This document shows, piece by piece, positions 1 to 64,000 of a stretch of DNA of 64,000 bases. The translations under genes and the position numbers were made by a program. Source of the DNA: a virus (taxonomy: Duplodnaviria; Caudoviricetes); the IMG/VR virus record IMGVR_UViG_3300032305_001732, positions 12,585 through 76,584 of that record, one strand, 5' to 3'. Below the pieces are notes generated by a model. The model worked only from the letters and a program-made list of their open reading frames with translations. It had not been told where the DNA came from and did not search any database. Every line of letters starts with the position of its first letter. Position 1 is the stretch's first letter.

Positions 1-1
1 C

Positions 2-247
2 CGCGAGGCTGCTCCCAAGAAGAAGCTCAAGCCGGCCGTCAAGCCGGTCTCGGAGCTGCCTTCTGAGTTCCCGAGCTTCGATGAGCAAATGGCAACTACC
101 GCCCGGCTCCGCGCCGAGTGGGACGCTGCCAGGGAAGCTCGCAAAGCTCACACTTGGGGAACGCCCGAGTATAAGGCTGCCAACGTGGTAGCTGAAGAGC
201 GCTGGGAAGTGCTCTCGAAAGCATACCGGATCCCCGTCCGGTACTAG
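2..247 (+). CDS. 3' end of a hypothetical protein (runs off the window start)
   Basis: Frame 2 is open from base 2 to TAG at 245-247 (REAAPKKKLKPAVKP...YRIPVRY). Codons mostly end in G/C, and a terminator follows immediately. Confidence 0.7.
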   Translation, partial: REAAPKKKLKPAVKPVSELPSEFPSFDEQMATTARLRAEWDAAREARKAHTWGTPEYKAANVVAEERWEVLSKAYRIPVRY

Positions 248-248
248 T

Positions 249-296
249 AAGAAAAGCGCACCTGGGGGAAACCCCGGCTCTGCGCTTTTCTTTTGC
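249..296. terminator. Rho-independent terminator, probably bidirectional
   Basis: AAGAAAAGCGCA (249-260) and TGCGCTTTTCTT (281-292) form a perfect inverted repeat around an inner GGGG-GAAA-CCCC hairpin. A T-run follows and an A-run precedes. Confidence 0.85.
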
Positions 297-355
297 TATC
301 AGAGCTTTATTCTCTGGGCTTCATATCTACAGGCCAATAAATTACAATCACACTA

Positions 356-619
356 TTGTCTCTTTTCGGAGTGCTTGTATTCATGCCAGATACACCACCA
401 GAAATACGAATTGCCAAAAGCGCCGGAGCGCCCTGGGTAAAGCGCTTCGGCCCGTCACCAGCGAAGCAGCCCCCTGGAGACCCTGCGACAGCCTCAGGGT
501 CTGTCCTGGCTGACGTGAACACTGTGGTGGGCTCGATTGGCCCCTTAGGAAATAACTACTCATGCCCAACACAATTCGGATTAAACGCACGACATCCAGT
601 AATCGCCCAGCGAGCTTAG
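356..619 (+). CDS. Hypothetical protein (doubtful; ATG at 383 possible)
   Basis: Only + strand ORF in the gap between the terminator and the next promoter; no recognisable motif. Confidence 0.3.
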   Translation: MSLFGVLVFMPDTPPEIRIAKSAGAPWVKRFGPSPAKQPPGDPATASGSVLADVNTVVGSIGPLGNNYSCPTQFGLNARHPVIAQRA

Positions 620-686
620 CCAATGCGGAGCTGGCGTTTATCGAGGCGGCGGGGATATAAAGCAATTCATAACGCCCCCTCGTGCT

Positions 687-695
687 TGCTATAAT
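687..695 (+). promoter_or_regulatory. Extended -10 promoter element (TGnTATAAT)
   Basis: TGCTATAAT is a perfect consensus match, 20 nt upstream of the ATG at 715, with an AAGAGGTG SD-like sequence between them. Confidence 0.65.
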
Positions 696-714
696 TCAAG
701 CAAGAGGTGCGGTT

Positions 715-1536
715 ATGCCCATAAATGACTTGCTTAAAGCGCTGGCAGTATTAAACAAATACCTGCCTAATACCAAAGAGCTAGTAGAAATACTTACAAG
801 CTCTGGTATTTCAAATGCGGTTATTCGGCTGCTTATGGCCCAGTCAGCTACGCCCAAGTACGCGATGGCTATGACCGCGTTTAGGCGCCCCGGGTATTTC
901 AGGGAAGTCTTGTTTACCCTGGCGAACAACACGGGCCTTGAAGACTACGTATTGCACTTTGGTCTCGAGCCAGTCACGCCGGAAGTGCTCGAGGTGGCTA
1001 GGTCTGTGCAATTCATGCCCACGGTTTTAACAATCAATTCGCATTCGCTGGGGGTGACTGAAAACCCCTATGAATTACTCAAGCGCGTATTTGAGACTAC
1101 AGACGTGCCGGGCGTGCTGTATTTAGAGGACGACGTGATACTGGCCCCAGATGCCGTACGGATGGCTACGTGGTATTTTGAGCATCCAGAGCGCAATAAC
1201 TACATGTGCTTGAACTTATACAACCCAGACAGCCAGGCCGATGCTGACCCCACAAGCCTAGTCGCGAGCCATAAATTTAACGCGTTGGCTATAGGAATTA
1301 CCAGGGAACAGTGGGAAAAGTACTTCAAAGACGGCTGGCACAAGGATCCGCAGGGCTGGGATTGGTCGATGATAGGGATTGCCAAGGACGTGCAGGTGTT
1401 AACTCCTGGCATTTCTCGGTCGCATCATATTGGCCGGGAATATGGGATGTATTACGACGCATCTAAGCATGACGCTATTTATTGCCCAAACCCTATGTGT
1501 ACGCAGCCCGCCTCAGAGTTTAGAATAGTGAACTAA
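715..1536 (+). CDS. GT-A fold glycosyltransferase (GnT-I/GT13-like)
   Basis: MTAFRRPGYF beta-strand start, LYLEDD metal-binding motif, and GWDWS and RSHHIG motifs typical of GnT-I-like enzymes. Confidence 0.7.
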   Translation: MPINDLLKALAVLNKYLPNTKELVEILTSSGISNAVIRLLMAQSATPKYAMAMTAFRRPGYFREVLFTLANNTGLEDYVLHFGLEPVTPEVLEVARSVQFMPTVLTINSHSLGVTENPYELLKRVFETTDVPGVLYLEDDVILAPDAVRMATWYFEHPERNNYMCLNLYNPDSQADADPTSLVASHKFNALAIGITREQWEKYFKDGWHKDPQGWDWSMIGIAKDVQVLTPGISRSHHIGREYGMYYDASKHDAIYCPNPMCTQPASEFRIVN

Positions 1537-1564
1537 GTTGTATTTGAAATCCAAGGGTTTAATC

Positions 1565-2518
1565 ATGACCACGCCGTATGAATTTGGGAAGTTTGCCGCT
1601 GAGCCAAAAGCTCTGCGGTTTCATGAGCCAGAATCTAGTGTTCCGCCTATAAACATGGCTAATGTAGAAGCCCGCGGTGATTATCATTCTTTCAAACACC
1701 GTAACAAATTTCCAACCAGTACTTTATTTTCAAGTTTGTTTGGGGCAGAGGGGCTCGACGCCAAAATTTTAAGCAGGCCAGTTTCCGCCGCACTTGGTCA
1801 CGTAGCGCCGATGCTGCCTATTCCTGGCGCTTCTTTAATTGGTCCTGCAACTGGCGCGGCTAGCGCTGTAACCAATACGCTGGACGACGTTAATAATTTA
1901 CGTTATCGGCAAAGCATTCAGAGTAGAGTTGATAAGTACAACGCAAATCCAGAGCGCGTCAAAGAAAAGCTGCCGGCTGCTAAAATGAAGGCAAGCCCAA
2001 CAATTCCAGCTAGCGCTGTAGATGCTGCTGCCAAATCTATTCCGAAATCTACAGCCCCTGCGAAAACTAGCCCCGCAAAAACCGAAGAGTCTAAATCCAC
2101 AGAGCCGTCTACTGTCTCCAAGGTTTTAAACGCCGTAGATCCGCGCAAGATGGACCCTAGATTGCTCGCTGCGCTTGGTATTGGCGGCGTTGGTCTTGGT
2201 GCTGGCGCGTATTACCTCAGCCGTAAGAAAAAGAAGAAGCCAGAAGACAACTCGGAGAAGCAATCAATGCTCAACGATTTAATGCAGTTCGGCGCCAAGG
2301 TTGCCCAGTCAACGTGCTCCCCGTGCGATATGCCTAACGGCCCCGCCAACAAGAAGCACATGACCGGCGCGAGCCCGGCTGTCACAGAAGCCGGCGAGCA
2401 CTCTGAGGAGTTTGGCACGCCTGAGGTCGCTGAGACAGAGCACAGCAACGCCAAGGCCAAGATGCCAGAAGAAGGCGCAAAGTCGGCGTATGCTTTTGGC
2501 TACATGCTGGGGCGCTAA
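1565..2518 (+). CDS. Putative internal virion polyprotein (glycine zipper + K-x-A motifs)
   Basis: Leader YEFGKFAAE; ALGIGGVGLGAGAYYL helix followed by RKKKKK; then EKQS, FGAKVA and a C-terminal AKSAYAFGY. Confidence 0.6.
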   Translation: MTTPYEFGKFAAEPKALRFHEPESSVPPINMANVEARGDYHSFKHRNKFPTSTLFSSLFGAEGLDAKILSRPVSAALGHVAPMLPIPGASLIGPATGAASAVTNTLDDVNNLRYRQSIQSRVDKYNANPERVKEKLPAAKMKASPTIPASAVDAAAKSIPKSTAPAKTSPAKTEESKSTEPSTVSKVLNAVDPRKMDPRLLAALGIGGVGLGAGAYYLSRKKKKKPEDNSEKQSMLNDLMQFGAKVAQSTCSPCDMPNGPANKKHMTGASPAVTEAGEHSEEFGTPEVAETEHSNAKAKMPEEGAKSAYAFGYMLGR

Positions 2519-2536
2519 ACATACGAGCATAGCCGC

Positions 2537-4264
2537 ATGTTTAACCTAGGCAGCTCTGACACGTGTGCGCGGCTCGGTGAAAGGATCGTGCGCTACGCCT
2601 ATTTGGGCGAAACGAAGATTTACACCTGCGGCCAGTGTGATCCGACGGGCACGACTGATCCGTATTTTTCTGCCGTGCTGTTTTTGGCGAATTTCAATGG
2701 GAACTATTTTAATTGTGCGTTGAATGACGCTACGCTGAGCCGCCGCAGTTGGGTCTCCCAGCCGCCTGTGCTTTCAAACACAGTGTATTACACCACGCCA
2801 GATGTGGAATATCCGGAAGAAGCTCTGCAGGGCAGTCTAGATTTCAACGGCAATGGACTGGCGTGGGCGAATTTGACGACTGCGCTAGGGCTTGAGTTCA
2901 CCGTTGAAGCGTGGGCATATCGTACGACGAATCTGAATTACTACAACGATCCGAATTTGATATTTTTCGCGCTGTTTGAGGGTACAGGCGACGCCGTGCA
3001 GTATCTCGCCGGACCTGCAGCGGTGGGTGTGCGAAATAACGTCTGGATATTGAACGGCGTCGGCACTGCTGCGTCCGCGCCAATTTCGACCTGGCAACAT
3101 GTGGCGCTTGTGGGTCGCGCGCGTTTAGACTCCACATCGGCTGGCGATCTCACGCTGTATATTGATGGCGTGGAGGCAGCAAAACAGCAATACCAAGCGA
3201 TTAAAGGAAATTATGGCGTAGCGACTCCTATCCAGCGCGTGACGCTTGGCTTCGGCAACGGCCCGGAGATTAGCGCCCCCTTTGTTTATTCATTTCCAGG
3301 CTACATGGACGATCTGCGCGTTACGAACCGCGCGCGGTATCTGTCAAATTTCACACCGCCGGTCAGTCCGATGCCGAATGATCAGACGCCTGCGATTTTG
3401 AGTTCCAGCAGCTCATCCAGCGCATCGGACCCGTATTTTAATAACGTCGAGGTCTTGTTGCACTGTGACGCCGATGCGCCGGCGATAGCTCGGATTAGGG
3501 ACTCGTCGCAGCACAATCGTACGATATATCTTGCTAACATCCTTTCGGTGATGATAAATACGCAGGCCAGCAATCAGAGCCCGATTGGACAGAATCAAAG
3601 TGCGTCCAGTCAGCGGGGTGTGTTAACCTCTGCGAGCCAAGCGTGGTCAGATTACTCTGGCGGTGCGTATATCCAGGCCGCGATTACGGGAAATAATCTC
3701 AGCGCGGGTAGCCGTGATTACACGCTTGAATTCTGGGCAAAGTTTTCTGGCGGCGGAACGATCATCAGTCCTGCCGTCGGGTTTGGTCTGGGCCAGAATC
3801 GACTATTTATACGGGATGCTCAAGAGCCGTGGGCCGGTTACGCTCAACGCATGACGATGCAGCTGCAGTACTTGTCTCCTACTGCTGGCGTTGGCATCGT
3901 TAATCGCTGGGCGCACGACGTCACGCCATACCGCAATACGTGGACACATTACGCGATTAGCCGCGCAAACGGGACGACGCGTGTATTTGTGAATGGCCAG
4001 CAGGTGACGCTGGGAATTGACAGCGCGACGCAGGAGCCGTGGAATCCGTTTTCCAGCACGGCGGCCTCGATCAACGACGGCGTTGATTTAAATTTTTCAT
4101 CGTCCCCGTATTTCACAAGTTACGGTAGCGACGCCATGGCTTTATTTGGCGTCGGCTATGACCAGATGGCCAACACCTATATTGACGAATTTCGCTATAC
4201 AGTAGGTGTGGGTAGATATACAACCGGTTTCACAGTCCCCACCGTACCGTACCCGAACTCATAA
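2537..4264 (+). CDS. Tail/virion surface protein with two LamG (ConA-like lectin) domains
   Basis: Two repeats starting DPYF... with FTVEAW / YTLEFW, W.H.A and Y(M/I)D(D/E).R..RY...FT.P motifs, joined by a poly-Ser linker. Confidence 0.75.
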   Translation: MFNLGSSDTCARLGERIVRYAYLGETKIYTCGQCDPTGTTDPYFSAVLFLANFNGNYFNCALNDATLSRRSWVSQPPVLSNTVYYTTPDVEYPEEALQGSLDFNGNGLAWANLTTALGLEFTVEAWAYRTTNLNYYNDPNLIFFALFEGTGDAVQYLAGPAAVGVRNNVWILNGVGTAASAPISTWQHVALVGRARLDSTSAGDLTLYIDGVEAAKQQYQAIKGNYGVATPIQRVTLGFGNGPEISAPFVYSFPGYMDDLRVTNRARYLSNFTPPVSPMPNDQTPAILSSSSSSSASDPYFNNVEVLLHCDADAPAIARIRDSSQHNRTIYLANILSVMINTQASNQSPIGQNQSASSQRGVLTSASQAWSDYSGGAYIQAAITGNNLSAGSRDYTLEFWAKFSGGGTIISPAVGFGLGQNRLFIRDAQEPWAGYAQRMTMQLQYLSPTAGVGIVNRWAHDVTPYRNTWTHYAISRANGTTRVFVNGQQVTLGIDSATQEPWNPFSSTAASINDGVDLNFSSSPYFTSYGSDAMALFGVGYDQMANTYIDEFRYTVGVGRYTTGFTVPTVPYPNS

Positions 4265-4322
4265 TTGGCGCTGTACGGTATACTGGTACCATAATTAAAC
4301 TTGGTATGCCCGGAACGTTACC

Positions 4323-5567
4323 ATGCCGCAGCCTACTACACCCAACCTGAGCGTCGACACCGCTAGCCAATTAGCGAAAGCAGAGCCGGGCATTACCAAT
4401 AAAGAGCCCGGATTTGCTAATACTTATGGCCCCGGCACGAGCTCTCCTGGCGGTATTCTTGCGGCTAGTCTTCCTGCCCTCGGGGTTGGCGGGCTGAGCT
4501 TGTTGATGATGTACAGGCGTTATCTGCAAGACCAGGAAGACCAGAAGAAGCAATTAAAACAGGCTGACTTTACATCCCAGCTACCAGGGCTCCATCCTAA
4601 AGACATGCTCTTGGGTGCAGCTTTGGGCGGAGGCGCTGGGTTGCTTTATGACACAGTCCGCGGCCAGCCAGCCGGCAAGCGCTTATCTACGACGCTTAAG
4701 CGCGTTCTTACTGGCGCGGGAGTCGGAGCTGTTGGGGCAAATGTCGCTGGTGACAGAGCTCGCAGGTATATAACAAACTCTGCGCTCCCTTTCGGCTATG
4801 ACCAAGAGGGTATGCTATCTCAGTTGGCCCCAAGATCAGTAAAGCACGTGTATGACGCGCTGATTGCTGATAAGCCTAGCTATGACCCCAAGGTTGTAGC
4901 GGGTTTAAAAGACAGTTTTAGCGGAGATGCAGCCGCCTTCGACACCGCTATTGCCGCGAGATATGAATTGGGCAGACGTGCTCTAGGCGTGCATACCAAT
5001 AACGCCATCAAAGATTTCTGGCAAAAAAACAAAGGCACTGCTGGCCCGGATTATTACTCAGTGAACGAGAAAAATCCTGCGTACTCTAAGAACGTATTGA
5101 ATCTATATCGCACTTCGGCACCAGACGGAGCGATGCCAAACGGGCGTGAAACCGTTAATTCTTACAATACATCTCCGGGCGCTTGGCGCATGTCCGACGC
5201 TCTGGGCGCGAACACGTTACTGGGCGAGCAGCAAGTCGTTGTAGACGCTAATGGCCAAGGTCGTGTGGTTGATCGCTATGACGTCACCCCTGCCAAGAAA
5301 GATACAGATAAGTTTGTAAATGCTGTTATGAGTGGTGACGTGCTTAGACCAGGCTGGCACAGAAAGCCCCTTAATGACGCCGGGGTCTACGACAAAGACA
5401 AGACGAATCAGACATGGCTCACGAGTCTATTGGGGCGCATGTTCTGGGATAAAGTGCTGACAGAAGAACATCCTTGGGTCAGTCAGCGTTTCCAATTTAC
5501 ACCCGACCAGACCACCGGCATGAGCAACCTTGAGTTCCTGCGCGAGTCTGGCAAACCTAGCACGTAG
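4323..5567 (+). CDS. Putative internal virion (ejection) protein with glycine zippers
   Basis: Three GxxxG helices (LGVGGL, LGAALGGGAG, TGAGVGAVGA); LKQA motif after the first; no Cys in 414 aa. Confidence 0.55.
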   Translation: MPQPTTPNLSVDTASQLAKAEPGITNKEPGFANTYGPGTSSPGGILAASLPALGVGGLSLLMMYRRYLQDQEDQKKQLKQADFTSQLPGLHPKDMLLGAALGGGAGLLYDTVRGQPAGKRLSTTLKRVLTGAGVGAVGANVAGDRARRYITNSALPFGYDQEGMLSQLAPRSVKHVYDALIADKPSYDPKVVAGLKDSFSGDAAAFDTAIAARYELGRRALGVHTNNAIKDFWQKNKGTAGPDYYSVNEKNPAYSKNVLNLYRTSAPDGAMPNGRETVNSYNTSPGAWRMSDALGANTLLGEQQVVVDANGQGRVVDRYDVTPAKKDTDKFVNAVMSGDVLRPGWHRKPLNDAGVYDKDKTNQTWLTSLLGRMFWDKVLTEEHPWVSQRFQFTPDQTTGMSNLEFLRESGKPST

Positions 5568-5607
5568 TTTAATTATGTTGTGACGCATTCTGTGCAAGGA
5601 GGCACCC

Positions 5608-6414
5608 ATGCATCCAGTTAACACCCTAAAAATCTATGCTATGGGGCTTCTGTTCCTACTGTTAATGTCAGGAACAGTTTTTGGCGGCACACGAGACCCC
5701 AATATTGCCGATCAGCATTATGTTGAGTACGGCAAGAAGTTTAAGTCAGTAGTTCGGATTCGCGCGGTGGGGAAAGAGGGGGAGAAGCATTACGCCTCGG
5801 CTGTATTAATCAAGCCGCATTGGGCGCTTACCGCGGGGCACATTCTGCATGGAACAACGGCGCCCTACATTCTGATGGACAACGATGCGCGCCAGATCCC
5901 ATTGCAGGCGGTAATTATTCACAAAGGTTTTAACGACGATCCAATTAAAGGTTTTCCTGATCTCGCCGTTGTGTATTCTGAGCAGGACTTCGGGCTAGAG
6001 TTCTACACGCCGCTCTACAAACAAAAGGACGAAGCGGGTAAAGTAGCAACGTTGGCCGGCTGTGGTTTGCATGGCACGTTTGAAACAGGTCACGCGTTCG
6101 CAGATGTCTTGCGGAGAGCCGGCAGTAACAAAATAGACCGTGTAAGCGACAGCGTATTATTCTGCACACCAAGTAAAAACGCGTCAGACGGCAAAACCTC
6201 TATGGAGTTTTTAATTGCCCCTGGTGATTCTGGCGGCGGGTTATTTATAGGCAACGAGCTGGCTGGAATTCATTCTTTTATTTCGCGGCCTGGTAGCGCG
6301 CCAAACAGCAAGTACGGCGAAGAATCTGGGCATACGCGTATCAGTTTGTATGCTGATTGGGTAGAATCACAGATCGCCGAGCACGAACTTAAATTAAAAG
6401 CAGTTGAGAAATAA
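5608..6414 (+). CDS. Trypsin-like (S1) serine protease with N-terminal signal/TM segment
   Basis: Catalytic triad motifs WALTAGH, PDLAVV and PGDSGGGL; hydrophobic N-terminus; GGAGG SD. Confidence 0.9.
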   Translation: MHPVNTLKIYAMGLLFLLLMSGTVFGGTRDPNIADQHYVEYGKKFKSVVRIRAVGKEGEKHYASAVLIKPHWALTAGHILHGTTAPYILMDNDARQIPLQAVIIHKGFNDDPIKGFPDLAVVYSEQDFGLEFYTPLYKQKDEAGKVATLAGCGLHGTFETGHAFADVLRRAGSNKIDRVSDSVLFCTPSKNASDGKTSMEFLIAPGDSGGGLFIGNELAGIHSFISRPGSAPNSKYGEESGHTRISLYADWVESQIAEHELKLKAVEK

Positions 6415-6416
6415 GC

Positions 6417-8300
6417 ATGGCTAACAAGAAGATCTCAGAGTTTGTTACTGCTGCGGCTGTCGGTTCAAGCGTTGTTCCTGTATCAAACGCTGCCGGTACA
6501 GTCACGAATAAAGTCACGCTGGAATCTATTGCAGCTCTTGGCGGTGGTGCTCCTGCTGACGGGACTGTAGCTACCGCAAAGCTGGCTAATAGCGCGGTGA
6601 CGTACGCTAAGCTGCAGAACGTCTCGGCTACAGATAGGTTACTCGGCCGGGCTACAACTGGCGCAGGAGTTGTTGAAGAAATTCCGTGCACTGTATTTGG
6701 CCGGTCGCTTTTAGCCGCCACTACAGCTGCCGCGGCAAAGACGACATTAGCTTTAGCTGCTGTGGCTACGTCTGGCGCTTACAGTGATTTAACTGGTGTG
6801 CCAGACCCGCTGTTAAAGACGGGCGGGACGATCACCGGTAATCTGTTTGTAAACGGCGCTGTTATTGGCGCTGGTGCCCGTTCCGCTTTTGCCGCTAATA
6901 ACGAACAGTACGCGCTTGGTGCCCGTTTCGCTCCAGCTGGCGGCGTTGTGTACTTCGGCGCCACGAATGCCACAACTACGCCGGACGTGGCTATCAGTAA
7001 TGCAGGTGGCGCGACATTGATGTTGCTGCAAACCGGCGGCAACGTAGGCATCGGCACAAATAGCCCTACTCAAAGATTAGACGTCAACGGCACCATTACA
7101 GCCACTAAAAGCATAGCGCCATTTGATGTAAGCGCCAGAAGCTACGTGCGTGAGTGGATTGAGCTGCCTAACTTTACGGGTTTGTTGTCTGCTAATAACA
7201 GCGCGTACTTCCGGCCTAATGATGGCGCTTATGGCGGTTGGAAATTCTCTGGCACTCGCAATGGCTGGGCTGGTATTGAGTTTAGCGAGAGCGGCACGTC
7301 TTTAATGCAGGATGCTACTGGCGAGACATCAGGTTTTCACCGAAATGGCTACGGCTGGCAGTTTTACTGGCAAAACGGAGAGCTGCGTTGTTTTAAAAAT
7401 CGTTACGGCGGCGGCACAAACGCCACGGTGCTCGACAGTGTCAATTATGGAAATTACGTATCGAGCGGCACAAACACAATGGGCGGTCGTTTAACGATCA
7501 CAAGCAATACACCGGTTGCGTATGCAGACGCTACCAGCAGCACAATTTATTACACGCCGCACACGTCAAATTATATTTCTCTTTATGACACGGTGGCTGC
7601 GCGTTGGGTGTTGTACCCGTTCACAGAAGTGAGTTTAAGCGTTGCCGCCCTTGCCGCTAACGTTAACTACGACGTGTTTATTCGCAGAAACGGTGCTAGT
7701 TTTGCGCTTGAGACGCTTGCTTGGACATCAGACACAGCTAGGACAGTAAACAGTTTAACTCTAACGGCTAGCCGGGCGTATGTGAGAACTAGTGATAACT
7801 CACAGCGCTATATTGGCACAATTCGTACGTCGGCTGCGGGCACTATAGCTGACACAGAGTCGTTGCGCTATGTGTGGAACATGGATAACCGCGTTAAACG
7901 TTTAGCGCACGCTGACAATAACGTGACGCACACATACGCTGGTGCAAATGCTACTTATAGACCTTGGCGTAATTTGTCGGCTACGTCTGCGCTCGGTTTG
8001 TCTCGTGTGCAGTTTATTACAGGTATGGCGGAAGATCTCGTGCGCTCAGACTGGTATGCCAATACTATGACATCTGGCGGCGCTGGACTTTCTCCGGCAT
8101 TGGATAGCCGTACAGCGCCTGTGGGCCTTCTTTACGCTGGCATCCCAGGCCCCACATCGCAGGTGCAGTTAGCCGCAGCAGCCACCGTTACATGGAATCC
8201 GTTGTTGGGGTATCATTTCGTCGAGATTCTGCAGGGCACACCTACTGGCGCCAGCGGCACATATTACAGCGTATCATTTAACGTAGAAATTTTTAGCTAG
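6417..8300 (+). CDS. Tail fibre protein
   Basis: N-terminal KKISE anchor motif, VTYAKLQNVSATDRLLGR and GNVGIGTNSPTQRLDVNG fibre motifs; rich in Thr, Ala and Gly. Confidence 0.8.
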   Translation: MANKKISEFVTAAAVGSSVVPVSNAAGTVTNKVTLESIAALGGGAPADGTVATAKLANSAVTYAKLQNVSATDRLLGRATTGAGVVEEIPCTVFGRSLLAATTAAAAKTTLALAAVATSGAYSDLTGVPDPLLKTGGTITGNLFVNGAVIGAGARSAFAANNEQYALGARFAPAGGVVYFGATNATTTPDVAISNAGGATLMLLQTGGNVGIGTNSPTQRLDVNGTITATKSIAPFDVSARSYVREWIELPNFTGLLSANNSAYFRPNDGAYGGWKFSGTRNGWAGIEFSESGTSLMQDATGETSGFHRNGYGWQFYWQNGELRCFKNRYGGGTNATVLDSVNYGNYVSSGTNTMGGRLTITSNTPVAYADATSSTIYYTPHTSNYISLYDTVAARWVLYPFTEVSLSVAALAANVNYDVFIRRNGASFALETLAWTSDTARTVNSLTLTASRAYVRTSDNSQRYIGTIRTSAAGTIADTESLRYVWNMDNRVKRLAHADNNVTHTYAGANATYRPWRNLSATSALGLSRVQFITGMAEDLVRSDWYANTMTSGGAGLSPALDSRTAPVGLLYAGIPGPTSQVQLAAAATVTWNPLLGYHFVEILQGTPTGASGTYYSVSFNVEIFS

Positions 8301-8322
8301 TACTTGATTGAAGGTTATCAAT

Positions 8323-9021
8323 ATGGCTGACGATATTGCGCTCGAACTTCCGCTTGATCCTGCCCCGCTGCCGCCGGAGGTAGATACGCCTACGATTGCC
8401 CCAGTTGAGTCGTCATCGTCCGCAGAGTTTGTTGACACCGCGACTGCCGATATTGCAAACGCGCCTGAAGTTGTGCCACTTGCTGGTGTCGTTGTTGCCG
8501 CACCTGTTGTTCCTGTGCCGACATTGCTGCCGCCGGTTGATCCAATACTTGCCGACGACATGCAAACGCTGCATGCCGCAATCCAGGCAATAACTCCAAT
8601 TACCGGTTTGTCTATCATTAATGACGTGCCCAGTGAGATTGGCTACATCACACCGCCGACGGCTGAGCAGGAAGTGCAAATTGCTGAAGTCATTAGCGGC
8701 TGGGATAACCTGCGGGCTAAAAATGCCCAGCTGCGTGAAATTGAAAATAACTGGCAAACAACTATTGCAGCCGGCTGGCCCACGCCGTATGGCTGGAAAC
8801 TGGGGCTTACTCCGCAGGATATCACGCTCCTTACCGGTGCTTTTATTTTGGCGAAAGAGGCCCAAACAATGGGCCTTGCGAGCTCTGGCGTGATTGTGGA
8901 CACGGACGGGCTTGCGCATGAGTTGTCTGTGGCTGATTTAACAGGGCTTATGCTGCAATATGGCCAGGCGCGTGCAGCTCTTTCTGCTGCCTATGCCGCG
9001 TCAAAGGCTGCTCTTGGTTAA
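8323..9021 (+). CDS. Tail fibre-associated (assembly/chaperone-like) protein
   Basis: Directly follows the fibre gene. Acidic Pro-rich N-terminus; C-terminal helical domain (I.D.DG..H.LSVADLTGLMLQYG) resembles DUF4376-type fibre accessory proteins. Confidence 0.5.
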   Translation: MADDIALELPLDPAPLPPEVDTPTIAPVESSSSAEFVDTATADIANAPEVVPLAGVVVAAPVVPVPTLLPPVDPILADDMQTLHAAIQAITPITGLSIINDVPSEIGYITPPTAEQEVQIAEVISGWDNLRAKNAQLREIENNWQTTIAAGWPTPYGWKLGLTPQDITLLTGAFILAKEAQTMGLASSGVIVDTDGLAHELSVADLTGLMLQYGQARAALSAAYAASKAALG

Positions 9022-9065
9022 AATAGCTTTACGGCAGTATTCCTGGCTATAAAGGCTATTGATTC

Positions 9066-11681
9066 ATGAGTGAGCCTGAAGACGACATCACAGACTTAGA
9101 CATTCAGGCGAGCGCTGCTGGGGCCGCGTGGGCGAAGCTGGCTGCTGAATTTAAGCCGGACTACACACCAGAGCAGCTTGAGAACTTGGGTGTATATGAC
9201 GCGTTGTATCGCGGCCAGGGCCCCAGATTAGCCAGCCTAGGCGAGTGGAAGCCTGAATGGGTGTCTGAGCACGACCCGAAAGGCTGGGCGCAGTGGTATA
9301 AGCGCTACACATCTGGCCGGCGTATTCCTGAAGAAGACGAACGACAAATTAAGCGCTGGGCTAGCTTTAAAGCCCGTCATGGCAGCTCTTTCACTAAGAA
9401 CCCGACACCCCGTAGAGGCTGGGCGCTACGTAATTGGGGAATTGACCCCGCCACGTTAGTCGAGCCCGCGGAGCAGCAGGGCGTCACCGAAATGCTGGAC
9501 GAGTATCAGCGCAAAGCTATGCAGAAGCATATTGCAGAGAAGCAATCCGCGCTGCTCCCTGAAGTAAACCTCCAGCCGCACCAAGAGCGCATTCAAGACA
9601 CAGCGCTTGAAGAAAACCCGCGCATGCTGGTGTATCACGGGCTTGGTTCTGGTAAATCTTTATCGGCTATTGCCGCTGCGGAAGCCGCTAAGCAGAAATA
9701 CAACGACGACTACGGAATCGTTGCCCCGGCCAGTCTGCGGGGTAACTTTCAGAAAGAAGTTGAGAAGTTTACCGAAGACAGCAAGCCAGAAATTCTTTCA
9801 TACACCGGGCTTGGTCTTGGCAAAGACTTTAAAAAGCAGCCCGACACCGTGATCATGGACGAGGCTCACAGACTTCGGAATCCTGGCGGGTCTGCTGCGC
9901 AAGCGGCTAAGACAGTGGCTGACAGGGCTAAGCGTGTGCTGCTCCTTACCGGCAGCCCCATCACGAATTCACCCAGCGACCTTGCAAACTTAATCTCAAT
10001 CGTCGCCAAGCAGAATATCACACCGAATGACTTTGAGAAGAAGTTCGTTGGGCAGAAGACAGTGCATCCCGGGATATTCAATTATCTTGCTGGCGTAAAG
10101 CCTGGTGTGCGCCCTGTAATCAAGAATGAGGGCGAGCTGCGCAAGCTTCTCGAGGGCCGCGTTGACTATCAGCCCAGTAAGACGCCTGAAGGCGTGAATG
10201 TTAACGAAGAGAAGATCCAAGTACCGTTAACAAGCGCGCAGCAGAAAATACAAAAAGCACTGCGTACGCAAATTCCGCCGAGCTTCCTCTGGAAGCTTGA
10301 TAAAGAGTTCCCGCTTAGCAAAGACGAACTGTCAAAGCTCAATAGCTTTCTGACGGGCTTGCGGCAGAACTCTGTGTCTACTCGGCCTTTCCGCCAAGAC
10401 TCGGACGCTATCTCTGCGTTTAATCAGTCAGGGAAGCTGCAGGAAGCGTACAAGCGGCTCAAGGAACTTATTGACTCGGACCCGCGCAAAAAAGCGATTA
10501 TCTACTCGAATCACATTGGTGCAGGTATTGAGCCGTATGCCGCCGCGCTTGATAAGAACAGAATACCCTATGGTGTATTCCATGGCGGTATTCCCACCCG
10601 CGTGCGGCAGCAGTCACTTAAAGACTACAACGAGGGCAAGCTCCGGGCGCTTTTAATTGGCCCGGCTGGCGCTGAAGGTTTGTCTACTAAGGGTACGAAC
10701 TTAATCCAGCTTTTAGACCCGCACTGGCACGAGTCACGAACACAGCAGGCGCGTGGCCGTGGGCTGCGCTTTGACAGCCACGATGACCTGCCGGAAGAGC
10801 TAAAGAACGTAGCTGTGCAGCGGTTTATCTCCAAGTCTGAAGAGCCTAGCTTCCTTGGTAAACTTATGGGTTATCGCCGCGAACGTACTGGAGACGAGAT
10901 CTTGGAACGCCTGTCAAACGAAAAAGAAGTATTTAACGAGCGTTTTCGTGATTTGCTCCGGGAGATTGGCTCACGTAACCACGACAAAACCGCATTTGAA
11001 TTAGGCCCGAAGCCTGAGCCCAAATTCGTGCAGGATGGTAAGTGGACACGTTTAGCCGGCACGCCGAAAGCTCCACCACAGGAAGCGCCAAAACCGCTGA
11101 GCCCTATGCCCGGGTCGCTGATGGCGAATAATGTCGAAATTAAACCGCGGCCGCAAATGGTGGCTGCTGGCATGCAGACACCTGAAGACCTTATCCGCAC
11201 AGGCGTTAAAAAGGTAACGGGTTACGACATACCAGCTTTAAGTTACTGCGGCCCGGGTAAAAATTTTGGGCAGGTGGCGTCGTTGGTAGGCATGGGCCAA
11301 GACATGTGGAACAACGGCTTTATGAAAAAGGTAAATGCGGATCTCTCGGCATTCGGCAAAGAAGCCGGTTTTCGCTGGTACAAGCGGTTCCCTGTAAACG
11401 ACAACGTAGCCGTGAACATGAGCCTTGGCGGGCCTTCTGTGACGTTTAAGAAGCTTATCCCTGGTACAAGCTTTACTTTGGGTAATAGAGCGCCTCGTTT
11501 ATATGTCGGAACGCCCGTACCGGGCGTAGCGTATCAGCAATACCTGTCGCCTAAAAAGCACAAAATCACGGCGGAAAAGGAATTTAAAGATTCGCCGGAG
11601 GATGAGAAAGACCAGCGCACGACATACGAGAAGATCCGAGACTTCTTGTTTGGCTCTGAGTATGGCCCCGACGCCGAGTAA
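9066..11681 (+). CDS. Multidomain protein: small N-terminal domain + SF2/SNF2-like helicase (poxvirus D6/D11-like) + C-terminal segments
   Basis: Motifs HGLGSGKS (I), DEAH (II), LLLTGSP (III), GAEGLSTKG (V) and QARGRGLRFDSH (VI). N-terminal GWAQWYKRY..GRR...D.RQIKRW domain. K-x-A/S sites at the domain joints. Confidence 0.85.
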   Translation: MSEPEDDITDLDIQASAAGAAWAKLAAEFKPDYTPEQLENLGVYDALYRGQGPRLASLGEWKPEWVSEHDPKGWAQWYKRYTSGRRIPEEDERQIKRWASFKARHGSSFTKNPTPRRGWALRNWGIDPATLVEPAEQQGVTEMLDEYQRKAMQKHIAEKQSALLPEVNLQPHQERIQDTALEENPRMLVYHGLGSGKSLSAIAAAEAAKQKYNDDYGIVAPASLRGNFQKEVEKFTEDSKPEILSYTGLGLGKDFKKQPDTVIMDEAHRLRNPGGSAAQAAKTVADRAKRVLLLTGSPITNSPSDLANLISIVAKQNITPNDFEKKFVGQKTVHPGIFNYLAGVKPGVRPVIKNEGELRKLLEGRVDYQPSKTPEGVNVNEEKIQVPLTSAQQKIQKALRTQIPPSFLWKLDKEFPLSKDELSKLNSFLTGLRQNSVSTRPFRQDSDAISAFNQSGKLQEAYKRLKELIDSDPRKKAIIYSNHIGAGIEPYAAALDKNRIPYGVFHGGIPTRVRQQSLKDYNEGKLRALLIGPAGAEGLSTKGTNLIQLLDPHWHESRTQQARGRGLRFDSHDDLPEELKNVAVQRFISKSEEPSFLGKLMGYRRERTGDEILERLSNEKEVFNERFRDLLREIGSRNHDKTAFELGPKPEPKFVQDGKWTRLAGTPKAPPQEAPKPLSPMPGSLMANNVEIKPRPQMVAAGMQTPEDLIRTGVKKVTGYDIPALSYCGPGKNFGQVASLVGMGQDMWNNGFMKKVNADLSAFGKEAGFRWYKRFPVNDNVAVNMSLGGPSVTFKKLIPGTSFTLGNRAPRLYVGTPVPGVAYQQYLSPKKHKITAEKEFKDSPEDEKDQRTTYEKIRDFLFGSEYGPDAE

Positions 11682-11736
11682 CCTGTATGCTTAGGTTGCG
11701 ATATAACCGGCAGGAGGCCACCCGAGGAGCCAAGGA

Positions 11737-12087
11737 ATGGCAGCCAATTTCACTAATTACCGGAAGCTCGTCTCTGTATTAAAAAAGCACGTCCCGCCGG
11801 CGTTTCCTATCTCTATTCGGCGTGTGCAGCTCCCCAAGCATATCGAAGGGCGTTGCTGGAAACACGGCAAGACGTTTATTATTGAGATCGACAAGTCTCT
11901 CGATCCGGCCCGCGCTATTGATGTGTTAATTCACGAGTGGGCGCATGCGCGAGCGTGGAATCACATGCTCGATGAGGCCCAAACGGATGAGGCTTTTAAT
12001 AAGCTCGCCCACGACGCTGCGTGGGGTGTAGCATATGCTGAGGTATACGCTAAATACGAGCAGAATTTCGCGCAGGCCGTACTATGA
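11737..12087 (+). CDS. HExxH zinc metallopeptidase-like protein (IrrE/SprT-like)
   Basis: EGRC...FIIEID...VLIHEWAHA. Confidence 0.65.
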   Translation: MAANFTNYRKLVSVLKKHVPPAFPISIRRVQLPKHIEGRCWKHGKTFIIEIDKSLDPARAIDVLIHEWAHARAWNHMLDEAQTDEAFNKLAHDAAWGVAYAEVYAKYEQNFAQAVL

Positions 12088-12332
12088 CCGAATTTAACTG
12101 GGCAACCGCCGCACTAATTTTTATAACGTACGTCCTGATTGATATCTTATACGCGTGGTACATTATCGCGGTCGGTAAGCGCCAGGAAATACAGGCGTCT
12201 GTGGCTAGTTCGCTGTTGTATAGTCTTTCGGCTTATGGCGTGATCACGTATTCCCGAAATATCACGTATATTGCTTTTTTGGCTGCCGGCGCATTTCTAG
12301 GCACGTACATTATCGTAAAGCTCAAGAAATGA
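12084..12332 (+). CDS. Small membrane protein
   Basis: Three hydrophobic segments; ATGA overlap with the upstream stop. Confidence 0.65.
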   Translation: MTEFNWATAALIFITYVLIDILYAWYIIAVGKRQEIQASVASSLLYSLSAYGVITYSRNITYIAFLAAGAFLGTYIIVKLKK

Positions 12333-12556
12333 GCCAGCCGTTATCCCGGGAGGTATTACTGGCACACGGCAGGTGTTGCGGCGGAAGATGCCAAAATTGC
12401 CCGTATATCCCCAGGCATATTGGCGGCAGTAAGCAGATTCAGCCAGTGTGTTTTGTGTGCCAAGGCGAACTGCAGGAAATACGCGGAAAACTGATCTGCA
12501 AAGAGTGCCACACGATTAACGAAACATGCTGTGACGGCGGGCAGTGCGCTACATAA
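12329..12556 (+). CDS. Small Cys-rich zinc-binding protein (DUF5522-like CCG..C..CPY + zinc ribbon)
   Basis: GRCCGGRCQNCPY followed by CFVC...CKEC...CCDG. Confidence 0.65.
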   Translation: MSQPLSREVLLAHGRCCGGRCQNCPYIPRHIGGSKQIQPVCFVCQGELQEIRGKLICKECHTINETCCDGGQCAT

Positions 12557-12689
12557 GCCGCATAGAAAATGGCTATTCTGTACAATAAAGCGACGGTATT
12601 CGGTCTTGTTTTTGCTGAATCCCCGTTGGCGGCTTGTTATTGATTTGATATGCTGAGACTACATTCCGCACATTATGGAGATTTACACT

Positions 12690-13256
12690 ATGTTCGTATC
12701 TGACGTCCAGGTATTGCGCCGGTTTACCAAGAAGCTCGCTTCGGTTGAGATGAAGGATCCGGCGGCTATGTCGGCGGCCGAGCGCACCGAATTCAACAAA
12801 ACCATGACGAAGCAGCAACCGCCCGATCTTACTGATAAGGTAAACATGGGCGCGCGCGCTGCCGGTTCTGCTGTATCCGGCGCCGCTAATAAGGGACTTG
12901 AGGGCATTACTGGCGCAGCTAAGTCGCTGTACAACAATGCCACGCCTACAAACCTTGGTTTGGCTGCAGCTGGCGCGGGATTAGGCGGCGGGGCCCTTTA
13001 CGGCCTTTCGCGCTTGCTGCAGTCCGATGAAGAAAAGAAGAAGAAAACGCCCATCATGGCTCCGGCTCTTGGGGCTGTAGGCGGCGCGGCCTTGTTGCCG
13101 ATCATTGCGGCTCTGATGTCTCGCGGTGAGGCGAAGCCGATTAACATGGACGGCTTTAATACTTCAAACGGTCCAGCAAATTATGCCGATGCTGTAGCCC
13201 ACGCGAGCGGCCCGGCGATGGTTGGCACACCGACCACGTCGACTTATCCTAAGTAA
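12690..13256 (+). CDS. Putative internal virion protein with glycine zippers
   Basis: GGAG SD; leader ending KKLAS; AAAGAGLGGGALYGL followed by EEKKKK; no Cys. Confidence 0.55.
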   Translation: MFVSDVQVLRRFTKKLASVEMKDPAAMSAAERTEFNKTMTKQQPPDLTDKVNMGARAAGSAVSGAANKGLEGITGAAKSLYNNATPTNLGLAAAGAGLGGGALYGLSRLLQSDEEKKKKTPIMAPALGAVGGAALLPIIAALMSRGEAKPINMDGFNTSNGPANYADAVAHASGPAMVGTPTTSTYPK

Positions 13257-13280
13257 TTACGCGTAGGCCACGTTATCCAT

Positions 13281-13559
13281 ATGATCTTCCGCAAACCAGC
13301 AAATGCTTTTTTAGCGTTGCTGGTTTGCGTTTTTTTAACGACCGCAATTGCTGATATCGTAATTGTGATCTATACTCGCGCGCTGGCTAACCGCGACGTC
13401 ACTCTTGCCGTTGCTATGGCTATGTCTATTTCCATGACCAAGGGCGTTAATATTTTGCTCCTTACAAGTCAATCGACAAATACACGTCGGTGGCTTGTGC
13501 AAATTGCGAGCGCGCTTGGTATGGGCTTCGGAACGTGGCTTGGGCTTTTGATATACTGA
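13281..13559 (+). CDS. Small membrane protein
   Basis: Three hydrophobic helices. Confidence 0.6.
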   Translation: MIFRKPANAFLALLVCVFLTTAIADIVIVIYTRALANRDVTLAVAMAMSISMTKGVNILLLTSQSTNTRRWLVQIASALGMGFGTWLGLLIY

Positions 13560-13581
13560 CACTGTCCTTACGAGGTGAACT

Positions 13582-14013
13582 GTGGCTGCGCCTGCTAAGA
13601 AGTTTGTCCTGAATGCTGAACAGCGCGTATACGTAGAGAAGTCTTGGGGTTACGAAGATTGGATTTGGAACGGGCGGTACTGCGGCAAAAAGTTGTTCAT
13701 TGAAAAAGGCAAAGAGTGCAGCTTTCATTATCATAAAGTCAAAGACGAGGTAATGTATCTCGAGCGCGGTAAGGTGCTGCTGACGTACGGCTGGGATTCA
13801 GACCCAGAGTTTGCGGCGCAGCTCACGCTCACTCCTGACATGGCTTTCCACATTCCTCCGGGCATGTGGCACCGTTTCAAGGGACTCGAGGAATCCATGC
13901 TTTTCGAGTTCAGCACCCACCACTCAGACAAGGACGTCGTGAGGTTGGGTGATAAAGAAGCCAAGGACGGCGCTGATGACGAAACAGACGAAGATAGCGA
14001 CGAAAATTCTTGA
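13582..14013 (+). CDS. Cupin-domain protein (mannose-6-phosphate isomerase / sugar isomerase-like)
   Basis: YCGKKL...SFHYHKVKDE and IPPGMWHRF cupin metal motifs; EFST.H.D.D. Confidence 0.8.
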   Translation: MAAPAKKFVLNAEQRVYVEKSWGYEDWIWNGRYCGKKLFIEKGKECSFHYHKVKDEVMYLERGKVLLTYGWDSDPEFAAQLTLTPDMAFHIPPGMWHRFKGLEESMLFEFSTHHSDKDVVRLGDKEAKDGADDETDEDSDENS

Positions 14014-16006
14014 GCGCGCTTACGCGCGCGAGTTAATTAAAGCAGCGGTCGGGCAGAATGACTTTGGCGTCGGGTCATATACGCCGCCGGGCCAGCCAAA
14101 GCCGATGAATTCGGGTATCACGCCCGCTGGCCGCGCATTAGCTGCTGCCCCGGCGGCTATCGGCAACGCAGTCGATGGCGCAGGTAGCGGTATATACGGC
14201 GGCTTTAATGCTGCCCTCGGCGCTCCGTTAAGCGGCATTGCTCGCGCTGGTCAGGGCATAGCGCACACTAATCACGTGCTCAATAATGACCCGCAGGCTC
14301 AAAATGCTTCAGCGGTCTGGGGTGCTGCAGCAAAGTCGCTTTGGTCAAACACAGTAGCCGGCGGTAAAGATTTACTCGAGGCTCCGTCACGCATGCTTGG
14401 CGCGCTTGACGGGCCCACGCATATGCAGACATTGCAAGCGCAGCAGGGCGCGCAGCTTAGTCCCGGCCAGCGGGATGTGTTTAATTTCGCTAATAATGCT
14501 GCGCAGAACGCTTCTACAGCTTTAGTTGCGGCTCCCGCATTTGGCGCTGTGGCAAAAGCTGTACCGCGGGCGGATAAAGCGCTGCAGTTGTACGCTTCTG
14601 GCGACGTCGCTCTCCGCAGCTTCGGCGTCGGCACGCCGGAGGTAAATCAAATTATAGCGAATACGATAGGCATGGGTAATCAGGCTCAAGCTGCAGAACC
14701 GCAAACCGCACCACAACCAGCGCCAGAGCCTACAGATGTTAACTATGATCAGCTGTCGACCGCTTTAAACAGCTTTCACCCTGAAATGCAAGACGCTGCC
14801 AACGAATTTGTGGCTGAGAATAACGCAGATCAAACAGAAGTAGCGCAAGATGCCGCTGCGACCCCAGCACAACAAGTTGCTGGTCCTGTTCCACCTCCGC
14901 CTACCGAACAGCCGGCGCCAGAACAGCAATCTGAAGCGGCTACGGATTACGCGGCTTTGACGCCTGCAAAGTGGTCGCTTCCTCCTAATGCCACCCCCGC
15001 GCAACAAAAAACAGTTGAGTACGCCACAAATACAATTAACGCTGCTCCGCCGCCTGTGCAGAAAGCTGTTAGTGATCTTGCAACTGATTCAACAAACGCA
15101 GAAGCAAAAGCGACTGTAGACGCCGCAGCTACTGAAAACATTGTGAGGTCCGTTACAGCGGATCCAGCTGCTACGGCAAACGGCGCTACAAATTTTGGCG
15201 AGCTTATTGGCGCCAAAATGGAGTGGTACAACAACCAAGACCCGCATACGCAGGGCTTGCTGGCGCTTGGGCTGTCTGCCGGCGTTATTGGACTTATTTC
15301 AGCTATTAATGGCGGCGGCTTGGGTAGTTTTCTTTCAATGGCGCTTGGTTTAGGCGGCGCTGGGCTTTTGGGCGCCGCAAGCGGCGCATTTGGCGAAGAC
15401 GGACAGCGCGCGATGGGGCAGGGCATGGCGTCAGTTGGGCGCATGATGGGGATGGATGTTCCTACGGATCCAGTACCTGTAGATCGGCTTGTGGGTGAAA
15501 ACGCTCCAGCGGCTATTCACGCTGACGTTATGAAATCTGCCCCGACCGACAAAGAAAAAATGCAGCTGCTCACTAACAAGACAATGCGAGACACTAAAGC
15601 GCAAAGCATACGCGCGGAACTGAAGCAACTAGACAGAGCAAAACAAATTGCGGGGATGCCGGAGCAAGCTGCAGTGCCTGTGCTTATGGCATTAGGTCAG
15701 GCGCAGGGCAAACCACTAACGACTGAAGTTGCTAAACAGGTTTATCGTAATGCTGTGCAAACCGCGCAAATGGCTAACGATAAAGACAGCCCTATGGGTA
15801 AGCAACTTGCTGAGGCGCAGCAGTTTTCTACAGATGCGGATAAATACGTAGCGCAGCAAGCTGGTAACTACATTGCACCATACGTAGCCCCTGCAGCGCC
15901 ATATGTGAATAAAGCTATACCTTATGTAAATCAAGCCTCGCAATATGCGGATCAAGCCTCGCAATTTCTTGCTCCATTTTTTCCCAAGGTGAATAATGCT
16001 AGATAA
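13976..16006 (+). CDS. Large Ala/Gln/Pro-rich putative internal virion (ejection) protein
   Basis: Leader ending LIKAA; a long Gly-rich hydrophobic segment (GLLALGLSAGVIG...LGLGGAGLLGAASG); no Cys in about 680 aa. Start codon uncertain. Confidence 0.55.
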   Translation: MTKQTKIATKILERAYARELIKAAVGQNDFGVGSYTPPGQPKPMNSGITPAGRALAAAPAAIGNAVDGAGSGIYGGFNAALGAPLSGIARAGQGIAHTNHVLNNDPQAQNASAVWGAAAKSLWSNTVAGGKDLLEAPSRMLGALDGPTHMQTLQAQQGAQLSPGQRDVFNFANNAAQNASTALVAAPAFGAVAKAVPRADKALQLYASGDVALRSFGVGTPEVNQIIANTIGMGNQAQAAEPQTAPQPAPEPTDVNYDQLSTALNSFHPEMQDAANEFVAENNADQTEVAQDAAATPAQQVAGPVPPPPTEQPAPEQQSEAATDYAALTPAKWSLPPNATPAQQKTVEYATNTINAAPPPVQKAVSDLATDSTNAEAKATVDAAATENIVRSVTADPAATANGATNFGELIGAKMEWYNNQDPHTQGLLALGLSAGVIGLISAINGGGLGSFLSMALGLGGAGLLGAASGAFGEDGQRAMGQGMASVGRMMGMDVPTDPVPVDRLVGENAPAAIHADVMKSAPTDKEKMQLLTNKTMRDTKAQSIRAELKQLDRAKQIAGMPEQAAVPVLMALGQAQGKPLTTEVAKQVYRNAVQTAQMANDKDSPMGKQLAEAQQFSTDADKYVAQQAGNYIAPYVAPAAPYVNKAIPYVNQASQYADQASQFLAPFFPKVNNAR

Positions 16007-16742
16007 AAAACTCGTAATAGACGTTATGCAAAAAGCCGCCCGATGCTGGGCGGGTTATGAGCCTGTGCCCGGCGCCAAGGCTTACAGCGAAGGCTCCTGC
16101 CGCCCGAAGGGCAGCAAGAAGACAAAGAAGGAAGTGATTCAAGGTAAAAATCACTCAGAGAAGAAAGCAGCGCAGCCGTATACGGGCCAGCACAGTGCTA
16201 CGCCGTTTGACGCTGCTCACGCGGCGGGCTTACTAGGCATGAAACCTAATGCAGATCCGCAGCAGGTCTATAACCGAATGATGCACAAATATCAATCTGG
16301 CGGTTTTAACCCGGCCCAGTTTTCAGAATTACGTGCAAAGTATCAAGGACTACCACCGTCGTTCACACCGCCTACTGGCGCTGTTGCTCCCGTCGCACCT
16401 AAACCAGTACAGGCGCCAGTCGCCGCCCGCCCGTCTCCGTGCGGCCCGGGTGGGTGCCCTGTGCCACGTCAGGTTAAACCGCCTGTTCCGCGCACGCCAA
16501 ACGGCACACCGCGGCTTGTTCCGGGCGTACCTCAACCGCGGCCCACAATGAATCAGATGCCGCCAAAAACGGCCAAAGTAGACTTTACGCAATTTGCGCC
16601 TAAAGCCGCACCGCCGGCAAAACCGGCTGTTGCGGCCGTGACCCGCAAACCGGAAGAGCCGGACACGCTCAAGCCCGAACCGCTTCCGCGTGTTGCTCCG
16701 ACTATTTCGCCGGTTGATTCCAAAGTTCCGCCGCTGAAGTAA
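15996..16742 (+). CDS. Pro-rich hypothetical virion protein with K-x-A-delimited segments
   Basis: QKAA, EKKAA and PKTA motifs; N-terminal CWAGYEPVPG...GSCRPK module. Confidence 0.55.
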   Translation: MLDKKLVIDVMQKAARCWAGYEPVPGAKAYSEGSCRPKGSKKTKKEVIQGKNHSEKKAAQPYTGQHSATPFDAAHAAGLLGMKPNADPQQVYNRMMHKYQSGGFNPAQFSELRAKYQGLPPSFTPPTGAVAPVAPKPVQAPVAARPSPCGPGGCPVPRQVKPPVPRTPNGTPRLVPGVPQPRPTMNQMPPKTAKVDFTQFAPKAAPPAKPAVAAVTRKPEEPDTLKPEPLPRVAPTISPVDSKVPPLK

Positions 16743-16762
16743 TTAAACAACAAGGATGTCAC

Positions 16763-17485
16763 ATGGCAAAACAGCCCAGCCGCACAGCGAACAAATCAGC
16801 ACGTCGACAGGAACGCAAACAAGCGCGCAAAGACAAACAGGACACGAACGTTTATTCGCCGGTAGAGTTTAAGCCTCGCACAGAATCGCAACGGCACGCC
16901 CTCGAGCTTGTCGCTGATAATGACATGAGTTTCCTTCTCGGATCTGCGGGTTCAGGCAAAACGTTTCTAGCTATGGCTTATGCAATTAATCAGGTGCTGA
17001 CTAAACAGGTAGATAAGATTGTTCTGACGCGGCCTATTGTCGAAGCCGGCGAGAAGCTTGGGTTTCTGCCGGGCACGTTTGGCGATAAGGTAAATCCGTA
17101 CATGCAGCCCCTTTACGACACCATGGAGGTGTTGTTGGGTAAGCAAGGAGCTAAGCGCGAGATTATCAATAAAGCTGTGGTGCTTGCGCCGCTATGTTAT
17201 ATGCGCGGGCGTACATTTAATGATTCAATCTGTATTTTTGACGAGGCGCAAAATGCCACGTACACGCAGCTTAAATTGTTTCTGACGCGTTTTGGGCAAA
17301 ATACGAAGGTTATCGTTACGGGTGATCCAGACCAGAGCGATCTCGTGACAGGCCGCCGAGAAGATTGCGCTTTGACCGAGGTCGTGGACAGGCTTAAAGG
17401 CACGGCGGGTATTGGTATGTATAAGTTTACCCATGCTGACGTCGTGCGCCATCCGCTAGTAGCTGCTGTGTTGCGCAAGCTGTAA
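16763..17485 (+). CDS. phoH: PhoH family ATPase
   Basis: GSAGSGKT, LTRPIVEAGEKLGFLPG, YMRGRT, DEAQN, GDPDQSD and VVRHPLV motifs. Confidence 0.95.
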   Translation: MAKQPSRTANKSARRQERKQARKDKQDTNVYSPVEFKPRTESQRHALELVADNDMSFLLGSAGSGKTFLAMAYAINQVLTKQVDKIVLTRPIVEAGEKLGFLPGTFGDKVNPYMQPLYDTMEVLLGKQGAKREIINKAVVLAPLCYMRGRTFNDSICIFDEAQNATYTQLKLFLTRFGQNTKVIVTGDPDQSDLVTGRREDCALTEVVDRLKGTAGIGMYKFTHADVVRHPLVAAVLRKL

Positions 17486-17493
17486 AAACAGAC

Positions 17494-17522
17494 TTGCCCA
17501 AGTTTTGCGTGTGACTTATAGT
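17494..17522 (+). promoter_or_regulatory. Sigma70-like promoter
   Basis: TTGCCC, 17 nt spacer, TATAGT, upstream of the AGGAG SD and ATG at 17546. Confidence 0.5.
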
Positions 17523-17545
17523 GGCTCCAACACTTAGGAGCTATT

Positions 17546-17992
17546 ATGCAATTACACGAAATCGTCACGCTGCTTAATGAAGACCTAAAAAACGAGTGGA
17601 AGCATATGCAGTTTTATCTGCATCATGCTAGCGCTATTACGGGCCTGCACGCGCACGAGTACAAAGAGTTTTTACTCGAACAAGCGGCCAGTGAGATGAA
17701 GCATGTACAGCAGTTTTCTGACATGCTGTTTGGTCTCGGTATAACCCCTACTACCGAAATAAACGAGTTTTCAAAACTCACAAGCGCCAAGTTAATACTT
17801 GAGAGCGCTGCTGCTATGGAAGAAGACGTCGTTAAAAATTACGTCCAGCGTATTGCGCAGCTGTCTACGCTAACGTTCCACTCTTCTGCAGAGGCGGCCG
17901 ACGCAAAATGGATCGAGATTTTTCTTGAGGAACAGGTCAAAGACAGCCGCGAAGATCTTGATCATTTAATGCGAATTCTCGCGGGGTTGTAA
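17546..17992 (+). CDS. Ferritin-like (bacterioferritin/Dps-like) di-iron protein
   Basis: LKNEW..MQFY, EQAASEMKHVQQF, AMEED and EEQVKDS.EDL ferroxidase-type motifs. Confidence 0.8.
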   Translation: MQLHEIVTLLNEDLKNEWKHMQFYLHHASAITGLHAHEYKEFLLEQAASEMKHVQQFSDMLFGLGITPTTEINEFSKLTSAKLILESAAAMEEDVVKNYVQRIAQLSTLTFHSSAEAADAKWIEIFLEEQVKDSREDLDHLMRILAGL

Positions 17993-17996
17993 TTCT

Positions 17997-18083
17997 GGAC
18001 AGGTGGCAGAGCGGTTGAATGCACTGGTCTTGAAAACCGGCGAGCCCTGACGGGCTCCGGGGGTTCGAATCCCTCCCTGTCCG
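17997..18083 (+). tRNA. trnS: tRNA-Ser (anticodon UGA); CCA not encoded
   Basis: Acceptor stem GGACAGG/CCTGTCC, D-loop with GG, anticodon arm CTGGT-CT TGA AA-ACCGG, long variable arm (GAGCCC/GGGCTC) and T-arm GGGGG-TTCGAAT-CCCTC. Confidence 0.95.
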
Positions 18084-18126
18084 TTAATCTTGCGCGTTTC
18101 TGCGTCTCGTTTATACTTGCGATTTA

Positions 18127-20328
18127 TTGCCCCATACTTATCTGGTGCCAGCTATGCGAACCAAAGATTTAGGCGAATTTTTTTACACGACGTCTCTCAC
18201 GCAGTACGACGTATTGAAGTATTACGTCAACAAGATGTTCACGCCGGCTATGGACGTAGTGGCGTTGCTGCAGCTTATTGCGACGTACAAGCCTAAAACG
18301 TTTTTAGAGATCGGCACAAATCAAGGGCAGACCACACAAATTATCGCAGATAATTTTCCTAATATGCAGATCGTCACGTGCGATCCCGGCGATCAGCTGA
18401 CAGAGGAACAACGCAACGAGCACCAAATAGGTGAGCATTTACCACAGTGGGCAATCGGTGAGCGAGTAGCTGGCTATCCGAATGTGAAAATTATTAAAAA
18501 GTCGTTTGCTGATATCGATTGGGCTGGGCAAACCTTTGATTTTATTTTCATTGACGGCGACCATTCTTACGAAGCTGCGCTGCAAGATAGCTTGTTAGCC
18601 GCTAAGCTTGTAAATCATCCTGGCGTGCTGGCGTGGCACGATGTGGATAACGGCGCAGTTCCTGGCGTAAAAAAAGCGCTTGATGAGCTGACTGAATTAG
18701 CTCCGATTATTCACATTGAAAAATCAATGGTGGGGTATCGCGCTACTTGCCGGAGCACCGACTCGAAACGAGTTTTTACTCAGTTGCACAGAGACGGCGC
18801 TTGGGGTTCTGGCTGCGGCCCGGGCGCAACCTTAGATTTCTGCCAGCCGCTGATTAATTTTTTAGCGCCGCACTTTGAAGAACGGAACGTCAAGACACTA
18901 TGCGATTTAGGCTGCGGCGATTTTCAGTGGCAACCCGCGCTAGTAGCTAGTACCGGGGTTAAATACATTGGTTTAGATTGCATTGACGCACTAATAGAGC
19001 AGAACAGCGCGAAATATCTCCGGCCGGCGTACGAGTTTCGCTCTGTAGACTTTGCCGCAACCCCTGCAGCGCAATTACCAGAAGCAGATGTTTACCTTAT
19101 CAAAGACGTTTTGCAGCACTGGACGTCTGACGACGTAAATCAGTTTTTAGTGGAGCTGCTCATCGCGCGCCCATCGGCTGAAGTGCTTGTCATTAACTGC
19201 GTCAACCAAGAAAACGATAAACGCGACATTCAAACCGGCCAGTTTGAGCCGCTCAACAAAGCACACTATCCGCTAAATGCATTTAATGTCGAGGAGCTGT
19301 TTTCGTTTCACAGCAAAGTTGTTTACAGGATCAGTCCGCTTAAATCAAACGCGCCAATGCCGACTAGTGCGCCGGTTAAATTAAGTGCTGCACCGGTTGT
19401 GCTACCCGAGTTTTCTGCAGCTTTGATGCAGCCTGCCAATGTTGCTGCGTATCGGCCGCTTGTCGAATCTACATCTGCGCAGTGGTTTGCTGATGCTGCG
19501 TCCGCAGCTGCGCTAGTGCCAAAACCCAGCGATATGCGGGGGCGCGGCATTGTTATCTGTGCGGGCAATAATTATCTGCCTGCGGCGTGGGTGAATATCA
19601 AGATGCTGCGATATTTTCACTGCGACTTGCCAGTGGAGATTTGGCATCTTGGTCCAGAAGAAATTCCGGCCCGCGTGCGCCCGGGTTTCGAGGCGCTAGG
19701 CGCCACGTTTATAGACGGCCGCGAAATCCAAAAGACGTTTCCGCATCAACGGCTAAACGGCTGGGAACTTAAAGCTTACGCGCTGCTGCACACAAAGTTT
19801 GCTGAGGTAATGCTTCTTGATGCGGATAACATACCGCTTAAAAATGTCACACGTTTGTTTGATGAGATGTTTTACAAGCAACACGGCGCGTTGTTCTGGC
19901 CGGATCGCGGAACGTGGCCGCCGCATGCCAAGATTTGGGAGTTGACCGGCGTACCGTACAGACCCGAGTGTGAGTTTGAAACCGGGCAGATGGTTGTGGA
20001 TCGGTCACGCTGCTGGCCAGCTGTTGTGATGACTAATTGGATTAATGAAGAGAGCGTCTATTGGTATACGAAGATTCACGGTGACAAAGACACGTTCCGG
20101 CTAGGCTGGCGCGGCACTGGCACACAATACAACGCTATTCCGCACTCGTCGCTGGCGCCGTGGCCATTCTTTTATCAGAAAGACATTACCGGAGACGTGT
20201 TGTTCCAGCACGGCTGCAAATGGGCGGGCAGGCCAGAATCCTGCGAGTTGCAACAACAGTTTACGCCGGAATTTGTGCCGTATTATCCGCAGTGCGTTGG
20301 CTACATCGAAGAGTATTCCAAACTGTAA
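18127..20328 (+). CDS. Fusion: class I SAM methyltransferase (Methyltransf_24-like) + second SAM methyltransferase + GT71 (MNN-type) mannosyltransferase-like domain
   Basis: FLEIGT..G and FIFIDGDHSY; WGSGCGPG, LCDLGCGD and IKDVLQHW; GRGIVICAG, VMLLDADN, LFWPD, ETGQMVVD and HGDKDTFRLGW. Start uncertain. Confidence 0.8.
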   Translation: MPHTYLVPAMRTKDLGEFFYTTSLTQYDVLKYYVNKMFTPAMDVVALLQLIATYKPKTFLEIGTNQGQTTQIIADNFPNMQIVTCDPGDQLTEEQRNEHQIGEHLPQWAIGERVAGYPNVKIIKKSFADIDWAGQTFDFIFIDGDHSYEAALQDSLLAAKLVNHPGVLAWHDVDNGAVPGVKKALDELTELAPIIHIEKSMVGYRATCRSTDSKRVFTQLHRDGAWGSGCGPGATLDFCQPLINFLAPHFEERNVKTLCDLGCGDFQWQPALVASTGVKYIGLDCIDALIEQNSAKYLRPAYEFRSVDFAATPAAQLPEADVYLIKDVLQHWTSDDVNQFLVELLIARPSAEVLVINCVNQENDKRDIQTGQFEPLNKAHYPLNAFNVEELFSFHSKVVYRISPLKSNAPMPTSAPVKLSAAPVVLPEFSAALMQPANVAAYRPLVESTSAQWFADAASAAALVPKPSDMRGRGIVICAGNNYLPAAWVNIKMLRYFHCDLPVEIWHLGPEEIPARVRPGFEALGATFIDGREIQKTFPHQRLNGWELKAYALLHTKFAEVMLLDADNIPLKNVTRLFDEMFYKQHGALFWPDRGTWPPHAKIWELTGVPYRPECEFETGQMVVDRSRCWPAVVMTNWINEESVYWYTKIHGDKDTFRLGWRGTGTQYNAIPHSSLAPWPFFYQKDITGDVLFQHGCKWAGRPESCELQQQFTPEFVPYYPQCVGYIEEYSKL

Positions 20329-20343
20329 CGTGTAAGGTGCTAC

Positions 20344-21321
20344 ATGCCACAGAAGTTTATTTTGCGTAATCATCAAAGCCCCGGCGATTTGGTAATGATG
20401 CTGTACGCATTGACTAGTCTGCACGAAACGTATCCCGGCGAGTACATCACAGATGTAAACGTGACGGTGCGCGACTTGTTTGTTGAAAATCCGTTGATTA
20501 CGCAGCTAAACGAAAAAGACCCTGATGTGCGGGTAATTAAAATGGAATACCCGCAAATCAATGAGAGTAACAGCCGACCGTACCGCTTCTCTACAGCTTT
20601 CACGGCATACCTAGCCGATCAAATTGGTAGGCCTATTCAGCCCGCTAATTTTGCAGGGGTTATTCCGCTTAGCGCTAGCGAAAAAGGCTGGTACTCGGCA
20701 ATGCACGAGGTGCTGCAACGCGACGTGCCGTACTGGGTTTTAAACGCCGGGCATAAATCTGACTTCACCGCTAAGACTTGGTCATTTGCGCGGTATCAAG
20801 AATTAGTAGACGCTTTGCCAGATGTGCAGTTTGTACAGGTTGGTGCTAAAGAGCACATACATCCAGAACTGCGCGGCCCTAATTTAACACGTATGGTAGG
20901 AAAGACAGATACGCGGCAATTAATCCGGCTAGTTTACAACTCGTTTGGTGTAATTTCTGGCGTGAGCTTTCCGATGCACTTAGCTTATGCCGTACCCGCG
21001 CACCCTAGGTTTAGACGTGAAAGCCGCGCAAATATTACTATTGCCGGCGGCCGGGAACCGTCGCATTGGGAGCAGGGTCCGGATCATCATTATTTACACA
21101 CCAGCGGTATGCTTAGTTGCTGCTCTAAAGGTGGTTGCTGGAAGAGCCGCGTAGTGGCCATGGATGACAACGACGAAAAAAACAACAGCCTATGCGAAGC
21201 GCCGATGATGATGGAAGACGGGCAGTGGGTGCCAAAATGTATGGTGATGATTGAAGTCGACGACGTTGTAAAGCTTGTACGCCGGTATATGGATAACCTG
21301 GACTACTCGCCTAAGTCGTGA
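20344..21321 (+). CDS. GT9-like (ADP-heptose:LPS heptosyltransferase family) glycosyltransferase
   Basis: N-terminal SPGDLVMM, K.WSFARYQELV, FVQVGA, GKTD.RQLIRLVY and SFPMHLAYA motifs. Confidence 0.75.
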   Translation: MPQKFILRNHQSPGDLVMMLYALTSLHETYPGEYITDVNVTVRDLFVENPLITQLNEKDPDVRVIKMEYPQINESNSRPYRFSTAFTAYLADQIGRPIQPANFAGVIPLSASEKGWYSAMHEVLQRDVPYWVLNAGHKSDFTAKTWSFARYQELVDALPDVQFVQVGAKEHIHPELRGPNLTRMVGKTDTRQLIRLVYNSFGVISGVSFPMHLAYAVPAHPRFRRESRANITIAGGREPSHWEQGPDHHYLHTSGMLSCCSKGGCWKSRVVAMDDNDEKNNSLCEAPMMMEDGQWVPKCMVMIEVDDVVKLVRRYMDNLDYSPKS

Positions 21322-21328
21322 TGGCTGG

Positions 21329-21781
21329 ATGCTGCCACATCGCAAAACCGTAATGGCGCTAGACTTCGATCGCACGTTTACGAGCGATGTCGCGTTCTGG
21401 CGCATGTTCATAACTATTGCGGTGCAGCGCGGGCATACGGTTATATGTGTAACTGGCCGAACTGATTGCCCACGCAATCATGCAGAAGTCGCCGCGGTGT
21501 TCGGCCAGCCTTATTTTCAGCTTCTTGGCGGTTGCATCTTTTGCAGCCATTCGCCGAAGCGCGCGATTGTCGAAGCGCGCGGTTACGCAATTGATATTTG
21601 GATAGACGACATGCCTGAGGGCATCGGCGCACGCGACCCGGCTGAGTTTAAAGCTCTCGAGGCCAAATTCCCTGTGTGCGAAACATTGCCAATATTTAAC
21701 AACGCAGATATTTCGCCTACTGAGATGTGGGTACCAAACGCCCCACTATTTTCAAAAAAACCCAGAATTACTGTAAATTAA
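21329..21781 (+). CDS. HAD-superfamily phosphatase-like protein
   Basis: ALDFDRTF (motif I), ICVTGR (motif II), PKR (motif III) and DIWIDD (motif IV). Confidence 0.65.
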   Translation: MLPHRKTVMALDFDRTFTSDVAFWRMFITIAVQRGHTVICVTGRTDCPRNHAEVAAVFGQPYFQLLGGCIFCSHSPKRAIVEARGYAIDIWIDDMPEGIGARDPAEFKALEAKFPVCETLPIFNNADISPTEMWVPNAPLFSKKPRITVN

Positions 21782-21790
21782 TAGGGTACG

Positions 21791-21837
21791 CCGGGACGGA
21801 TCTCGGCTAAGTCTGACGCACTGAACGGATTCAGTGT
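21791..21837 (+). promoter_or_regulatory. Two hairpins with identical CGGA loops abutting the endonuclease start codon
   Basis: CCGGGA-CGGA-TCTCGG (21791-21806) and GCACTGAA-CGGA-TTCAGTGT (21818-21837); the ATG is at 21838. Confidence 0.5.
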
Positions 21838-22539
21838 ATGCAGAAGCGTTGGTACTACTGTTACGTTATCGTATACCCGTCGCTTGGGTATAAGTTCTAC
21901 TACGGCTCGCGCATAACAAAAAATGCGCCCGAGGCCGACCATGATTACTTCGGGTCGTCCGTTACTTTTAGTCACTACAACGACACAGAGCATGCCGAGT
22001 ATCAGGCTGACGCTTTAAAAATTATTCTCTGGGCCGCGCACCTGCCAAAAGCCAAGAAACACGCACTGGCTCTCGGCGCGCTTGAGGCGGCTAATATTCG
22101 TGCCGCGCTAGATAACCGCGAGCATCTCGGGCCGGATATTTGCTTAAACCGTAATTACGGCGGGCGTATTGTATTGACGCCAGCTGAGTACAAAGCAGCT
22201 GCTGAAAAATCGCGGCAGGCTGGTTCTGGGTTTGCAGGTATGTCTAAAAAAATGCACAAAAAATGGGCTACGCTTGGCGGTCAATTGTCTAAGCTGCATG
22301 GCAAAGGCGTGCACGGACTTAGCCAAGAAGAGCGCCGCCGCAATTCAGTTCTAGGTGCGGGTGTTATAAAGGACAAGTACGCAAAAGATTACACGTTTTG
22401 CGACCCAAACGGCGAGCTTGTAGCAATTAGAAATTTGAAAGCATTTTGCCGCGAGCATAATTTAAATCCTGGGCATATGCGCAGCGTAAATTGCGGCAGA
22501 ATTAAATCACACAAAGGATGGCGCAAGCCCGCAGAATGA
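21838..22539 (+). mobile_element. Free-standing GIY-YIG/Seg-like homing endonuclease with C-terminal NUMOD-type DNA-binding repeat
   Basis: YCYVIVY...FYYGSR...YFGSS (degenerate GIY-YIG); CLNRNYGG; C-terminal NLKAFCREHNLN...HKGW. Confidence 0.6.
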
Positions 22540-22865
22540 ACGAATACATAATTAATGGCGTAGCTATTGGTTTATTGGTTGGCTACATTGTCGGACGTTT
22601 AGACTTTTTGGTCTTTTTGACTAAGTGCTCGGAGCGCTCTGTAGCAGCATCGCAGGCGTCCGTTATAAATAAACCGCGTAGTTTCTTTGATCAGCCAGAA
22701 GAGAAAGCAAAACCTGCTTTAGACATAGACACGCGCAAGTTTGTAAATCCGGTTAAAACGGATGATTTGACCAAGGCCGCCGACACTAGTCTTGGCAAAA
22801 CGACTGTGGCGCACGATGATATTCAGGCATCGGTATCAAAGCTCGCACAGCTCAAAGGAAAATAA
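22536..22865 (+). CDS. Single-pass membrane protein
   Basis: N-terminal TM segment (IINGVAIGLLVGYIVG), ATGA overlap with the upstream gene, and directly upstream of the actin-like gene. Confidence 0.65.
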   Translation: MNEYIINGVAIGLLVGYIVGRLDFLVFLTKCSERSVAASQASVINKPRSFFDQPEEKAKPALDIDTRKFVNPVKTDDLTKAADTSLGKTTVAHDDIQASVSKLAQLKGK

Positions 22866-22866
22866 C

Positions 22867-23871
22867 ATGGCCAAAGGTTTAGACGTCGGTACCTCATTTG
22901 TCGTACTTGCGCAGGACGGGGCTGAAGGTAATGTGCAGTACAAGGACTTCCGTGACGCGTTTTACGTCATTAAGCCGACAACTCCCGTCGCCACGAAGAT
23001 GATTGAAAAAGGACTGCAGGGCAAAATCTTCGTCAAAGACGCTGACGGCAGTTTTATTCTGCTAGGCCAGGACGCTATCGAAAAAGCTGTGGAGCGCAAT
23101 GATTCTGCTAAGCGCCCTATGTACCGCGGCGTAGTTAGCCCGAAGGAAAAAGACGCTAAACGTATTTTGGCCTATATCTTGAAAGAAGTAGCCGGAACTG
23201 CTGCTGAGCCGGGCGAGAAGCTTGTTTTCTGTATCCCTGCGCAGCCCGTCGATCAAGAGGACGAAGACTTTGACGTCGGTTATCACGAAGACGTTGTAAA
23301 GCTTGTGCTATCCGAAGTTGGTTACGCAGCTAGGGCAATTAACGAAGCAGAAGCGCTGTGTTACTCAGAGTTTGAGAACGACGATTACACGGGTATTGCG
23401 TTGTCTTGGGGCGCTGGCATGGTAAATTGCTGCGTCATGCTTAATGGCGAACCAACTGTTATGTTCTCGACCACCAAATCCGGCGACTGGGTTGATCGAA
23501 TGTCAGCCGTCGCTGTAAATGTTCCTGATAGCGTAGTGCAGGCTGAAAAAGAGCATGGCGTATTTAAAGTCGGCGAGCCCAACGACAATCCGACTTTGGC
23601 AGCCGTGGCGTCATATTATGAGCGCTTAGTAGACTACACGGCTAAACAGCTTACACACGCACTGACTGGTCATAAGTTACTGCCGCAATTTAAACACCCG
23701 CTGCCGGTTGCTGTTGCTGGCGGTACAAGCAAAGCTGACGGTTTTGTTGCCGCTTTTTCCGCTAAACTACAAGAGAGTGGTTTTCCGCTCGCCATTAAAG
23801 AGGTCCGCCACGCTGCTGACCCACTCCACGCTGTAGCCCGCGGCTGTCTAATCGCAGCCAAGATTTTATAA
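22867..23871 (+). CDS. Actin/Hsp70-fold ATPase (MreB/FtsA/ParM-like)
   Basis: Phosphate 1 GLDVGT, connect 1 INEAEA, phosphate 2 SWGAGMVN and adenosine motif VAGGTS; also RPMYRGV and CIPAQP. Confidence 0.8.
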   Translation: MAKGLDVGTSFVVLAQDGAEGNVQYKDFRDAFYVIKPTTPVATKMIEKGLQGKIFVKDADGSFILLGQDAIEKAVERNDSAKRPMYRGVVSPKEKDAKRILAYILKEVAGTAAEPGEKLVFCIPAQPVDQEDEDFDVGYHEDVVKLVLSEVGYAARAINEAEALCYSEFENDDYTGIALSWGAGMVNCCVMLNGEPTVMFSTTKSGDWVDRMSAVAVNVPDSVVQAEKEHGVFKVGEPNDNPTLAAVASYYERLVDYTAKQLTHALTGHKLLPQFKHPLPVAVAGGTSKADGFVAAFSAKLQESGFPLAIKEVRHAADPLHAVARGCLIAAKIL

Positions 23872-23895
23872 CCGTTTCGGGTTACGTATACGCGC

Positions 23896-23904
23896 TGTTA
23901 AAAT
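23896..23904 (+). promoter_or_regulatory. Extended -10 promoter element (TGnTAAAAT)
   Basis: TGTTAAAAT lies about 6 nt upstream of the 5' strand of the closing stem of the structured RNA candidate. Confidence 0.55.
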
Positions 23905-23908
23905 GAGT

Positions 23909-24130
23909 TTGTCGTAAGTTAGTCGTGGTGGCCGGCTGGTTAGCGTTAGGGTGTTAAGCAGGGATGTGAGACGCCCTAATAGGAATCCGTGGTCAGGCTG
24001 CGGCCGCGCTCACGGTTGGTGGAGCAATGAATGCCGCACGAGGTTGAGTTTACACCTTAGAAAGTCATTGCTTTGCCCCGGTTCGCCGGGGTTCGGTCCT
24101 GTGGAAGGGGATCACAGGGGCTTACGACAA
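23909..24130 (+). ncRNA. Candidate novel structured RNA (about 220 nt), family unknown
   Basis: Perfect 10 bp terminal stem TTGTCGTAAG/CTTACGACAA enclosing five internal stems, one with a UUCG loop. There is a promoter upstream and a T5 run downstream, and no convincing ORF. Confidence 0.6.
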
Positions 24131-24153
24131 CCTTTTTAACAGAGAGTCAAAAC

Positions 24154-24513
24154 ATGGTAGACGAATATATGCATTCGTTAACTGTGTTTTTAAGTGCGTT
24201 CGGCGTCTCGGCCTTCGCTGGTCTTGCTACGCTATTACGGTTTTCGCGCAGGCAGGTATCAAAGATTTCAGTTTTTAGCGCTATGTTAAACGCCGGCTTT
24301 TTAGGGCTGGCTATTGCTTTAATTTGGTATCAGAATTATCGAAAAGCCGAAAACATTCACGGATTAATAGGTATTTGTGTTCTTGCCGGAATGGGTGGTT
24401 CCACGCTGACCGATTTGTTAATATCTCTATTAGCAGGAGCCGGCATAAAAGTCATCATTACCCACGAACGCGACGACCACGGGAGGCCAGACGATGACAC
24501 AGGAAATTCGTAA
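24154..24513 (+). CDS. Holin-like membrane protein (3 TM)
   Basis: Three TM segments with a charged C-terminal tail. Confidence 0.5.
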   Translation: MVDEYMHSLTVFLSAFGVSAFAGLATLLRFSRRQVSKISVFSAMLNAGFLGLAIALIWYQNYRKAENIHGLIGICVLAGMGGSTLTDLLISLLAGAGIKVIITHERDDHGRPDDDTGNS

Positions 24514-24649
24514 AGACCTGAGCGTAGCGGCAATTATGGCGACAATGGTGTGCGCCGCTTTATTGCTTATTTCGGCTAGGGCAGCTGCGGAACACGGCGC
24601 ACCAGAAACGTCGGCTAAAAACCCTGAAATTTCCGCCCTTCCGCGCTAA
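24494..24649 (+). CDS. Small (51 aa) membrane-anchored protein, not in the ORF track
   Basis: GGGAGG SD, ATG at 24494, MTQEIRKDLSVAAIMATMVCAALLLISARAAAE..., TAA at 24647-24649. Confidence 0.55.
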   Translation: MTQEIRKDLSVAAIMATMVCAALLLISARAAAEHGAPETSAKNPEISALPR

Positions 24650-24669
24650 TACTGCACACAGGGCCGAAC

Positions 24670-26067
24670 ATGGACGGATTGTCTGTTTTATACCAGTCGA
24701 CGCATTCGGCGCCGTTGTACAACATCGGTAACGCGTATGGCTGGCTAGCTAAATCGTCTAAAACAGCTAGCGCTGAATACCATCTATCCGGCCGGCTTTA
24801 TTTAGCTAAAAGCGGCTGGCTTCTTTTATCTGTGCCAAATGCTCTCGTCCGTGGCGTATTTGACGCTATGTCACATGCCGGCGCTGAGCTGCCGCTTGCT
24901 GGCACTATGAATGTGCCCAACGTAGATAAAGAGCTTTTAAACGCGCATATCTCGGTTATGACGGCCGATGACGTAGAAGCTATTGGCGCTAACAAGATCA
25001 ACGAGCGTGGGCATTCTTTTAAGTACGCGTTAGGCCACGTCAAAGAGCTTACGCCCGGCAACATTGACGGGGTTAGCAAAATTTGGGCTATTCAGATCGC
25101 GAGCCCAGAGCTGTCGGCCTTGCGCAAAAGCTATGGGTTGTCTGCGTTGCCTAAAGACGAGCCATTCCACATTACTGTAGCTGTGCGCCGTAAGAACGTG
25201 CTGCGCGAGAACGACGTTAGCAAGTTTGATACAGCTTCTGGCCGCGGGGAGCTAAAAGCGGCCGCAGACGCCGAAACTACGTATGAGTGCAATTGCGCTG
25301 GCCACTGCACCTGCCCGCCTAACTGCGTGTGCAAGAAATCCTGCTGCAAACCATCTAAAACAGCCGCCGACCTTATTCCTGGCGGCGCGGCGGACAACGT
25401 ACCCGACAGTAAGTTCCCTAAAAAAGATTTAGCTTTAGGAGTCAAAGATGAGCGAGAACATACAAGCAATGATCAAATCGCCAAAGAAATTGCCAAAGAT
25501 CATTTGCAAGAAGACCCCTCCTACTACGAAAAAGAAAAGCTGAAATCTGTAGGCAAAACACCGCAAATTATCTTACAACTACGTGCTGCAAAAGAGCATT
25601 CAGATAACAAGCGGTATGACCAGAAAAACCACATTTTGCGGCAATTAATATCAGCCGCTCCGCAGGATTGGGTTGTCGATGATCCGAAACCTTACCATAT
25701 GGGCATCACCCACGCCCCGACTAAATTTAAATTTCACGCTGATCCGAAGATAATTCCGCCTGTTGTGCCGGTAAGCAAAGCCGCGTCGAATAACCCGTAT
25801 ATTGCGCAACTATTTGCTACCCCGCCTAGTATGACTCCCGGCAATACTACTTGGCAGAATGTTGTGCAGCATTTGCGCAATGTTAAGACACGCGGAGATC
25901 GTCAGGCGTTTGCAGAACAGAACACGCAAGGTTTATTGGCAGAACTCGACCCTGAATACAAGAAGAAATTGCACGCGCAGATTGCCAGCAAGAATTATCC
26001 GCGGCCCGATTTTTTAACTAGGATGATTCAACAACACGGAGACAGCGCGTTGAACGCTGTGTCGTGA
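24670..26067 (+). CDS. Modular protein: 2H phosphoesterase + 8-Cys peptide + DUF5661-like domain + further segments
   Basis: HISV (24946) and HITV (25168) paired H-x-S/T motifs; CNCAGHCTCPPNCVCKKSCC; EREHTSN..IAKEIAKDHL.EDPSYY. Modules are separated by SKTA, LKAA, SKTA and SKAA. Confidence 0.7.
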   Translation: MDGLSVLYQSTHSAPLYNIGNAYGWLAKSSKTASAEYHLSGRLYLAKSGWLLLSVPNALVRGVFDAMSHAGAELPLAGTMNVPNVDKELLNAHISVMTADDVEAIGANKINERGHSFKYALGHVKELTPGNIDGVSKIWAIQIASPELSALRKSYGLSALPKDEPFHITVAVRRKNVLRENDVSKFDTASGRGELKAAADAETTYECNCAGHCTCPPNCVCKKSCCKPSKTAADLIPGGAADNVPDSKFPKKDLALGVKDEREHTSNDQIAKEIAKDHLQEDPSYYEKEKLKSVGKTPQIILQLRAAKEHSDNKRYDQKNHILRQLISAAPQDWVVDDPKPYHMGITHAPTKFKFHADPKIIPPVVPVSKAASNNPYIAQLFATPPSMTPGNTTWQNVVQHLRNVKTRGDRQAFAEQNTQGLLAELDPEYKKKLHAQIASKNYPRPDFLTRMIQQHGDSALNAVS

Positions 26068-26068
26068 T

Positions 26069-26380
26069 ATGGCAGGCCCGATTATTACGAAAATCAAATC
26101 GTGGCTGTTTCCAGAAAAGCCAAAACCGGTCGAGCCTACGGCTGTTCCGGCGCAAACCCCGCCCGCACCGCCGGTTGTCGAGCCGAGTAATTTACAGTTT
26201 CTTAACTATATTCGCGCTTTAATGATTTTGCGCGATACGCCGCTTAAAAAACTACGAGAAGAGTTTTTTAAGCTGCCCCTTGATCGCTTGACTTGGTTTG
26301 CTGGTTGCTTAATTTGGCTTTATATGTCGTATGCTTTTTTGCGGTGGTTTATTCTGCGTGTGGTGCTTGGTCAGTTCTAG
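26069..26380 (+). CDS. Hypothetical membrane protein
   Basis: Pro-rich N-terminus and C-terminal hydrophobic helix. Confidence 0.55.
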   Translation: MAGPIITKIKSWLFPEKPKPVEPTAVPAQTPPAPPVVEPSNLQFLNYIRALMILRDTPLKKLREEFFKLPLDRLTWFAGCLIWLYMSYAFLRWFILRVVLGQF

Positions 26381-26404
26381 CAGCCAATTTTGTACAATAA
26401 AAGC

Positions 26405-27421
26405 ATGACAGCAATTTCTTCTAAGACTGCCCTTGCAGAGTGGCAGCAGGTGCCGGCTCGAGTCGCCAGGCTTTTGCCGATGGCGGCTGCGTTGCGTCAT
26501 GCCCACGATAAAGCAGCCGCAGCAACAGGGCTATTGCAGCTGGCCGCTGTCAGCTGGGAGCCGGAAACCGCAAAGGTATTTGTTCATACAGCGCACCCGC
26601 AAACTGAGTACACGAAAAAAGCGTACTCGGACAAATTAGACGGCGAAGTGACATTTTTAACTACAGCGCCATCGACCGAGGCTGTTGTAGTCAAACTTGC
26701 TGAAACGTGGTTCCCGCAGATCGGGGAAGCTTGGCACGGCGCAAATAAAATGGTTGGCGGGCCTACGCCGCTATCAAATGCTATCGTGTCTGGATTAGCG
26801 CTCGGCGGCCTTGGCTATGGCGCAGGCGCACTAGTTGAGAATCTGTTCCCAGAGCGTTACATAGAGCGCGGCCAATTGCGTAAACCGCTTGCCGCGTTAG
26901 GTGGTTTAGGTGGCTTAGGTATTGGCGCAATGAATGCCGACGCGTTGGCGAAAATACCCGAGCTGAATAAAAATTTTTGGCAGGCGTGGTTAATCAACAC
27001 GGATAAAACAAAAATACCGGAACCAGTTAAAGCTGCTAATTTTGCTTTGCACTCAAACATTCGCGCGCCGATAATCAAGGTTGATGCCTTTAATCGCGCT
27101 GTGTGGTCTGATGCTAGCCGCGGCTTTGACCAAACTGGGATTGTTGGCGATGGTGGATTCACAGCGCCGCGAGTCGCCGCCGCTACTACAGGAATTGTTT
27201 CCGGCATAGCGGCACAATCGCGGTCGTCAATTATCAGCCCGGCTCACGTTATAACAGGTTTAGCGTCCGCGGGCGTCGGGTTGGCCACTGCTAGCCTTGC
27301 CGGTAGAACTCTTGGCGCGTTGGCTGGATTAACGCCAAGCGCACAAGAAAAAATACAAGATCTTGGGTTGTGGGGCGGGATGTTGAATGCTGTAATCCCG
27401 CCACTCTTTAGCGGACGTTAA
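26405..27421 (+). CDS. Putative internal virion protein with glycine zippers
   Basis: SKTA, VKLA and VKAA motifs; GLALGGLGYGAG, ALGGLGGLGIG and GVGLATASLAG helices; no Cys. Confidence 0.55.
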   Translation: MTAISSKTALAEWQQVPARVARLLPMAAALRHAHDKAAAATGLLQLAAVSWEPETAKVFVHTAHPQTEYTKKAYSDKLDGEVTFLTTAPSTEAVVVKLAETWFPQIGEAWHGANKMVGGPTPLSNAIVSGLALGGLGYGAGALVENLFPERYIERGQLRKPLAALGGLGGLGIGAMNADALAKIPELNKNFWQAWLINTDKTKIPEPVKAANFALHSNIRAPIIKVDAFNRAVWSDASRGFDQTGIVGDGGFTAPRVAAATTGIVSGIAAQSRSSIISPAHVITGLASAGVGLATASLAGRTLGALAGLTPSAQEKIQDLGLWGGMLNAVIPPLFSGR

Positions 27422-27483
27422 ATTTTTGCTTGTGGCGCATACGCAATTTGGCACAATAGGTAGATTCTTATAAGGAGCAATTT

Positions 27484-27885
27484 ATGGCAAAACTTTCAAC
27501 TGATCGCGTTGCGGCGATGACCGAGGCTTTAAACGCGCTGCCGGTAGAAGAAGTGCGTATGTTAGAGTCTGCTGACAACGCAGTCAGCGGGCAGTGGATT
27601 ACGCCAGAGTTTCTTTCGCTTCTCGCTACTGTGGCTGTTAATCTTGTCACTGCGGCAACCGTGGTTGGCTGGATTGACGCTACGCAAGCGCAAGAACTGG
27701 CAAAAGCCGTGTCAGCGATTATTGCCGCTGTGAGCGTTATTAGCGTTAACGGGCTTGTCGTGTGGAAGTATCTGGCTGGCCGTAACGAATTACAATCGCA
27801 AAAAATTCAGGCGCAATACCGCTACTTAGAGGTTGTCGCGTCTGAGCGTATTCAATGGGCGGCTAAACCAGCCTCACGCCGATGA
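27484..27885 (+). CDS. Holin-like two-TM membrane protein
   Basis: AAGGAG SD; two TM segments (after W.TPEF); basic C-terminus. Confidence 0.5.
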   Translation: MAKLSTDRVAAMTEALNALPVEEVRMLESADNAVSGQWITPEFLSLLATVAVNLVTAATVVGWIDATQAQELAKAVSAIIAAVSVISVNGLVVWKYLAGRNELQSQKIQAQYRYLEVVASERIQWAAKPASRR

Positions 27886-28289
27886 CTGAACAAGAACTGC
27901 ACAATCGGATCGAGTCGAGCCAGGCGCTACGGCGGGCAAAGGAGACGTTGTCTAACGAAGTCTCTTTTCGCGCTGGTCCGTCGGCTCGATTCGATCCGAT
28001 TACAATAATCATGATTATCTCGGTTATCGTGCAAGTACTTGCGTACTGCCGCAGTCGAAGAACATCAGATTTAATAATTGCCGATATCAAGAATGCGCGG
28101 GCGTTACCGCGGTGGCGTACGCGTAGATTACGCCAAAAACTAAATAAGCTGTGGGACGAATATTGCAATGGCGAAGAGGAGTGCGACGATAACGCATTTT
28201 TATCCTCAACGCTAGACTTTGCCGAAACAGCAACTGACGAGGAAATACACGAAGTTATGGCCCTCGCCGCCGAACAGCACAATACTTAA
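27882..28289 (+). CDS. Hypothetical single-TM protein
   Basis: FDPITIIMIISVIVQVLAYC hydrophobic segment; ATGA coupling to the upstream gene. Confidence 0.6.
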   Translation: MTEQELHNRIESSQALRRAKETLSNEVSFRAGPSARFDPITIIMIISVIVQVLAYCRSRRTSDLIIADIKNARALPRWRTRRLRQKLNKLWDEYCNGEEECDDNAFLSSTLDFAETATDEEIHEVMALAAEQHNT

Positions 28290-28305
28290 ACGCAGGGAGG
28301 CGTTT

Positions 28306-29115
28306 GTGGCAAAAAAATCAAAAGACAAAAACATTCTGTCGACGCAAGAAATTCTGCGTAAACTTCATGCTTACGGGTATTTTGGTAAGCAGCCATGGAC
28401 TACGACGAAGAAAACAAGCGGTAAAGCTCTAGAAGCCGCCGTACGCGAGTACCAGAAGTTTAATGGCTTAGAGCCCACTGGTGTCGTGGGCACGCGTACC
28501 GCGCATACTCTTGGGCATTATCGTTGCGGCTTGCCTGATTTTAATCTGACGTCTGGCGACAGCCCATGTAAGTGGCCGCACGCCAATATTACGTATTACT
28601 CTGAGCTGCAACTCCCCGGCGTGAGCGCTGAACAAGTGCAGCTTGCGTATGACACTGCGTTTGCTCAATGGGCTGCAGTATGTGATATCAATCCTGTACG
28701 AGTCGACTCGGCTGGTAAAGCTAATATTTACGCGCGTTCTGGTAAGGGAAAATCCGTCAATCTCGATGATCGCGGCGGTACGTTAGCGTGGAGTGAGTTA
28801 CCGTGCGGCGTTACGGAACAAATGCAGCTTGACCAAATGTACGACGAAGCGGAAGATTGGTCTTTTGACATGGCTGTTGCCGTTATTTGTCACGAGCTCG
28901 GCCACGCATTGGGGTTGGCGCATCTTAGTCGCGGTAATTTAATGGCGCCTTACTACAACCCAAATGTGCGCGCTCCGCAAAAAGGCGATATTGAGGAGAT
29001 GGTGGCGCTTTACGGTAAACGTAAAAAGGCTGCGCAAACAGCCCAAAGCGGCATTCAAGTTGCGGGTACAATTATGTTGAACGGGCAGCCCTACATGCTA
29101 GTTCCACAATTCTGA
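28306..29115 (+). CDS. Matrixin (M10A, MMP-like) metalloprotease with PGBD-like prodomain and cysteine switch
   Basis: GGGAGG SD + GTG start; AVREYQKFNGL..TG.VG helical domain; RCGLPD (28522-28539); KW...ITY; HELGHALGLAH; Met-turn LMAPYY. Confidence 0.85.
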   Translation: MAKKSKDKNILSTQEILRKLHAYGYFGKQPWTTTKKTSGKALEAAVREYQKFNGLEPTGVVGTRTAHTLGHYRCGLPDFNLTSGDSPCKWPHANITYYSELQLPGVSAEQVQLAYDTAFAQWAAVCDINPVRVDSAGKANIYARSGKGKSVNLDDRGGTLAWSELPCGVTEQMQLDQMYDEAEDWSFDMAVAVICHELGHALGLAHLSRGNLMAPYYNPNVRAPQKGDIEEMVALYGKRKKAAQTAQSGIQVAGTIMLNGQPYMLVPQF

Positions 29116-29163
29116 CATTCTGATATACTGACGCCACACGACAAATTTGACATGGAGGTCTTT

Positions 29164-29469
29164 ATGACGACGTTTCAGTTAGCCGCTATCGGCTTATTCT
29201 TAGTCGCTCTGGTAATTAACTACGGGCGGCAGATTCGGAGCGCGCTGCAGACATTGGTCAGCCGCTTTTATTTCCCTCCGGCTGCGCAGGCTGTTCCGGC
29301 CGTGGTTCCGGTAGCGCCGCCTGCCGTGCAGCCGTCTACTGCTTATACTGTTAACGATTTAGTTACAGTCACAGCGCTCCGTGACCGCCTCGCCGCCATT
29401 GGCTGCGTCGAGGGTGTTGACGCCTGCAAAATGCTTATTCGTATCATGATCGAGTTCAAGTTATCCTGA
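29164..29469 (+). CDS. Hypothetical membrane-anchored protein
   Basis: GGAGG SD; N-terminal TM segment. Confidence 0.6.
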   Translation: MTTFQLAAIGLFLVALVINYGRQIRSALQTLVSRFYFPPAAQAVPAVVPVAPPAVQPSTAYTVNDLVTVTALRDRLAAIGCVEGVDACKMLIRIMIEFKLS

Positions 29470-29478
29470 GGGTGACGT

Positions 29479-29907
29479 ATGAAAAATTTTGTATGGCTCG
29501 CTGCCGCGCTATTGATTTTGTCTTTTGTGTACCCAAACGGCCCGACGCTTCCAGTCACGCCGGCTGTAGCGCCAGACGGTCCCACTGACTCCGCGTTGCT
29601 CAAAATACTTGCGGCAGCGTCGCCTGCGGAAAAGGCACGTGTTCGCGATGTTTACACAGCACTTTGCGCTGTGCTGACTCGTGACGCAGGTAAGCGTCTC
29701 ACAACGACAGAGCAGTGGGCTGAACTGCATGCTCGTACGTTGCAATTAGCCATCGACACTCCGGGCAAATATCCGGGACTCGACGAAGCAATTGAAACAG
29801 TTTTTAAGACAACTGTTGGAACGGACGACGTGTTGCCTGGCAACGAAGATACCCGCAAAAAGCTTATTTCTGCTTGCGAAATTATTTCTAACACAGCGAG
29901 TCGTTAA
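29479..29907 (+). CDS. Hypothetical secreted/membrane-anchored protein
   Basis: Signal-peptide-like N-terminus followed by a Pro-rich linker. Confidence 0.6.
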   Translation: MKNFVWLAAALLILSFVYPNGPTLPVTPAVAPDGPTDSALLKILAAASPAEKARVRDVYTALCAVLTRDAGKRLTTTEQWAELHARTLQLAIDTPGKYPGLDEAIETVFKTTVGTDDVLPGNEDTRKKLISACEIISNTASR

Positions 29908-30369
29908 ATGTCTGCGCCGGTTGCGTTACTTATTTTTTTGTGCGCTGTTGTCGTGTTGATGTTGTTTGCGAAGTTGGTTGACGAGTTGCGTGTTCGTCGC
30001 ATTCGTCAGCCGCAATTTTTTTACGAACAGCAAGGAGACGATCCTATGACTGATTCCTTAACCTATACTATTGTGGCTGCGCCCGTTGTAGACGGCGACG
30101 TGGTTGAGCGGTTGCTTACGATTGTTGTGAATGGCGAAGACCAGGGCACGGCAGCGTTCCCTGCGACCGCTACAGAGCTTAGCGCGTTTACAGTTCCGCA
30201 GGACGCTAACGTAGTTTTGACGCTCGTTGATGTTGACGACGCCGGTAACAAGTCTGCCCCCGCTGTTGTTGAGTTTGTTGCGGCTGATACGCTGCCGCCA
30301 GCTCAGCCGGGCGCAATCACTGTTACGCTAGTGGGCGAGAAGACAAATTCGCCGTCTGACGAAGTCTGA
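29908..30369 (+). CDS. Ig/Fn3-like beta protein; alternative start at 30046
   Basis: N-terminal TM; internal AAGGAG SD before the in-frame ATG at 30046; VDVDDAGNKSAP...DTLPPAQP motif typical of Fn3-like ends. Confidence 0.55.
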   Translation: MSAPVALLIFLCAVVVLMLFAKLVDELRVRRIRQPQFFYEQQGDDPMTDSLTYTIVAAPVVDGDVVERLLTIVVNGEDQGTAAFPATATELSAFTVPQDANVVLTLVDVDDAGNKSAPAVVEFVAADTLPPAQPGAITVTLVGEKTNSPSDEV

Positions 30370-30386
30370 CATTTAAGGGAGCTGCC

Positions 30387-31412
30387 ATGGCTGATACTGA
30401 ATTTTCTTTCGAAAACGTATATGACGTCGTAGAGTCTTATGAAAAGGGCTTTATTGGCGCAGTATGCGACCCAGTGGCAACAGAAAAACTGCAGGCTGAT
30501 ATTGCGGCAGCCGGCGGTTTGCCACAGGGAGCTATGGCGTGCTCTGCTTATGGCTTAGAGGACTCCGGGAAGGGCAAGCTTAGTCTGCCCTTCCTGGAGA
30601 TCCTCAAGCTTTATCCGGACTCGTTACCGGGAGGCGCGCAGGGCCGTGGAGACTGTGTTTCATGGTCTACGCGAAACGCTGGCTTAACAACCATGTGTTG
30701 TGACATAACGAGTGGTACCCCAGACGAGGCAAGCGGTAAGTTGGAAGGCGCTCCCGAGGTTAGCGACACTGCTCGCCTCGCAGGCGTCCTCAGCACCGAA
30801 GCGATTTACAATTGGCGCCGTCACGGAGGCGACGGCTGGTCATGCTCAGAAGCAGCTTGCGTTGTGCTTAAAGACAGTGGGCTGTGGCTGCGCAAAAAGT
30901 ATGAAGAAATTGACGTTGATTTTACTGCATACAGCTCTCGTAACGCTGGCATCTACGGATCTAAAACTCCGCCGGATTCGTGGCGTAAGATCGGCGCTGA
31001 TCATTTAATTAGAACAGCCACAGTTCTCGACACATACGAGCAGCTCCGCGACATGCTCGCCAACGGTTATGGTGTGAGTAGCTGCGGTGGTGAAGGCTTC
31101 TCATCTGTCCGTGATTTAAATGGTGTAAGTAACCGATCGGGCTCTTGGGCCCATGCGCTCGCTTATATCGCAGTTGACGACCGCCCAGAAATTATTAACA
31201 TTTACGGCGAGCCATTAATAGCGGTCCAAAACAGCTGGGGAAATTGGAATGACGGTGGCCGCCGAATATTCGGTACGTTTGTCGATATTCCAGTTGGCTC
31301 GTTTTGGGCTCGCTGGTCTGACATTAAAAATCGCGACATGATCGCGTTGTCTGGTGTAAACGGGTGGCCGCCTAAGAAGCTAAAGAGCTACGGCGCGCGT
31401 GGGAACATTTAA
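30387..31412 (+). CDS. Papain-like (C1) cysteine peptidase
   Basis: QGRGDCVSW (oxyanion Gln and catalytic Cys), WAHAL (His) and VQNSWG (Asn). Confidence 0.85.
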   Translation: MADTEFSFENVYDVVESYEKGFIGAVCDPVATEKLQADIAAAGGLPQGAMACSAYGLEDSGKGKLSLPFLEILKLYPDSLPGGAQGRGDCVSWSTRNAGLTTMCCDITSGTPDEASGKLEGAPEVSDTARLAGVLSTEAIYNWRRHGGDGWSCSEAACVVLKDSGLWLRKKYEEIDVDFTAYSSRNAGIYGSKTPPDSWRKIGADHLIRTATVLDTYEQLRDMLANGYGVSSCGGEGFSSVRDLNGVSNRSGSWAHALAYIAVDDRPEIINIYGEPLIAVQNSWGNWNDGGRRIFGTFVDIPVGSFWARWSDIKNRDMIALSGVNGWPPKKLKSYGARGNI

Positions 31413-31421
31413 GGAATAATC

Positions 31422-31805
31422 ATGTCTAAGTTAATGCTCGGGGTGTTTGCGCTCACATGGTTTGGGATGTTTTATGCCGCTACACCCAGACAAGACTATA
31501 TCGGCGTGGTGTCGGCAGAGGCTGCTTATGCTTCTTTACTTCCTCGCACGACGCCGGTAAATCCGCCCAAACCGATTGATCCGAACTGCAAGACGTGTAA
31601 AGGCGCCGGGAAAGTTCCGTCGGGTGACGGACAGGGTTGGACAAAGTGCCCGACGTGCCAGCCAATGAGCACGCCGAAACCCGTACTGAAACAAACTGTT
31701 CCGCCTGGGCAGGGGTTTCCTCCGCGCAGCGTAACTCCGCCGCTTAGCGGCAATTGCCCTGACGGGAAGTGCCCGATCAGGGTTTACCAGATGATCCAGA
31801 GCTAA
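31422..31805 (+). CDS. Exported protein with DnaJ-type zinc finger
   Basis: Signal-like N-terminus; CKTCKGAG...CPTC; CPDGKCP. Confidence 0.6.
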   Translation: MSKLMLGVFALTWFGMFYAATPRQDYIGVVSAEAAYASLLPRTTPVNPPKPIDPNCKTCKGAGKVPSGDGQGWTKCPTCQPMSTPKPVLKQTVPPGQGFPPRSVTPPLSGNCPDGKCPIRVYQMIQS

Positions 31806-31811
31806 AAAATC

Positions 31812-32312
31812 ATGGCAGATCGCAAGGATGTGGTCGGTAAGTGTTACACATACCGCGGATTAAAGTTTTACGCGCAAAATGGATTTGTATGTTTACATGA
31901 CGAGTCCACGGGCGAGTTTTATGTCTTAACTCGCCGCGAGTTCCTAGACCGCGCCGCCGCGCTAGGCGAAGAAGCCAAACGCCTGCGGACCATGATGGCG
32001 GAAAATCCAGACCGCAAATGGATGGCGCAGGACCGTCTGGATCTGCAGGACGGCGTCGAGTTAATGATCGCCGCGGCTAAGGAAGCCAAAGAACAAGGCG
32101 ACCGCACCGACCCGAAAGTTGACGCGTGGTTTATGCGGCACCGCCCGCATCGTAAAAGCGTGCTGTCAATGGCGGGCGGTTCCAACTTCACATCGAAGAC
32201 GCCGGGCGCGCTTCCGCTTGGCCAAGATACAGGCCGTCATGTTAAACCTGACTTTTCAGTTTCTCCGGGGCAATCTGGTAAAAAGAAGCTTATCCTCCCC
32301 GGAGAGTTTTAA
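31812..32312 (+). CDS. Hypothetical protein
   Basis: Uninterrupted ORF in operon spacing; no recognised motif. Confidence 0.6.
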   Translation: MADRKDVVGKCYTYRGLKFYAQNGFVCLHDESTGEFYVLTRREFLDRAAALGEEAKRLRTMMAENPDRKWMAQDRLDLQDGVELMIAAAKEAKEQGDRTDPKVDAWFMRHRPHRKSVLSMAGGSNFTSKTPGALPLGQDTGRHVKPDFSVSPGQSGKKKLILPGEF

Positions 32313-32723
32313 ATGGATATTACACCGCAAGAAGCGTTTAAGCTCGGGTTTTTAGCTCGATGCGCTGAAGAGCAACTTACCGGTAAAGCGCTAGACGCGC
32401 GGCTTGAAAAAGTCGCTGAGTTTAACAAGGGTGCGTTTCTTGGCGGCTTGGCTAAGTGGTCTCCAGTAGATCTAGGCGGGCTAGCAAGCAGCGGCTTACA
32501 GAATACTGTTGCCGGACTGACAGCGCTTTATTCTACGCCGTTTGCTGCGTCAATCCTTGGCGGCGGGGCGCTTGGATACGGTACGGCAAAGATGGTTGAA
32601 CCGCCTGTTCACGACGACGAAATTAAAGCGCAAGAAATTGCCGACACGTACAAGCTTTATGCTGAGAAGGCTAGGGCGCGTAAAAAGATGCGTAAATACC
32701 GTATGGGAAATAGCACGCTGTGA
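32313..32723 (+). CDS. Putative internal virion protein (glycine zipper)
   Basis: Leader EAFKLGF...EKVA; ILGGGALGYG helix; basic C-terminus. Confidence 0.55.
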   Translation: MDITPQEAFKLGFLARCAEEQLTGKALDARLEKVAEFNKGAFLGGLAKWSPVDLGGLASSGLQNTVAGLTALYSTPFAASILGGGALGYGTAKMVEPPVHDDEIKAQEIADTYKLYAEKARARKKMRKYRMGNSTL

Positions 32724-33073
32724 GCATTAAAAAATACTACAGTGATCATGGCGGTCCGGCTCACGGCAACGACAGATTGCACTGGCCGGGTACTATGGAC
32801 GGCTACCCTGTACGCGGACAGGGATTACCGCCGGATCTAAAAAAGGAAGAGCTAGAAAATCTTGACCTGCAGCTAGATTTCAAGAGCAAGATGTTTGAGC
32901 TTTGGGATCCGCAGCAAAAGGCTGAGTTTGACGACGTAAACGATAAAATAGTCAACGGCTGGTATCTATTACAGCGTCGCAACGACAACTGGGACGACAC
33001 CAACAAGCATTTTCGCGTCTGGCTCGAGTGGGCGCAGGTTTACGGAATGCTGCCGCCAAAGGCTAAGCCATGA
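32720..33073 (+). CDS. Hypothetical protein
   Basis: GTG start overlapping the upstream stop; ORF fits the operon. Confidence 0.6.
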   Translation: MSIKKYYSDHGGPAHGNDRLHWPGTMDGYPVRGQGLPPDLKKEELENLDLQLDFKSKMFELWDPQQKAEFDDVNDKIVNGWYLLQRRNDNWDDTNKHFRVWLEWAQVYGMLPPKAKP

Positions 33074-34062
33074 ACAAAAACGAAAAACAAGCAGACTGGC
33101 TGGACACATTAGGCACTACCGGCGGCGCTGTAACTTCAGCGCTGGCTAAAGCGCCGGGGCAGCTGTGGGATGCTGGCGCACAGGCCGCTAAAAACTTCTA
33201 CCGGCACGGTACGACTGTTGTAACCCCCGCGGTACAAAAAGCTTACGAGGCCGCGCAAAAAGCGAAAGCAACTGCAGCGAGCCAGAAAGCGCAGAGCGAC
33301 GCGCAAAATAAAATTACTACGGATAACGCAGCGGCGAAGCAGCACGGTAGTGACATATTGACTTATGGCCTCGGTGGTCTTGGTGCTGGCATTGTATTAA
33401 CGCGCCTGCATCACCTGCTGTCTGGCGCGAATAAGCAGCAGCCCAAATACACGAAATTTGGGCCTGGGCCGCAGGGCGTCGAAGACGACGAAAAGATTGC
33501 CAACGATGATTGGTACACAAAAATCGTTAGCGCGCCCGGCCATCTTATCCAGAATTTTAGCGATCCTGCTAATAGGGACGCCGCAAAAGCTGTACTTATG
33601 CTAGGCGGCACAATGGGCGGATTATACGGCGGCTACTCAATTATGTCGCAGTTGGCCGAGAAGAAACGCAAAGAAGAGCTTCAAGCGCGCGTAGAAGACG
33701 CAAAAAAAGAATATCAGCGCGCGCTTACAGGCCGCAAAGTTGCTGAGGATCTAGACACAGCATTTGCGCGTATTAGCAAACAAGCGGAAAACGGCAAATC
33801 CGAAATTGTTCGCGATACTGCATTGTGGCTGGCTGACACTGCTTTTGAGCCCATTCGCAGGAGTGGCGCCATGCCGTTATATGCTAGTGCTGTTGCAGGC
33901 TCTGGCTTACTGTCTGGCAAGCTGATGTATGACTGGGCTCGCGCGCGTAGTAAAGACAAGGCTCTAGCTGAGGCGCGCAAAGCCCGCGCCAGAATCGGCG
34001 GCGCTGCTCCTATCTACATTGATCCTGAGCAGTTAGCTGCAGTAAAACGCGTCGCTGACTGA
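33070..34062 (+). CDS. Putative internal virion polyprotein with three to four K-x-A-delimited glycine-zipper repeats
   Basis: EKQA, EKIA, RKVA and SKQA each precede or follow a G-rich helix plus basic stretch; no Cys. Confidence 0.6.
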   Translation: MNKNEKQADWLDTLGTTGGAVTSALAKAPGQLWDAGAQAAKNFYRHGTTVVTPAVQKAYEAAQKAKATAASQKAQSDAQNKITTDNAAAKQHGSDILTYGLGGLGAGIVLTRLHHLLSGANKQQPKYTKFGPGPQGVEDDEKIANDDWYTKIVSAPGHLIQNFSDPANRDAAKAVLMLGGTMGGLYGGYSIMSQLAEKKRKEELQARVEDAKKEYQRALTGRKVAEDLDTAFARISKQAENGKSEIVRDTALWLADTAFEPIRRSGAMPLYASAVAGSGLLSGKLMYDWARARSKDKALAEARKARARIGGAAPIYIDPEQLAAVKRVAD

Positions 34063-34087
34063 TTTGAGCTGTATATGAGCAGAGACC

Positions 34088-37000
34088 ATGCCAGACTTAA
34101 ATCCGTCCAATTCTATTCTCGGACCCACTACGCGCGAGTTCGGTGACGTTCAGTCACTGCGCAGCGGTATTTTTAATCAAGCGCAGCAGTCGGCGTTGCA
34201 AGTAGCGCCGTTTGAGCCTGGCGCTATTCGTACAGGCATTTTTAATGGCGTGCTGCAGCAAGCACAGAATATCAAGCCAATACAAAATGATCTTTATACG
34301 CTCAGCCTGCAAGACGTGAATTACGAAGGCCCCGAGAACTTTACAAAAAAAGATCACAAGCAGGCAGTGCTGTCACACGGCAGTCTGGCGCGTAAATTGC
34401 GTGGTACTTGGACGTTGACTGACAACGCGAGCGGCGAAGCAATATCGCAACGGCGCGCAACGATTGCGAATGTGCCCTATCTAACGCACGCCGGCACGTT
34501 TGTGAACAATGGCGTCGAGTACACGCTGGCCCACCAGATGCGTTTACGCCCAGGTGTGTATACGCGTGAAAAAGACAACGGCGAGCTGGAAGCGCATGTA
34601 AACGTCCTTCCAGGCAAAGGCCGCATGCATCGTTACTTTCTTGACCCGAAGACCGGCGTATTCAAGATTAATATCGGCCAGGCGCAGATTCCGCTTATGC
34701 CCATGCTTAAAGCAATGGGTGTTCCAGAGCAGGAAATTCGCAAGGCGTGGGGTAATGAATTAACCGCCGTAAACATGGAGAAGGGCGATGCAGGAACTCT
34801 GGACAAACTGTATAACCGGCTGGTTTATAAACCCGTTGCCGACCTTGATCCCGCTGGTAAGCAAAAAGCTATTGCGGAAGAATTCAGCAAGATGGAGCTG
34901 GACCCGGAAGTCACTAAAAGGACGCTCGGCGCGCCGATTAAAAACCTAACGCCAGACGCAGTGCTCGCAATCACTAAAAAGCTTATAGCAGTTAATCGTA
35001 AAGAAACTGATCCAGATGACCGCGACAGCATGGCATTCCAGCAAGTATTCGGCCCTGAAGACCTTATTGCCGAGCGCTTCACAAAAGACCGGAATACGCT
35101 GCGGCAATTGCTATGGAAAGCTACGGCAAAAAAGACATTAGATCACGTACCGACTGGCGTATTTAACAAAGCTATTACGGCTGCGCTTGTCGGCAGCGGG
35201 TTAGGCTCGAGTCTTGAAGAAATTAACCCTGCTGAAATCTTCGACCACCAGGCTCGAGTTACGCGGCTAGGCGAGGGCGGTATTGGTAGTCTCGATGCCG
35301 TGCCGGTTGAAAGCCGAAGCGTGCAGCCTAGTCACTTCGGATTTGTGGATTATCTCCGCACTCCTGAATCTGGCAAAGTTGGCGTTGATATGCGTTTTGC
35401 TCGCGGGGCGCTTAAGGGCGCTGACGGAAAGATTTACACGCAGGTAAAAAACCTACAGACGGGCGAGACCGAATATAAATCTCCACAGGACATTGCCGAT
35501 GCGCCGCTGGCGTTTCCCGGCGAAGATACGTCCGATCTGCCGACAGTCGCCGCTATTGTTAATGGCAAAATGAAATACGTACCGCGTGAGCAGGTGCAGT
35601 ACATGCTTCCCCACATGGACGCGTCTTTCTCTTCGCTGTCTAACATGGTGCCACTCAAATCCATGATGAAGGGCCATCGCGTCATCATGGGTAGCCGTAT
35701 GTTCACGCAAGCATTACCGCTCGTTGGCGCTGAGGCGCCTTTTATTCAATCGGGCGTCCACGGTACACCAGACCGATCGTACGAAGATGAGATGGGCAAG
35801 CACATGGGCGCAATCCATGCAGACGGCCCGGCCCAAGTTGTATCTGTAACGCCTGACGAGATCGTTCTTCGCGATAAGGACGGCAACAAACGTTCCGTCG
35901 ATCTTTACAACGATGCACCATTTAATCGTAAAACATTCTGGACGCAAACACCGACAGTTCAGCCTGGTGATACGGTAAAGCCGGGACAGTTACTGGCAAC
36001 GTCTAATTTTACTGACAAGCAAGGCACTGCTGCGCTTGGGTTAAATATGCGCGTAGGCTATCTGCCGTTTAAAGGCTACGTGTATGACGACGCTGTGGTT
36101 GTTTCGGAATCTGCGGCAAAGCGCCTGACGTCTGAGCATATGTATCAGCACGAAGCAGAAGCCGACGACAACAATCATATAGACAAGCGTAAGTTCGTTA
36201 GTTTGTTTCCGCAGGAATATGATCGCAAGACGCTAGACAACTTTGACGATAACGGCGTGGTTAAAAAGGGTACGACTGTTAAATACGGCGACCCGCTTAT
36301 TCTTGTCAGCAAAGCTAATGAAACAACATACGGGCAGGTATATCGCGGCAAGTCGGCTAACTTCGCAAACGACTCCGTGACCTGGAATCACCATTCGCCG
36401 GGTATAGTTACAGACGTGTCGCCGACTAAAAAAGGTTACAGCGTTGTAGTTAAAAATCAGGCCCAGATGGAAGTAGGCGATAAGCTTACAGGTCGCTTCG
36501 GCGATAAGGGCGTCGTGGCAGCTGTTATTCCTGACGATCAAATGCCGAAAGACACACAGGATCGTCCGCTTGAGGTTCTGGTGAGTCCGCTTGGTTTGGC
36601 TAGTCGTATTAATCCTTCGCAGCTTGTAGAAGCCGCGCTAGGTAAAGTTGCAGAGCGGACTGGTCAGCCTTACAAGATTCAAGACTTCGATAGTGCGCGG
36701 GATCTCGTGCAATTTGCAAAAGACGAATTGCGCAAAAACAACATGAACGATCTTGAGAGCGTCACAGACCCAGAAACTGGTCGCAAGATTAAAGACGTGC
36801 TTGTAGGCAATCGTTTCTTTATGAAATTGCACCATACAGCTGAGGCCAAAGCACAGGGGCGATCGACCGGCGGCTACACGGCTGAAGGCGCGCCGGCAAA
36901 GGGTGGTGAAACAGGCTCTAAGCGAATCGGCACACTCGATCTTGGCGCTTTATTATCTCACGGCGCTGGGCAGGTTATTCGGGACGCGAAGATGGTGCGC

Positions 37001-38539
37001 GGGCAGGCTAATCCTGAGTACTGGTCGCAATTCATGGCTGGCTATTCTGCGCCGTTACCTAAGATACCGCAGGTGTACCACAAGTTTGTTGAGCAGTTGC
37101 GCGGTGCTGGTATTAACACAGTACGCGAAGGTACTAAAACAAACATAATGGCGCTAACCAATAAGGACATTGACGAGCTTGCCGGCGATCGCGAGATTCA
37201 AAATGCAGAGACTGTTGATTGGAAATCTGGCATGCGTCCAAAGACGGGCGGACTGTTTGACGAGAAGTTAACAGGCGGCCACAACGGTAATCGCTGGTCT
37301 AAGATCACGTTGCACGAGCCTATGCCGAATCCTGTGATGGAAGAGCCTATTCGGCGTGTGCTTGGGCTTACAGAAAATAAATTCCGTAGTGTGCTGGCAG
37401 GGAAAGAGCAGTTGGGCGATAAAACTGGCCCGTCGGCTATTAAAGACGCGCTAAGCCGCATAGACCTACCGAAGGCTATGGAGCAGGCGCGCCAAGATAT
37501 TCATTCTGGGCGTAAAATGGCCCGTGATGCTGCTGTTCGCCGGTTAGCATTCTTAAAAAGTGCAGAAAAGACTGGTGTACATCCGGAAAATTGGATGCTG
37601 GACAAGATGCCGGTGATCCCGCCGGCGTTTAGACCCGTGTCGACGATGGGGCAAAAGAAGATGCCGCTCGTTGCTGACGCTAATTATCTCTATAAAGAGC
37701 TTCTAGACGCTAACGGAGCGCTAAAAGACTCGTCCGGCGTGTTGTCAGACACTGGCGACGAGCGTTTAGGGTTATACGACGCCATGAAAGGCGTTACAGG
37801 CCTCGGCGACCCAACACAATCAAAGAATGTAGAGCGCCGAGTACGTGGTTTTCTGTCGCAGATCTTTGGAAATTCGCCAAAATACGGCACAGTGCAGCGA
37901 AAACTGCTTAGCAGCACTGTAGACCTAGTCGGCCGCGCTGTTATTACGCCTAATCCCGACCTAGACATGGATCAGGTGGCGCTTCCGGAAGAAAAAGCCT
38001 GGGAAATATACAAGCCGTTTATTGTACGCGGCCTTGTGCGGCGTGGTTTGCCTCGTATGGAAGCTATCAACGCATTTGACGGCAAGAGTAAAGAAGCGCT
38101 AAGCGAACTTCAGACGCAAATGAACTCGCGGCCAATTATTATCAATCGCGCGCCCGTTTTACATCGTTATGGTATGATGGCCTTTTATCCAAGGCTGACA
38201 AAAAACAAAGTTATGGAGGTTAGTCCGCTTGTAACCAAGGGTTTCGGCGCCGACTTCGACGGTGACGCGATGCAATATCACGTCCCAAGCACGGATGACG
38301 CTGCCAAAGAAGCTGTTGCGAAGATGCTGCCAAGTAAAAACTTGTTTGCGGCTTCTACATTCAAAGCGCACTACACTCCAGTAGCGGAATATCAGTCAGG
38401 GCTGTATGTTGCTTCTAATAGAATCAACAAACAAGCGCAGCCGAAGGTATTTAGAAGTAAACAAGACGCAATTGCGGCATATCGACGTGGCGACATTGAG
38501 GTTGACACGCCAGTACATATCGTAGAGAGCGACGATTAA
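34088..38539 (+). CDS. rpoB: Multisubunit RNA polymerase: beta fused to the N-terminal/catalytic half of beta'
   Basis: beta motifs RVTRLGEGG, TPES, GDKLTGRFGDKG, PLGLASRIN and MKLHH..KAQGRSTG; then beta' motifs GGLFDEK, PVIPPAFRP, KLLSSTVDLVGRAVI, INRAPVLHR and the catalytic GADFDGD (38246-38266). Confidence 0.93.
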   Translation: MPDLNPSNSILGPTTREFGDVQSLRSGIFNQAQQSALQVAPFEPGAIRTGIFNGVLQQAQNIKPIQNDLYTLSLQDVNYEGPENFTKKDHKQAVLSHGSLARKLRGTWTLTDNASGEAISQRRATIANVPYLTHAGTFVNNGVEYTLAHQMRLRPGVYTREKDNGELEAHVNVLPGKGRMHRYFLDPKTGVFKINIGQAQIPLMPMLKAMGVPEQEIRKAWGNELTAVNMEKGDAGTLDKLYNRLVYKPVADLDPAGKQKAIAEEFSKMELDPEVTKRTLGAPIKNLTPDAVLAITKKLIAVNRKETDPDDRDSMAFQQVFGPEDLIAERFTKDRNTLRQLLWKATAKKTLDHVPTGVFNKAITAALVGSGLGSSLEEINPAEIFDHQARVTRLGEGGIGSLDAVPVESRSVQPSHFGFVDYLRTPESGKVGVDMRFARGALKGADGKIYTQVKNLQTGETEYKSPQDIADAPLAFPGEDTSDLPTVAAIVNGKMKYVPREQVQYMLPHMDASFSSLSNMVPLKSMMKGHRVIMGSRMFTQALPLVGAEAPFIQSGVHGTPDRSYEDEMGKHMGAIHADGPAQVVSVTPDEIVLRDKDGNKRSVDLYNDAPFNRKTFWTQTPTVQPGDTVKPGQLLATSNFTDKQGTAALGLNMRVGYLPFKGYVYDDAVVVSESAAKRLTSEHMYQHEAEADDNNHIDKRKFVSLFPQEYDRKTLDNFDDNGVVKKGTTVKYGDPLILVSKANETTYGQVYRGKSANFANDSVTWNHHSPGIVTDVSPTKKGYSVVVKNQAQMEVGDKLTGRFGDKGVVAAVIPDDQMPKDTQDRPLEVLVSPLGLASRINPSQLVEAALGKVAERTGQPYKIQDFDSARDLVQFAKDELRKNNMNDLESVTDPETGRKIKDVLVGNRFFMKLHHTAEAKAQGRSTGGYTAEGAPAKGGETGSKRIGTLDLGALLSHGAGQVIRDAKMVRGQANPEYWSQFMAGYSAPLPKIPQVYHKFVEQLRGAGINTVREGTKTNIMALTNKDIDELAGDREIQNAETVDWKSGMRPKTGGLFDEKLTGGHNGNRWSKITLHEPMPNPVMEEPIRRVLGLTENKFRSVLAGKEQLGDKTGPSAIKDALSRIDLPKAMEQARQDIHSGRKMARDAAVRRLAFLKSAEKTGVHPENWMLDKMPVIPPAFRPVSTMGQKKMPLVADANYLYKELLDANGALKDSSGVLSDTGDERLGLYDAMKGVTGLGDPTQSKNVERRVRGFLSQIFGNSPKYGTVQRKLLSSTVDLVGRAVITPNPDLDMDQVALPEEKAWEIYKPFIVRGLVRRGLPRMEAINAFDGKSKEALSELQTQMNSRPIIINRAPVLHRYGMMAFYPRLTKNKVMEVSPLVTKGFGADFDGDAMQYHVPSTDDAAKEAVAKMLPSKNLFAASTFKAHYTPVAEYQSGLYVASNRINKQAQPKVFRSKQDAIAAYRRGDIEVDTPVHIVESDD

Positions 38540-38551
38540 ACAGGGAGGTTT

Positions 38552-39274
38552 GTGATGGCTATTGTTAATGCAGAGCTGCTTCGTTTAGCCAAGCAGCGGT
38601 TCACTAAAGCCGCTGTTGTAATGCCGGGCATGGACCCAGCCGCTGGCGGTGCGCCCCCCGCTGACCCGGCCGCTATGGGCGCCCCTCCCGCCGACCCGGC
38701 TGCTATGGGCGGCGCTCCGGCGCCAATGCCGGCTATGGATCCAAACGCCATGGCGGCGCAAGCTGCCCCGCCAATGCCTCCAGCCGGTGGTCCACCCGCA
38801 GCCGCGCCGCAGCAAAAGCTTAAGCCGGAACAAATGATGCAGATGATCGACTATCGTCTGTATAACATGCAACAGCAATTAACTGCGATCATGAATGCCT
38901 TGGGCGTAAAACTTCCGCCCGAGGCAATTGTGCTGCCCCCCGGATCGACCTCCGCGCCCGCGCCAGAAACGGCGCTCCCCGGCGGTCCCGGCGCTCCGGC
39001 AGCCCCTGCGGCAGCTCCTGCTGCTGGTGGCGATCCCGCCGCCGCGCAGCTGCCGCAGGACGTATACGCGGGGCCCGATCCTACGCAGAACGGCGGCGCG
39101 GTGTCGCCGATCGCGCCAGCAAAGGCCGCGTGGTGGCAGCAACCAGAGCCGGCGAAGGCTGCTTCTTATATTGGCGATCCGGTGCCGGCGACTGAAGAAG
39201 TTCCGGCTGACTTACAGGTTTCAGCAAACGCCACGAGCTTTTTGCTGAGGAGCCTGTCGCAAAATGCGCGTTAA
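38552..39274 (+). CDS. Pro/Ala-rich low-complexity protein with a short central helical domain
   Basis: DPAA(G/M)GAPPA repeats at about 38633-38720; LKPEQMMQMIDYRLYNMQQQL core; TKAA and two AKAA motifs; no Cys. Confidence 0.6.
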   Translation: MMAIVNAELLRLAKQRFTKAAVVMPGMDPAAGGAPPADPAAMGAPPADPAAMGGAPAPMPAMDPNAMAAQAAPPMPPAGGPPAAAPQQKLKPEQMMQMIDYRLYNMQQQLTAIMNALGVKLPPEAIVLPPGSTSAPAPETALPGGPGAPAAPAAAPAAGGDPAAAQLPQDVYAGPDPTQNGGAVSPIAPAKAAWWQQPEPAKAASYIGDPVPATEEVPADLQVSANATSFLLRSLSQNAR

Positions 39275-39506
39275 AACGCAACATTTCCTGCAGCCAGCTA
39301 TTGCTGACGCGCATAGCGTGATAGTTGAAAACGCTGCAGGTCAGCCGATATTCATAGCCATTGAAGGCGATGGCGGCAGTGTAATTGCTGCACAAGCCGG
39401 CGACCCGGACTTTGCCGGAATGCTTAAAATGCTTGGCGTAGAGAAAACGACAATGGTTTACAATATGAAACCAAAGTCGATCGAGGAAATGAAGGCGCTG
39501 TTTTAA
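39264..39506 (+). CDS. Small hypothetical protein between the RNAP genes
   Basis: 80 aa ORF coupled to both neighbours. Confidence 0.6.
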   Translation: MRVKTQHFLQPAIADAHSVIVENAAGQPIFIAIEGDGGSVIAAQAGDPDFAGMLKMLGVEKTTMVYNMKPKSIEEMKALF

Positions 39507-39507
39507 T

Positions 39508-41367
39508 ATGCTGAAAACAACGCTCGGCCAACTTTTGATTAACAACGCGCTTCCGCAAGACCTGCGGGACCATAACCGCGTTTTAAACAAAAAGAACATG
39601 ATCGCGTTGGCTACCGAGATAGCGCAAAAATATCCTGACAAGTACCGCGAAATAACAAAGCGATTACAGGACATCGGCAACGAGACGTCCTACACGACTA
39701 ACGGCTTGTCTGTAGGCCTAGACGCTATTCGCCCGGCTGTGTCTGCAATTAAAAAGCAGCACGAGGTTAGGCAGCAGTTGCGTGGAATTCTCGCCGACCG
39801 CACGCTGGATGACAAAACACGCAATATGCGCATTCTCGAGATGACGTCGAAGGCGCAGCGCGAGCTTGTAGACTCTGTGTACAAAGACGCAGAGGAGCAA
39901 GACAATCCCTTATTCCACCAAGTATCAGGCGGGGTTAAAGGCAATAAGTTTCAGTTAAACAGCATCATTGGCGCTGACCTGCAATACGTCGATCACAAAA
40001 ACGAGCCAATTCCAATTCCGGTAATGCGCGGCTACAGCCAGGGTCTGCGACCTGTTGAATATTTCGCTGGCGCGTTCGGCACACGAAAAGGGCTAATTGA
40101 CTTAAAGACAGCTACGTCCGACGCAGGTTTCTTTGCCAAGCAACTTGCGCAGATGAACCACAGACTGCTCGTGACGGCTGACGACGACGAGATCGCTGAT
40201 GACACGCGCGGGTTTCCGTCTGATGTTGATGACGTAGATAACGAAGGCGCATTGTTAGCTAGAGGCGTCGGACCGTATAAGCGCAACACGACACTAACGC
40301 CGAAGATACTAAAAGATCTTAAATCGCTAGGTATTAAAGACATTCTTGTACGCAGCCCGACTGTTGGCGGTCCGGAAGACGGCGGCGTATACGCTAAAGA
40401 CGTAGGCTATCGCGAGAAGAATAGACTACCGCCGACTGGCGATTATGTCGGTATCGCGGCAGCTCAGGCGCTTGCGGAACCTGTTACGCAGTCGCAGATT
40501 AGCTCAAAGCATTCTGGCGGCGTCGGTGGCGCTGGCGCTATTTCTGGTTTTAAGGCGCTCAACGCGCTCGTGCAGGTGCCAGAGAAATACCCAAATGGTG
40601 CTACGCATTCATCTATTGACGGCGCAGTGCAAGAAATCCGGCCGGCCGCGCAGGGTGGCAGTTATGTAGTAATTAACGGCCAAGACCATTACGTACCTAC
40701 TGGCGTGGCAGTGACAGTCAAACGTGGCGACAATGTTGAAGCCGGTGACGTTGTATCTGAGGGTATGCCAAGTCCAAAAGAAATAGTCGCGCACAAAGGC
40801 ATTGGCGAAGGTCGTCGATATTTTGTGCAGGCTATGAAGCAAGTTATGGGCAACAGCGGCATTACAGCGCATCGCCGTAATATTGAGCTGCTTTCGCGCG
40901 GGCTTATTAATCACGTACGCATGACAGACGAATACGGTGATTATTTACCTGACGACGTAGTGCCGTACTCAATGATTGAACGTAACTGGCAGCCGCGTGC
41001 AGGAAGCGTCCGCGCAGCGCCAAAAAGCCTGCAAGGACATTACCTCGAAAAACCGACTCTGCATTATTCTGTTGGAACAAAAATCGGTAAATCTGTCGTA
41101 GACAATTTAAACAAATACGGCATTACAGACGTCGAAGCGCATAAAGAGCCGCCGCCGTTTGAACCAGAGATGGTGCGCGGCATGGCTAATATCTCGAAAG
41201 ATCCTGACTGGATGACTCGCATGCTCGGGTCATATCAGCAGAAAAGTTTACTGCAAGCCACACACCGCGGCGGCGTTAGCGATACGGCAGGTACTAGTTT
41301 TGTACCGACGCTTGCCCGCGGAGAAACATTTGGTTTAGGCGGCGCGACAAGTGGCTGGAAACCGTAA
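39508..41367 (+). CDS. rpoC: RNA polymerase beta' C-terminal half
   Basis: Bridge helix GTRKGLIDLKTATSDAGFFAKQL; trigger loop AAQALAEPVTQSQISSKHSGG; VKRGDNVEAGDVVSEG; HRRNIELL. Confidence 0.9.
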   Translation: MLKTTLGQLLINNALPQDLRDHNRVLNKKNMIALATEIAQKYPDKYREITKRLQDIGNETSYTTNGLSVGLDAIRPAVSAIKKQHEVRQQLRGILADRTLDDKTRNMRILEMTSKAQRELVDSVYKDAEEQDNPLFHQVSGGVKGNKFQLNSIIGADLQYVDHKNEPIPIPVMRGYSQGLRPVEYFAGAFGTRKGLIDLKTATSDAGFFAKQLAQMNHRLLVTADDDEIADDTRGFPSDVDDVDNEGALLARGVGPYKRNTTLTPKILKDLKSLGIKDILVRSPTVGGPEDGGVYAKDVGYREKNRLPPTGDYVGIAAAQALAEPVTQSQISSKHSGGVGGAGAISGFKALNALVQVPEKYPNGATHSSIDGAVQEIRPAAQGGSYVVINGQDHYVPTGVAVTVKRGDNVEAGDVVSEGMPSPKEIVAHKGIGEGRRYFVQAMKQVMGNSGITAHRRNIELLSRGLINHVRMTDEYGDYLPDDVVPYSMIERNWQPRAGSVRAAPKSLQGHYLEKPTLHYSVGTKIGKSVVDNLNKYGITDVEAHKEPPPFEPEMVRGMANISKDPDWMTRMLGSYQQKSLLQATHRGGVSDTAGTSFVPTLARGETFGLGGATSGWKP

Positions 41368-41454
41368 TTTTCAATAAGAGTGGATTATTCAGCTAAATCC
41401 AGGTAAATTAAACATACCGAACGATTAAGTCGAATAAGCCGCATGGAGGTGGCC

Positions 41455-43848
41455 GTGGGTACGAATTACAGCAAAAATGTTTCCAATAAGCTCACTGCAA
41501 TGAGTAACTACGCCCGTAAAGGCGTAAAACTCGCAGCCCTCGGCGGCAAAGGTGATGACGTCCCGTTTGAGCAGGCGTTTAGCAATTTAGCTCACGCGTA
41601 TCTGCAAGACAAAGCTCCGGGTCTCATGGATCACGAGGTAGGCTTTCAGCTCCTCGACCGCAACGCCGAAAACACAAAGGCGGTCGGCGTGTTTGCATTT
41701 AAGGTTGGGTCATTGTGGCTTTACGCGCCGATGTTCTTTTTAAACGGCGACCTAAAGGGCCACGAGCTCCTGTATTTAAAGAATCAGGATATGTTCGTGC
41801 CGCTTAAGGAAAACTGGATTAACTACCTCGTTAATCGTAAGCCGAGCATTTTAGGCCAAAACATCGACCGCAATTTATCGCAATTCGGCCAACGACAGCC
41901 TGACTTCACGCAGATGAGCCGCTCGCCGTCAAAGTTTGGCTCCGCCCAACCTACGCTCAAGGAAATGATTTCAGACGTTCTTCCGGCATTTGCCAAGAGC
42001 GCCACAATGAATACTTCCCGCGTTTTTGAGGACATGGGCAAGAAGCTCAACCTCGCGCAGTTCCTTAAAGAAGCCGAGCTGACAACGATTGACTTTCTTG
42101 TAAAGTCTTGCCAGTACGCCCCGCAGTTAGCCACTGCGCTCGAGGAATTCCACGGTCTCGACATTATTAAAGATGCTATTGCCGCCGCCACAGCTCGCGG
42201 TACTGAGACAAAGATCGCCAGCGTGTTGTCTGAGTCGCCCAAAACGCCTGCAGCTGAGAAGAGCCTGAAGATTATCGACGGCGTTACGATGCAAACAAAG
42301 CTGCCGCCTGAAGCCACAGAAGAAGATCAAGAAAAACTTCTGCAAGACGGCCTGCTTATCCTCGACCAGCGCGACAGCGATAACGTTTCAATTCCGTACA
42401 ACATCCAGGTGGAAAAGAAGCTGTACAACCCCACCGAAAGCGGACTGTACGAGATTCTGGTCAAGCCGGGCAATACCGAGCGCTGCTATGTTGCCGTGTA
42501 TCCGCAAGGCTCTGCCAAGCGCGAAAAAATGGTGACGGTTGTGCGCGTTGACGGTAAGCCTGATTGGTTAAATACACGCGCTAATAACGTATGGGCTTTA
42601 ACCCGCATAGAGGGCGAAGAGTTCGACACGTGGTTCGACAAGCTGCCCGAAGCCACTAGTGTTCCGGGTAAATCTGCGCGTTACATGGCTATCAGCAAGC
42701 GCGGCGATACGACTGTGCCTTTCCGAGTGTTGCGCGAGTATGGCGACAGCGGTAAAGACTCCACAGTGTACGAAGTGCACATGGAAGATCACTGCCATCA
42801 CCGCATGCCAGGTGATATCTCTGGTTGCTGCTATACAGACCCGCTGAATTACGATAAATATCGTGACGGCGTGCGCATTCATTTAAACGGTAAAAAAGGC
42901 ACAAGCTTACGTTCCAGCATGGGCGATATTTTTGTGCCGGAAGGTTTTAAGCTGCTCAAGGTCAGCAAGGGCGAAGACGATACAGATTCGTCGGAAGGCC
43001 AGGATAGTTGCGCCTGCGGCGAGAGCGAGACGCCGCCGCTCATGCCGGGCACGCTGCTTGATGCTCAATTAGAGCTTATGGGTAAAACTGCCGCACTTAT
43101 TGTGCGGCACACGGGTACGGATGTCATTGTTAATGACGTTCGGCAAGGCTCTGAGAAGAGCGCGTTAATTCACCTCGTTGGCAGCCACGGCTTGCGGGAG
43201 GGCGCTGCCCGTGAAATTATTAAGAAGGCCTCAGCAAAGGGCATGTTTGAATGCCGCGTTAAATACGCTGATCCATATGGGGCGCCAATGATGGTTAACG
43301 ACGCGCCAGGGTCGCCGTCTATGCCAGAGCCGACAATGGGCGGCGAAACTGTTCTTAATACACGCGTGCCGACACAGCTCGGTATTGATATCGGCGTGCC
43401 AGTTCCGGGCATGAGCGCTATGCGTACAGACAGGTCAGTTTACAACCCGAACCCTGACTTTGATTCGACGCCGATGAGTCGCATGCAAGACAAAGATTTG
43501 CAGAGCGTACTTGACGCGGCTAGTTCAGGACAGCGCGAAGTATTTGATACAGCCATGATCGGCAGCATGCTTCGCGCTGTGCGCGACGATTCGCTTGTTG
43601 ATCGCTACATGGGCGAACTGACAAAGGGTCTTGATAAGCTCGGCCGCATTCTGTTTATGTTCTACTGGCACGGTGATCGCTTCGCTGAGCGTTACGGCAA
43701 GTCAGATATGCCGGAATTGGAAGATTCGCTGCGCAACGCTTTTGAAATGCTCGGCGACGTAATTCTCTTCCTGAAGCAGAAGACTATCGAGCCGTATCCT
43801 GATACTGCGGCGCAAGACGTGGATCTTGGCGCTGTTGCAAATTCTTAA
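41455..43848 (+). CDS. Large hypothetical (probably head-associated) protein
   Basis: GGAGG SD + GTG start; leader ending VKLAA; internal AKSA and VKYA; no family recognised. Confidence 0.6.
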   Translation: MGTNYSKNVSNKLTAMSNYARKGVKLAALGGKGDDVPFEQAFSNLAHAYLQDKAPGLMDHEVGFQLLDRNAENTKAVGVFAFKVGSLWLYAPMFFLNGDLKGHELLYLKNQDMFVPLKENWINYLVNRKPSILGQNIDRNLSQFGQRQPDFTQMSRSPSKFGSAQPTLKEMISDVLPAFAKSATMNTSRVFEDMGKKLNLAQFLKEAELTTIDFLVKSCQYAPQLATALEEFHGLDIIKDAIAAATARGTETKIASVLSESPKTPAAEKSLKIIDGVTMQTKLPPEATEEDQEKLLQDGLLILDQRDSDNVSIPYNIQVEKKLYNPTESGLYEILVKPGNTERCYVAVYPQGSAKREKMVTVVRVDGKPDWLNTRANNVWALTRIEGEEFDTWFDKLPEATSVPGKSARYMAISKRGDTTVPFRVLREYGDSGKDSTVYEVHMEDHCHHRMPGDISGCCYTDPLNYDKYRDGVRIHLNGKKGTSLRSSMGDIFVPEGFKLLKVSKGEDDTDSSEGQDSCACGESETPPLMPGTLLDAQLELMGKTAALIVRHTGTDVIVNDVRQGSEKSALIHLVGSHGLREGAAREIIKKASAKGMFECRVKYADPYGAPMMVNDAPGSPSMPEPTMGGETVLNTRVPTQLGIDIGVPVPGMSAMRTDRSVYNPNPDFDSTPMSRMQDKDLQSVLDAASSGQREVFDTAMIGSMLRAVRDDSLVDRYMGELTKGLDKLGRILFMFYWHGDRFAERYGKSDMPELEDSLRNAFEMLGDVILFLKQKTIEPYPDTAAQDVDLGAVANS

Positions 43849-43858
43849 TAGGTGAAAA

Positions 43859-44278
43859 ATGGCTAGCACTATTTGGTCAGGCACTACCACATTTACAGCA
43901 ACGAGCGGCACCGAAACAACTGTGCCCGTAAAAATGCCGCATCGCGGTATTCTTCGCGGCTACGCGCTTGTGCAAACAAGTGGCGCTGACAACAAGTTTG
44001 ACGCTGATCTTTATTCCAGCAATCGAGAGACTGCGCCGAACTCAGCCCTACCGTCCGAGGCTTTTCATGTTTTGAGCCTGGCCGATTTTGCTGACGTTGT
44101 GTCTGACCCTGATGTGGTAGCAATTGCTGAAAACAGCAATGTTAACGTCGCGTATTTAAATCGAGACGGCAGCCCGACATTACCGCAGCGGTTTCTGTAT
44201 CTGCGGATTAAACCTAACGGCACCGGCGCAAAGAATTTTGTACTTACTGTCACCGTCGAAACGCCGATGTTGCGTTAA
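43859..44278 (+). CDS. Hypothetical beta-sandwich virion protein (paralog of 48212-48607)
   Basis: Shares RGILRGY.L.QT.G, LY.SN.ET.PNS.LP.E.F.VLS, PQR.LYL.I.P.G.G.K.F and VETP with its paralog. Confidence 0.65.
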   Translation: MASTIWSGTTTFTATSGTETTVPVKMPHRGILRGYALVQTSGADNKFDADLYSSNRETAPNSALPSEAFHVLSLADFADVVSDPDVVAIAENSNVNVAYLNRDGSPTLPQRFLYLRIKPNGTGAKNFVLTVTVETPMLR

Positions 44279-44297
44279 ATATCTACGGAGTAATACC

Positions 44298-46217
44298 ATG
44301 CCTGATATCACACGCGTATTCCGGGCGCTGCATTTTCCACGCCGCCGCCGCGAAGTTGTGAGTTCGACAAATCTGACGCCGACCAATGTGCAGCCAGGTG
44401 AGCTGCTGTACGACGAAACGGCAAACAAACTTTATGCCGGCCGCGCAGACGCAACGGCTGTGCAAGTTGGCGGCGGGAATGTGGTTACTGCCGCCACAGT
44501 CTCGGCGTTCCCTGCAACTGGTGCTACCGGCGTGATTTATTTGGCAACGGATACTTCACGGACGTACCAATGGCAGGGCGCATACATGGAGGTGGGTGGC
44601 GGCCCATTGCAGGGCTCGACGGATTCCGTCACCGAGGGCGCGACCAACCTTTACTACACGAACACGCGTGCCGCAGCAGCGGCACCCGTGCAGAGCGTTG
44701 CTGGCAGAACAGGAACGATCACGATCTCGTCTTCTGACGTGAGCGGATTAGTGTCGATTGCCACCAGCGGCAGTGCGAGCGACCTGTCGGCTGGCACGGT
44801 TCCTACCACAAGACTTCCCATTGCCACCGACACGACTGCGGGAGCGATCAAGGTCGGCACGGGCCTGGCGATCGCGAATGGCGTGCTTTCATCGGCTGGG
44901 GACCTCACGCTGCGTGCGTTGTTCACGCCCCCTGCACCGACCGGCCTCACCGTGACCCGCGGCAACGCTTCGGCAACACTGTCATGGTCGGCGCCGACAG
45001 TACTAGCTCAAACTCCAATTACAGACTACACAGAGCAATACAGCACCAACAATGGCGCAACTTGGACGACGTTTACTCAGGCGGCGTCTACTGCGACAAG
45101 TGCTACTATCACGGGGTTGACCAACGGTACGTCTTATGTGTTTCGCGTGGCGGCGGTTAACGGCGTTGGTACTGGTGATTATACAGCAGCGAGTAATGCG
45201 ATTAGGCCGGGGGTAGCCTCGGCACCTACGGGGCTGACTGCCAACCCGGGTAACACCCAGATTGCTCTTGCGTGGACTGCGCCGTCGAACACTGGCGCGT
45301 CTTCCATCACTGGCTACACGGTGGAATATACTCCGTCAGGTGGTGCTGCTCAGACTGTATCTACAGGTAGCGCTAGCACAAGCTACACGCTGACTGGGCT
45401 GATAAACGGAACCGCGTATACCGTGCGAGTGGCGGCAGTAACTGCGGTTGGCACTGGGGATTACACGGCAGCAAGCAGCAGTGTTACTCCTAACTCTGCT
45501 GTCGCCACTGGTGGAACTGTTACTACAAGCGGCGGATTCAAGTGGCATACCTTTAACAGCGGCGGCACGCTAACCATTTCTGCCGGTGATCTTTCTAACG
45601 TCGAAGTGCTTGTCGTAGGTTCTGGCGGCGGTGGAAGCCAAGTTTTCGCCGGCGGCGGCGGCGGTGGTGGTGGTGTGCTTTATCAGCTTAATCAAACCAT
45701 TCCCGTAGGCACATACGCCGTGACAGTCGCCCCGCAAGCCCCTGTTAGGACGAGCGGGACTTCGTCGTCCATCGGTTCGCTTTATGTTGCTACTGGTGGT
45801 CGCAGCGGCAGCAGCGACACGTCAGGCTACGCTGCCGACGGAGGCGCATCTGGTTTCCCGACAACAACGTCAAATAGCGCTGGAAACAGTGGCGGCGGTG
45901 CTTATAGAAATTGGGACGAGCGAGTTGGCGGTGGTGGCGGCGGCGGGGCCGGCGGAGCGGGACAAGCGGGGCAAACTGGCAGTTGCGCTGTTGGTGGAAA
46001 CGGTTTAACAGTTTTTGGGGTTCTTTACGGGCGCGGGGGCAACGGAACAACAAACAACGGTGACCAAAATTCTGCAAACTTCGGGTGCAGTGCAGTAGAA
46101 AACGGCCCTGCAAACTCGGGTCAGGGCGGTAGCGGTGGTAATGCTATATATCTTAATACTGGAAGAATTGGCACTGGCGGCTCTGGCGTAGTTATCATTA
46201 GATACCCCGCAACATGA
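44298..46217 (+). CDS. Fibre/spike protein with two fibronectin type III domains and a C-terminal glycine-rich domain
   Basis: PGELLYD...KLYAG N-terminal motif; two (S/T)AP.GL...L.W.AP...ITDY/ITGY...GL.NGT.Y..RVAAV repeats; GGGGGGGG and GGSGVVIIRY glycine-rich domain motifs. Confidence 0.8.
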   Translation: MPDITRVFRALHFPRRRREVVSSTNLTPTNVQPGELLYDETANKLYAGRADATAVQVGGGNVVTAATVSAFPATGATGVIYLATDTSRTYQWQGAYMEVGGGPLQGSTDSVTEGATNLYYTNTRAAAAAPVQSVAGRTGTITISSSDVSGLVSIATSGSASDLSAGTVPTTRLPIATDTTAGAIKVGTGLAIANGVLSSAGDLTLRALFTPPAPTGLTVTRGNASATLSWSAPTVLAQTPITDYTEQYSTNNGATWTTFTQAASTATSATITGLTNGTSYVFRVAAVNGVGTGDYTAASNAIRPGVASAPTGLTANPGNTQIALAWTAPSNTGASSITGYTVEYTPSGGAAQTVSTGSASTSYTLTGLINGTAYTVRVAAVTAVGTGDYTAASSSVTPNSAVATGGTVTTSGGFKWHTFNSGGTLTISAGDLSNVEVLVVGSGGGGSQVFAGGGGGGGGVLYQLNQTIPVGTYAVTVAPQAPVRTSGTSSSIGSLYVATGGRSGSSDTSGYAADGGASGFPTTTSNSAGNSGGGAYRNWDERVGGGGGGGAGGAGQAGQTGSCAVGGNGLTVFGVLYGRGGNGTTNNGDQNSANFGCSAVENGPANSGQGGSGGNAIYLNTGRIGTGGSGVVIIRYPAT

Positions 46218-46696
46218 AGACTTTTTACAGATTACCTAACGGACAAAGCTTTGCTTTTGTAGCGAGAGCAGGCTCGACGGCACTTGGTTGCGGTGTTCAG
46301 TCTGTCTACGGCAACTGGCATGGAGATCATTGTTGCGACGAAGAGCTTCCGCGCAATTGCGTGGTTGTGGTTCGGGAGCCGGTAACAAGGTTTCGTTCGC
46401 TACTCTGGGCGATGAACACAACTGCCGACGAGGCAATTTCTAGAATGCAGGAGTCGCCGCGATTTCCGTGTGGGCGCGGATTCGCGCAACACTTTCGCCC
46501 AGTTTCGACCTTAGTTCAGAGCGATAGCCGAGTGTTTCGTTTCTTTGATCCAGAAATCTGGACGGCCCTAATTATTCCGCCATACAACGAAATCGTAAGC
46601 AAGTCGTCGCACCATCCCGACCTCACGACAGAGCAAGAAGAGAAGGTTCGCGACATATACGCAGACGACATTGCATTGTGGGAGTCGCTGTCATGA
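46214..46696 (+). CDS. Sulfotransferase family 2-like protein (degenerate)
   Basis: FVARAGSTAL (5'PSB-like), VVREPVTRFRS (3'PB-like), QHFRP and IYADD.ALW. Confidence 0.5.
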   Translation: MKTFYRLPNGQSFAFVARAGSTALGCGVQSVYGNWHGDHCCDEELPRNCVVVVREPVTRFRSLLWAMNTTADEAISRMQESPRFPCGRGFAQHFRPVSTLVQSDSRVFRFFDPEIWTALIIPPYNEIVSKSSHHPDLTTEQEEKVRDIYADDIALWESLS

Positions 46697-46794
46697 CCCT
46701 CTACTATGCCCTTACTGACGAAACAACCATTTTTCTCTTGTGCGCCATCATGCAAACGCTATGCCTCTGCTACCTCGTCTGGAGGTCGCCGTGA
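46693..46794 (+). CDS. 33 aa hydrophobic peptide, not in the ORF track
   Basis: ATGA coupling; MTLYYALTDETTIFLLCAIMQTLCLCYLVWRSP. Confidence 0.35.
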   Translation: MTLYYALTDETTIFLLCAIMQTLCLCYLVWRSP

Positions 46795-46825
46795 AACACG
46801 TAAGGAGCCATTAAGGTAATAACTT

Positions 46826-47089
46826 ATGCCTATTTCATTTCCAGCTTCGCCCACAGTGGGGCAAACGAGTACGCAAAACGGTCGGACCTATACGTGGTCT
46901 GGCTATGCGTGGGAACTAGTCACTGCGAGTAACGCCGGCAGCGGTGGGGCAAACAACTACGTAGAAAGCGACATTACCGGGCTTACCGGCGGGACAGTTC
47001 TTACAAACATTGTTAAAATTACCCAAGCCGGCTATAACGCGCTGTCGACTAAAGATCCGGCAACCGTGTACTACATTGTTTCCGGGTAA
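46826..47089 (+). CDS. Short fibre-type protein
   Basis: ISFPASPTVGQ...NGRTYTWSGYAW N-terminal motif and ITQAGYNALSTKDPATVYYI C-terminal motif, both typical of phage fibres. Confidence 0.65.
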   Translation: MPISFPASPTVGQTSTQNGRTYTWSGYAWELVTASNAGSGGANNYVESDITGLTGGTVLTNIVKITQAGYNALSTKDPATVYYIVSG

Positions 47090-47094
47090 TTGTT

Positions 47095-48171
47095 ATGCCA
47101 ATAGTAGACAGCAATACATACATAAGCAGCACCAACATTACGTCTATCAAAATAGGCGATGAGGTTGTCGAGCGCGTTTTTGTGGGCGAAAATTTAGTTT
47201 TTTGTCGTGGCGATGCGTGTTGTTCTGAGGCAACGGCCCCCGTCAAAATGACTGGCTGGGTTGTTGGTGAGCGTACGCTAACACCTATTGGCTATGCTCC
47301 TTATGGGCGTGAGACTTATTTATACGGCGACGAGGCTGTCCGTTATGAGACGGGCGTATGGCTTTATACAAACACGACATATGGTGAACTTGCTAGAGCG
47401 TATAGTTATGCCGCGCGGCCTTGGTTAGTAAATTGGCCGGCTCCATTTACAGCGGAGCAGGTTTGCGCGCCGTGTGTTTCTGGCTGCACAGATAACACCG
47501 CTACGAACTACAACCCCAACGCAACATGCGACGACGGGTCATGCGTTCAATGCGTCTACGGCTGCACCGATTCAAACGCCGACAATTACAACCAACTAGC
47601 AACTTGCGATGACTTTTCGTGCGACGGCGATTTTGGCTCGTCGGGTTTTAAGTGGATGAGAATGCTTAGCGTAGATTCCACCACGGCTTTTGGAATTGGA
47701 CAAAATAACATAACAGTATCAATTACCCAAAGTGTTGGCGGTATGTTCTCGCACGCTAACGGCGCCGTCGGCGGCACAGTTTTCCCAGAAGAATACGGCG
47801 TGCCTATTAGCGGGAATCAAATTGGAAACACGCAGGCCGGAGTATTTACTGCCGTGTTTAGCGAACCCGTCACAGACGCCTTAGTAGCTTTTGCCAGCGT
47901 TGGTCAAGGCGGCACGCCGGTTCAAGTACAAGTGCGTGATGAGAATGGCGCGCCCAAGCCGTTTACACCGATTTGGGCGTTAGACGGCGCAACGACATAT
48001 CAAAACATGACGGGTGTCGGGCCAAATTTCCAGTACACGGAATTTATTGGCGAAGAAGGCTATAACATTATTCGAATTGACGGCACAATGAGCAGTGTGA
48101 CTTTTAACTACACAGTTAGTGAAAATTACTGCACAATCTGTTTTGGTTTTGTTGATCAAAACACGCCGTGA
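47095..48171 (+). CDS. Surface/fibre protein with GCTD...NY...A.CDD.SC repeats
   Basis: IKIGDE.VERVFVGENLV N-terminal motif; two tandem GCTDxxAxNYxxxAxCDDxSC repeats; beta-rich C-terminal domain. Confidence 0.65.
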   Translation: MPIVDSNTYISSTNITSIKIGDEVVERVFVGENLVFCRGDACCSEATAPVKMTGWVVGERTLTPIGYAPYGRETYLYGDEAVRYETGVWLYTNTTYGELARAYSYAARPWLVNWPAPFTAEQVCAPCVSGCTDNTATNYNPNATCDDGSCVQCVYGCTDSNADNYNQLATCDDFSCDGDFGSSGFKWMRMLSVDSTTAFGIGQNNITVSITQSVGGMFSHANGAVGGTVFPEEYGVPISGNQIGNTQAGVFTAVFSEPVTDALVAFASVGQGGTPVQVQVRDENGAPKPFTPIWALDGATTYQNMTGVGPNFQYTEFIGEEGYNIIRIDGTMSSVTFNYTVSENYCTICFGFVDQNTP

Positions 48172-48211
48172 TCACAACAGAAATGTTTATTGCCGCGGGA
48201 AAAACTTAACT

Positions 48212-48607
48212 ATGGCCGGCAAAATTTGGACCGCTGCCCAGACTTTTTCAGCTGAAAGCGGGAAAGAGTCCGTTATTACGCTGAAAGCGCCCTACCGCGG
48301 AATTCTACGCGGCTATCGGTTAGCGCAGACTAATGGCCTGCTTCGGGGCGCTGCTGCATCGTTGTATACAAGCAACCAAGAAACAGAGCCCAACAGCACA
48401 TTACCAGCTGAGAAGTTTCGTGTTCTAAGCGTTGAACTGGCGGTCGGCGCAGCAAAAATCGAAAATCACTTTTCGCGTATATCGTACGCCAACTCCGACG
48501 GTACTGAAGAAGCGCCGCAACGACTGCTGTATCTAAAAATTATGCCTTACGGTAGCGGGCCAAAATCGTTTACATTTTCGGCTACTGTAGAAACGCCGAT
48601 TACTTAA
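48212..48607 (+). CDS. Paralog of 43859-44278
   Basis: See the paralog alignment above; ATG at 48212. Confidence 0.65.
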   Translation: MAGKIWTAAQTFSAESGKESVITLKAPYRGILRGYRLAQTNGLLRGAAASLYTSNQETEPNSTLPAEKFRVLSVELAVGAAKIENHFSRISYANSDGTEEAPQRLLYLKIMPYGSGPKSFTFSATVETPIT

Positions 48608-48854
48608 AACTCCACAGCGCGCCAATAACTGTACCGACACAAAAATTAATGCCGCCTAATACTGGTAACAGATAGGACAACGTACGCGCAGTCTCGTAGC
48701 CAAATTCCACATCGTGCGCCATTAATTGCGCGTACGGCGAATTAGCTAAAACGTAAAACTCGGTCAGCGGCATGGATACGGTCATCCAAGCAAACACAAA
48801 TCCGCAAAGCAACGCGCGAACAACCCCTATAGCGCAAAGCAAAATTAGTCGCAT
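48600..48854 (-). CDS. Two-TM membrane protein; the only credible minus-strand gene
   Basis: GGAG SD on the minus strand (complement of ctcc at about 48860); fills the gap between converging and diverging neighbours. Confidence 0.55.
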   Translation of the reverse strand: MRLILLCAIGVVRALLCGFVFAWMTVSMPLTEFYVLANSPYAQLMAHDVEFGYETARTLSYLLPVLGGINFCVGTVIGALWSFK

Positions 48855-48943
48855 AATTACTCCAAGTTAAAGGTGTGAGTAATTCCTTGCTCGTGATTAT
48901 ACTGCTATTACGCTAACAACACACTAATATTTAATACCGGCTA

Positions 48944-49873
48944 ATGCTGCAAGCTTTAAAAGACAATCCACTGCGCGCCCCTAATTGGCGCTGGCTGCGT
49001 GCCGTCGAGGTAGATGCCGCAGGGCCGAGGCCGTCCAAGCGGCGTGATGGCGAAGCCGGTTTTCCGTGGATTCGCCGCGCTATTCGTTTAAAACGCCGTC
49101 ACGCATTAAACGCTAATCGCCCTAATGCTTTATACGCATTGGCGCAGGCTGATTCAGAGCTATTCTGGGCGCACTCTATCTGGGCTAACGAAAAAGCTCC
49201 TACACGCTGGGCTATCGAGGCCCGCATCCTAGCCGGCGAGGCGGATGCCGACATTGCGAAGAAGATCGGCTGTTCTCCAGATATTATCACCGCATACGAA
49301 TCTGTATTTTTTAATGTTCGGGAAAAGCTAGACCACAGCGAGTACATTGTAAACGTGGTTATGGCTGATGCTGTAGCTCGCGGACTTTCAGAGCGACAGT
49401 ACGATCTTCTGTGGAAGATGTTTGGCTATCAGGGCGGTTCATTAGTTTTAGACGCCATGATTAGCAAATTCACGATTATGCGGCGGCCGGAAAAAGCTGA
49501 AGATGTTTCGGCGTTTTTCCAAGAATCCGCTATTAATTCGATGCGCCACAAGGCTGCCGTCGCTGCGCTTACGGTGCCGATCAACTCGCATACGCAATTG
49601 TTACTGCTCGATGCTTATGTAAAATATGTGGAAATCGAGCGCACCACGGAAAATACCAGTAAAGCCAACACAAATATCGTGCAGAATATCGGCGCTATGT
49701 TGACTGCGCTGCCGTTTAAAGTTGGTACAAAACTGGATTCCGAGGGTGATAAAATGGTACCCTTTGATAATGGCGCAGCCGAATTACGTGGTGACGAATT
49801 AATGATTGTGTCATCGGGCGGCAAGATCCGTAACCAGCCGACCATCGAAAATTTACGTTTTCCTGGAGAATAA
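48944..49873 (+). CDS. Hypothetical protein (head module)
   Basis: Long ORF at the start of the head operon; no family recognised. Confidence 0.65.
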   Translation: MLQALKDNPLRAPNWRWLRAVEVDAAGPRPSKRRDGEAGFPWIRRAIRLKRRHALNANRPNALYALAQADSELFWAHSIWANEKAPTRWAIEARILAGEADADIAKKIGCSPDIITAYESVFFNVREKLDHSEYIVNVVMADAVARGLSERQYDLLWKMFGYQGGSLVLDAMISKFTIMRRPEKAEDVSAFFQESAINSMRHKAAVAALTVPINSHTQLLLLDAYVKYVEIERTTENTSKANTNIVQNIGAMLTALPFKVGTKLDSEGDKMVPFDNGAAELRGDELMIVSSGGKIRNQPTIENLRFPGE

Positions 49874-49876
49874 CGC

Positions 49877-51199
49877 ATGCGGCAATTAAGCAAAGAAGCC
49901 GAGGCGAACCTTTTAGCGGCCATTGAAAAAGCCGCCACACAGGTTAATGCCGGCAAGATGCCAAACGAGGCGATCGTTAAGATTGCCAAAGAGCAGGATA
50001 TGCCGGCCGGGCAAGTCCGGCTGATGGTGCACGCATATAACACCGGCCGAACGACTACTACCCGCGAAAAGGGTGCGTCAACGTCTGAGAAGGCAGCTGA
50101 TTTCCAATTAGCTGACGTAGACGCCATCCTTGACACGCTTTATCCGAAAGCTGTTAAAACGGCTGCGGAAATTACTCGCGGCGAAGTGGTTTCAACTGAA
50201 TACGCCGTTTCCCCCACTAGCTTTTTAGCTCGGCGGGTAGCGGGTATGCAGAAGACCGCAACAGCCATGCCCGAAAAGACATGGATTCCGCCGCCCCGTG
50301 ACGAGCATGCCGCAGTTATGCGCAGCTACAGCGAGAAGCAGGCTGCCAAACGAGTTGAAGAAGAGCTGCGTCGCGAGTCGACTATGGCGTATGGCAAAGC
50401 TGCAAATGCTATGGAGCAGCTACACGAGTATTTCCGGCGTCCTGGCAACATGGCGTTTAAAGACGCTGTGCGCGAAACTGAATTACGTTACGGCGTAGAT
50501 GCTGTAAATGTTTTAAAGAAGGTTGCCGCTGTTTATCCGCATCTGGAAAAGCAGGCTGGTACAAGCAAGCGCCACTTCGGCACCTGCGACGCGTGTGACC
50601 TTGCGCAGAACGTACTTACCGCTGTGGAAAGTTATAACGACGCAAAGGGCCGGCTTGCGCCACCAAAGACTGCCGCCGTTAAAGCGCCTGAGCCCGAGGT
50701 TGTAACAGGCTCAATTCTGTACAACCCGCTCGAGGAGTCACTCGACCTAAAAAAAGCTAATGCGTTATCCCCAATTCCAATGGGCCCTGTAGGGATGACG
50801 CAATATCTTGGGCAGCATATGTCTACGGGAATGAACAGCTATATCAAAGAGCCGGACAAGATGCTCAATGACACGCTGAAGGATATCACTGACCCAGATC
50901 ATGAACGTAAGCTTCGTAATATCCGCGCCCAAAGCGTAGTTACGGATCTTATGACAAATGACCCGGTTATCTCTGGGCATGATCCGCGTGAAGTAGCTAA
51001 TGCGTTTAACGAGCTGGCTGAAGTAGCGCCCAGCTTTATGGACTCAACTGCGACGGTGCAGGCTTTACTGCGCAAACGACTCGAGGCCGGCCAGCTCGCC
51101 GATTTCGATATCAAGCAATTGCTCGATATGGAAAAGGTCAAAGCGGAAAAGCAAAAGAACATTGTCGACGCCCGCAGCAGCGAAATGGGCATGATCTAA
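49877..51199 (+). CDS. Helical head-associated protein with K-x-A-delimited segments
   Basis: SKEA, VKTAA, QKTA, PKTAA and LKKA motifs. Confidence 0.6.
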   Translation: MRQLSKEAEANLLAAIEKAATQVNAGKMPNEAIVKIAKEQDMPAGQVRLMVHAYNTGRTTTTREKGASTSEKAADFQLADVDAILDTLYPKAVKTAAEITRGEVVSTEYAVSPTSFLARRVAGMQKTATAMPEKTWIPPPRDEHAAVMRSYSEKQAAKRVEEELRRESTMAYGKAANAMEQLHEYFRRPGNMAFKDAVRETELRYGVDAVNVLKKVAAVYPHLEKQAGTSKRHFGTCDACDLAQNVLTAVESYNDAKGRLAPPKTAAVKAPEPEVVTGSILYNPLEESLDLKKANALSPIPMGPVGMTQYLGQHMSTGMNSYIKEPDKMLNDTLKDITDPDHERKLRNIRAQSVVTDLMTNDPVISGHDPREVANAFNELAEVAPSFMDSTATVQALLRKRLEAGQLADFDIKQLLDMEKVKAEKQKNIVDARSSEMGMI

Positions 51200-51209
51200 G
51201 GACTACAAA

Positions 51210-52475
51210 ATGGACTCAAACGCCGTAGACAAATTTGCTGGATTGTTTGCCAAATGCGCGGCAGCGGGTGATCGGGAACCGCTGCGTAAAGAAGCTGCGG
51301 CGCAATCATTGGTAAAAGAAGCGATTACAGCTACGCAACTTTTAATGCCGTTAGGCGGTGCGGCTCTCGGCGGCGCTGCGGGTTATTTAGGTACGGATAA
51401 TGAAAAGCGAAAATTGCGTAATGCTTTATACGGCGCGTTAACTGGCGGCGTGGCAGGCACTGGCGCGCAGCTGGCTTCCCCGATGATCAAAGACATCTTA
51501 TCGCGTTTTTCGGGCGGTGGTGCGCCCGCTGCTGCAGCTCAAGGCGGCGGGCAGTTTAGCGTTGCGCCAGAACAGCCGGCGGCAAAAGCAACTGGCGCGG
51601 CCACCCCCGCAGCCGTCACAGTGCCGTCATCGCCCGCTCCCACCGCCGCGGAAACAGCCAAGCGAGAAGCTGCTGATGCCGTCAACGCTGCGCCAAACGA
51701 CGCCGGAATGCCGGGCGCCCCGATGAATAACGCGCGATACGTTAACGACGCGTCCGGCGCAATTCTCGGCGGCGTAGCCGTAGATCGCGTTGGTGCGCGT
51801 TTCGCGCCCGGTAGGCTCAGCGGCCGTTATCATGAGCTCAATCGGCTAGCGCTCAAAAACCAAACGGTTAACAACCTGCTGTACGCAATGGGCGATAAAA
51901 GTAAGCCTGCGACTGATTTCTTAAAACCGCCGCAAAAATTTCGCTCGACGGCTGACAAGCCGCGCATGACGCCTGTTGAAGCACAAGCAGCGGCTAAGGC
52001 GTGGCGACAAAAGCAGGACGCTATCGAGTACATTCGCCGTACGGGGTCGATTGGTAATACTGAAGCTCAGCGCCGCGCTATTTTACCGGTATTAGAGGAA
52101 TCTATGCGAACGCAAGCGCCTAAACCGCAAGGCGCGAAAGGCAAACCAAACGCCGACCTGTCGAACGTTCGAACACAGCTTGACAATAAAAAAGACGTGT
52201 TTGTAGGGCGGCCGTCTTTGAAAGGCTGGCGAGGTCTTAGAGCCGGAGCTGGCGGTGTAGCCGGTTTGCTTGCAGCGGATACGGCGCACGCAAAAACACA
52301 AAACGCCCTCGCTGCTAAGCTTCAACAAAATCCTAACTACGGCCTAGGCGATCTTGGTAAAGATATTTACGGCACGGGCCGCGATTTGGTCCAGCAGCCT
52401 GCAGCGTTTGGGAAGGGGTTAGGCGCGGGTCTGTACGACCACTATCTGCGCGGGTTCGTAGAAAATAAAAAATAA
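51210..52475 (+). CDS. Putative internal virion protein with glycine zippers
   Basis: Leader with DKFA, AKCA, RKEA and VKEA; GGAALGGAAGY...KRKLR...GALTGGVAG; single Cys, within the leader. Confidence 0.55.
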   Translation: MDSNAVDKFAGLFAKCAAAGDREPLRKEAAAQSLVKEAITATQLLMPLGGAALGGAAGYLGTDNEKRKLRNALYGALTGGVAGTGAQLASPMIKDILSRFSGGGAPAAAAQGGGQFSVAPEQPAAKATGAATPAAVTVPSSPAPTAAETAKREAADAVNAAPNDAGMPGAPMNNARYVNDASGAILGGVAVDRVGARFAPGRLSGRYHELNRLALKNQTVNNLLYAMGDKSKPATDFLKPPQKFRSTADKPRMTPVEAQAAAKAWRQKQDAIEYIRRTGSIGNTEAQRRAILPVLEESMRTQAPKPQGAKGKPNADLSNVRTQLDNKKDVFVGRPSLKGWRGLRAGAGGVAGLLAADTAHAKTQNALAAKLQQNPNYGLGDLGKDIYGTGRDLVQQPAAFGKGLGAGLYDHYLRGFVENKK

Positions 52476-52506
52476 CCGGCTGTTTGCACTCACTAAGGAA
52501 ACACCC

Positions 52507-53985
52507 ATGAGCATGATCAAAGTCATTCAGCCGCAGTCGCAAGACTTCAGCGCGCCGGTTGCTTCATTGATTAAAGTTTCCAGCCGCGGCATTATCGGCA
52601 ATGACAAAATTGATCTCGTAAAACGAGCGGGTGCGGAATTCGTCAATACGCTGCAGAACATTAAGTTCGCAAAAGACGAAGTGCCTGTGCACATGATCGC
52701 TATCGGCGCCACAGAAGATTACGGCCCTAATCGTAACGGTGACGGCTTCAAGCGCGCATGCTGTGAGCAATATCACGACACATTTGTTAAGCACGCCCGT
52801 TTCTACCGCGACCATCTCAACAAGAACCCAGCTAAGAGCTACGGCCTTGTAAAAGCATCTGCCTACCACGAGCCAATGCGGCGAATTGAACTTGTAGCTG
52901 CGCTCAACGGCACAAAAGAAGCCGCAGAACGTAACGGCGGGCTGCTTGCGGATAAAGAGCTTGAGAAACTTGCCAGAGGTGACGATATTGGCGTCTCGAT
53001 GGCCTGCACTATTCCTTTTGACGTATGTAGTCATTGCGGTAACAAAGCCCGCACACGCGCTGAGTATTGCGACGACACATCTAGCGGCGGCCACTGCAAA
53101 GCTGGCGGATTAAAACACAATCTTGGTAAGTGCGCATTTGACGGCAGTGTACTTCATGCCGATAACCCGAATCCGCGCTTCTTTGATATCTCTCACGTAT
53201 TTCGCCCTGCTGACCGTATCGCCTACATCTCCGGCGATTTGAGCAAGGCGGCTAGCGCTGGTGTAGTCTCCGGCGCTGAGCTTGCCGAGCAGATGGGCCT
53301 TAGCGCGCCGTCTGGTCTTGGCATTGATAATGGCATAAGTCCAGCAGTCAGAGCACAAGCAATCGCTCTCGAGAAGTTGGCGCAAGCTGAAGCCATTAGC
53401 GTAAATGAGCGTAACTGGATTCGCGCGGCATTAGCTGATTCCGCCGCAGTTCAGCCGGCGTTAAGCCACGACGAGCTAGGCAACATCAAACTTGCCGAAG
53501 CTGTTTATGCGCTTACAGATGCCGGCGTTATCTTGTCACTTAAAGACTTTTTAACGCTCACTGTTAAGTCAGCAAACACCGCGCTTGTGCAGTCAGTGTC
53601 AAACGCACTGCCTGGCGTATTTTCAAAACTGGCTGAGGAGCAAGATTTGCTTTCAACTTTAGAGCAAAATCCTTATAATCCTGCTTATACGGCAAATCAC
53701 CGCACGCTTTTGTGGGCGGAGAAGCTTGCTGCAACAAGAAGCGCGTTACCTCACGATGTTGAAAAGCGCGCTTATTTGGCGGCAATTCGCACAGCCGAAC
53801 AAACTGAAGATCCCGCGTCGCACTTTAACATGAACAAAACTGCATCGACTAATAATCCTGCAGCTACTAGCCTTGCGCGACATTACGCTCTGTATAAAAT
53901 CGCAGCTTTTGCTGGTTTCATGAAAAAATATGACGAAGATGGGTTGACAGCACCGTATTGTGTTATGCAGAATTATGTAATGTAA
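52507..53985 (+). CDS. Prohead (maturation) protease, HK97/herpes-like fold with zinc-ribbon insertion
   Basis: NRNGDGF, FYRDHLNK (His), GVSMAC (Ser), CSHCG...YC...HC, and FFDISHVFRPADRIA; located upstream of the scaffold and capsid genes. Confidence 0.75.
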   Translation: MSMIKVIQPQSQDFSAPVASLIKVSSRGIIGNDKIDLVKRAGAEFVNTLQNIKFAKDEVPVHMIAIGATEDYGPNRNGDGFKRACCEQYHDTFVKHARFYRDHLNKNPAKSYGLVKASAYHEPMRRIELVAALNGTKEAAERNGGLLADKELEKLARGDDIGVSMACTIPFDVCSHCGNKARTRAEYCDDTSSGGHCKAGGLKHNLGKCAFDGSVLHADNPNPRFFDISHVFRPADRIAYISGDLSKAASAGVVSGAELAEQMGLSAPSGLGIDNGISPAVRAQAIALEKLAQAEAISVNERNWIRAALADSAAVQPALSHDELGNIKLAEAVYALTDAGVILSLKDFLTLTVKSANTALVQSVSNALPGVFSKLAEEQDLLSTLEQNPYNPAYTANHRTLLWAEKLAATRSALPHDVEKRAYLAAIRTAEQTEDPASHFNMNKTASTNNPAATSLARHYALYKIAAFAGFMKKYDEDGLTAPYCVMQNYVM

Positions 53986-54024
53986 CAAACGCTGGCATGA
54001 TGCCGGCGCAACAAGGAGATAACT

Positions 54025-55347
54025 ATGGCACGGACGCCTCGCTCGCTGTTTGCGCAACTTAACGCGCTTGCTGAAGAAATTTCGCAGAATGCTGAAAAGG
54101 TTGCCGCTGCAAAGTCGGCTTCGCCCGTTCCCGCTGATCCGGGCGGTTACCAGGGCGCTTCAGCGCACCCCAGCACAAGTGTTGATAACAACGTGCAGAA
54201 GGCCACGACTGGCTCGCGCGCCGCTGAGTACGAAGCTGACGTTAAGAAGCAGCAGGGCGCTCTGGCCGTTGATAACACAGCCGAGATGTCACAGGAAGGT
54301 CGTCAGGACGACGTTCAGCTGAACATCGGCGTTAACGTTGCCGCGACTGGCGAAGATCCGGCTGCTGAGAAGGATTACAAGGGCACGAAGGACGACCCGG
54401 GTACCTCGCATCCCGCCAAGGCCACTGACGGCGAGAAGTACAGCGCAGTCACTTTCAAGGAAGCTCACGTTAAGTGCAGCAACCTTGGTAACGAGATCCT
54501 CGCTGACCTTATCAATTTTGGTGACCAGGCGATCGCTGGCAAGCAAGCCGGCGAGATGCCCGACTTCATCAAGAAGAAGATCGACGAAAAAAAAGACAAG
54601 TCCGACGGCGAGTCCAAAGGCGAGCTTAAAGGCGACCAGCACAAGCTGGACGTAGACGGCGACGGCAAGATCGAGGGTTCGGACCTTTCGTCGCTCCGTA
54701 ACGGTAAAGAAGCCGCTTTTAGCGCCGGTTACGAGCTGGCCGCTGCGCTTGGTTTAGACAAGCAAGCTGCCGAAGCTAGCGTACGTGACGTTTGCGCCAA
54801 TACGCTCCGCGAGGCTGACGAGATGGCTGACCTGTTCGTTGGCTTCTACAGCGCGAAGACCGCTGGCGCCGACCCGACCGAAGAAGCTGCCGAAGGCGAA
54901 GACCACAGTGCTCCGGCTGACGGCGAGTCAGGCGAAGCTGCCCTTGGCGGCGAAGAGATGATGGGCGGCGAGGCTGCGCCCGGCGTTGAAGAAATGATGG
55001 GCGGCGCTCCTGCGGCCGGCGTCGAGCCGTCGGAACAGGAAGCACTGCAGGAGCTGGCAATGGCTCTTCAAGAGCTTGGCATTTCACCTGAAGAGCTTCT
55101 GGCTGGCCTAACAGGCGGCGGCGAGATGGGCGGCATGGGTGGCGGAGCCGAAGCTGCTGCTGCGCCGATGGCCGACCCGATGGCCGCTCCGAAAATGGCG
55201 GCGGCGGCTGAACTCAAGACGATCGGCGCTGCTGTGTCGGAGTTCAAGCGTTCCGGCAACTTCGAGATCAAAGAGGCGCGCACCAAGCGGTCGCGTCAAC
55301 TGCGTGACATTATGAAGGCTCACGTGCGCGAGCTCACAAGTCGTTGA
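54025..55347 (+). CDS. Scaffold / prohead core protein
   Basis: Acidic, Ala-rich and low-complexity; lies between the protease and capsid genes; many K-x-A sites; EF-hand-like DVDGDGKIEGSD loop. Confidence 0.6.
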   Translation: MARTPRSLFAQLNALAEEISQNAEKVAAAKSASPVPADPGGYQGASAHPSTSVDNNVQKATTGSRAAEYEADVKKQQGALAVDNTAEMSQEGRQDDVQLNIGVNVAATGEDPAAEKDYKGTKDDPGTSHPAKATDGEKYSAVTFKEAHVKCSNLGNEILADLINFGDQAIAGKQAGEMPDFIKKKIDEKKDKSDGESKGELKGDQHKLDVDGDGKIEGSDLSSLRNGKEAAFSAGYELAAALGLDKQAAEASVRDVCANTLREADEMADLFVGFYSAKTAGADPTEEAAEGEDHSAPADGESGEAALGGEEMMGGEAAPGVEEMMGGAPAAGVEPSEQEALQELAMALQELGISPEELLAGLTGGGEMGGMGGGAEAAAAPMADPMAAPKMAAAAELKTIGAAVSEFKRSGNFEIKEARTKRSRQLRDIMKAHVRELTSR

Positions 55348-55366
55348 TATTTAAACGGAGGTTTCC

Positions 55367-55792
55367 ATGTCCGATAAGAATGTTTTAGCGCAGAAGGTCA
55401 TCGACTACATCGGATTTTCCGACGTAGCGATGAGCAAAGCTGCAGAAGTTATTAAGACCCGCGACGAGCAGCAGGCTAAGGTTGCCGCGCTGATTCCGGA
55501 AGCGGTGAAGGCTTGCGCGGAGAACGAGCGCATCGAGTCGCACCAGAAAGAAGCTCTGGCGGCTGCGCTGCAAGACCCGGTACGTGCGATGGAGCTGATT
55601 GTTAAATTAGCCTCCCACCGCAACGCCGCCGAGCTGTCTCGTATCGGCACGCCGACGACTACGCAGAAGTCTGCTAGCTATGATCCGAATAACAGCGTCA
55701 CAAGCTCTTACGTGGGCGCTCGTGACGGAAAGCTCAGGGCTTCTGACATTAAGTTGTTCACTGGCCTTGGTTTGAATCCGCCCACAACCTGA
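55367..55792 (+). CDS. Head-associated helical protein
   Basis: GGAGG SD; located in the head operon; QKSA motif. Confidence 0.6.
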   Translation: MSDKNVLAQKVIDYIGFSDVAMSKAAEVIKTRDEQQAKVAALIPEAVKACAENERIESHQKEALAAALQDPVRAMELIVKLASHRNAAELSRIGTPTTTQKSASYDPNNSVTSSYVGARDGKLRASDIKLFTGLGLNPPTT

Positions 55793-55840
55793 GTACGTAG
55801 ATACCACAAGTTCCCTTAAATAAGACACGGAGGTCTTAAT

Positions 55841-56398
55841 ATGTCAGCTCCCGATCTTCCCTTCGAACATGCCATTGATATCAAAAAGGGCTGGTTCGAC
55901 ATGGCGTCGCTCGACTACTCAGCCAAGCTGGGCACCGTCGGCTACACCCTTCCGCGTGGTCGCGTTGTGCATCTTGAGCACGTAAACGGTAAGGAAGTTT
56001 TCCTGCCCGGCGTGCGCAAGACGGACGTGGCTATTTTCCTGCTTAACGGCGCCAACGATGCCGACGTTTCAAACGACGGCACGACCGCTTCGGGCAAATT
56101 TGTGCAGCAGGCGATCTCGCCGAGCGGCAAGATGTCCGGCGTGGTAGCCACAGGCGGTTACGAAATCGACTCGACTGAGTTCGACTCGAGCCGTTCTTAC
56201 GTCGCTGGTGATCTGTTAACTGCCCCGACCGGCGCGCTGCTTGCGAATGCCGCCACCGGTGGCGTGTTAACAAACGCTAGCGTTGTACAGTTTGTCGCGC
56301 CGGTGGTCGGCGTGGTGTCCAGTGGTAAGCACGTAAACCATAACGGCGTCAGCACGTTGTCGTTCTGGAGCGTGTGGCTCCCCGGCTCCGCCAGCTGA
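55841..56398 (+). CDS. Head decoration / capsid cement protein
   Basis: GGAGG SD; immediately upstream of the MCP; small beta-rich Gly/Val protein (YVAGDLLT, VVGVV). Confidence 0.55.
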   Translation: MSAPDLPFEHAIDIKKGWFDMASLDYSAKLGTVGYTLPRGRVVHLEHVNGKEVFLPGVRKTDVAIFLLNGANDADVSNDGTTASGKFVQQAISPSGKMSGVVATGGYEIDSTEFDSSRSYVAGDLLTAPTGALLANAATGGVLTNASVVQFVAPVVGVVSSGKHVNHNGVSTLSFWSVWLPGSAS

Positions 56399-56443
56399 AA
56401 CTAGTTCTTAACTCACCTATACGGGAACACGGAGGTTCCAAAA

Positions 56444-57370
56444 ATGCCTACACAGCAAGAAATCCAACTGCTCAACGAAACACTGTTTGAGCAGCTCGAT
56501 ACCCCCGGCATGCAGAAGCAGGCCGTTGATGCAGTAAATGACTTCACGCGCACAAAGATGCGTGAAGACGGTTTCTACCGTCGGATTATGCCCCCGCTGA
56601 CTATCACCAACGACGAGCTCGACCGTCAGGTTGACACTGACAAGCCCGTCAAGGTTGTGGACAAGGAGCCTGATTCGCCGGCCGCCGTGTCGATCCCCTT
56701 CGCCACGCTGCCTGTTAACTTTTACATCCGTGGCCCGCGTTACCGCGTCATGTTTGACCGGATCGTGTCGCCTCGCGCTGTGAAGGACGTCGACGAACTG
56801 CGGACCTACGTCATGGACATTCGACAGGTTCTGTCGGACAACATGATTAAGGACATGCTCGCCGAAGAGGACGGAAAGTTCATGGCCGCGATCAACGCTG
56901 TGCTCCCGACCGCGGGCGCCCCGGCTGTTGGCTCGGGCGAAGTTCAATACGAGGAGATCTACGGTGGTATCACCCGCGAGACGCTGGTTGATGCCCTCAA
57001 GATCATGCCGCGTACGGCTTCGCACTTCGAGGTTGAGACTTGCCTCGTGAATAACCTCACGATCAAGGAGCTCCTCAAGTTCGGTCGCGACGAAATGGGT
57101 GGTGACTTCTCGCAAGACATCATCAAGAACGGCTGGGCGGAAACCAATTTCCTCAACTGCCGCTGGATTGTCACGATCAAGACCGGCCTTGTCCCGACGG
57201 ACAGCCTGTTCATGTTCGCGTCGCCGAAGTTTATCGGAAAGAACTACGAGCTCGAGCCCACCACGATGTACATCCGTCGTGAGGCTTACATGCTCGAGTA
57301 CTTTGCGTACGAGACGACTGGCGGCTCGTTCGGTCACACGAACGGTCTGGCTCGCGTTGATTTCAAGTGA
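56444..57370 (+). CDS. Major capsid protein (HK97 fold)
   Basis: GGAGG SD, strongly biased codons, and position after protease, scaffold and decoration genes; RTKMREDGFYRRIMP...DKEPDSPA and KDVDELRTY...EEDGKF pattern; MQKQA leader. Confidence 0.75.
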   Translation: MPTQQEIQLLNETLFEQLDTPGMQKQAVDAVNDFTRTKMREDGFYRRIMPPLTITNDELDRQVDTDKPVKVVDKEPDSPAAVSIPFATLPVNFYIRGPRYRVMFDRIVSPRAVKDVDELRTYVMDIRQVLSDNMIKDMLAEEDGKFMAAINAVLPTAGAPAVGSGEVQYEEIYGGITRETLVDALKIMPRTASHFEVETCLVNNLTIKELLKFGRDEMGGDFSQDIIKNGWAETNFLNCRWIVTIKTGLVPTDSLFMFASPKFIGKNYELEPTTMYIRREAYMLEYFAYETTGGSFGHTNGLARVDFK

Positions 57371-57394
57371 TTTAACCATTAAGGAGCACAGACC

Positions 57395-57778
57395 ATGGAC
57401 CAGGTAAAGCAGGCGGCTGAGCAGGGTTATGCCACGTTAGTGGCGGAGCTTGCCGCGCCGTACTTTTTCGAGAAGCTTTCGGCGCACGGTATTTCGCCGC
57501 GCTCTGAGGACGAGGCCGCAGAAATGTGGACCGCAGCCCAAAAGCTTCATGTGCTCTATACGGCGGAGCAGCAAAAGGCTGCAGCCGTGCAGACCTCCAA
57601 ACTCGCGAGCGCCAACGCACAGCTTGATGCTGCGCTTGTCGCCGCGGGCTTGGCGGGTTCTGAAAAAGTTGCAGCGTTCAACCAAGCTGCCGAGGTAGCC
57701 GCCCAGCACGCCAACATCGCCGACGCGGTGTTAAAGCTGCAGGCTGCCGCGGCTATTGCTCTGCAGAATGCGGGCTAA
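57395..57778 (+). CDS. Head-associated Ala-rich protein
   Basis: AAGGAG SD; VKQA, QKAA, SKLA and EKVA motifs. Confidence 0.6.
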   Translation: MDQVKQAAEQGYATLVAELAAPYFFEKLSAHGISPRSEDEAAEMWTAAQKLHVLYTAEQQKAAAVQTSKLASANAQLDAALVAAGLAGSEKVAAFNQAAEVAAQHANIADAVLKLQAAAAIALQNAG

Positions 57779-57796
57779 TTTCAACTAGGAGCTAAT

Positions 57797-58162
57797 ATGC
57801 CAAATACGACAACTGATCTCTATACGACTGTAAAGAACGTTTCTGGGGTAACTCAGACGTTCGGTTTTCTTGGTAAGCACGGCAAGCGACTTGATAACAA
57901 CGAGACCTATTCGGTTCGTGGGGATCTTGTCGGTGCTCTCGGCGCAGAACGCAGCACACGGCGTTTTGCTGCTCTTGAGCGAGCGCTGAATGCCGGCGCA
58001 CTGGACATTGTGAAGTCTCCGTCGGTGTACCTGCTTAGCGAAACGGGTGGCATCACCCGCGAACTCGGCATGGCGTCGACTAAGGAGCTTGGCACAACTG
58101 TTCCGTCGTTCGACGGCGGTGGTGACTTCACCGAAGGCGATCTTAACGCCAACGACGCTTGA
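57797..58162 (+). CDS. Hypothetical virion protein
   Basis: AGGAG SD; last gene before the head-operon terminator. Confidence 0.6.
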   Translation: MPNTTTDLYTTVKNVSGVTQTFGFLGKHGKRLDNNETYSVRGDLVGALGAERSTRRFAALERALNAGALDIVKSPSVYLLSETGGITRELGMASTKELGTTVPSFDGGGDFTEGDLNANDA

Positions 58163-58193
58163 GTTTAATTATCGCGATTAGTCGTGATAAGAT

Positions 58194-58227
58194 AAGGGCT
58201 GGCCTTCGGGCCGGCCCTTTGTCTTTT
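58194..58227 (+). terminator. Rho-independent terminator ending the capsid operon
   Basis: AAGGGCTGGCC-TTCG-GGCCGGCCCTT with a C(UUCG)G loop, then TGTCTTTT. Confidence 0.85.
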
Positions 58228-58243
58228 ATATAGCGAGCTAAAC

Positions 58244-59245
58244 ATGGTTGTAATTGCTACGCCTAATCCCGCGCCCGAAACACCGTGCTGCGCGAATACG
58301 AATACGCCGGCTGAGTCGCTACCGAATCCTGTACCGTTCGCGGGACAGAACGTGGTCAGCGCACCTATTTCTAAAGTAAACGGCGCGCCAATTCTTTCCA
58401 GAATGCGCGCTGTGTCGATAAGCCAAGGACAAGCTGCAACTGTAGAGTGGCAGTTGCACGATAAAGAGGGCGCGCCTATTAATCTATCCGCCGCTAATTT
58501 AGGGCAAACAGGAAATCCGCTGCGGCTTGTTTTCCGCATGAAGGAACAAATACGGCTTGGCGAGTGGCAGATTCCGGCCGAGTTGCCTGTGACAGTTGTT
58601 GAAGCGGCGACAGGTAAAGTATCTGTGGCGCTTACGCCTGCTTCAGTGGCGTTGCCTGGCGTTTTTTACGCGGAGATAGCACTTGTAAATACCGCCGCAG
58701 GCAGCCCGGCTTATGACGCCGTTGTATTTTCAAACTTATTCTCTTTGATTATCTCACGCAGCACGTTTAGTACGGCTGTTACTGGCGGGCCACCTACTAT
58801 GGCAGAGATTCGCCTGCATTTACGCGACTCTAGCCCCCAGGAAAGCTTTCTACTCGATAGCCTGATGTTTGACGACGCAGAAATTGCGCTGGCTATTGCG
58901 CGCCCTGTGCAATACTGGAACGAGATCCCGCCGCCTATCGGCGTATTTGATACAAACACGTTTCCATTCAGGTATCACTGGCTCGAAGGTATCTGCGCGA
59001 ATTTATTTTTTATGGTGGCTGAGCAGTTTAGACGCAATCAATTAAGCTACTCTGCTGCGGGCGTATCTTTAGACGACCAGAACAAAGAGCCGAACTACGA
59101 ACGTGCCGGGCAGATGCGCTGGGACGCGTACCGTACATGGGTGCGGGCCAAAAAGGCTGAAATTAACCTAGAAGGCGCGTACGGCGAGATCGGGTCACTG
59201 TACCAATACGGAGTCTACTCGTCTGGTATTCGTTCTCGTTATTGA
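58244..59245 (+). CDS. Neck / head-tail adaptor protein with N-terminal BppU-like beta domain
   Basis: Position after the MCP; VVEAATGKVSVALTP...G.FYAEI beta domain; EIRLHLRD and SYSAAGVSLD adaptor-like C-terminus. Confidence 0.55.
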   Translation: MVVIATPNPAPETPCCANTNTPAESLPNPVPFAGQNVVSAPISKVNGAPILSRMRAVSISQGQAATVEWQLHDKEGAPINLSAANLGQTGNPLRLVFRMKEQIRLGEWQIPAELPVTVVEAATGKVSVALTPASVALPGVFYAEIALVNTAAGSPAYDAVVFSNLFSLIISRSTFSTAVTGGPPTMAEIRLHLRDSSPQESFLLDSLMFDDAEIALAIARPVQYWNEIPPPIGVFDTNTFPFRYHWLEGICANLFFMVAEQFRRNQLSYSAAGVSLDDQNKEPNYERAGQMRWDAYRTWVRAKKAEINLEGAYGEIGSLYQYGVYSSGIRSRY

Positions 59246-59267
59246 TAGCTAAAAATCGAGAATACCT

Positions 59268-60482
59268 ATGTCATTACAAAAAACATACCCGTTCCGCCGC
59301 GTTTCCGTAGATCACATACTCTACGGACCCACGCGCGTGTGGTGGCAGCTAGAGCCGGAATTTAATGATCCGGGCCCGTATACGTTTCAATTACAGGTTG
59401 GCGGCACAGGTTTACAAGAAGCTGACGACTGGCAATCAATTGGCGCGCCGATAATTAACGGCTATACAGCCATTGATAATAAACGGCATGCTGCTGGTAC
59501 TGTAATAGACGCACATTATCGCGTCACGCTTACAACAGCCAACGGCGTGTACGTATCGCAGAATTCGCCAAGCACAGGCGAATTGGATGAGCGAGACTGG
59601 ACGTTATCGCGCGAGATTATTCGAAAAGAGCGACTCCGCCACCGCAAGGTAGCTATTAGCGGTTACCTAATTAAAGCGTTTAGATACGGTCCGCCCTGCC
59701 CGCGCTGCCGTGACCCGCTAACACAAGAATCATCTGATATCGATTGTCCAGTTTGCTATGGCACTGGCTGGGAAAATGGTTATCACCCGCCGCTCCCGTT
59801 ACAGTGCTGGGATTTAAGCCCACAGGTAATCGAGGAAAACCTAGATATTAACTTACGGGGAACTACACGCGAGAACGCTTTAGTTACTGCGCGCGTAATT
59901 GGATTTCCCGCGCTGAATTACCGAGATATCTGGGTAAATGGTACAAGCGACGAGCGGTGGACTTTGCGTTCTGTAAAGGTAGCCGCTGCTGTTCGTGGGG
60001 TTCCGCTTGTTTACGAAGTGCAAATGGAGCTAATCCCGCTTAGCGACGTTTCGTACAACATTCCGCTGGCTTCGGCTGAAACAGGGCCGCCAACATCACT
60101 CCCTACTGCTGGATCCGGCTGCGAAACTGTGTCATATAATTACGCCGGTTTAGACCTGCGTTATTTAACAGCCGCTGCGACGCCAATTGCCGGCGCGCGC
60201 GTTTACGCATTTAAAAAAGCGGATTATGACCGCGGTTTTCCAGACCACCCACCGCGACAACTAGCGGTTGCCGGCACCGAAACAAACGCAACAGGTGCTT
60301 GGGTGCGCGATCTGCGCTTGGATCCAGGTGCGTATGTATTGCTGTACGAAAAAGCTAATGAATTCGGCCCAGACACAAAAACTATAACTGTTGTTGAGTC
60401 TGTTCCTGCCCCCGGGTCTTCTGCTACATCGTCCTCGTCGGCTAGGGCTATCCGCCGCGTAGATACTTTCTGGGATATCTAA
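59268..60482 (+). CDS. Head closure / neck protein with zinc finger
   Basis: CPRC...CPVCYGTGW..GY motif of large-myovirus neck proteins; C-terminal transthyretin-like domain. Confidence 0.55.
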   Translation: MSLQKTYPFRRVSVDHILYGPTRVWWQLEPEFNDPGPYTFQLQVGGTGLQEADDWQSIGAPIINGYTAIDNKRHAAGTVIDAHYRVTLTTANGVYVSQNSPSTGELDERDWTLSREIIRKERLRHRKVAISGYLIKAFRYGPPCPRCRDPLTQESSDIDCPVCYGTGWENGYHPPLPLQCWDLSPQVIEENLDINLRGTTRENALVTARVIGFPALNYRDIWVNGTSDERWTLRSVKVAAAVRGVPLVYEVQMELIPLSDVSYNIPLASAETGPPTSLPTAGSGCETVSYNYAGLDLRYLTAAATPIAGARVYAFKKADYDRGFPDHPPRQLAVAGTETNATGAWVRDLRLDPGAYVLLYEKANEFGPDTKTITVVESVPAPGSSATSSSSARAIRRVDTFWDI

Positions 60483-60563
60483 TGCTTTTACCCGTTATAA
60501 CGCTCAAAAAAAAGTTTGATCCGACTCCGGCTAGTAAATTGACGCCGCAAATTTCTCTGCGGT

Positions 60564-61298
60564 GTGAGCTACCTAAATCAGACTCGCTACGAAAGCATCT
60601 TACACATGTCGCACAACGACCACAGTGATGACTGCCCGATAGATCCAGCGCCTGAAAACCGCGTGCAGAAGGTAAGCGCGTTGTGTTCATATGGCACACG
60701 CCCGCACGTAATGACAGGTCTTTTACGGCAGCTTCTTATTCAGCATTTCGTAGACCCCAATAACATCGACGAGCCGAAACTACGTCAAAAGTTTCTTGAG
60801 GTTGGCGGCTGGAAACAAAACGAAAACGGCCTAAATGACGGCGGTATTTTGATCGAAAGTATTACGCGCTGGCTCCCAAATGACGAAGATAAACGACCTG
60901 CAGTTTTAATTAAACGCAATGACTGGTCGTGGCAAAGAGTCGGTATTGGCGATAAAGCAGGCAGCGACTATACGGTCGGTTCCACAAATTACCTTGGTTT
61001 GTGGGAGGGCAGTCATACGTTATACTGTTTATCGTTAACTGGCTTAGAAACAGAGCTGCTAGCAATTGAAGTTGTTAAATTTTTGCAGCATTTCGGGCCG
61101 TGGATTCGCGATCAGATGGACCTTAAACGGTTCATGATTACGCAAGTTGGTGGAGTAGGAGAGGTTAAAGAGGTGGTGCAGGGGTATGCCGTTCCTGTCA
61201 CCGTGTCATATGTTGCCGAGGAGTCTTGGTCGCTCCAGCCGTATGCGCCGCGATTAAAGCGGATTGTCTTAAAGGCGTCGGAATTATTCACTTGCTAA
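60564..61298 (+). CDS. Tail completion / terminator-like protein (start uncertain; ATG at 60606 possible)
   Basis: Immediately upstream of the sheath; RPAVLIKR motif. Confidence 0.5.
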   Translation: MSYLNQTRYESILHMSHNDHSDDCPIDPAPENRVQKVSALCSYGTRPHVMTGLLRQLLIQHFVDPNNIDEPKLRQKFLEVGGWKQNENGLNDGGILIESITRWLPNDEDKRPAVLIKRNDWSWQRVGIGDKAGSDYTVGSTNYLGLWEGSHTLYCLSLTGLETELLAIEVVKFLQHFGPWIRDQMDLKRFMITQVGGVGEVKEVVQGYAVPVTVSYVAEESWSLQPYAPRLKRIVLKASELFTC

Positions 61299-61397
61299 AA
61301 TAACGCTGAGCAGGGTGTTTATTTTACATTTCTTGTTTTCTATACTGGTAATTAACGACCAACCGAACACAGCTACACGCTACGGAGAGCTTTAACT

Positions 61398-64000
61398 ATG
61401 GCTTACGTCAAACCGCAAGTTCTTGTTTTTCAAGAATTCACGATTGTCCCGACAGAGATCACTGAGCCGCTTCGCGCGCATATCTCGGGCCCGAACGCCA
61501 TGCTTCACCGGTACGGCGTAGCCGCCGAAAAAGCGCTCTGCCGCATTGGTACATACAACGCGAACAGCGATACTTGCTACACGTGGCCAGAACGCACTCC
61601 AGGCGGCGTTGTTGACGCGCCTTACGTCAAGCTGTTTGTAGATGACGCGTTACTTAAATATTACGAGCAGCTTATTGGCGACGCGCGCACTGTAACAAAA
61701 GCTGTGCTAGCCCGGACTAATTGGATCGAGTCTGTTGCCGGTACAGGCCCAGGCGCCAGCGCGGTGTATTACAAATCGAACGGCGCCACGCGTGCTCGTA
61801 GCGCCGCCTTCAAAGACCGCGACGTTAAAATCGGCGACGTTGTGTATCTGCGCTCAGCCGACGCTCAGTGCGTTGAAACAACTCTGTGGACAGAGGTTGC
61901 TGGTTTTGCTAGCGAAATGATTGCATCGACTATTGCTAATGCCGTGGTCGACGAAAGAAATGCAGACCCGCTGACTGCTTCTACAGCGTTTGCCAAAGTC
62001 GGCGCTGTGACGAACGCAGTAGATATTCTTTCGGCAAATGCGCTTTACAGCGGCGTTAAAGACGGCGTGCTGCGTGAAATTTACACGCTAGAAGTTATCG
62101 AGAATCCCGTGCCGGGTTGTACAAACGCTGTTATTCGTGTTCGCTCAAACAGCAAGCTTGACGACGTGGCGGCAGTAAATCCAGGTAACTTCGGCGACGA
62201 CGTGCCGATCGGAACACGCGGCCTCACAGTAAAATTTACGCGCGGTACAACTACTGACACGTTTATTGTTGGGCAGAAGTGGACAGTGACTGTTCAGCAG
62301 ACTTTCGTGCCGGCTATCGCCGTTTCGAGCAATGGTAGTAGCACCGCTCCGACTACTTACGGCGGCGATGTAAACGATACTTATATCATCGAGTGCGTGG
62401 TTGGTGGAGACATCGACGGCACACCTAACTATCCGCAGGTTGTTGTGCGCACGGCTAAGGGCCGCGATCACATGGGTCCGTTTAAAGTAGACGTATCAGG
62501 TAGCACTGCAAGCAGCTTCTTCTCGATTGGCTCGCAGGGTGTTGCTGTAGCGTTCACCAAAGCAGACGGCGCGTCTGTTCCGCAGTTGTGCAAGGGCGAC
62601 AAGTGGTATATCGGCGTGACGGCCGCAGTGGCCGGCGCTGCTAACAAACTTATCCTTCGCCACGATCTACCGTCGGCAATGCGCGGTTCTGAGGCGCAAC
62701 CTGCGCTGCTCGATATTCGTCTTTACATCAAGTCTGATATCGAGGTTTCACGTAACCGCCTCAGCGCGCCGCCAGCTGTTAACTACGAGCTTGAAGAGAC
62801 ACAAATTTGCGTTAAAGCCGGCGCTACAGCTTACCACCCTGAGTGGAAAGCGTCTGGTGTGCAGCTGCCGCTGCCGATTACTGCCGGCACAATGTATGTT
62901 GAGTACCGCGAGTGGTTATCTGATCTGTGCGACGAGGTTAACGGCATGAGCTCGGTCGGCGAGCTTGACGCTATTCCCGGTCAGCTCGATCCGGACAACC
63001 CGCTGAAATGGGGCGTTTACAAAGCGCTCAGCAACAGCAACGGTACAGTTGTGAAGTACACAGCTGTGGCCGATCCGCGCAATCTCGACAAGTGGCAAGA
63101 TGTTATCGAGCGTCTCGTGGGTCGCGACGATCTCTATAATCTTGTCCCGCTCACGTTTGATAAGCGCGTGCATGACCTGTACGCCGCTTACATCGTTGAC
63201 GAGTCAAACGAGATTGCTAACAACTGGAAGGCCGGTTTCTTCGGCATTCCTAGCCGCTCGAGCCGACTCGTCATTGGCGCCGGCGCAGAAATTGCTGGCG
63301 TAGCTGGTCGTTTAATCGCTGGTCCTGTACTCGCCACTGTTTCTGATAACAGCCAGGCCACAGGCGAGCAATACACGCGGCTACAAGTTGTTGGTACTAG
63401 CTATTTTATTACAAACAATGTGCAGCCCGGCGACATTGTGCGCTACGGCTACGCAGTAGACGGATTTGGCGTTGAGACTTATCGCGAATACGTTGTAGAT
63501 CAGGTGCTGTCGGAGAACGCGCTGGTTCTGTACTCAGGTACCGATACAGCTATCACTGTTCCCGAGCGCATCGAGATTTGGCACAACATGGCCCGGTCTG
63601 AAATGGCAACTGACATTGCACGCCGCGCCGGTGTGCTGTCGAATCGTCGCGTATGCGCCGTGTGGCCTGATCAGGTAGGTTCGGCCGGCACGCTGCAGCC
63701 TGGTTTCTTCCTTGCTGCCGCTCTTGCCGGTCTTGCGTCGGGCGTTGTTCCGCACCAGGGTCTGACACAGGTAGAGGTTGCCGGGTTTGACGACTACAGT
63801 CGTTCATACAAGCTGTTTAACGAAACACAGCTTAATGAGATGGCTGAAGCCGGCACCTGGATTGTTACTCAAGCTCGTGATGGTACGCCATACACTCGGC
63901 ACGCCGTCACGACTGACAACCTCGACCTGAACCGCCGAGAAGAAATGATTCGCCGCAACGTGGACTCGATGTCGTACCTGTTCCTGCGCCGCCTCCGTCC
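61398..64000 (+). CDS. Tail sheath protein (runs off the window end; absent from the ORF track)
   Basis: GGAG SD, ATG at 61398 (MAYVKPQVLVFQEF...), and a frame I read as open to base 64000. LAAALAGLASG..PHQGLT, AEAGTWIV and RHAVTTD...EEMIRRNVD are sheath core motifs. Confidence 0.8.
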   Translation, partial: MAYVKPQVLVFQEFTIVPTEITEPLRAHISGPNAMLHRYGVAAEKALCRIGTYNANSDTCYTWPERTPGGVVDAPYVKLFVDDALLKYYEQLIGDARTVTKAVLARTNWIESVAGTGPGASAVYYKSNGATRARSAAFKDRDVKIGDVVYLRSADAQCVETTLWTEVAGFASEMIASTIANAVVDERNADPLTASTAFAKVGAVTNAVDILSANALYSGVKDGVLREIYTLEVIENPVPGCTNAVIRVRSNSKLDDVAAVNPGNFGDDVPIGTRGLTVKFTRGTTTDTFIVGQKWTVTVQQTFVPAIAVSSNGSSTAPTTYGGDVNDTYIIECVVGGDIDGTPNYPQVVVRTAKGRDHMGPFKVDVSGSTASSFFSIGSQGVAVAFTKADGASVPQLCKGDKWYIGVTAAVAGAANKLILRHDLPSAMRGSEAQPALLDIRLYIKSDIEVSRNRLSAPPAVNYELEETQICVKAGATAYHPEWKASGVQLPLPITAGTMYVEYREWLSDLCDEVNGMSSVGELDAIPGQLDPDNPLKWGVYKALSNSNGTVVKYTAVADPRNLDKWQDVIERLVGRDDLYNLVPLTFDKRVHDLYAAYIVDESNEIANNWKAGFFGIPSRSSRLVIGAGAEIAGVAGRLIAGPVLATVSDNSQATGEQYTRLQVVGTSYFITNNVQPGDIVRYGYAVDGFGVETYREYVVDQVLSENALVLYSGTDTAITVPERIEIWHNMARSEMATDIARRAGVLSNRRVCAVWPDQVGSAGTLQPGFFLAAALAGLASGVVPHQGLTQVEVAGFDDYSRSYKLFNETQLNEMAEAGTWIVTQARDGTPYTRHAVTTDNLDLNRREEMIRRNVDSMSYLFLRRLR

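Follow-up and report, generated by a model that had tools for sequence, protein, structure and literature searches.

Phage T4 gp21 is a prohead protease of about 210 amino acid residues that cuts Leu/Ile-x-Glu sites, and the sites of phiKZ gp175 and SPN3US gp245 are Ser/Ala/Gly-x-Glu and A-x-E, respectively. To our knowledge, the motif ends in Glu in all characterised phage members of the head-maturation systems that follow such a P3-x-P1 rule, and we found no description of a Lys-x-Ala (K-x-A) protease specificity for any phage. In phiKZ and SPN3US, many head proteins carry N-terminal propeptides whose last three residues form the motif, with further preferences at P4 and P1', and SPN3US gp245, which cuts after A-x-E, prefers Val at P4 and Ser at P1' (PMC10052503). 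In herpesvirus assemblin sites P1 is Ala, P3 is a determinant as well and P1' is small, e.g. Ser or Thr; for the pseudorabies enzyme, the predicted cuts follow the Ala of YLQA-T and VQA-S (PMC4498786).

The 64,000-nucleotide stretch of DNA analysed here (the window) comes from an uncultured phage with a genome of about 200 kb and many relatives. About a dozen head-associated proteins of this phage, encoded near a T4-like head protease, contain K-x-A far more often than expected. Gene 52507 (genes are named by their first nucleotide in the window) probably encodes a prohead protease, predicted to cut after K-x-A with Ala at P1 and to process some 12 to 15 proteins. The features are collected in Table 1.

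Table 1. Features of the head module and of other K-x-A-bearing genes, with positions in the window.
Feature	Position (nt)	Strand	Basis or remark
SNF2-type helicase, tentative junction sites	9066..11681	+	Pfam SNF2, Helicase_C
9066 sites K24, K159 (K-x-S here), K641	9135-9143; 9540-9548; 10986-10994	+	
Modular protein with four K-x-A sites	24670..26067	+	Pfam 2H-SAK, DUF5661
24670 sites K31, K196	24760-24768; 25255-25263	+	K-x-A
24670 sites K230, K370	25357-25365; 25777-25785	+	K-x-A
343-aa protein, conserved K-x-A near residue 41	26390..27421	+	Family ratio 1.8x, alignment
Three small genes	32313..34062	+	Leader-type K-x-A in outer two
240-aa protein between RNA polymerase genes	38552..39274	+	K19 nt 38606-38614; K191 nt 39122-39130
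Large protein, 801 aa, unknown fold	41443..43848	+	Leader site K29, nt 41527-41535
K-x-A-rich head-module protein, 440 aa	49877..51199	+	K-x-A enrichment
Leader protein, then Gly-zipper-like stretch	51210..52475	+	Leader K-x-A at K8, K15, K27, K36
Putative prohead protease, 492 aa	52507..53985	+	Fold, invariant residues, K-x-A counts
gp21/assemblin-fold domain of 52507, residues 17-238	52555-53220	+	AlphaFold model
K39-R-A41, protease N-terminal segment	52621..52629	+	K39, A41 invariant; R40 at least 90% (alignment A1)
K247-A-A249, candidate release site just past catalytic domain	53245..53253	+	Conserved in 97% of family
K444-T-A446, protease tail	53836..53844	+	Conserved in 89% of family
Acidic, Ala/Gly/Met-rich scaffold-like protein, 440 aa	54025..55347	+	Position, composition
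Small K-x-A-rich head-module protein, 141 aa	55367..55792	+	K-x-A enrichment
Major capsid protein, 308 aa	56444..57370	+	Homology to Arash capsid protein
K25-Q-A27, predicted end of 27-residue propeptide	56516..56524	+	Invariant K and A
Small Ala-rich protein downstream of capsid gene, 127 aa	57395..57778	+	Family enrichment

The AlphaFold model of 52507 (mean pLDDT 75) matched T4 gp21 (5jbl) with Z 9.6 over 140 aligned residues of the segment 17-234 (rmsd 3.0), and herpes assemblins with Z 5.5-6.6. Foldseek by itself gave a weak match to the gp21/assemblin fold (E 0.09). The Pfam search at E up to 0.1 returned no family, and hence no protease family, the sole PHROG match was PHROG 2774 of unknown function, and a profile search of the PDB found nothing relevant. 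His62, His103 and Ser164 were invariant in 19 orthologs, and inteins of the protease family are inserted in conserved motifs, adjoining those of His62, Ser164 and His103.

Like the T4 gp21 system, this locus has its protease gene beside scaffold-like and capsid genes (49877, 51210, 52507, 54025, 55367, 55841, 56444, the last being capsid; the order from protease to capsid is the same in Salmonella phage Arash), a dense tripeptide in the scaffold-like proteins, a site at the N-terminus of the capsid protein and sites inside the protease. Unlike in T4, the predicted P1 and P3 residues are Ala and Lys instead of Glu and Leu/Ile, 52507 matches the T4 family neither in Pfam nor at the sequence level, and its 492 residues include a long helical tail, in which many K-x-A sites lie. 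The clade shares large virions and a multisubunit RNA polymerase with the phages of phiKZ gp175 and SPN3US gp245, as the Arash virion data indicate, but it is a different, Arash-like clade: Ala, in place of Glu, closes its motif, and its capsid protein is small (308 residues) with a predicted propeptide of only 27 residues. With herpesvirus assemblin, 52507 shares the fold class and, by prediction, P1 Ala, a P3 determinant, a small P1' and release of the protease domain from a C-terminal scaffold-like extension at a site just past the catalytic domain. It differs in its P3 residue (Lys here, Val/Leu/Ile/Gln there), in the number of predicted sites (dozens, spread over roughly twelve proteins, against two or three there), and in belonging to a bacterial virus.

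We counted K-x-A in the 64 plus-strand proteins of the window, with composition-preserving shuffles as expectation. Window-wide it occurred 152 times against 125 expected (z 2.5) and was not ranked among the top patterns, and K-x-S was slightly depleted. Four proteins were individually significant (41443, 49877, 52507 and 55367); the remaining 60 had 107 sites for 110 expected. A head set of seven proteins (41443, 49877, 51210, 52507, 54025, 55367 and 57395), picked with the K-x-A counts already seen, had 63 sites for 27.7 expected (z 7.4), and this enrichment replicates in other phages. The first 50 residues of proteins outside the set had 18 for 16.7. K-x-A ranked first of 1255 spaced dipeptides in the head set (runner-up z 3.55); K-A, K-xx-A and A-x-K were without enrichment among them, x-E patterns were not among the top ones, and K-x-A alone stood out. 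About 12 to 15 of the 64 proteins carry the signal, the others being at or below expectation.

In the head-module orthologs of related phages (capsid protein identity 56-99%), K-x-A was the top pattern in 22 of 22 tested (z 4.8-11.2). Their control proteins showed no enrichment, and non-head proteins of the same genomes were slightly depleted (pooled ratio 0.86). It was also the top pattern in Arash gp220-225 (37 against 15.3 expected) and in the head set of Vibrio phage D69 (42 against 15.7). Every one of 104 protease representatives less than 50% identical had 8-19 sites, 1426 in all for 379 expected (z 62, family z-scores being inflated because of shared ancestry). The exteins of 42 intein-bearing proteases had 580 for 162.5, and the inteins of the same proteins, an internal control, had 52 for 55.9, i.e. 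no enrichment. A preliminary description of the window had presented the motif as genome-wide and listed about 19 proteins. All the K-x-A and K-x-S strings it cited are present in the ORFs named, and its expectations of an excess over shuffled copies and of conservation in homologs hold for the head set and its relatives; with the rest of the window at expectation, the genome-wide claim does not stand. Ortholog families support about 12 of the listed proteins (24670, 26390, 32313, 33070, 38552, 41443, 49877, 51210, the protease, 54025/55367, the capsid protein and 57395), leave 9066 tentative and do not support 4323; 1538, 12675, 13949 and 15996 had only 0-1 usable orthologs. As had been remarked there, glycosyltransferases, the actin-like protein and tail proteins have no boundary-type K-x-A.

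In orthologs 25-46% identical, one-fifth to three-quarters of the K-x-A sites are at new positions (about half in the scaffold-like proteins), and density is kept despite this turnover. Conserved islands within poorly conserved flanks comprised 144 spaced dipeptides, 22 of them K-x-A and 4 of the runner-up pattern. Substitutions at 46 conserved sites were K-x-S (26), K-x-G (13) and R-x-A (11), as would be expected if the P1 pocket is small and P3 has to be basic. The extended context favours Glu/Val/Ile/Thr at P4, Leu/Phe at P5 and Ala/Ser at P1'. Conserved sites are found at the N-terminus of the capsid protein and where variable leaders end, as well as in linkers modelled with low confidence and on the borders of optional modules. 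Even among orthologs with no more than 23-40% identity, selection maintains K-x-A while individual sites turn over.

The product of 56444 was 28-30% identical to the annotated Arash major capsid protein across 96% of its length. Lys25 and Ala27 were invariant, with a variable residue between them, in 23 of 23 aligned orthologs, and K-x-A is present by eye, without formal alignment, in a matching N-terminal context in the Arash and D69 capsid proteins. Past residue 70 the capsid family had 2 sites for 14.4 expected, in sequences that are not independent.

The protease had 16 sites for 4.5 expected in the window (family ratio 3.2-3.8x). The K247 site (flank identity 0.24) and the K444 site (0.30) lie in segments with pLDDT <50, residues 237-270 and 434-448. 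The K39 site, in a predicted helix, was conserved in 97% of 37 family members; the conserved sites K95, K137 and K154 also lie in predicted helices, and in the folded catalytic domain these four may be inaccessible unless 52507 self-destructs.

Protein 49877 had 14 sites for 4.5 expected (family ratio 2.6x; 9 conserved sites), and orthologs 25-33% identical have about half of their sites at new positions; it is likely to be a core or scaffold protein that is cut into small pieces. For 54025, which had no family match in Pfam or PHROG, position and composition suggest a scaffold role; it had 9 sites for 5.6 in the window (family ratio 2.0x), and 8 sites were conserved in at least 66% of its family. 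Protein 55367 had 5 for 1.6; its family (ratio 3.6x) keeps 5 sites, each in 76-96% of members. In the 57395 family K-x-A was the top pattern (2.5x) and the K61 site was conserved in 100% of members. The first 60 residues of 51210 had 1-4 sites in 27 of 29 positional orthologs, the whole proteins being at expectation (72 against 79.7).

The variable 28-residue leader of 41443 (10 sites for 4.1 expected; family ratio 2.3x; 8 conserved sites) ends in K-x-A and is followed in the alignment by a strongly conserved block. In the 38552 family (2.1x), whose leader could be aligned among members, K19 and K191 were conserved in 96% and 100% of members at flank identities of 0.33-0.35. An N-terminal K-x-A was found in 88% of the 26390 family against 21% expected. 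Support is weaker for the leader-type sites of 32313-32723 and 33070-34062, with 91% of members against 46% expected and 75% against 43%, respectively; sites 223 and 236 of 33070 were conserved within poorly conserved flanks. The gene between them (32720-33073) had no signal, its family having 3 sites for 9.2 expected.

Protein 24670 consists of a leader, a 2H phosphoesterase, a Cys-rich module, a DUF5661 module and further modules, which come and go among relatives with edges at K-A-A. Its four K-x-A sites all lie in segments with pLDDT <50 at domain edges, including a 4-residue dip at 370-373, and two of them form conserved islands, K196 with a flank identity of 0.15 and K370 with 0.32. The 9066 family is depleted in K-x-A overall (0.72x). 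At its residue-159 junction, 85% of orthologs have K-x-A, and optional inserts of up to about 300 residues are flanked by K-x-A on both sides, the right edge having K-x-A/S in 12 of 16. A systematic insert-edge test gave a modest result, 17 and 13 matches for 9.4 expected. The idea of cassettes shipped between sites is thus supported in these two families, where K-x-A bounds optional modules. The earlier placing of sites at domain boundaries agrees with the low-pLDDT linkers and leader ends, but not with K39, K95, K137 and K154.

That K-x-A is the cutting signal of the 52507 head protease is the most likely reading. It is unlikely that the motif serves non-proteolytic assembly or targeting instead, as a short contact element through which scaffold and internal proteins attach to the inside of the capsid, to the portal or to one another, or as a lysine-modification site, with the protease using another signal. 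T4 internal proteins do carry N-terminal capsid-targeting sequences, and a restriction to head-module proteins, including sites in folded protease-domain helices, would suit such a role. However, K-x-A at optional-module edges and in disordered linkers is unexpected for binding, and the number of sites per protease and their rapid turnover also argue against it. Moreover, the tolerance of Ser/Gly for Ala and of Arg for Lys, like the preferences at P4 and P1', resembles subsite recognition by gp245 and assemblin, and no alternative motif, e.g. of the x-E type, was among the top patterns.

Still less probable is cleavage at another bond or by another enzyme, e.g. a trypsin-like host or phage protease acting after Lys, the nearby Ala being merely a secondary preference. 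Ala two residues on is as strictly required as Lys, with K-A and K-xx-A unenriched, and the P3-x-P1 rule is true of the only characterised enzymes with the gp21/assemblin fold; the window, many of whose genes are unannotated, yielded no other recognisable protease gene. These points outweigh the facts that the strictest conservation falls on Lys and that cleavage after Lys has been reported for HK97. We consider it very improbable that K-x-A is a functionless by-product of Lys/Ala-rich helical composition or nucleotide-level bias, as the Ala-rich, helical nature of the proteins and the low window-wide z might suggest, given the z-scores from shuffles that keep composition (window set and protease family), the flat counts of other spacings and the reverse order, the unenriched inteins within the same genes and the depletion (0.86x) in non-head proteins.

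With K-x-A as its cutting signal, 52507 would be a capsid maturation serine protease of the T4 gp21/herpesvirus assemblin fold, recognising Lys at P3 (occasionally Arg) and Ala at P1 (occasionally Ser or Gly) with no restriction at P2, and cutting after the Ala. Acting within the assembled prohead on substrates packaged in the head, it would remove the 27-residue N-terminal propeptide of the capsid protein and detach its catalytic domain from the tail, with self-destruction as the probable next step. It would also reduce the scaffold-like proteins (49877, 54025, 55367 and 57395) to small peptides and take the N-terminal leaders off the internal proteins 41443, 38552, 26390, 51210 and probably 32313 and 33070. 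At least one multi-domain protein, 24670, and possibly the SNF2 helicase 9066 would be split into their modules. Any activity of enzymes so released, in the head or in the host, is a matter of speculation. The head protease recognising K-x-A that had been proposed for this DNA fits the enrichment, fold and placement; its genome-wide scope was overstated.

Arash and the Vibrio phages D69, D181 and D148 are cultured relatives with homologous capsid protein and protease (28-38% identity), and Arash and D69, the two covered by the motif counts, share the K-x-A enrichment and the capsid N-terminal site. The main text of the Arash paper does not contain the word protease, no processing or protease is reported for this phage, and its supplement gives annotation without peptide lists. 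Arash counterparts of head-module proteins were detected in virions, as was gp218, which 41443 weakly matches.

A head protease that recognises the tripeptide Lys-any-Ala (K-x-A) is likely to be the best explanation for some 12-15 of the proteins studied here, including two with motif-bounded optional modules. The preliminary description had proposed such a system for the whole genome; the signal is real but localised, and the genome-wide reach did not hold. All the strings it quoted are present, most of them accounted for by chance. Across 64 proteins of the window, K-x-A occurred 152 times against 125 expected from shuffles of each protein with its composition kept (z 2.5), outside the top patterns, and K-x-S, taken as part of the motif, was slightly low window-wide. 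Only 41443, 49877, 52507 and 55367 (genes are named by their start nucleotide) were individually significant. Because the remaining 60 proteins total 107 copies against 110 expected, and the first 50 residues of proteins outside the head set hold 18 against 16.7, "genome-wide" is statistically wrong for this window. The claimed enrichment over composition stands for the head set, which comprises 41443, 49877, 51210, the predicted prohead protease 52507, the scaffold-like 54025, 55367 and 57395. These seven proteins carry 63 copies against 27.7 (z 7.4), while the runner-up among 1255 spaced dipeptides reached z 3.55 and K-A, K-xx-A, K-xxx-A and A-x-K were all flat. As had been stated, the methyltransferase/mannosyltransferase fusion and the volactin-family protein lack the motif signal.

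Since the head set was chosen after the counts were seen, independent replication was sought. K-x-A was the top pattern in 22 of 22 relatives (z 4.8-11.2; orthologs of 49877, 52507, 54025, 55367 and 57395), with many orthologs only 23-40% identical to the window proteins, and it was unremarkable in six control proteins from the same loci. It was also the top pattern in gp220-225 of the cultured Salmonella phage Arash (37 against 15.3, z 6.2) and in the head set of Vibrio phage D69 (42 against 15.7, z 7.3). Searching 1.84 billion representatives with a profile recovered 3662 clusters of the protease family at 50% identity, of which 2093 had E below 1e-30. A set of 104 full-length representatives, mutually less than 50% identical, holds 1426 copies against 379 (family z-scores being inflated by relatedness of the members), and every one has 8-19 copies where 3.6 are expected. 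Among the representatives listed, 42 bear inteins, and in these K-x-A is at expectation within the inteins (52 against 55.9) and high in the exteins (580 against 162.5), which rules out a nucleotide or composition bias. Composition as the source of the excess is likewise rejected by the head-set statistics.

Ortholog families were assembled from loci retrieved around four anchor genes. The ratio of observed to expected K-x-A was 3.6 for 55367, 3.2 for 52507, 2.6 for 49877, 2.5 for 57395, 2.3 for 41443, 2.1 for 38552, 2.0 for 54025 and 1.8 for 26390, against 0.86 for all other families pooled, and K-x-A was the top-ranked pattern in six separate families. In a position test, 75-100% of members had an N-terminal K-x-A in 12 families (16763, 26390, 32313, 33070, 38552, 41443, 49877, 52507, 54025, 55367, 56444 and 57395), compared with 16-46% expected. 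Membership of 16763 is doubtful, as its locally basic N-terminus may produce the score. Positional orthologs of 51210 have K-x-A within the first 60 residues in 27 of 29 cases. The family data gave no support to 4323, an earlier proposed carrier; 1538, 12675, 13949 and 15996 had 0-1 usable orthologs. The tail sheath, 57797, 48119 and other families fell below expectation (ratios 0.23-0.38), which may mean that chance cleavage sites are avoided, or may simply come from shared ancestry.

In the major capsid protein (56444), K25-x-A27 is kept in 23 of 23 aligned sequences with a variable middle residue, and the Arash and D69 capsid proteins have K-x-A in a matching N-terminal context; in Arash it reads V-K-E-A and is near residue 28. 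The predicted mature part of the protein has 2 copies against 14.4, weak evidence because E-x-A is equally low (4 against 16.1) and the family is highly conserved. The variable leader of 41443, about 28 residues long, terminates in K-x-A, and a block of strong conservation comes next; 38552 has the same layout; gene starts were taken as those of the longest ORFs, and some leader lengths may be off. An ESM Atlas look-up with 41443 gave no usable match, and a PDB profile search with its alignment found nothing relevant. Islands were defined as spaced dipeptides kept by 60% or more of the members amid flanks under 45% identical. Of the 144 islands of the enriched families, 22 were K-x-A, against 4 for the runner-up; outside these families, K-x-A islands were found in 24670 only. 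The best islands of the protease model, K247 just past the catalytic domain and K444 in the tail, lie inside two of its three segments of pLDDT below 50. The proposal that the motif marks domain boundaries was borne out in the model of 24670, where K31, K196, K230 and K370 are all in low-confidence segments at domain edges (the dip at 370-373 spans four residues) and K118, the sole K-x-A within a folded strand, is not conserved.

Sites in the enriched families favour Leu/Phe at P5 and Glu/Val/Ile/Thr at P4, with Ala or Ser at P1' in 44%; K-x-A in other families is without these preferences. Where members depart from K-x-A at 46 conserved sites, they most often have K-x-S, K-x-G, A-x-A or R-x-A. 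Distant orthologs keep the density of sites, with a fifth to three-quarters of them at new positions (about half in the scaffold-like proteins). That positions shift yet density holds points to selection for how many sites there are, which is what one would expect of proteins needing degradation.

Residues 17-234 of the 52507 model (mean pLDDT 75) align with T4 gp21 (Z 9.6) and with herpesvirus assemblins (Z 5.5-6.6), and His62, His103 and Ser164 are invariant in 19 orthologs. The protein has no Pfam match, and a PDB profile search with its alignment returned nothing relevant. Among the best 150 family representatives, 45 (about 30%) reach 600-1300 aa owing to inteins with LAGLIDADG, Hint and intein-splicing domains; one ortholog of 52507 is 1297 aa long. 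The inteins interrupt conserved motifs at three sites or more: one follows Gly73 and directly precedes N-R-N-G-D, another follows His103 and a third is close to Ser164. The cluster C mycobacteriophage LinStu (locus 36571-55041) encodes a distant relative of the protease domain (30% identity) as the N-terminus of the 1286-aa gp97, whose gene lies two genes before that of the major head protein. In this one distant protein K-x-A occurs 13 times against 6.9 (z 2.4), and the N-terminus of the LinStu head protein has two K-x-A/S sites.

Head maturation by a gp21-type protease reading a three-residue code is textbook knowledge for T4 and is known too for phiKZ-like giant phages; to our knowledge, in all the characterised phage examples the cut follows Glu. 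From sequence patterns, the present family is predicted to recognise Lys at P3 and Ala at P1, and so to differ from those enzymes. Like gp245 of SPN3US, which cleaves after A-x-E with P4 and P1' preferences (PMC10052503), it would follow a P3-x-P1 logic, here K-x-A then Ala/Ser, with P1 being Glu in gp245 and Ala here. The sites of pseudorabies assemblin are given as YLQA-T and VQA-S (PMC4498786), so that enzyme cuts after Ala. The predicted protease would share both P1 Ala and fold with herpesvirus assemblins, and so provide a further connection between the proteases of phages and herpesviruses. Within limited literature coverage, no description of K-x-A as the motif of a phage protease was found. 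The family is very large and unannotated. For this widespread clade of ~200-kb phages, in which most genes have no known function, K-x-A offers a simple sequence rule to predict which proteins are internal to the head and where their mature chains begin or end. As Arash and several Vibrio phages are cultured, the specificity prediction is directly testable.

It had also been suggested that cargo domains are carried as cassettes between sites. This agrees with two families, but the blanket test of large-insert edges at K-x-A/S gave only a modest excess (17 and 13 against 9.4), mainly from the helicase family. Among relatives of 24670, three modules (one Cys-rich, one with a Nudix box and one other) are each present or absent, with several module edges at or adjoining a K-x-A site. 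In one ortholog, the optional module between K-x-A sites carries a clear Nudix box. The helicase family (9066) has inserts of up to ~300 residues at residue 159 with K-x-A on both flanks, and its conserved core stops just before K641. Two orthologs have a ~200-aa module at the helicase junction that opens with an F-Y-H-G-T motif. K-x-A might, more tentatively, be a load-and-release code, by which a flanked domain in a head-targeted carrier would be packaged, cut free by the protease and delivered with the DNA. Candidate cargo includes the 2H phosphoesterase of 24670, the Cys-rich peptide and, as seen in relatives, the Nudix-box module and the F-Y-H-G-T module. If true, such a code would account for the gain and loss of optional modules at K-x-A borders in the families of 24670 and the SNF2 helicase, and would turn this large clade of phages into a natural system for injecting exchangeable, pre-made enzymes. 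There is a hint that the bounded modules are such packaged enzymes, which, if confirmed, would be relevant to early infection and counter-defence.

Features of the window, with positions in nucleotides
Feature	Position	Strand	Remark
SNF2 helicase	9066	+	
Sugar and methyl transferases	18127, 20344	+	18127-20328, 733-aa fusion of two methyltransferase domains and a mannosyltransferase domain
Volactin-type actin-like protein	22792-23871	+	volactin family, E 5.5e-60
Multisubunit RNA polymerase	34088-38539 and 39508-41367	+	
Block between 41443 and head module	43859-48607	+	includes 44238, fn3 and glycine-rich protein
Gene 48119	48119-48607	+	
Major capsid protein	56444-57370	+	28% identity to annotated Arash major capsid protein
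Gene 57797	57797-58162	+	
Tail sheath	61398-63998	+	

The window is the final 64 kb of a 76.6-kb contig from an uncultured phage, and its + strand carries all the long ORFs. The capsid protein also has 26% identity with a protein found in Vibrio phages D69, D181 and D148. IMG/VR contains at least 65 related loci, whose capsid identity spans 56-99%; many of these loci are on contigs 190-230 kb long. Head-module DNA had no blastn match among 50,697 phage records. Ten head-module proteins scanned against PHROG and Pfam yielded no usable match apart from PHROG 2774 (function unknown), and PHROG scans of ten further proteins gave endolysin-like and tail-sheath hints only. The RNA polymerase is unusually split: a 1483-aa protein combines the beta domains with the N-terminal beta-prime domains, and the beta-prime C-terminal domain is on a separate 619-aa protein. 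Gene 38552, which is K-x-A-rich and encodes 240 aa, lies between the two genes together with an ORF of 80 aa. The subunits themselves are not enriched in K-x-A (ratios 1.0 and 0.72). Purified Arash virions contain the RNA polymerase subunits and a helicase in abundance; the "coverage" column of the Arash paper's table was left unused for its odd behaviour (100% from 2 peptides). In the related loci, 44238 has no ortholog, 46214 one, 46826 fourteen and 47095 twenty, against ~90 each for the block-edge genes 43859 and 48119 and the block's other neighbours. The block looks like a hypervariable fibre-like cassette within an otherwise conserved region.

Follow-up and report, generated by a model that had tools for sequence, protein, structure and literature searches.

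Poxviruses and other giant viruses carry in their particles an RNA polymerase (RNAP) together with Snf2-like ATPases (NPH-I, VETF) to start their own transcription. An ATPase with motifs of this type is encoded in a stretch of 64,000 nucleotides (hereafter the window) from an uncultured phage with a genome of about 200 kb, where it lies within a long open reading frame (ORF) punctuated by K-x-A/S tripeptides. This raises the question of what the protein is, how it is made and with what it acts. The explanation that we favor, with moderate confidence when taken as a whole, is that of a D6/D11-related, RNAP-linked, packaged Snf2 translocase made as a K-x-A/S-joined precursor.

The ORF is a real gene with a modular layout. 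A sequence-only reading of this DNA had placed it at positions 9066-11681, with 871 codons, and had divided its product into a leader, a domain of about 135 aa, a helicase and tail segments. Position and length were confirmed exactly, and the analysis recovered a 132-aa N domain, a complete Snf2 motor, a variable tail and an end module (Table 1). The helicase had been proposed to start after EKQSA and to end at DKTA; the boundaries of stand-alone orthologues indeed fall within a few residues of aa 162 and aa 636-640. The only cysteine of the chain, C728, lies in a tail segment, as had been noted.

Table 1. Features of the helicase ORF and of associated genes in the window
Feature	Position	Strand	Remarks
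Whole ORF, 871 aa plus stop	9066..11681	+	Putative modular precursor with Snf2/D11-like ATPase
Leader, aa 1-26, ends AWA-K24-L-A26	9066..9143	+	Joint lineage-specific, weakly supported
N domain, aa 27-158 (DPKGWAQWY..GRR..RQIKRW)	9144..9539	+	All-alpha, pLDDT 92 in predicted model
Joint K159-Q-S161, N domain/motor boundary	9540..9548	+	K159 invariant in 40-sequence alignment; pLDDT <50 at 155-161
Snf2-type/D11-like ATPase motor, aa 162-640	9549..10985	+	Pfam, fold match, extent of stand-alone orthologues
Motif I (Walker A) GLGSGKS, aa 192-198	9639..9659	+	Common to NCLDV D6/D11-like helicases
Motif II DEAHRLRN, aa 265-272	9858..9881	+	From sequence
Motif VI block W554..Q..GR..R..SH572	10725..10781	+	Aligns with vaccinia NPH-I WNEASLRQIVGRAIRLNSH
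Joint K641-T-A643, 3' of motor	10986..10994	+	Motif near helicase end in 63/69 relatives; disordered in model
Variable tail, aa 644-764	10995..11357	+	Mostly disordered; holds the only Cys
Joint K765-E-A767	11358..11366	+	K-x-A kept in 56/57 aligned copies
C-terminal beta-rich module, aa 768-871	11367..11678	+	DUF4236-like, E 0.051
HExxH (HEWAH) protein, 116 aa	11737..12087	+	Weakly SprT-like (Pfam E 0.013); conserved downstream gene
RNAP, beta fused to N-terminal part of beta', 1483 aa	34088..38539	+	No Cys; proposed partner
RNAP beta', C-terminal part, 619 aa	39508..41367	+	No Cys; proposed partner

The modules flanking the motor are mobile. Alignments of the N domain show invariant W, D, G, R, Q and H columns. 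The domain also exists in stand-alone and permuted versions, and all of its best 120 longer matches (120/120) are fusions to this helicase. Scans of the query and of the stand-alone and bacterial homologues returned no Pfam family, and the N-domain HMM found no match in Arash-like loci or in RNAP ORFs. Three leads to its identity were discarded: a structural resemblance to the giant-virus domain DUF5824 (Atlas, TM 0.58), which an HMM search of the contig failed to support; the best PDB match, the C-terminal domain of mimivirus R596 (Z 5.6); and the best BFVD match, nameless, at E 3e-3, the last two being too weak to use. In relatives, kinase, NUDIX, DUF4269, DUF6321 and DUF4236 modules are inserted or swapped and their order is permuted as well; the variable tail, for instance, may be replaced by DUF6321. 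DUF4236 matches were obtained for 21 of 40 relatives (best 4e-5), and the module is C-terminal in every relative that has it. A single, weak ART-PolyVal match (E 0.046) was found among the query and 40 relatives.

Pfam recognizes SNF2-rel_dom (39.4 bits against a cut-off of 24.9, over profile positions 127-194 of 290 only) and Helicase_C (48.2 bits, cut-off 23.5) in the motor. The best PHROG is phrog_62 (5e-43), a "DNA helicase" profile with 1881 positions, of which 674-1101 are matched. The SF2 motifs are all present (GLGSGKS, DEAHRLRN, LLLTGSPITN, GAEGLS, QQARGRGLR); the predicted model has two RecA lobes, both with Snf2 helical inserts, and the motor sequence is free of cysteine. Comparison of model residues 160-636 with known structures (VIA-align) gave Z 29.3 for INO80 (404 residues aligned, rmsd 3.1), 28.3 for SRCAP, 27.2 for SNF2h and 25.9 for CSB. 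The CSB/Rad26 and INO80/ISWI motors were the best fold matches overall (Z 25-29, about 400 residues aligned, rmsd 3.1-3.4, helical inserts included). NPH-I and VETF were absent from the best 50 matches listed in either structure search, which is not evidence against kinship. As modelled, the motor is a canonical Snf2 fold, and the ORF product would be a DNA-dependent translocase of the Snf2 superfamily. CSB is itself an RNA-polymerase-bound translocase; these remodellers differ, however, from the ORF motor, being only 18-22% identical to it and having a motif VI of the form WNP..QA.[DE]R..RIGQ rather than one with the R..SH ending.

Which branch of the Snf2 group the motor belongs to is suggested by its motifs. 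The canonical crown-Snf2 signatures (motif I GLGKT, motif VI WNP..Q..R..R[IV]GQ) are absent; the motor has GLGSGKS and WHE..Q..GR..R..SH instead. Sampled bacterial Snf2 proteins, Rad26 and CSB carry the canonical forms. HGLGSGK and Q..GR..R..SH had been taken by the sequence-only reading as hallmarks of the D6/D11 family. GLGSGKS and WHESRTQQARGRGLRFDSH are both present in the ORF, and the two elements proved to be common to the phage family and to giant-virus D6/D11-type helicases. In comparison sets of limited sampling, retrieved by motif patterns from the query, GLGSGK[ST] occurs in 23 of 23 NCLDV rows and in 18 of 24 phage-family rows (the regular expression did not match the remaining 6). 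Of the 23 NCLDV rows, 20 have a motif VI that ends in W[NH]..Q..GR..R..SH; both this motif I and an SH-type motif VI are missing from the Snf2 proteins sampled from bacteria and phages. The counterpart of motif VI in vaccinia NPH-I is QIVGRAIRLNSH, and the likeness to NPH-I continues beyond it (R..SH..P.E..V.V). Vaccinia NPH-I (D11; 6rfl_Y), the VETF small subunit (D6; 7amv_W) and their giant-virus kin thus share with the phage motor GLGSGK[ST] in motif I, G-EG-[LI] in motif V, and W[NH]E..Q..GR..R..SH followed by P.E..V.V. Unlike these NCLDV helicases, with 4-13 cysteines per core, the phage motor has none and is flanked by modules with K-x-A joints.

Profile scores and the main split of a tree agree with the motifs. 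Outside the phage family, the D6/D11 helicases gave the highest profile scores: against the family HMM, NCLDV proteins scored 142-205 bits, the best cellular proteins at most 128 and other phage Snf2 proteins 106-119 (Orchid 119, Edson 106). Profile-profile alignment (hhalign) gave 558 for family versus NCLDV and 364 for family versus bacterial proteins. Also in favor of the kinship, giant-virus matches from IMG/VR (L037, for example) hit only vaccinia NPH-I, at 5e-40. E. coli RapA scored lowest of all comparators (37.5 bits; 28.9 bits by BLASTP), and no kinship with RapA/HepA was found. In a maximum-likelihood tree, which is unrooted, has long branches and includes neither an outgroup nor eukaryotic Snf2 proteins, a branch supported at 100/100 separates the phage family plus NCLDV from the bacterial and phage Snf2 proteins. 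On this split the family lies on the side of NCLDV and not on that of the sampled bacterial Snf2. Within the same unrooted tree the NCLDV clade is sister to one family member, L031 (96/82), making the phage family paraphyletic rather than a separate clan.

These data could also be produced by an ordinary Snf2 helicase whose D6/D11-like motifs are ancestral SF2 states or the outcome of convergence, the grouping with giant viruses being a sampling or long-branch artefact. Other SF2 families often have G-R in motif VI and G-S-G-K-T in motif I, which counts for this possibility, as do the fold similarity to INO80, ISWI and CSB and the inability of an unrooted three-group tree to show sisterhood. 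When the close-family profile was run against the PDB, SSO1653, Rad5 and Rad26 ranked above NPH-I. Vaccinia NPH-I itself matches at only E 1e-3 to 2e-7. A Pfam scan of the whole protein (E up to 1) did not find the NPH-I C-terminal domain; the C-terminal parts consist of the disordered tail and the DUF4236-like module. Against an ordinary helicase stand the wide margins by which profile and profile-profile scores favor NCLDV, the extension of similarity past motif VI and the grouping of the NCLDV clade with a single family member. On balance we hold this explanation to be somewhat unlikely. The D6/D11-type identity proposed earlier thus finds support in motifs, profile scores and the tree split, and is qualified by the best folds (INO80/ISWI/CSB) and the missing NPH-I C-terminal domain. 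The sequence comparisons suggest that, among the relatives found here, the phage family stands closest to the giant-virus and poxvirus D6/D11 helicases (NPH-I, VETF small subunit). The title of the sequence-only reading hinted at derivation from poxviruses; a shared viral branch fits the data at least as well, and the phage side of that branch is possibly basal.

Among the closest known systems is Gp217 of Salmonella phage Arash, a "DNA helicase" (OQ632216.1; PMC10585845) and a distant homologue of the same family, 32% identical over the whole motor (234 bits) and likewise free of cysteine. Its gene adjoins those of a two-chain beta-beta' RNAP of the same layout as here. Gp217 is a stand-alone 472-aa motor that begins at the start of the helicase core, without N domain, tails or K-x-A joints. 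The present ORF differs in having its motor inside an 871-aa modular chain, encoded 22 kb from the RNAP genes of the window. Gp217 was detected in Arash virions with 38 unique peptides and 1148 spectra, compared to 40 and 1210 for RNAP beta' (PMC10585845). For this homologue, the co-packaging with RNAP that the sequence-only reading had proposed thus has published support. The virion list (PMC10585845) comprises 116 proteins and includes obvious non-structural enzymes, so that carry-over is possible. The helicase gene adjoins phage RNAP genes in many relatives, diverged ones included, and RNAP is present in 7 of 7 IMG/VR records at least 81% complete, as well as in Arash; the complete genome of cyanophage PA-SR01 has the helicase and no such RNAP. 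The motor is devoid of cysteine in 23 of 24 family members, compared to 6.9 cysteines for the core of an NCLDV helicase and 4.0 for that of a bacterial relative; at the cysteine frequency of the window, the probability of finding at most one in 871 aa is 3e-3. By analogy with Arash, the virus particle probably contains the helicase along with the RNA polymerase encoded by the phage itself, and we infer for the helicase a role in transcription. Poxviruses, whose particles contain both such an ATPase and a multisubunit RNA polymerase, offer an analogous setting. A parallel within phages is provided by the phiKZ-like (group 1) jumbo phages, in which an SF2 helicase lies beside, and is co-inherited with, RNAP subunits and has been suggested to act with the polymerase, possibly like RapA (Iyer et al. 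2021, PMC7824862). The same study relates that helicase to Rad25, and no phiKZ-like phage was among the organism names listed for 73 matched phage records (five further names being unlisted).

The immediate neighborhood of the ORF consists of genes for tail-fibre-like and other Cys-free proteins. The HExxH gene occurs 3' of the helicase gene in 10 relatives (named: L004, L005, L007-L011, L015, L022), and its product is possibly linked to the helicase. A promoter and terminator scan of positions 8200-12700 found fewer sites than in shuffled sequences. One could suppose that the ORF encodes a replication, recombination or repair helicase that is not packaged and lies among structural genes by chance. 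Phage Snf2 proteins such as Gordonia phage Orchid gp57 do sit in replication modules, and Snf2 helicases of jumbo phages have been proposed as UvsW substitutes (PMC7824862). The abundance of the homologue in the Arash virion, the purge of cysteine, the tail-fibre-like, Cys-free neighbors, and joints and leaders resembling those of other candidate head cargo of this genome all argue against this idea, which we consider very improbable.

A packaged motor could instead act independently of the RNAP, as an injected anti-defence effector in the manner of P1 DarB, stripping or outrunning host restriction or defence complexes. The ORF product resembles the polyvalent proteins (Iyer et al. 2017, PMC5512222), of which DarB is an example, in its mosaic chain, Snf2-clade ATPase and rapidly swapped modules. 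Polyvalent proteins are presumed to be packaged and injected, proteolytic processing has been proposed for them, and both Snf2-containing members and DarB as a head protein are known (PMC5512222). The best PHROG being a long "DNA helicase" profile (phrog_62), the kinase, NUDIX, DUF4269, DUF6321 and weak ART-PolyVal modules of relatives, the PA-SR01 helicase without RNAP and the distance from the RNAP genes in this window would all suit such an effector. However, the hallmarks of polyvalent proteins (adenine methylase-Snf2 dyad, MPTase, MuF) are absent from the ORF and from a tally of 40 relatives, so that the methylase partner typical of the DarB dyad is missing. Modules are bounded here by a fixed K-x-A/S tripeptide, and no such tag is described for polyvalent proteins (PMC5512222). 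The motor is a member of the D11-like branch and has a genomic link to phage RNAP: the synteny recurs in diverged relatives, spectral counts in the Arash virion are similar to those of RNAP beta', and the nearest non-phage relatives are transcription helicases. An anti-defence cargo seems to us distinctly unlikely.

There remains the question of how the chain is organized. The tripeptides had been proposed to cut it into its modules. As module boundaries they hold at K159, K641 and K765, whose placement is conserved and which all lie in linkers predicted to be disordered by the model; the leader site at K24 is weak, and the total is not above chance, six K-x-[AS] motifs (K at 24, 159, 475, 641, 765 and 841) having been found where shuffling predicts 10.4 +/- 2.8. 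Four of the six sites were used by the sequence-only reading; of the two that it left unmentioned, K475 sits in a buried, invariant core strand (RKKAIIYSN), and the S of the K841 motif is not conserved. At the K24 site, K is found in 19 of 47 sequences and D in 23, and the motif immediately precedes the N domain in only 14 of 64 relatives. AWAK-x-A, the leader element here, is an internal joint in L015 (K509). At the K159 junction, K-x-[AS] is kept in 138 of 146 aligned copies; it occurs within 25 aa past the helicase end in 63 of the 69 relatives that continue, as opposed to 13.5% of random windows. All relatives with an insert between N domain and helicase (31/31) have the motif on both flanks of the insert, and the joint motif persists after module permutation. 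Among 121 relatives, 52% of 33,767 internal BLAST breakpoints, which are not independent events, fall within 4 aa of a motif, compared to 6% expected; control motifs gave 0.6-2.3x. The motor interior is depleted in K-x-[AS] (1.22 seen, 5.91 expected), and this depletion is restricted to the phage family, giant-virus and bacterial relatives lacking it. Finally, 11 of 17 stand-alone orthologues (L012, L016, L018-L020, L024-L026, L028, L029, L031) carry K-x-A/S immediately before their helicase start, where in most of them it closes a short M..F/L-E-K-x-A leader.

We infer from these sequence patterns that the chain is cleaved at the K-x-A/S joints. Alternatively, the tags may stay uncut, as conserved flexible linkers or recombination joints within one intact multidomain chain. 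No prohead protease of Pfam family S78 scored above the cut-off in the contig or in any of five relatives, namely the complete Arash genome and four IMG/VR records with a completeness of at least 99%; S77 likewise gave no match in these genomes, in a search made uninformative by the silence of its positive control. Nor did PHROG and Pfam scans of 30 neighboring ORFs bring to light any family of proteases, portals or capsid proteins. The failure of the protease searches and the unexceptional motif count are in keeping with an intact chain, and transfer without processing has precedents in the N4 virion RNAP and in several polyvalent proteins of plasmids (PMC5512222). Furthermore, K-x-A is not depleted in the RNAP beta-beta' protein (10 seen, 9.1 expected); hence the motif alone cannot suffice for cutting. 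Against mere linkers speak the constancy of K and A/S while x and the flanks vary, a purge of the motor interior confined to the phage family, and K-x-A/S just upstream of many stand-alone motors, the last of these being left unexplained by a linker model. Since the modules can be permuted and are found as separate genes, a covalent link between them is not needed. An uncut chain appears unlikely.

Under the packaged-precursor explanation, the protein would most likely be packed in the capsid and pass into the host alongside DNA and polymerase. The motor would then track along duplex DNA and aid early transcription of the incoming genome, candidate modes of action being promoter clearance, polymerase release or recycling, and the pulling of DNA past obstacles. 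The sub-lineage represented here would make the motor as a beads-on-a-string precursor, with helical domain, variable tail and DUF4236-like end module, and the K-x-A/S tag in the flexible linkers would most likely serve as the recognition site at which a phage (head-maturation) protease sets the modules free.

Koonin et al. (2015, PMC4405056) describe D11-type helicase, RNAP and capping enzyme as a kit that giant viruses have in common with cytoplasmic plasmids; the portion of their account considered here does not say where the helicase came from. It is tempting to speculate, as a rather remote prospect, that the pairing of a particle-borne multisubunit RNAP with a D11-type Snf2 ATPase predates giant viruses. 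The D6/D11 helicases of Nucleocytoviricota, poxviruses and yeast cytoplasmic plasmids would then descend from, or share a direct ancestor with, a phage family already working with a packaged polymerase. In the present phages, such enzymes would also be loaded into the head as K-x-A-tagged polyproteins, cut by a protease of novel type. Whatever its ancestry, the D11-like motor of this large phage family, common in the environment, is paired with a phage polymerase, both being found in the Arash virion. The family offers a bacterial system for studying what such a motor does for a packaged polymerase, and makes the origin of D11-type helicases testable by rooted trees. The K-x-A/S joints, the purged motor interior and the permuted or split variants speak for a polyprotein system for capsid cargo, in which the cut site would be simple and predictable. 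Confirmation of such a system would aid the annotation of mature proteins in many uncultured phages of 150-230 kb.

The contig from which the window was taken (IMG/VR, 76.6 kb) has an estimated completeness of 37%, which would place the phage genome at about 200 kb. The 871-aa protein is matched by the Pfam families SNF2-rel_dom (aa 260-328, 39.4 bits) and Helicase_C (aa 462-569, 48.2 bits) and by phrog_62, annotated 'DNA helicase' in PHROGs (5e-43). An AlphaFold model, built from an alignment of 40 relatives, has high confidence across aa 160-636, with pLDDT below 50 at residues 155-161, 638-707 and 717-772. The single Cys falls in a tail segment, as the sequence-only reading had stated. DUF4236 matches the end module in 21 of 40 relatives (Pfam, best 4e-5).

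Helicase ORF, its modules and the RNA polymerase (RNAP) genes
Feature	Position	Strand	Remarks
Helicase ORF	9066-11681	+	871 aa
Leader	aa 1-26	+	module of the 871-aa protein
N domain	aa 27-158	+	all-helical; pLDDT 92 in model of domain alone
Motor	aa 162-640	+	between N domain and variable tail
Variable tail	aa 644-764	+	disordered; sole Cys of protein, C728
End module	aa 768-871	+	beta-rich, weakly DUF4236-like (E 0.051 in query)
RNAP beta fused to front of beta'	34088-38539	+	first chain of two-chain multisubunit RNAP, 1483 aa
RNAP rest of beta'	39508-41367	+	second chain, 619 aa

As modelled, the fold is that of a canonical Snf2 motor, most similar to INO80 (Z 29.3, 404 residues, rmsd 3.1) and then to SRCAP, SNF2h, ISW1 and CSB (Z about 26). 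Sequence comparison with the PDB returned Rad26/CSB, SSO1653, Rad5, NPH-I and VETFs, all within a narrow range of 27-39 bits. The second lobe alone best matched vaccinia NPH-I, and both have G-EG-[LI]-S, W[HN]E, Q..GR..R..SH and, after the last of these, P.E..V.V; the canonical WNP..QARER..RIG stands in its place in Rad26 and CSB. A scan of IMG/VR ranked the phage family first and giant-virus MAG proteins next; one of the latter (L037) matches NPH-I only (5e-40) and another (L043) NPH-I (1e-14) and VETFs (1e-4). The family HMM gave 142-205 bits with giant-virus proteins, 119 with Gordonia phage Orchid gp57, 106 with Bacillus phage Edson and 37.5 with E. coli RapA; the best scores among 185,579 bacterial and archaeal genomes were 128, 109 and 99 bits, all others being below 92. 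With comparison sets that were both retrieved using patterns taken from the query, hhalign scored family-NCLDV at 558, family-bacterial at 364 and NCLDV-bacterial at 218, and GLGSGK[ST] of motif I and the SH with which motif VI ends, named earlier as hallmarks of the poxvirus D6/D11 helicases, were common to the family and the giant viruses (NCLDV) and missing from the bacterial set.

A maximum-likelihood tree (66 rows, 501 columns, LG+C20; unrooted, with long branches, pattern-retrieved comparison sets and no eukaryotic Snf2) separated the family, NCLDV and a single row from an archaeal MAG from bacterial Snf2, Orchid, Edson and RapA with support 100/100, in line with the viral kinship first read from the sequence. 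Within it, the NCLDV clade adjoins the family member L031 (96/82). The latter (L031:9992-11416), 475 aa long and containing a single Cys, is a helicase of phage style assigned to a giant-virus bin (G009); a sequence assigned to a Methanobacteriota MAG (L117) falls within the NCLDV clade on a very long branch. We consider it fairly probable that, within the Snf2 superfamily, these phage helicases are part of a viral branch of D11-like type. A D11-like helicase is placed within the giant-virus/cytoplasmic-plasmid kit in a published account (PMC4405056). Family helicases (473-677 bits with the family HMM; 0, 4 and 0 Cys) also occur in bacterial MAG bins, on L091 (173,992 bp, bin Desulfatibacillum), L089 and L090, which are probably mis-binned phage contigs.

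The K-x-A/S sites that had been proposed to divide the protein are non-random in position, as judged from conservation, breakpoints and insert flanks, and not in number. The ORF contains six such sites against 10.4 +/- 2.8 expected from shuffles, thus no excess over chance. Two of them had been left out of the earlier account: K475, within the buried invariant strand RKKAIIYSN, and K841, where the following S is not conserved. At the joints, K159 is invariant, with the motif retained in 138/146 aligned copies, and K765-x-A is kept in 56/57; the motif lies within 25 residues of the helicase end in 63 of the 69 relatives extending beyond it, versus 13.5% of random windows. Support for K24, the leader site, is weaker: among 47 relatives 19 have K at this position and 23 have D, and only 14/64 relatives have a motif upstream of the N domain; its AWAK-x-A element recurs as an internal joint in the relative L015. 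All-against-all BLAST of 121 relatives placed 52% of internal alignment ends, which are not independent events, within 4 residues of K-x-[AS], versus 6% expected; twelve control motifs gave 0.6-2.3 times expectation. Where 40-490 aa are inserted between N domain and motor (31 relatives), the motif is always present both at the N-domain end and immediately ahead of the motor's LLPEV start. In these flanks K and A/S are fixed, x and the surroundings vary, and recurrent insert modules start straight after the motif. Three relatives (L009, L010, L090) have a permuted order (P-loop kinase, motor, N domain) with the motif still at both joints (K-S-A, K-L-S), and the 854-aa chain of L009:9446-12007 contains only four K-x-[AS] in total.

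Stand-alone orthologues, such as Gp217 of Salmonella phage Arash, start and end a few residues from aa 162 and 636-640; therefore the helicase span first proposed, from EKQSA to DKTA, was correct. In 11/17 of these the motif lies just upstream of the motor, mostly closing a short M..F/L-E-K-x-A leader. Inside the motor it is depleted in the close family (1.22 seen versus 5.91 expected) and the Arash-like branch (3.33 versus 7.19), and not in giant-virus (8.39 versus 7.98) or bacterial relatives (2.58 versus 2.54). Taken together, joint conservation, breakpoints, insert flanks, permutation, interior depletion and upstream leaders are typical of sites recognised by a protease, at which the chain may be cut. 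Counting against cutting, a search for Pfam S77/S78 found no protease in the contig or five relatives, and the RNAP is not depleted in K-x-A/S.

Stand-alone N-domain proteins also exist, on contigs equal in extent to those bearing N-less helicases, their putative neighbours. Distant homologues of this kind (P0152-P0158; 167-174 aa, 34-39% identity, from bacterial assemblies, in one case from a Saccharibacteria MAG contig of 706 kb) keep the invariant W/GRR/RQIKRW/RH residues, contain Cys and match no Pfam family. At the other extreme, a 226-kb IMG/VR record has a 2977-aa open frame (L014:2531-11461) with GEKRADLLP ahead of a motor at its extreme C-terminus, the RNAP beta gene coming next; this is an extreme polyprotein form.

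In Arash, L017/L018, L023 and L025 the helicase gene comes immediately after the gene for the C-terminal part of beta'; in L012 it is flanked by that gene and the conserved gene that follows, and in L014 and L026-L029 it is near the RNAP genes. The RNAP is present in Arash and in 7/7 IMG/VR records at least 81% complete; the complete cyanophage PA-SR01 is without it. In the close family the helicase gene is no longer in the RNAP operon, and a trio of genes, the first encoding a 116-aa HExxH protein, is conserved downstream of it. Purified Arash particles, whose list of 116 proteins may include carry-over according to its authors, contained Gp217 (38 unique peptides, 1148 spectra) and the beta' protein Gp216 (40 and 1210) (PMC10585845). 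The motor has no Cys in 23/24 family members, versus 4-13 per core in giant-virus relatives. Cys is likewise missing from both RNAP chains and from several ORFs close by; the Cys-free subset in the window includes 4323-5567, 8308-9021, 12675-13256, 13949-16006, 26390-27421, 33070-34062, 34088-41367 and 55841-56398, other ORFs having up to 15.

The trio (11737-12556; same position in close relatives) encodes proteins of 116 aa (HEWAH; a zincin with weak similarity to SprT, E 0.013), 82 aa (membrane-like) and 75 aa (rich in Cys). Lying beside a tagged polyprotein, the zincin is a candidate processing enzyme; nothing links it to the K-x-A motif. K-x-A is strongly enriched in ORFs 49877-51199 (14 versus 4.5 expected, z 5.0), 52507-53985 (16 versus 4.5, z 6.0) and 41443-43848 (10 versus 4.1, z 3.2), which have no Pfam or PHROG match and resemble head proteins of a scaffold-like or multi-cut kind. 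K-x-[AS] occurs in the first 35 residues of 18/42 plus-strand ORFs versus about 11 expected (P 0.017), including the Cys-free RNAP flankers at 33070 (MNKNEKQA) and 38552 (RFTKAA), and in neither RNAP chain over that interval. Elsewhere, a 733-aa protein with 15 Cys (18127-20328) combines two methyltransferase domains and a mannosyltransferase-like domain, near a PhoH gene (16763-17485).

A RapA-like role has been suggested for the RNAP-linked SF2 helicase of phiKZ-like phages (PMC7824862), and Snf2 motors, which translocate along duplex DNA without unwinding it, are also borne by polyvalent cargo proteins (PMC5512222). Our search found no literature combining NPH-I, Snf2, phage, RNA polymerase and virion. 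We infer that the 871-aa protein is packaged, cut and in contact with the polymerase. Most economically, a particle-borne translocase would assist the injected polymerase on the incoming genome; in this phage it would be made as a tagged precursor, whose modules a head protease would release.

Follow-up and report, generated by a model that had tools for sequence, protein, structure and literature searches.

The window analyzed here, a 64,000-nucleotide stretch of DNA from an uncultured phage, contains a structured non-coding RNA of about 222 nt (23909–24130, + strand) in which a long closing stem, P1, encloses six hairpins. The RNA is genuine, has a complex fold, and is under strong selection; it is a family missing from the Rfam catalogue and confined to a clade of uncultured phages with genomes of approximately 200 kb. 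It lies just upstream of a gene for a small membrane protein, and our best reading of its function, which we put forward tentatively, is that it serves as a cis-acting leader or attenuator of that gene.

The source of the window is a 76.6-kb IMG/VR viral contig (IMGVR_UViG_3300032305_001732) with an estimated completeness of 37%. Its relatives are uncultured lake phages of 195–205 kb, several of which have terminal repeats. The RNA is located in a 282-nt gap between an actin gene of the Volactin family (22792–23871; PF25216, E 5e-60) and the gene for the 119-aa membrane protein (24154–24513, + strand). A preliminary description of this DNA had called the gap the longest in its run of genes, which was not confirmed: among the gaps within the window that are free of ORFs of 90 aa or more, those at 12088–12674, 46697–47094, and 48608–48943 are longer. 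The actin gene and a 115-aa ORF overlapping its start (together 22518–23871) form a pair that is kept across the clade, and distant actin homologues with about 32% identity are present in two huge phages of 485–595 kb. Upstream of the actin operon is an HNH endonuclease gene (phrog_2081, 21838–22539), probably a mobile homing endonuclease, which only some of the relatives have.

Homologues of the RNA were found by using the actin and membrane proteins as anchors, and were harvested with blastn, two degenerate patterns, and a covariance model (R1) built in this analysis. The harvest yielded 67 distinct copies of the RNA from viral and metagenome contigs, with a single copy in each near-complete genome that has it. 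Covariation was counted over 51–67 distinct homologues, depending on the test.

The minimum free energy of the + strand was −96.2 kcal/mol, compared with −81.0 ± 4.5 kcal/mol for dinucleotide shuffles (z −3.4), and none of the 200 shuffles was as good; the opposite strand reached only −71.4. We assign the RNA to the + strand because G-U pairs are dominant there and the − strand has the weaker fold. Analysis with RNAalifold showed double (compensatory) changes in 38 of 57 pairs. When pairs were counted over 51 distinct rows, standard pairs occupied 97.6% of the cells, compared with 34–44% when the partners were slid, and changes compensated on both sides were found in 40 of 62 pairs, compared with 12–17 for slid partners. 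Shuffling 500 times never matched the observed pairing and compensatory values. Over 67 sequences, 58 columns were invariant, and 36 of these were unpaired. The preliminary description had proposed a structured non-coding RNA of about 220 nt; both the folding energy and the covariation among homologues bear this out, and it is the fold, not a reading frame, that the homologues conserve. A search for a conserved reading frame among them found none, and a coding role for the region was rejected, no frame being open in 40 of 47 homologues and lengths differing by non-multiples of 3.

P1 is formed by pairing of 23909–23919 with 24120–24130 (+ strand). It has 11 pairs, with 96.6% of cells paired and compensatory changes in 9 of the 11; in many relatives it is longer by 3–10 pairs, which extend into the flanks. 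All of the stems listed in the preliminary description were recovered where it had placed them, including a perfect 10-bp stem of 23909–23918 with 24121–24130. It had also extended that stem by two G-U pairs; one of these is present as a U-G pair, and the other is the first pair of hairpin A, a helix absent from its list. Hairpin A (23920–23938, + strand) is stacked on P1 and consists of 6 bp (23920–23925 with 23933–23938) and a 7-nt loop, UGGUGGC; it was 100% paired, with double changes in three pairs.

The loop of hairpin A takes part in a pseudoknot, in which GUGGC (23928–23932, + strand) pairs with GCCGC (24033–24037) in the internal loop of hairpin D. In 67 distinct sequences all five pairs were 100% standard, the consensus being GUGGY in loop A with RCCRC. 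Two of the pairs covaried: columns 25:129 were C-G in 36 sequences, U-A in 21, and U-G in 10, and columns 22:132 were U-A in 46, U-G in 14, and C-G in 7. Competition between loop A and the ribosome-binding site (AGGUGGC) for the GCCRC internal loop was considered and set aside, since it applies to part of one subclade only and not to the window.

The remaining hairpins, all on the + strand, differ in how their conservation is distributed. Hairpin B (23946–23979; TTAGGGTGT/ACGCCCTAA) has a variable lower stem and an apex, CA-GGGA-UG (23959–23966), that is invariant in 67 sequences as (R)CA-GGGA-UG(Y). Hairpin C (23987–24015; CCGUG/CACGG, inner GGC-TGCG-GCC) was 96.6% paired; three of its pairs had double changes and five were invariant, as were the elements GGUCAG and CG-G. 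It is followed by a conserved purine-rich junction, GGnGGAGC (24016–24023), which begins with GGAGG in most homologues, GGUGG in the subclade of the window, and GGGGG in a few. Hairpin D (24024–24071; AGCAATGA/TCATTGCT, inner AGGT/ACCT) has a conserved internal loop, AAUGCCRCAC / UnGnAAG; its outer and inner stems were 100% and 99.6% paired, with compensatory changes in 10 of 12 pairs. One of its nucleotides, 24059, forms a lone long-range Watson-Crick pair with 24092. In alignment A4 the corresponding columns, 156:192, were U-G in 23 sequences, A-U in 15, U-A in 13, and C-G in 12, making 94% standard pairs, and the columns adjoining them showed no pairing. Hairpin E (24076–24091; CCCCGG-TTCG-CCGGGG) has a variable stem with compensatory changes in all five pairs and a loop that is mostly of the UUCG type. 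Hairpin F (24098–24118; CCTGTG/CACAGG) was 98.2% paired, with four compensatory pairs, and its loop, AGGGGAUC, which contains a second invariant GGA, did not vary in 67 sequences.

A search of the whole window against Rfam 15 at the gathering threshold gave a tRNA-Ser at 17997 and no other match. When the 701 nt around the RNA were searched with E up to 10, just two chance-level matches of 16 bits were obtained, and five relatives searched with E up to 5 gave tRNA-Asn plus noise and nothing else. The scope of Rfam 15 includes tRNA, tmRNA, RNase P, SRP, 6S, OLE, GOLLD, ROOL, raiA, HEARO, riboswitches, and the Csr/Rsm sRNAs; neither the gathering threshold nor the permissive ones placed a family at the RNA. 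ARAGORN found neither a tRNA nor a tmRNA at the locus. The preliminary description had noted that the hallmarks of tRNA, tmRNA, RNase P, and SRP were lacking, and these searches agree with it. Possible resemblances to the P4 helix of RNase P (GAAAGUC / GGCUU) and to 5S, T-box, and FMN RNAs were checked by eye; we rejected them, the nucleotides concerned belonging to covarying local helices and no model giving a score.

A blastn search against 50,697 phage records gave no cultured-phage match, and the covariance model found nothing significant (E ~0.05–0.2) in the two distant huge phages with an actin homologue. A pattern search of 185,579 prokaryote genomes gave four matches, all of them attributable to chance, the best scoring 11.5 bits. 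Our literature search found no paper that describes the RNA. A catalogue compiled from IMG/VR in 2023, with over 10,000 candidate structured RNAs of viruses, reports motifs of 29–151 nt only (PMC10690425); fragments of the RNA may be listed there.

A promoter-like extended −10 element, TGTTAAAAT, is located at 23896–23904 (+ strand), right upstream of the RNA, as had been pointed out in the preliminary description. A hexamer of the form T-A-N-N-N-T was conserved in 65 of 66 distinct homologues (TAAAAT in 28, TAAACT in 15, TATAAT in 8, and TAAATT in 7). It was 3–6 nt before P1 in 57 of the 66, and TG was found at most 3 nt upstream of the hexamer in 61. In seven homologues with an extra 5′ hairpin the hexamer was 24–25 nt before P1; in the subclade comprising L174, L147, L212, L179, L145, L141, and L198, a small hairpin of about 20 nt separates the hexamer, TGATAAATT, from P1, and no U-rich tail follows P1. 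Several subclades have, directly 5′ of the −10 element, a terminator-like hairpin that belongs to the gene upstream. Because the hexamer has a fixed offset and is often preceded by such a hairpin, the RNA most likely starts a new transcription unit. The motif TGNTAAAMT occurred 7 times in the window, compared with 4.6 expected, and gave no sign of being a general, phage-wide promoter motif. Two ORFs at 34088–41367 (1483 and 619 aa) match beta-subunit families of phage multisubunit RNA polymerases; the phage probably brings an RNA polymerase of its own, although the putative promoter of the RNA looks host-type.

At the other end of the RNA, the T5 run that had been described after the closing stem is present at 24133–24137 (+ strand) and forms a terminator-like tail. 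In roughly 26 of 44 distinct homologues (~60%), several of them with T5, three or more T follow the extended P1 at a distance of no more than 2 nt. The U-rich tail is missing from two subclades, and therefore is not universal. A simple terminator scan did not call P1 plus T5, the "loop" being about 200 nt. In the window, the sequence CTGTTAAAA (23893–23904), part of which falls in the −10 box, could pair with the complementary TTTTTAACAG (24133–24142) located 3′ of P1. Because this extension of P1 over the −10 box showed no covariation in the TTGTATAAT subclade, our provisional reading is that an A-rich promoter here faces a U-rich tail. Given read-through from upstream, P1 might gain about 9 bp and with them an RNase III site, a possibility for which the homologues show no covariation. 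A TTTWTAAC motif recurs 3′ of P1 in several subclades.

The 119-aa product of the gene that follows has three predicted helices and an acidic C-terminal tail and is holin-like. The spacer between the RNA and this gene was 19–64 nt, with a median of 35, in all 63 scorable homologues; the distance from the actin gene to the RNA ranged from 37 nt to more than 3 kb. Among 13 near-complete relatives, 10 have both the RNA and the membrane gene and 3 have neither. The membrane gene has a weak ribosome-binding site (AGAGAG), whereas many of the window's other genes have sites of the AAGGAG type. Neither Pfam nor PHROG assigned the protein or 38 homologues to a family, holin or other. Its nearest ESM Atlas clusters partly carry Phage_holin_3_3 (score 0.91), which we take as a lead only; with its topology, this language-model lead makes a holin identity plausible. 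The preliminary description had placed the RNA ahead of a holin-like gene; its position upstream of a three-helix membrane gene is upheld, and membership of a holin family found no support in Pfam or PHROG.

Farther downstream, a 465-aa protein with a 2H-SAK phosphoesterase domain and DUF5661 (24670–26067) follows the RNA and membrane gene in all relatives examined; it could act in RNA end-healing or in degradation of cyclic nucleotides. Many relatives have a tRNA-Asn(GTT) between the membrane and phosphoesterase genes (L003:4868–4940, L019:5441–5514, L031:5402–5477, and L182:8604–8676), and on account of this position we consider the tRNA to be in the same unit as the structured RNA. The corresponding part of the window (24514–24669) has no tRNA; a 51-aa membrane ORF is found there (24494–24649). 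A protein with PG_binding_1 and Peptidase_M10 domains, possibly an endolysin or virion lysin, is encoded at 28219–29115, and just upstream of it, at 27484–27885, is a 133-aa membrane protein with a faint match to Phage_holin_10. This metallopeptidase and second small membrane protein, which lie 3–4 kb downstream, may be the true lysis cassette.

Genes for a CsrA homologue (PF02599, above the cut-off) were found in all 10 RNA-positive and none of the 3 RNA-negative near-complete genomes. The CsrA gene, a 96-aa ORF in the complete relative L281, is about 73 kb from the RNA, and its product retains the equivalents of L4, R6, K7, and R44, which are key RNA-binding residues; the window's own record, at 37% completeness, has no CsrA. 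The co-occurrence with CsrA is confounded by descent: the three RNA-negative relatives, which lack the RNA, the membrane gene, and CsrA alike, are smaller genomes (138–159 kb) and probably represent one lineage. A GGA near the start codon is the hallmark of classic CsrA repression; the window has none within 22 nt of the start codon, and of 63 homologues only 10 do. Two GGA loops, those of hairpins B (23962–23964) and F (about 24108–24110), are invariant, whereas the GGnGGA of the purine-rich junction and a GGA in the junction between hairpins B and C are variable. The apex of hairpin B, (R)CAGGGAUG(Y), corresponds to the core of the CsrA SELEX consensus, RUACARGGAUGU (as cited in PMC2896534), and the window agrees with that consensus at 10 of 12 positions; the same apex, with its GGGA, is also an ordinary GNRA tetraloop. 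A precedent exists in the ColE7 lysis gene, which E. coli CsrA represses by way of one GGA in a hairpin loop and a second at the ribosome-binding site (PMC2896534). Elsewhere in the window, ACAAGGAUGU (16749–16765) matches 10 of 10 positions of the consensus core and overlaps the ribosome-binding site of a gene starting at 16763, and on this match it is a possible CsrA target. The core motif CANGGATG occurred 8 times in the window, compared with 5.2 expected, which is not significant.

We propose that the RNA would be the first part transcribed of its own unit, from a host-type −10 promoter, and would form the 5′ leader of the mRNA for the small three-helix, holin-like membrane protein. We infer this transcription start, the co-transcription with the membrane gene, and the action in cis from the conserved promoter-like element and the fixed gene linkage. 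In the fold, the long P1 is stacked on hairpin A and accompanied by five further hairpins, and the whole is locked by the pseudoknot that joins loop A to hairpin D's internal loop and by one or more lone long-range pairs. The leader so folded would set the output of the membrane protein. It might do so by either of two routes: P1 and the U-rich tail following it would halt transcription, or ribosome entry would be hindered at the weak ribosome-binding site 10–20 nt beyond P1. As effector, a CsrA-family protein, phage-encoded in the complete relatives, would be the most likely candidate, clamping the invariant GGA loops CAGGGAUG of hairpin B and AGGGGAUC of hairpin F; both this binding and the direction of the resulting control are what we infer from the loops and the co-occurrence.

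The preliminary description had offered either a stand-alone RNA or a leader timing the downstream gene. The evidence leans toward the leader without deciding the matter: we favor it because the spacer stays short in every scorable homologue and, at its shortest (19–25 nt), leaves little room for a separate promoter. Against a leader or attenuator are the two subclades without a U-rich tail and the scarcity of a GGA at the start codon. Against a CsrA leader in particular, hairpins with GGA suffice for CsrA, and the pseudoknot and the invariant unpaired positions are then unexplained. A conserved alternative pairing that might form an expression platform was sought in the spacers, and none was found.

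The main rival to the leader, possible but in our estimate less probable, is a stable trans-acting non-coding RNA that works as a ribonucleoprotein. It would be set free either when transcription terminates at the U-run following P1 or when an RNase III-type enzyme cuts the long P1 stack, would serve as a decoy of a phage or host CsrA dimer or as a partner of the adjacent membrane protein, as in OLE-OapA, and would leave the membrane gene to be expressed by read-through only. A free RNA of this kind is consistent with the RNA's apparent promoter, with 5′ and 3′ ends sealed in a stem of 11–26 bp like those of many stable RNAs, with the tail present in most homologues, and with the single copy per genome. 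A fold of this complexity, with its 58 invariant columns, goes beyond typical protein-operated leaders, and the tRNA-Asn in the same unit of relatives suggests that stable RNAs are processed from the transcript. Nothing, however, would oblige such an RNA to remain at most 64 nt from the same gene throughout the homologues, and two subclades are without the terminator-like tail. The invariance of two GGA loops and the presence of CsrA in the same genomes also speak for a trans-acting RNA, yet RsmY, RsmZ, and CsrB have about 7–20 GGA sites. The preliminary suggestion of a protein sponge has gained a candidate partner in CsrA, and the number of invariant GGA loops is unlike that of true sponges. 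We found nothing in favor of two other suggestions, a 6S-like regulator and a packaged RNA. Somewhat doubtful, though worth weighing, is a reading in which the RNA represents a class not seen before, a large pseudoknotted sensor or catalyst gating expression of a lysis-type membrane protein, or else is the RNA half of a membrane ribonucleoprotein like OLE-OapA. As a lysis timer of a jumbo phage it would be a riboswitch, a ribozyme, or an RNA-protein switch, with CsrA at most a co-factor. Conserved tertiary structure on this scale is seldom met in large RNAs, and those that have it have mostly proved to be ribozymes, riboswitches, or the cores of ribonucleoproteins.

More specific mechanisms are less probable. 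We regard as unlikely a riboswitch of a new class, in which the junction and pseudoknot would make a binding pocket. Its ligand would be a small molecule, for instance a nucleotide or a second messenger, that reports the state of the infected cell and that, once bound, would stabilize P1 and thereby adjust either termination or translation for the membrane gene. The 5′-leader position closed by P1 fits such a switch, as does the U-rich tail directly after P1 in most homologues; large aptamers typically show features of the kind seen here, namely a multi-helix junction, a pseudoknot, a lone tertiary pair, and invariant nucleotides that are unpaired (36 in this RNA). On the other hand, no ligand can be inferred, the RNA has a single gene context in a single phage clade, neither a terminator/antiterminator nor a sequestering alternative was found in conserved form, and no Rfam riboswitch family scored with E up to 10. 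There is slight probability that the RNA acts in processive antitermination or as a late leader, letting transcription enter the long same-strand gene block downstream. The order of promoter, ~220-nt RNA, U-run, and holin-like gene would suit this role, the longest downstream ORFs in the window are all on the same strand, and the phage encodes multisubunit RNA-polymerase beta-like proteins; yet the RNA has no likeness to put or EAR RNAs (Rfam negative), the U-run is not universal, the PG-binding metallopeptidase and other downstream genes are not obviously one late operon, and no feature ties the fold to RNA polymerase. Least probable of all, in our view, is a self-cleaving or otherwise catalytic ribozyme, which might make the 5′ end of the membrane-gene mRNA, with the conserved 2H-SAK phosphoesterase two genes downstream acting on 2′,3′-cyclic phosphate ends. 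That enzyme and the complex tertiary fold with its many invariant unpaired nucleotides speak for it, whereas known ribozyme families do not match, no cleavage site is evident, and one or two genes, plus a tRNA in relatives, lie between the RNA and the 2H enzyme.

If the link with CsrA is true, the phage would be importing its own Csr-type circuit, a protein with a cognate structured RNA, for a potentially lethal membrane protein, and this would be relevant to the open question of how lysis timing is controlled in jumbo phages. The RNA is short enough for direct biochemical and structural study.

Several known systems share features with this RNA. In the case of the lambda pR′ "6S" leader, which is Q-dependent, a short transcript terminates just ahead of the holin gene S; HK022 put RNA, a nascent RNA of two simple stem-loops, modifies RNA polymerase. 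The phage RNA resembles these in being a promoter-proximal RNA of about 200 nt that ends in a U-run before the first lysis gene, but they are without a comparable conserved tertiary fold, and no similarity to them was detected. 6S RNA is a long, mostly double-stranded rod with a large central bubble mimicking an open promoter, in contrast to the multi-helix junction and pseudoknot found here, which gave no 6S match in Rfam. With the lysine, cobalamin, and FMN riboswitch aptamers the RNA shares size, a P1-closed junction, long-range loop contacts, and a 5′-leader position; however, none of these families scored with E up to 10, and neither a ligand nor an expression platform was found. CsrB, RsmY, and RsmZ also have a promoter-like start, GGA in hairpin loops, and, like most of the homologues, a terminator-like end. 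They differ in having about 7–20 GGA sites, compared with two invariant and one to three variable ones here, and the phage RNA, whose tertiary fold is rigid and conserved, has no Csr/Rsm match in Rfam and is joined to the gene that follows it.

CsrA/RsmA leaders (glgC, pgaA; ColE7 cel, PMC2896534) likewise are 5′ leaders with a GGA in a short hairpin loop that fits the consensus. The phage RNA is far larger and more intricate than any known CsrA leader, with its pseudoknot and seven-helix junction, and a GGA overlaps the ribosome-binding site in no more than 10 of the 63 homologues; the ColE7 cel precedent is itself a lysis gene, and here a CsrA homologue is present in every near-complete RNA-bearing phage genome. 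OLE is a bacterial RNA (Firmicutes) of about 610 nt, unrelated to this one in sequence and structure (no Rfam match), and nothing points to RNA binding by the phage membrane protein as by OapA. What the two systems share is their arrangement, in which a large, highly conserved structured RNA lies immediately upstream of the gene for a small membrane protein with several helices, and neither is found without the other.
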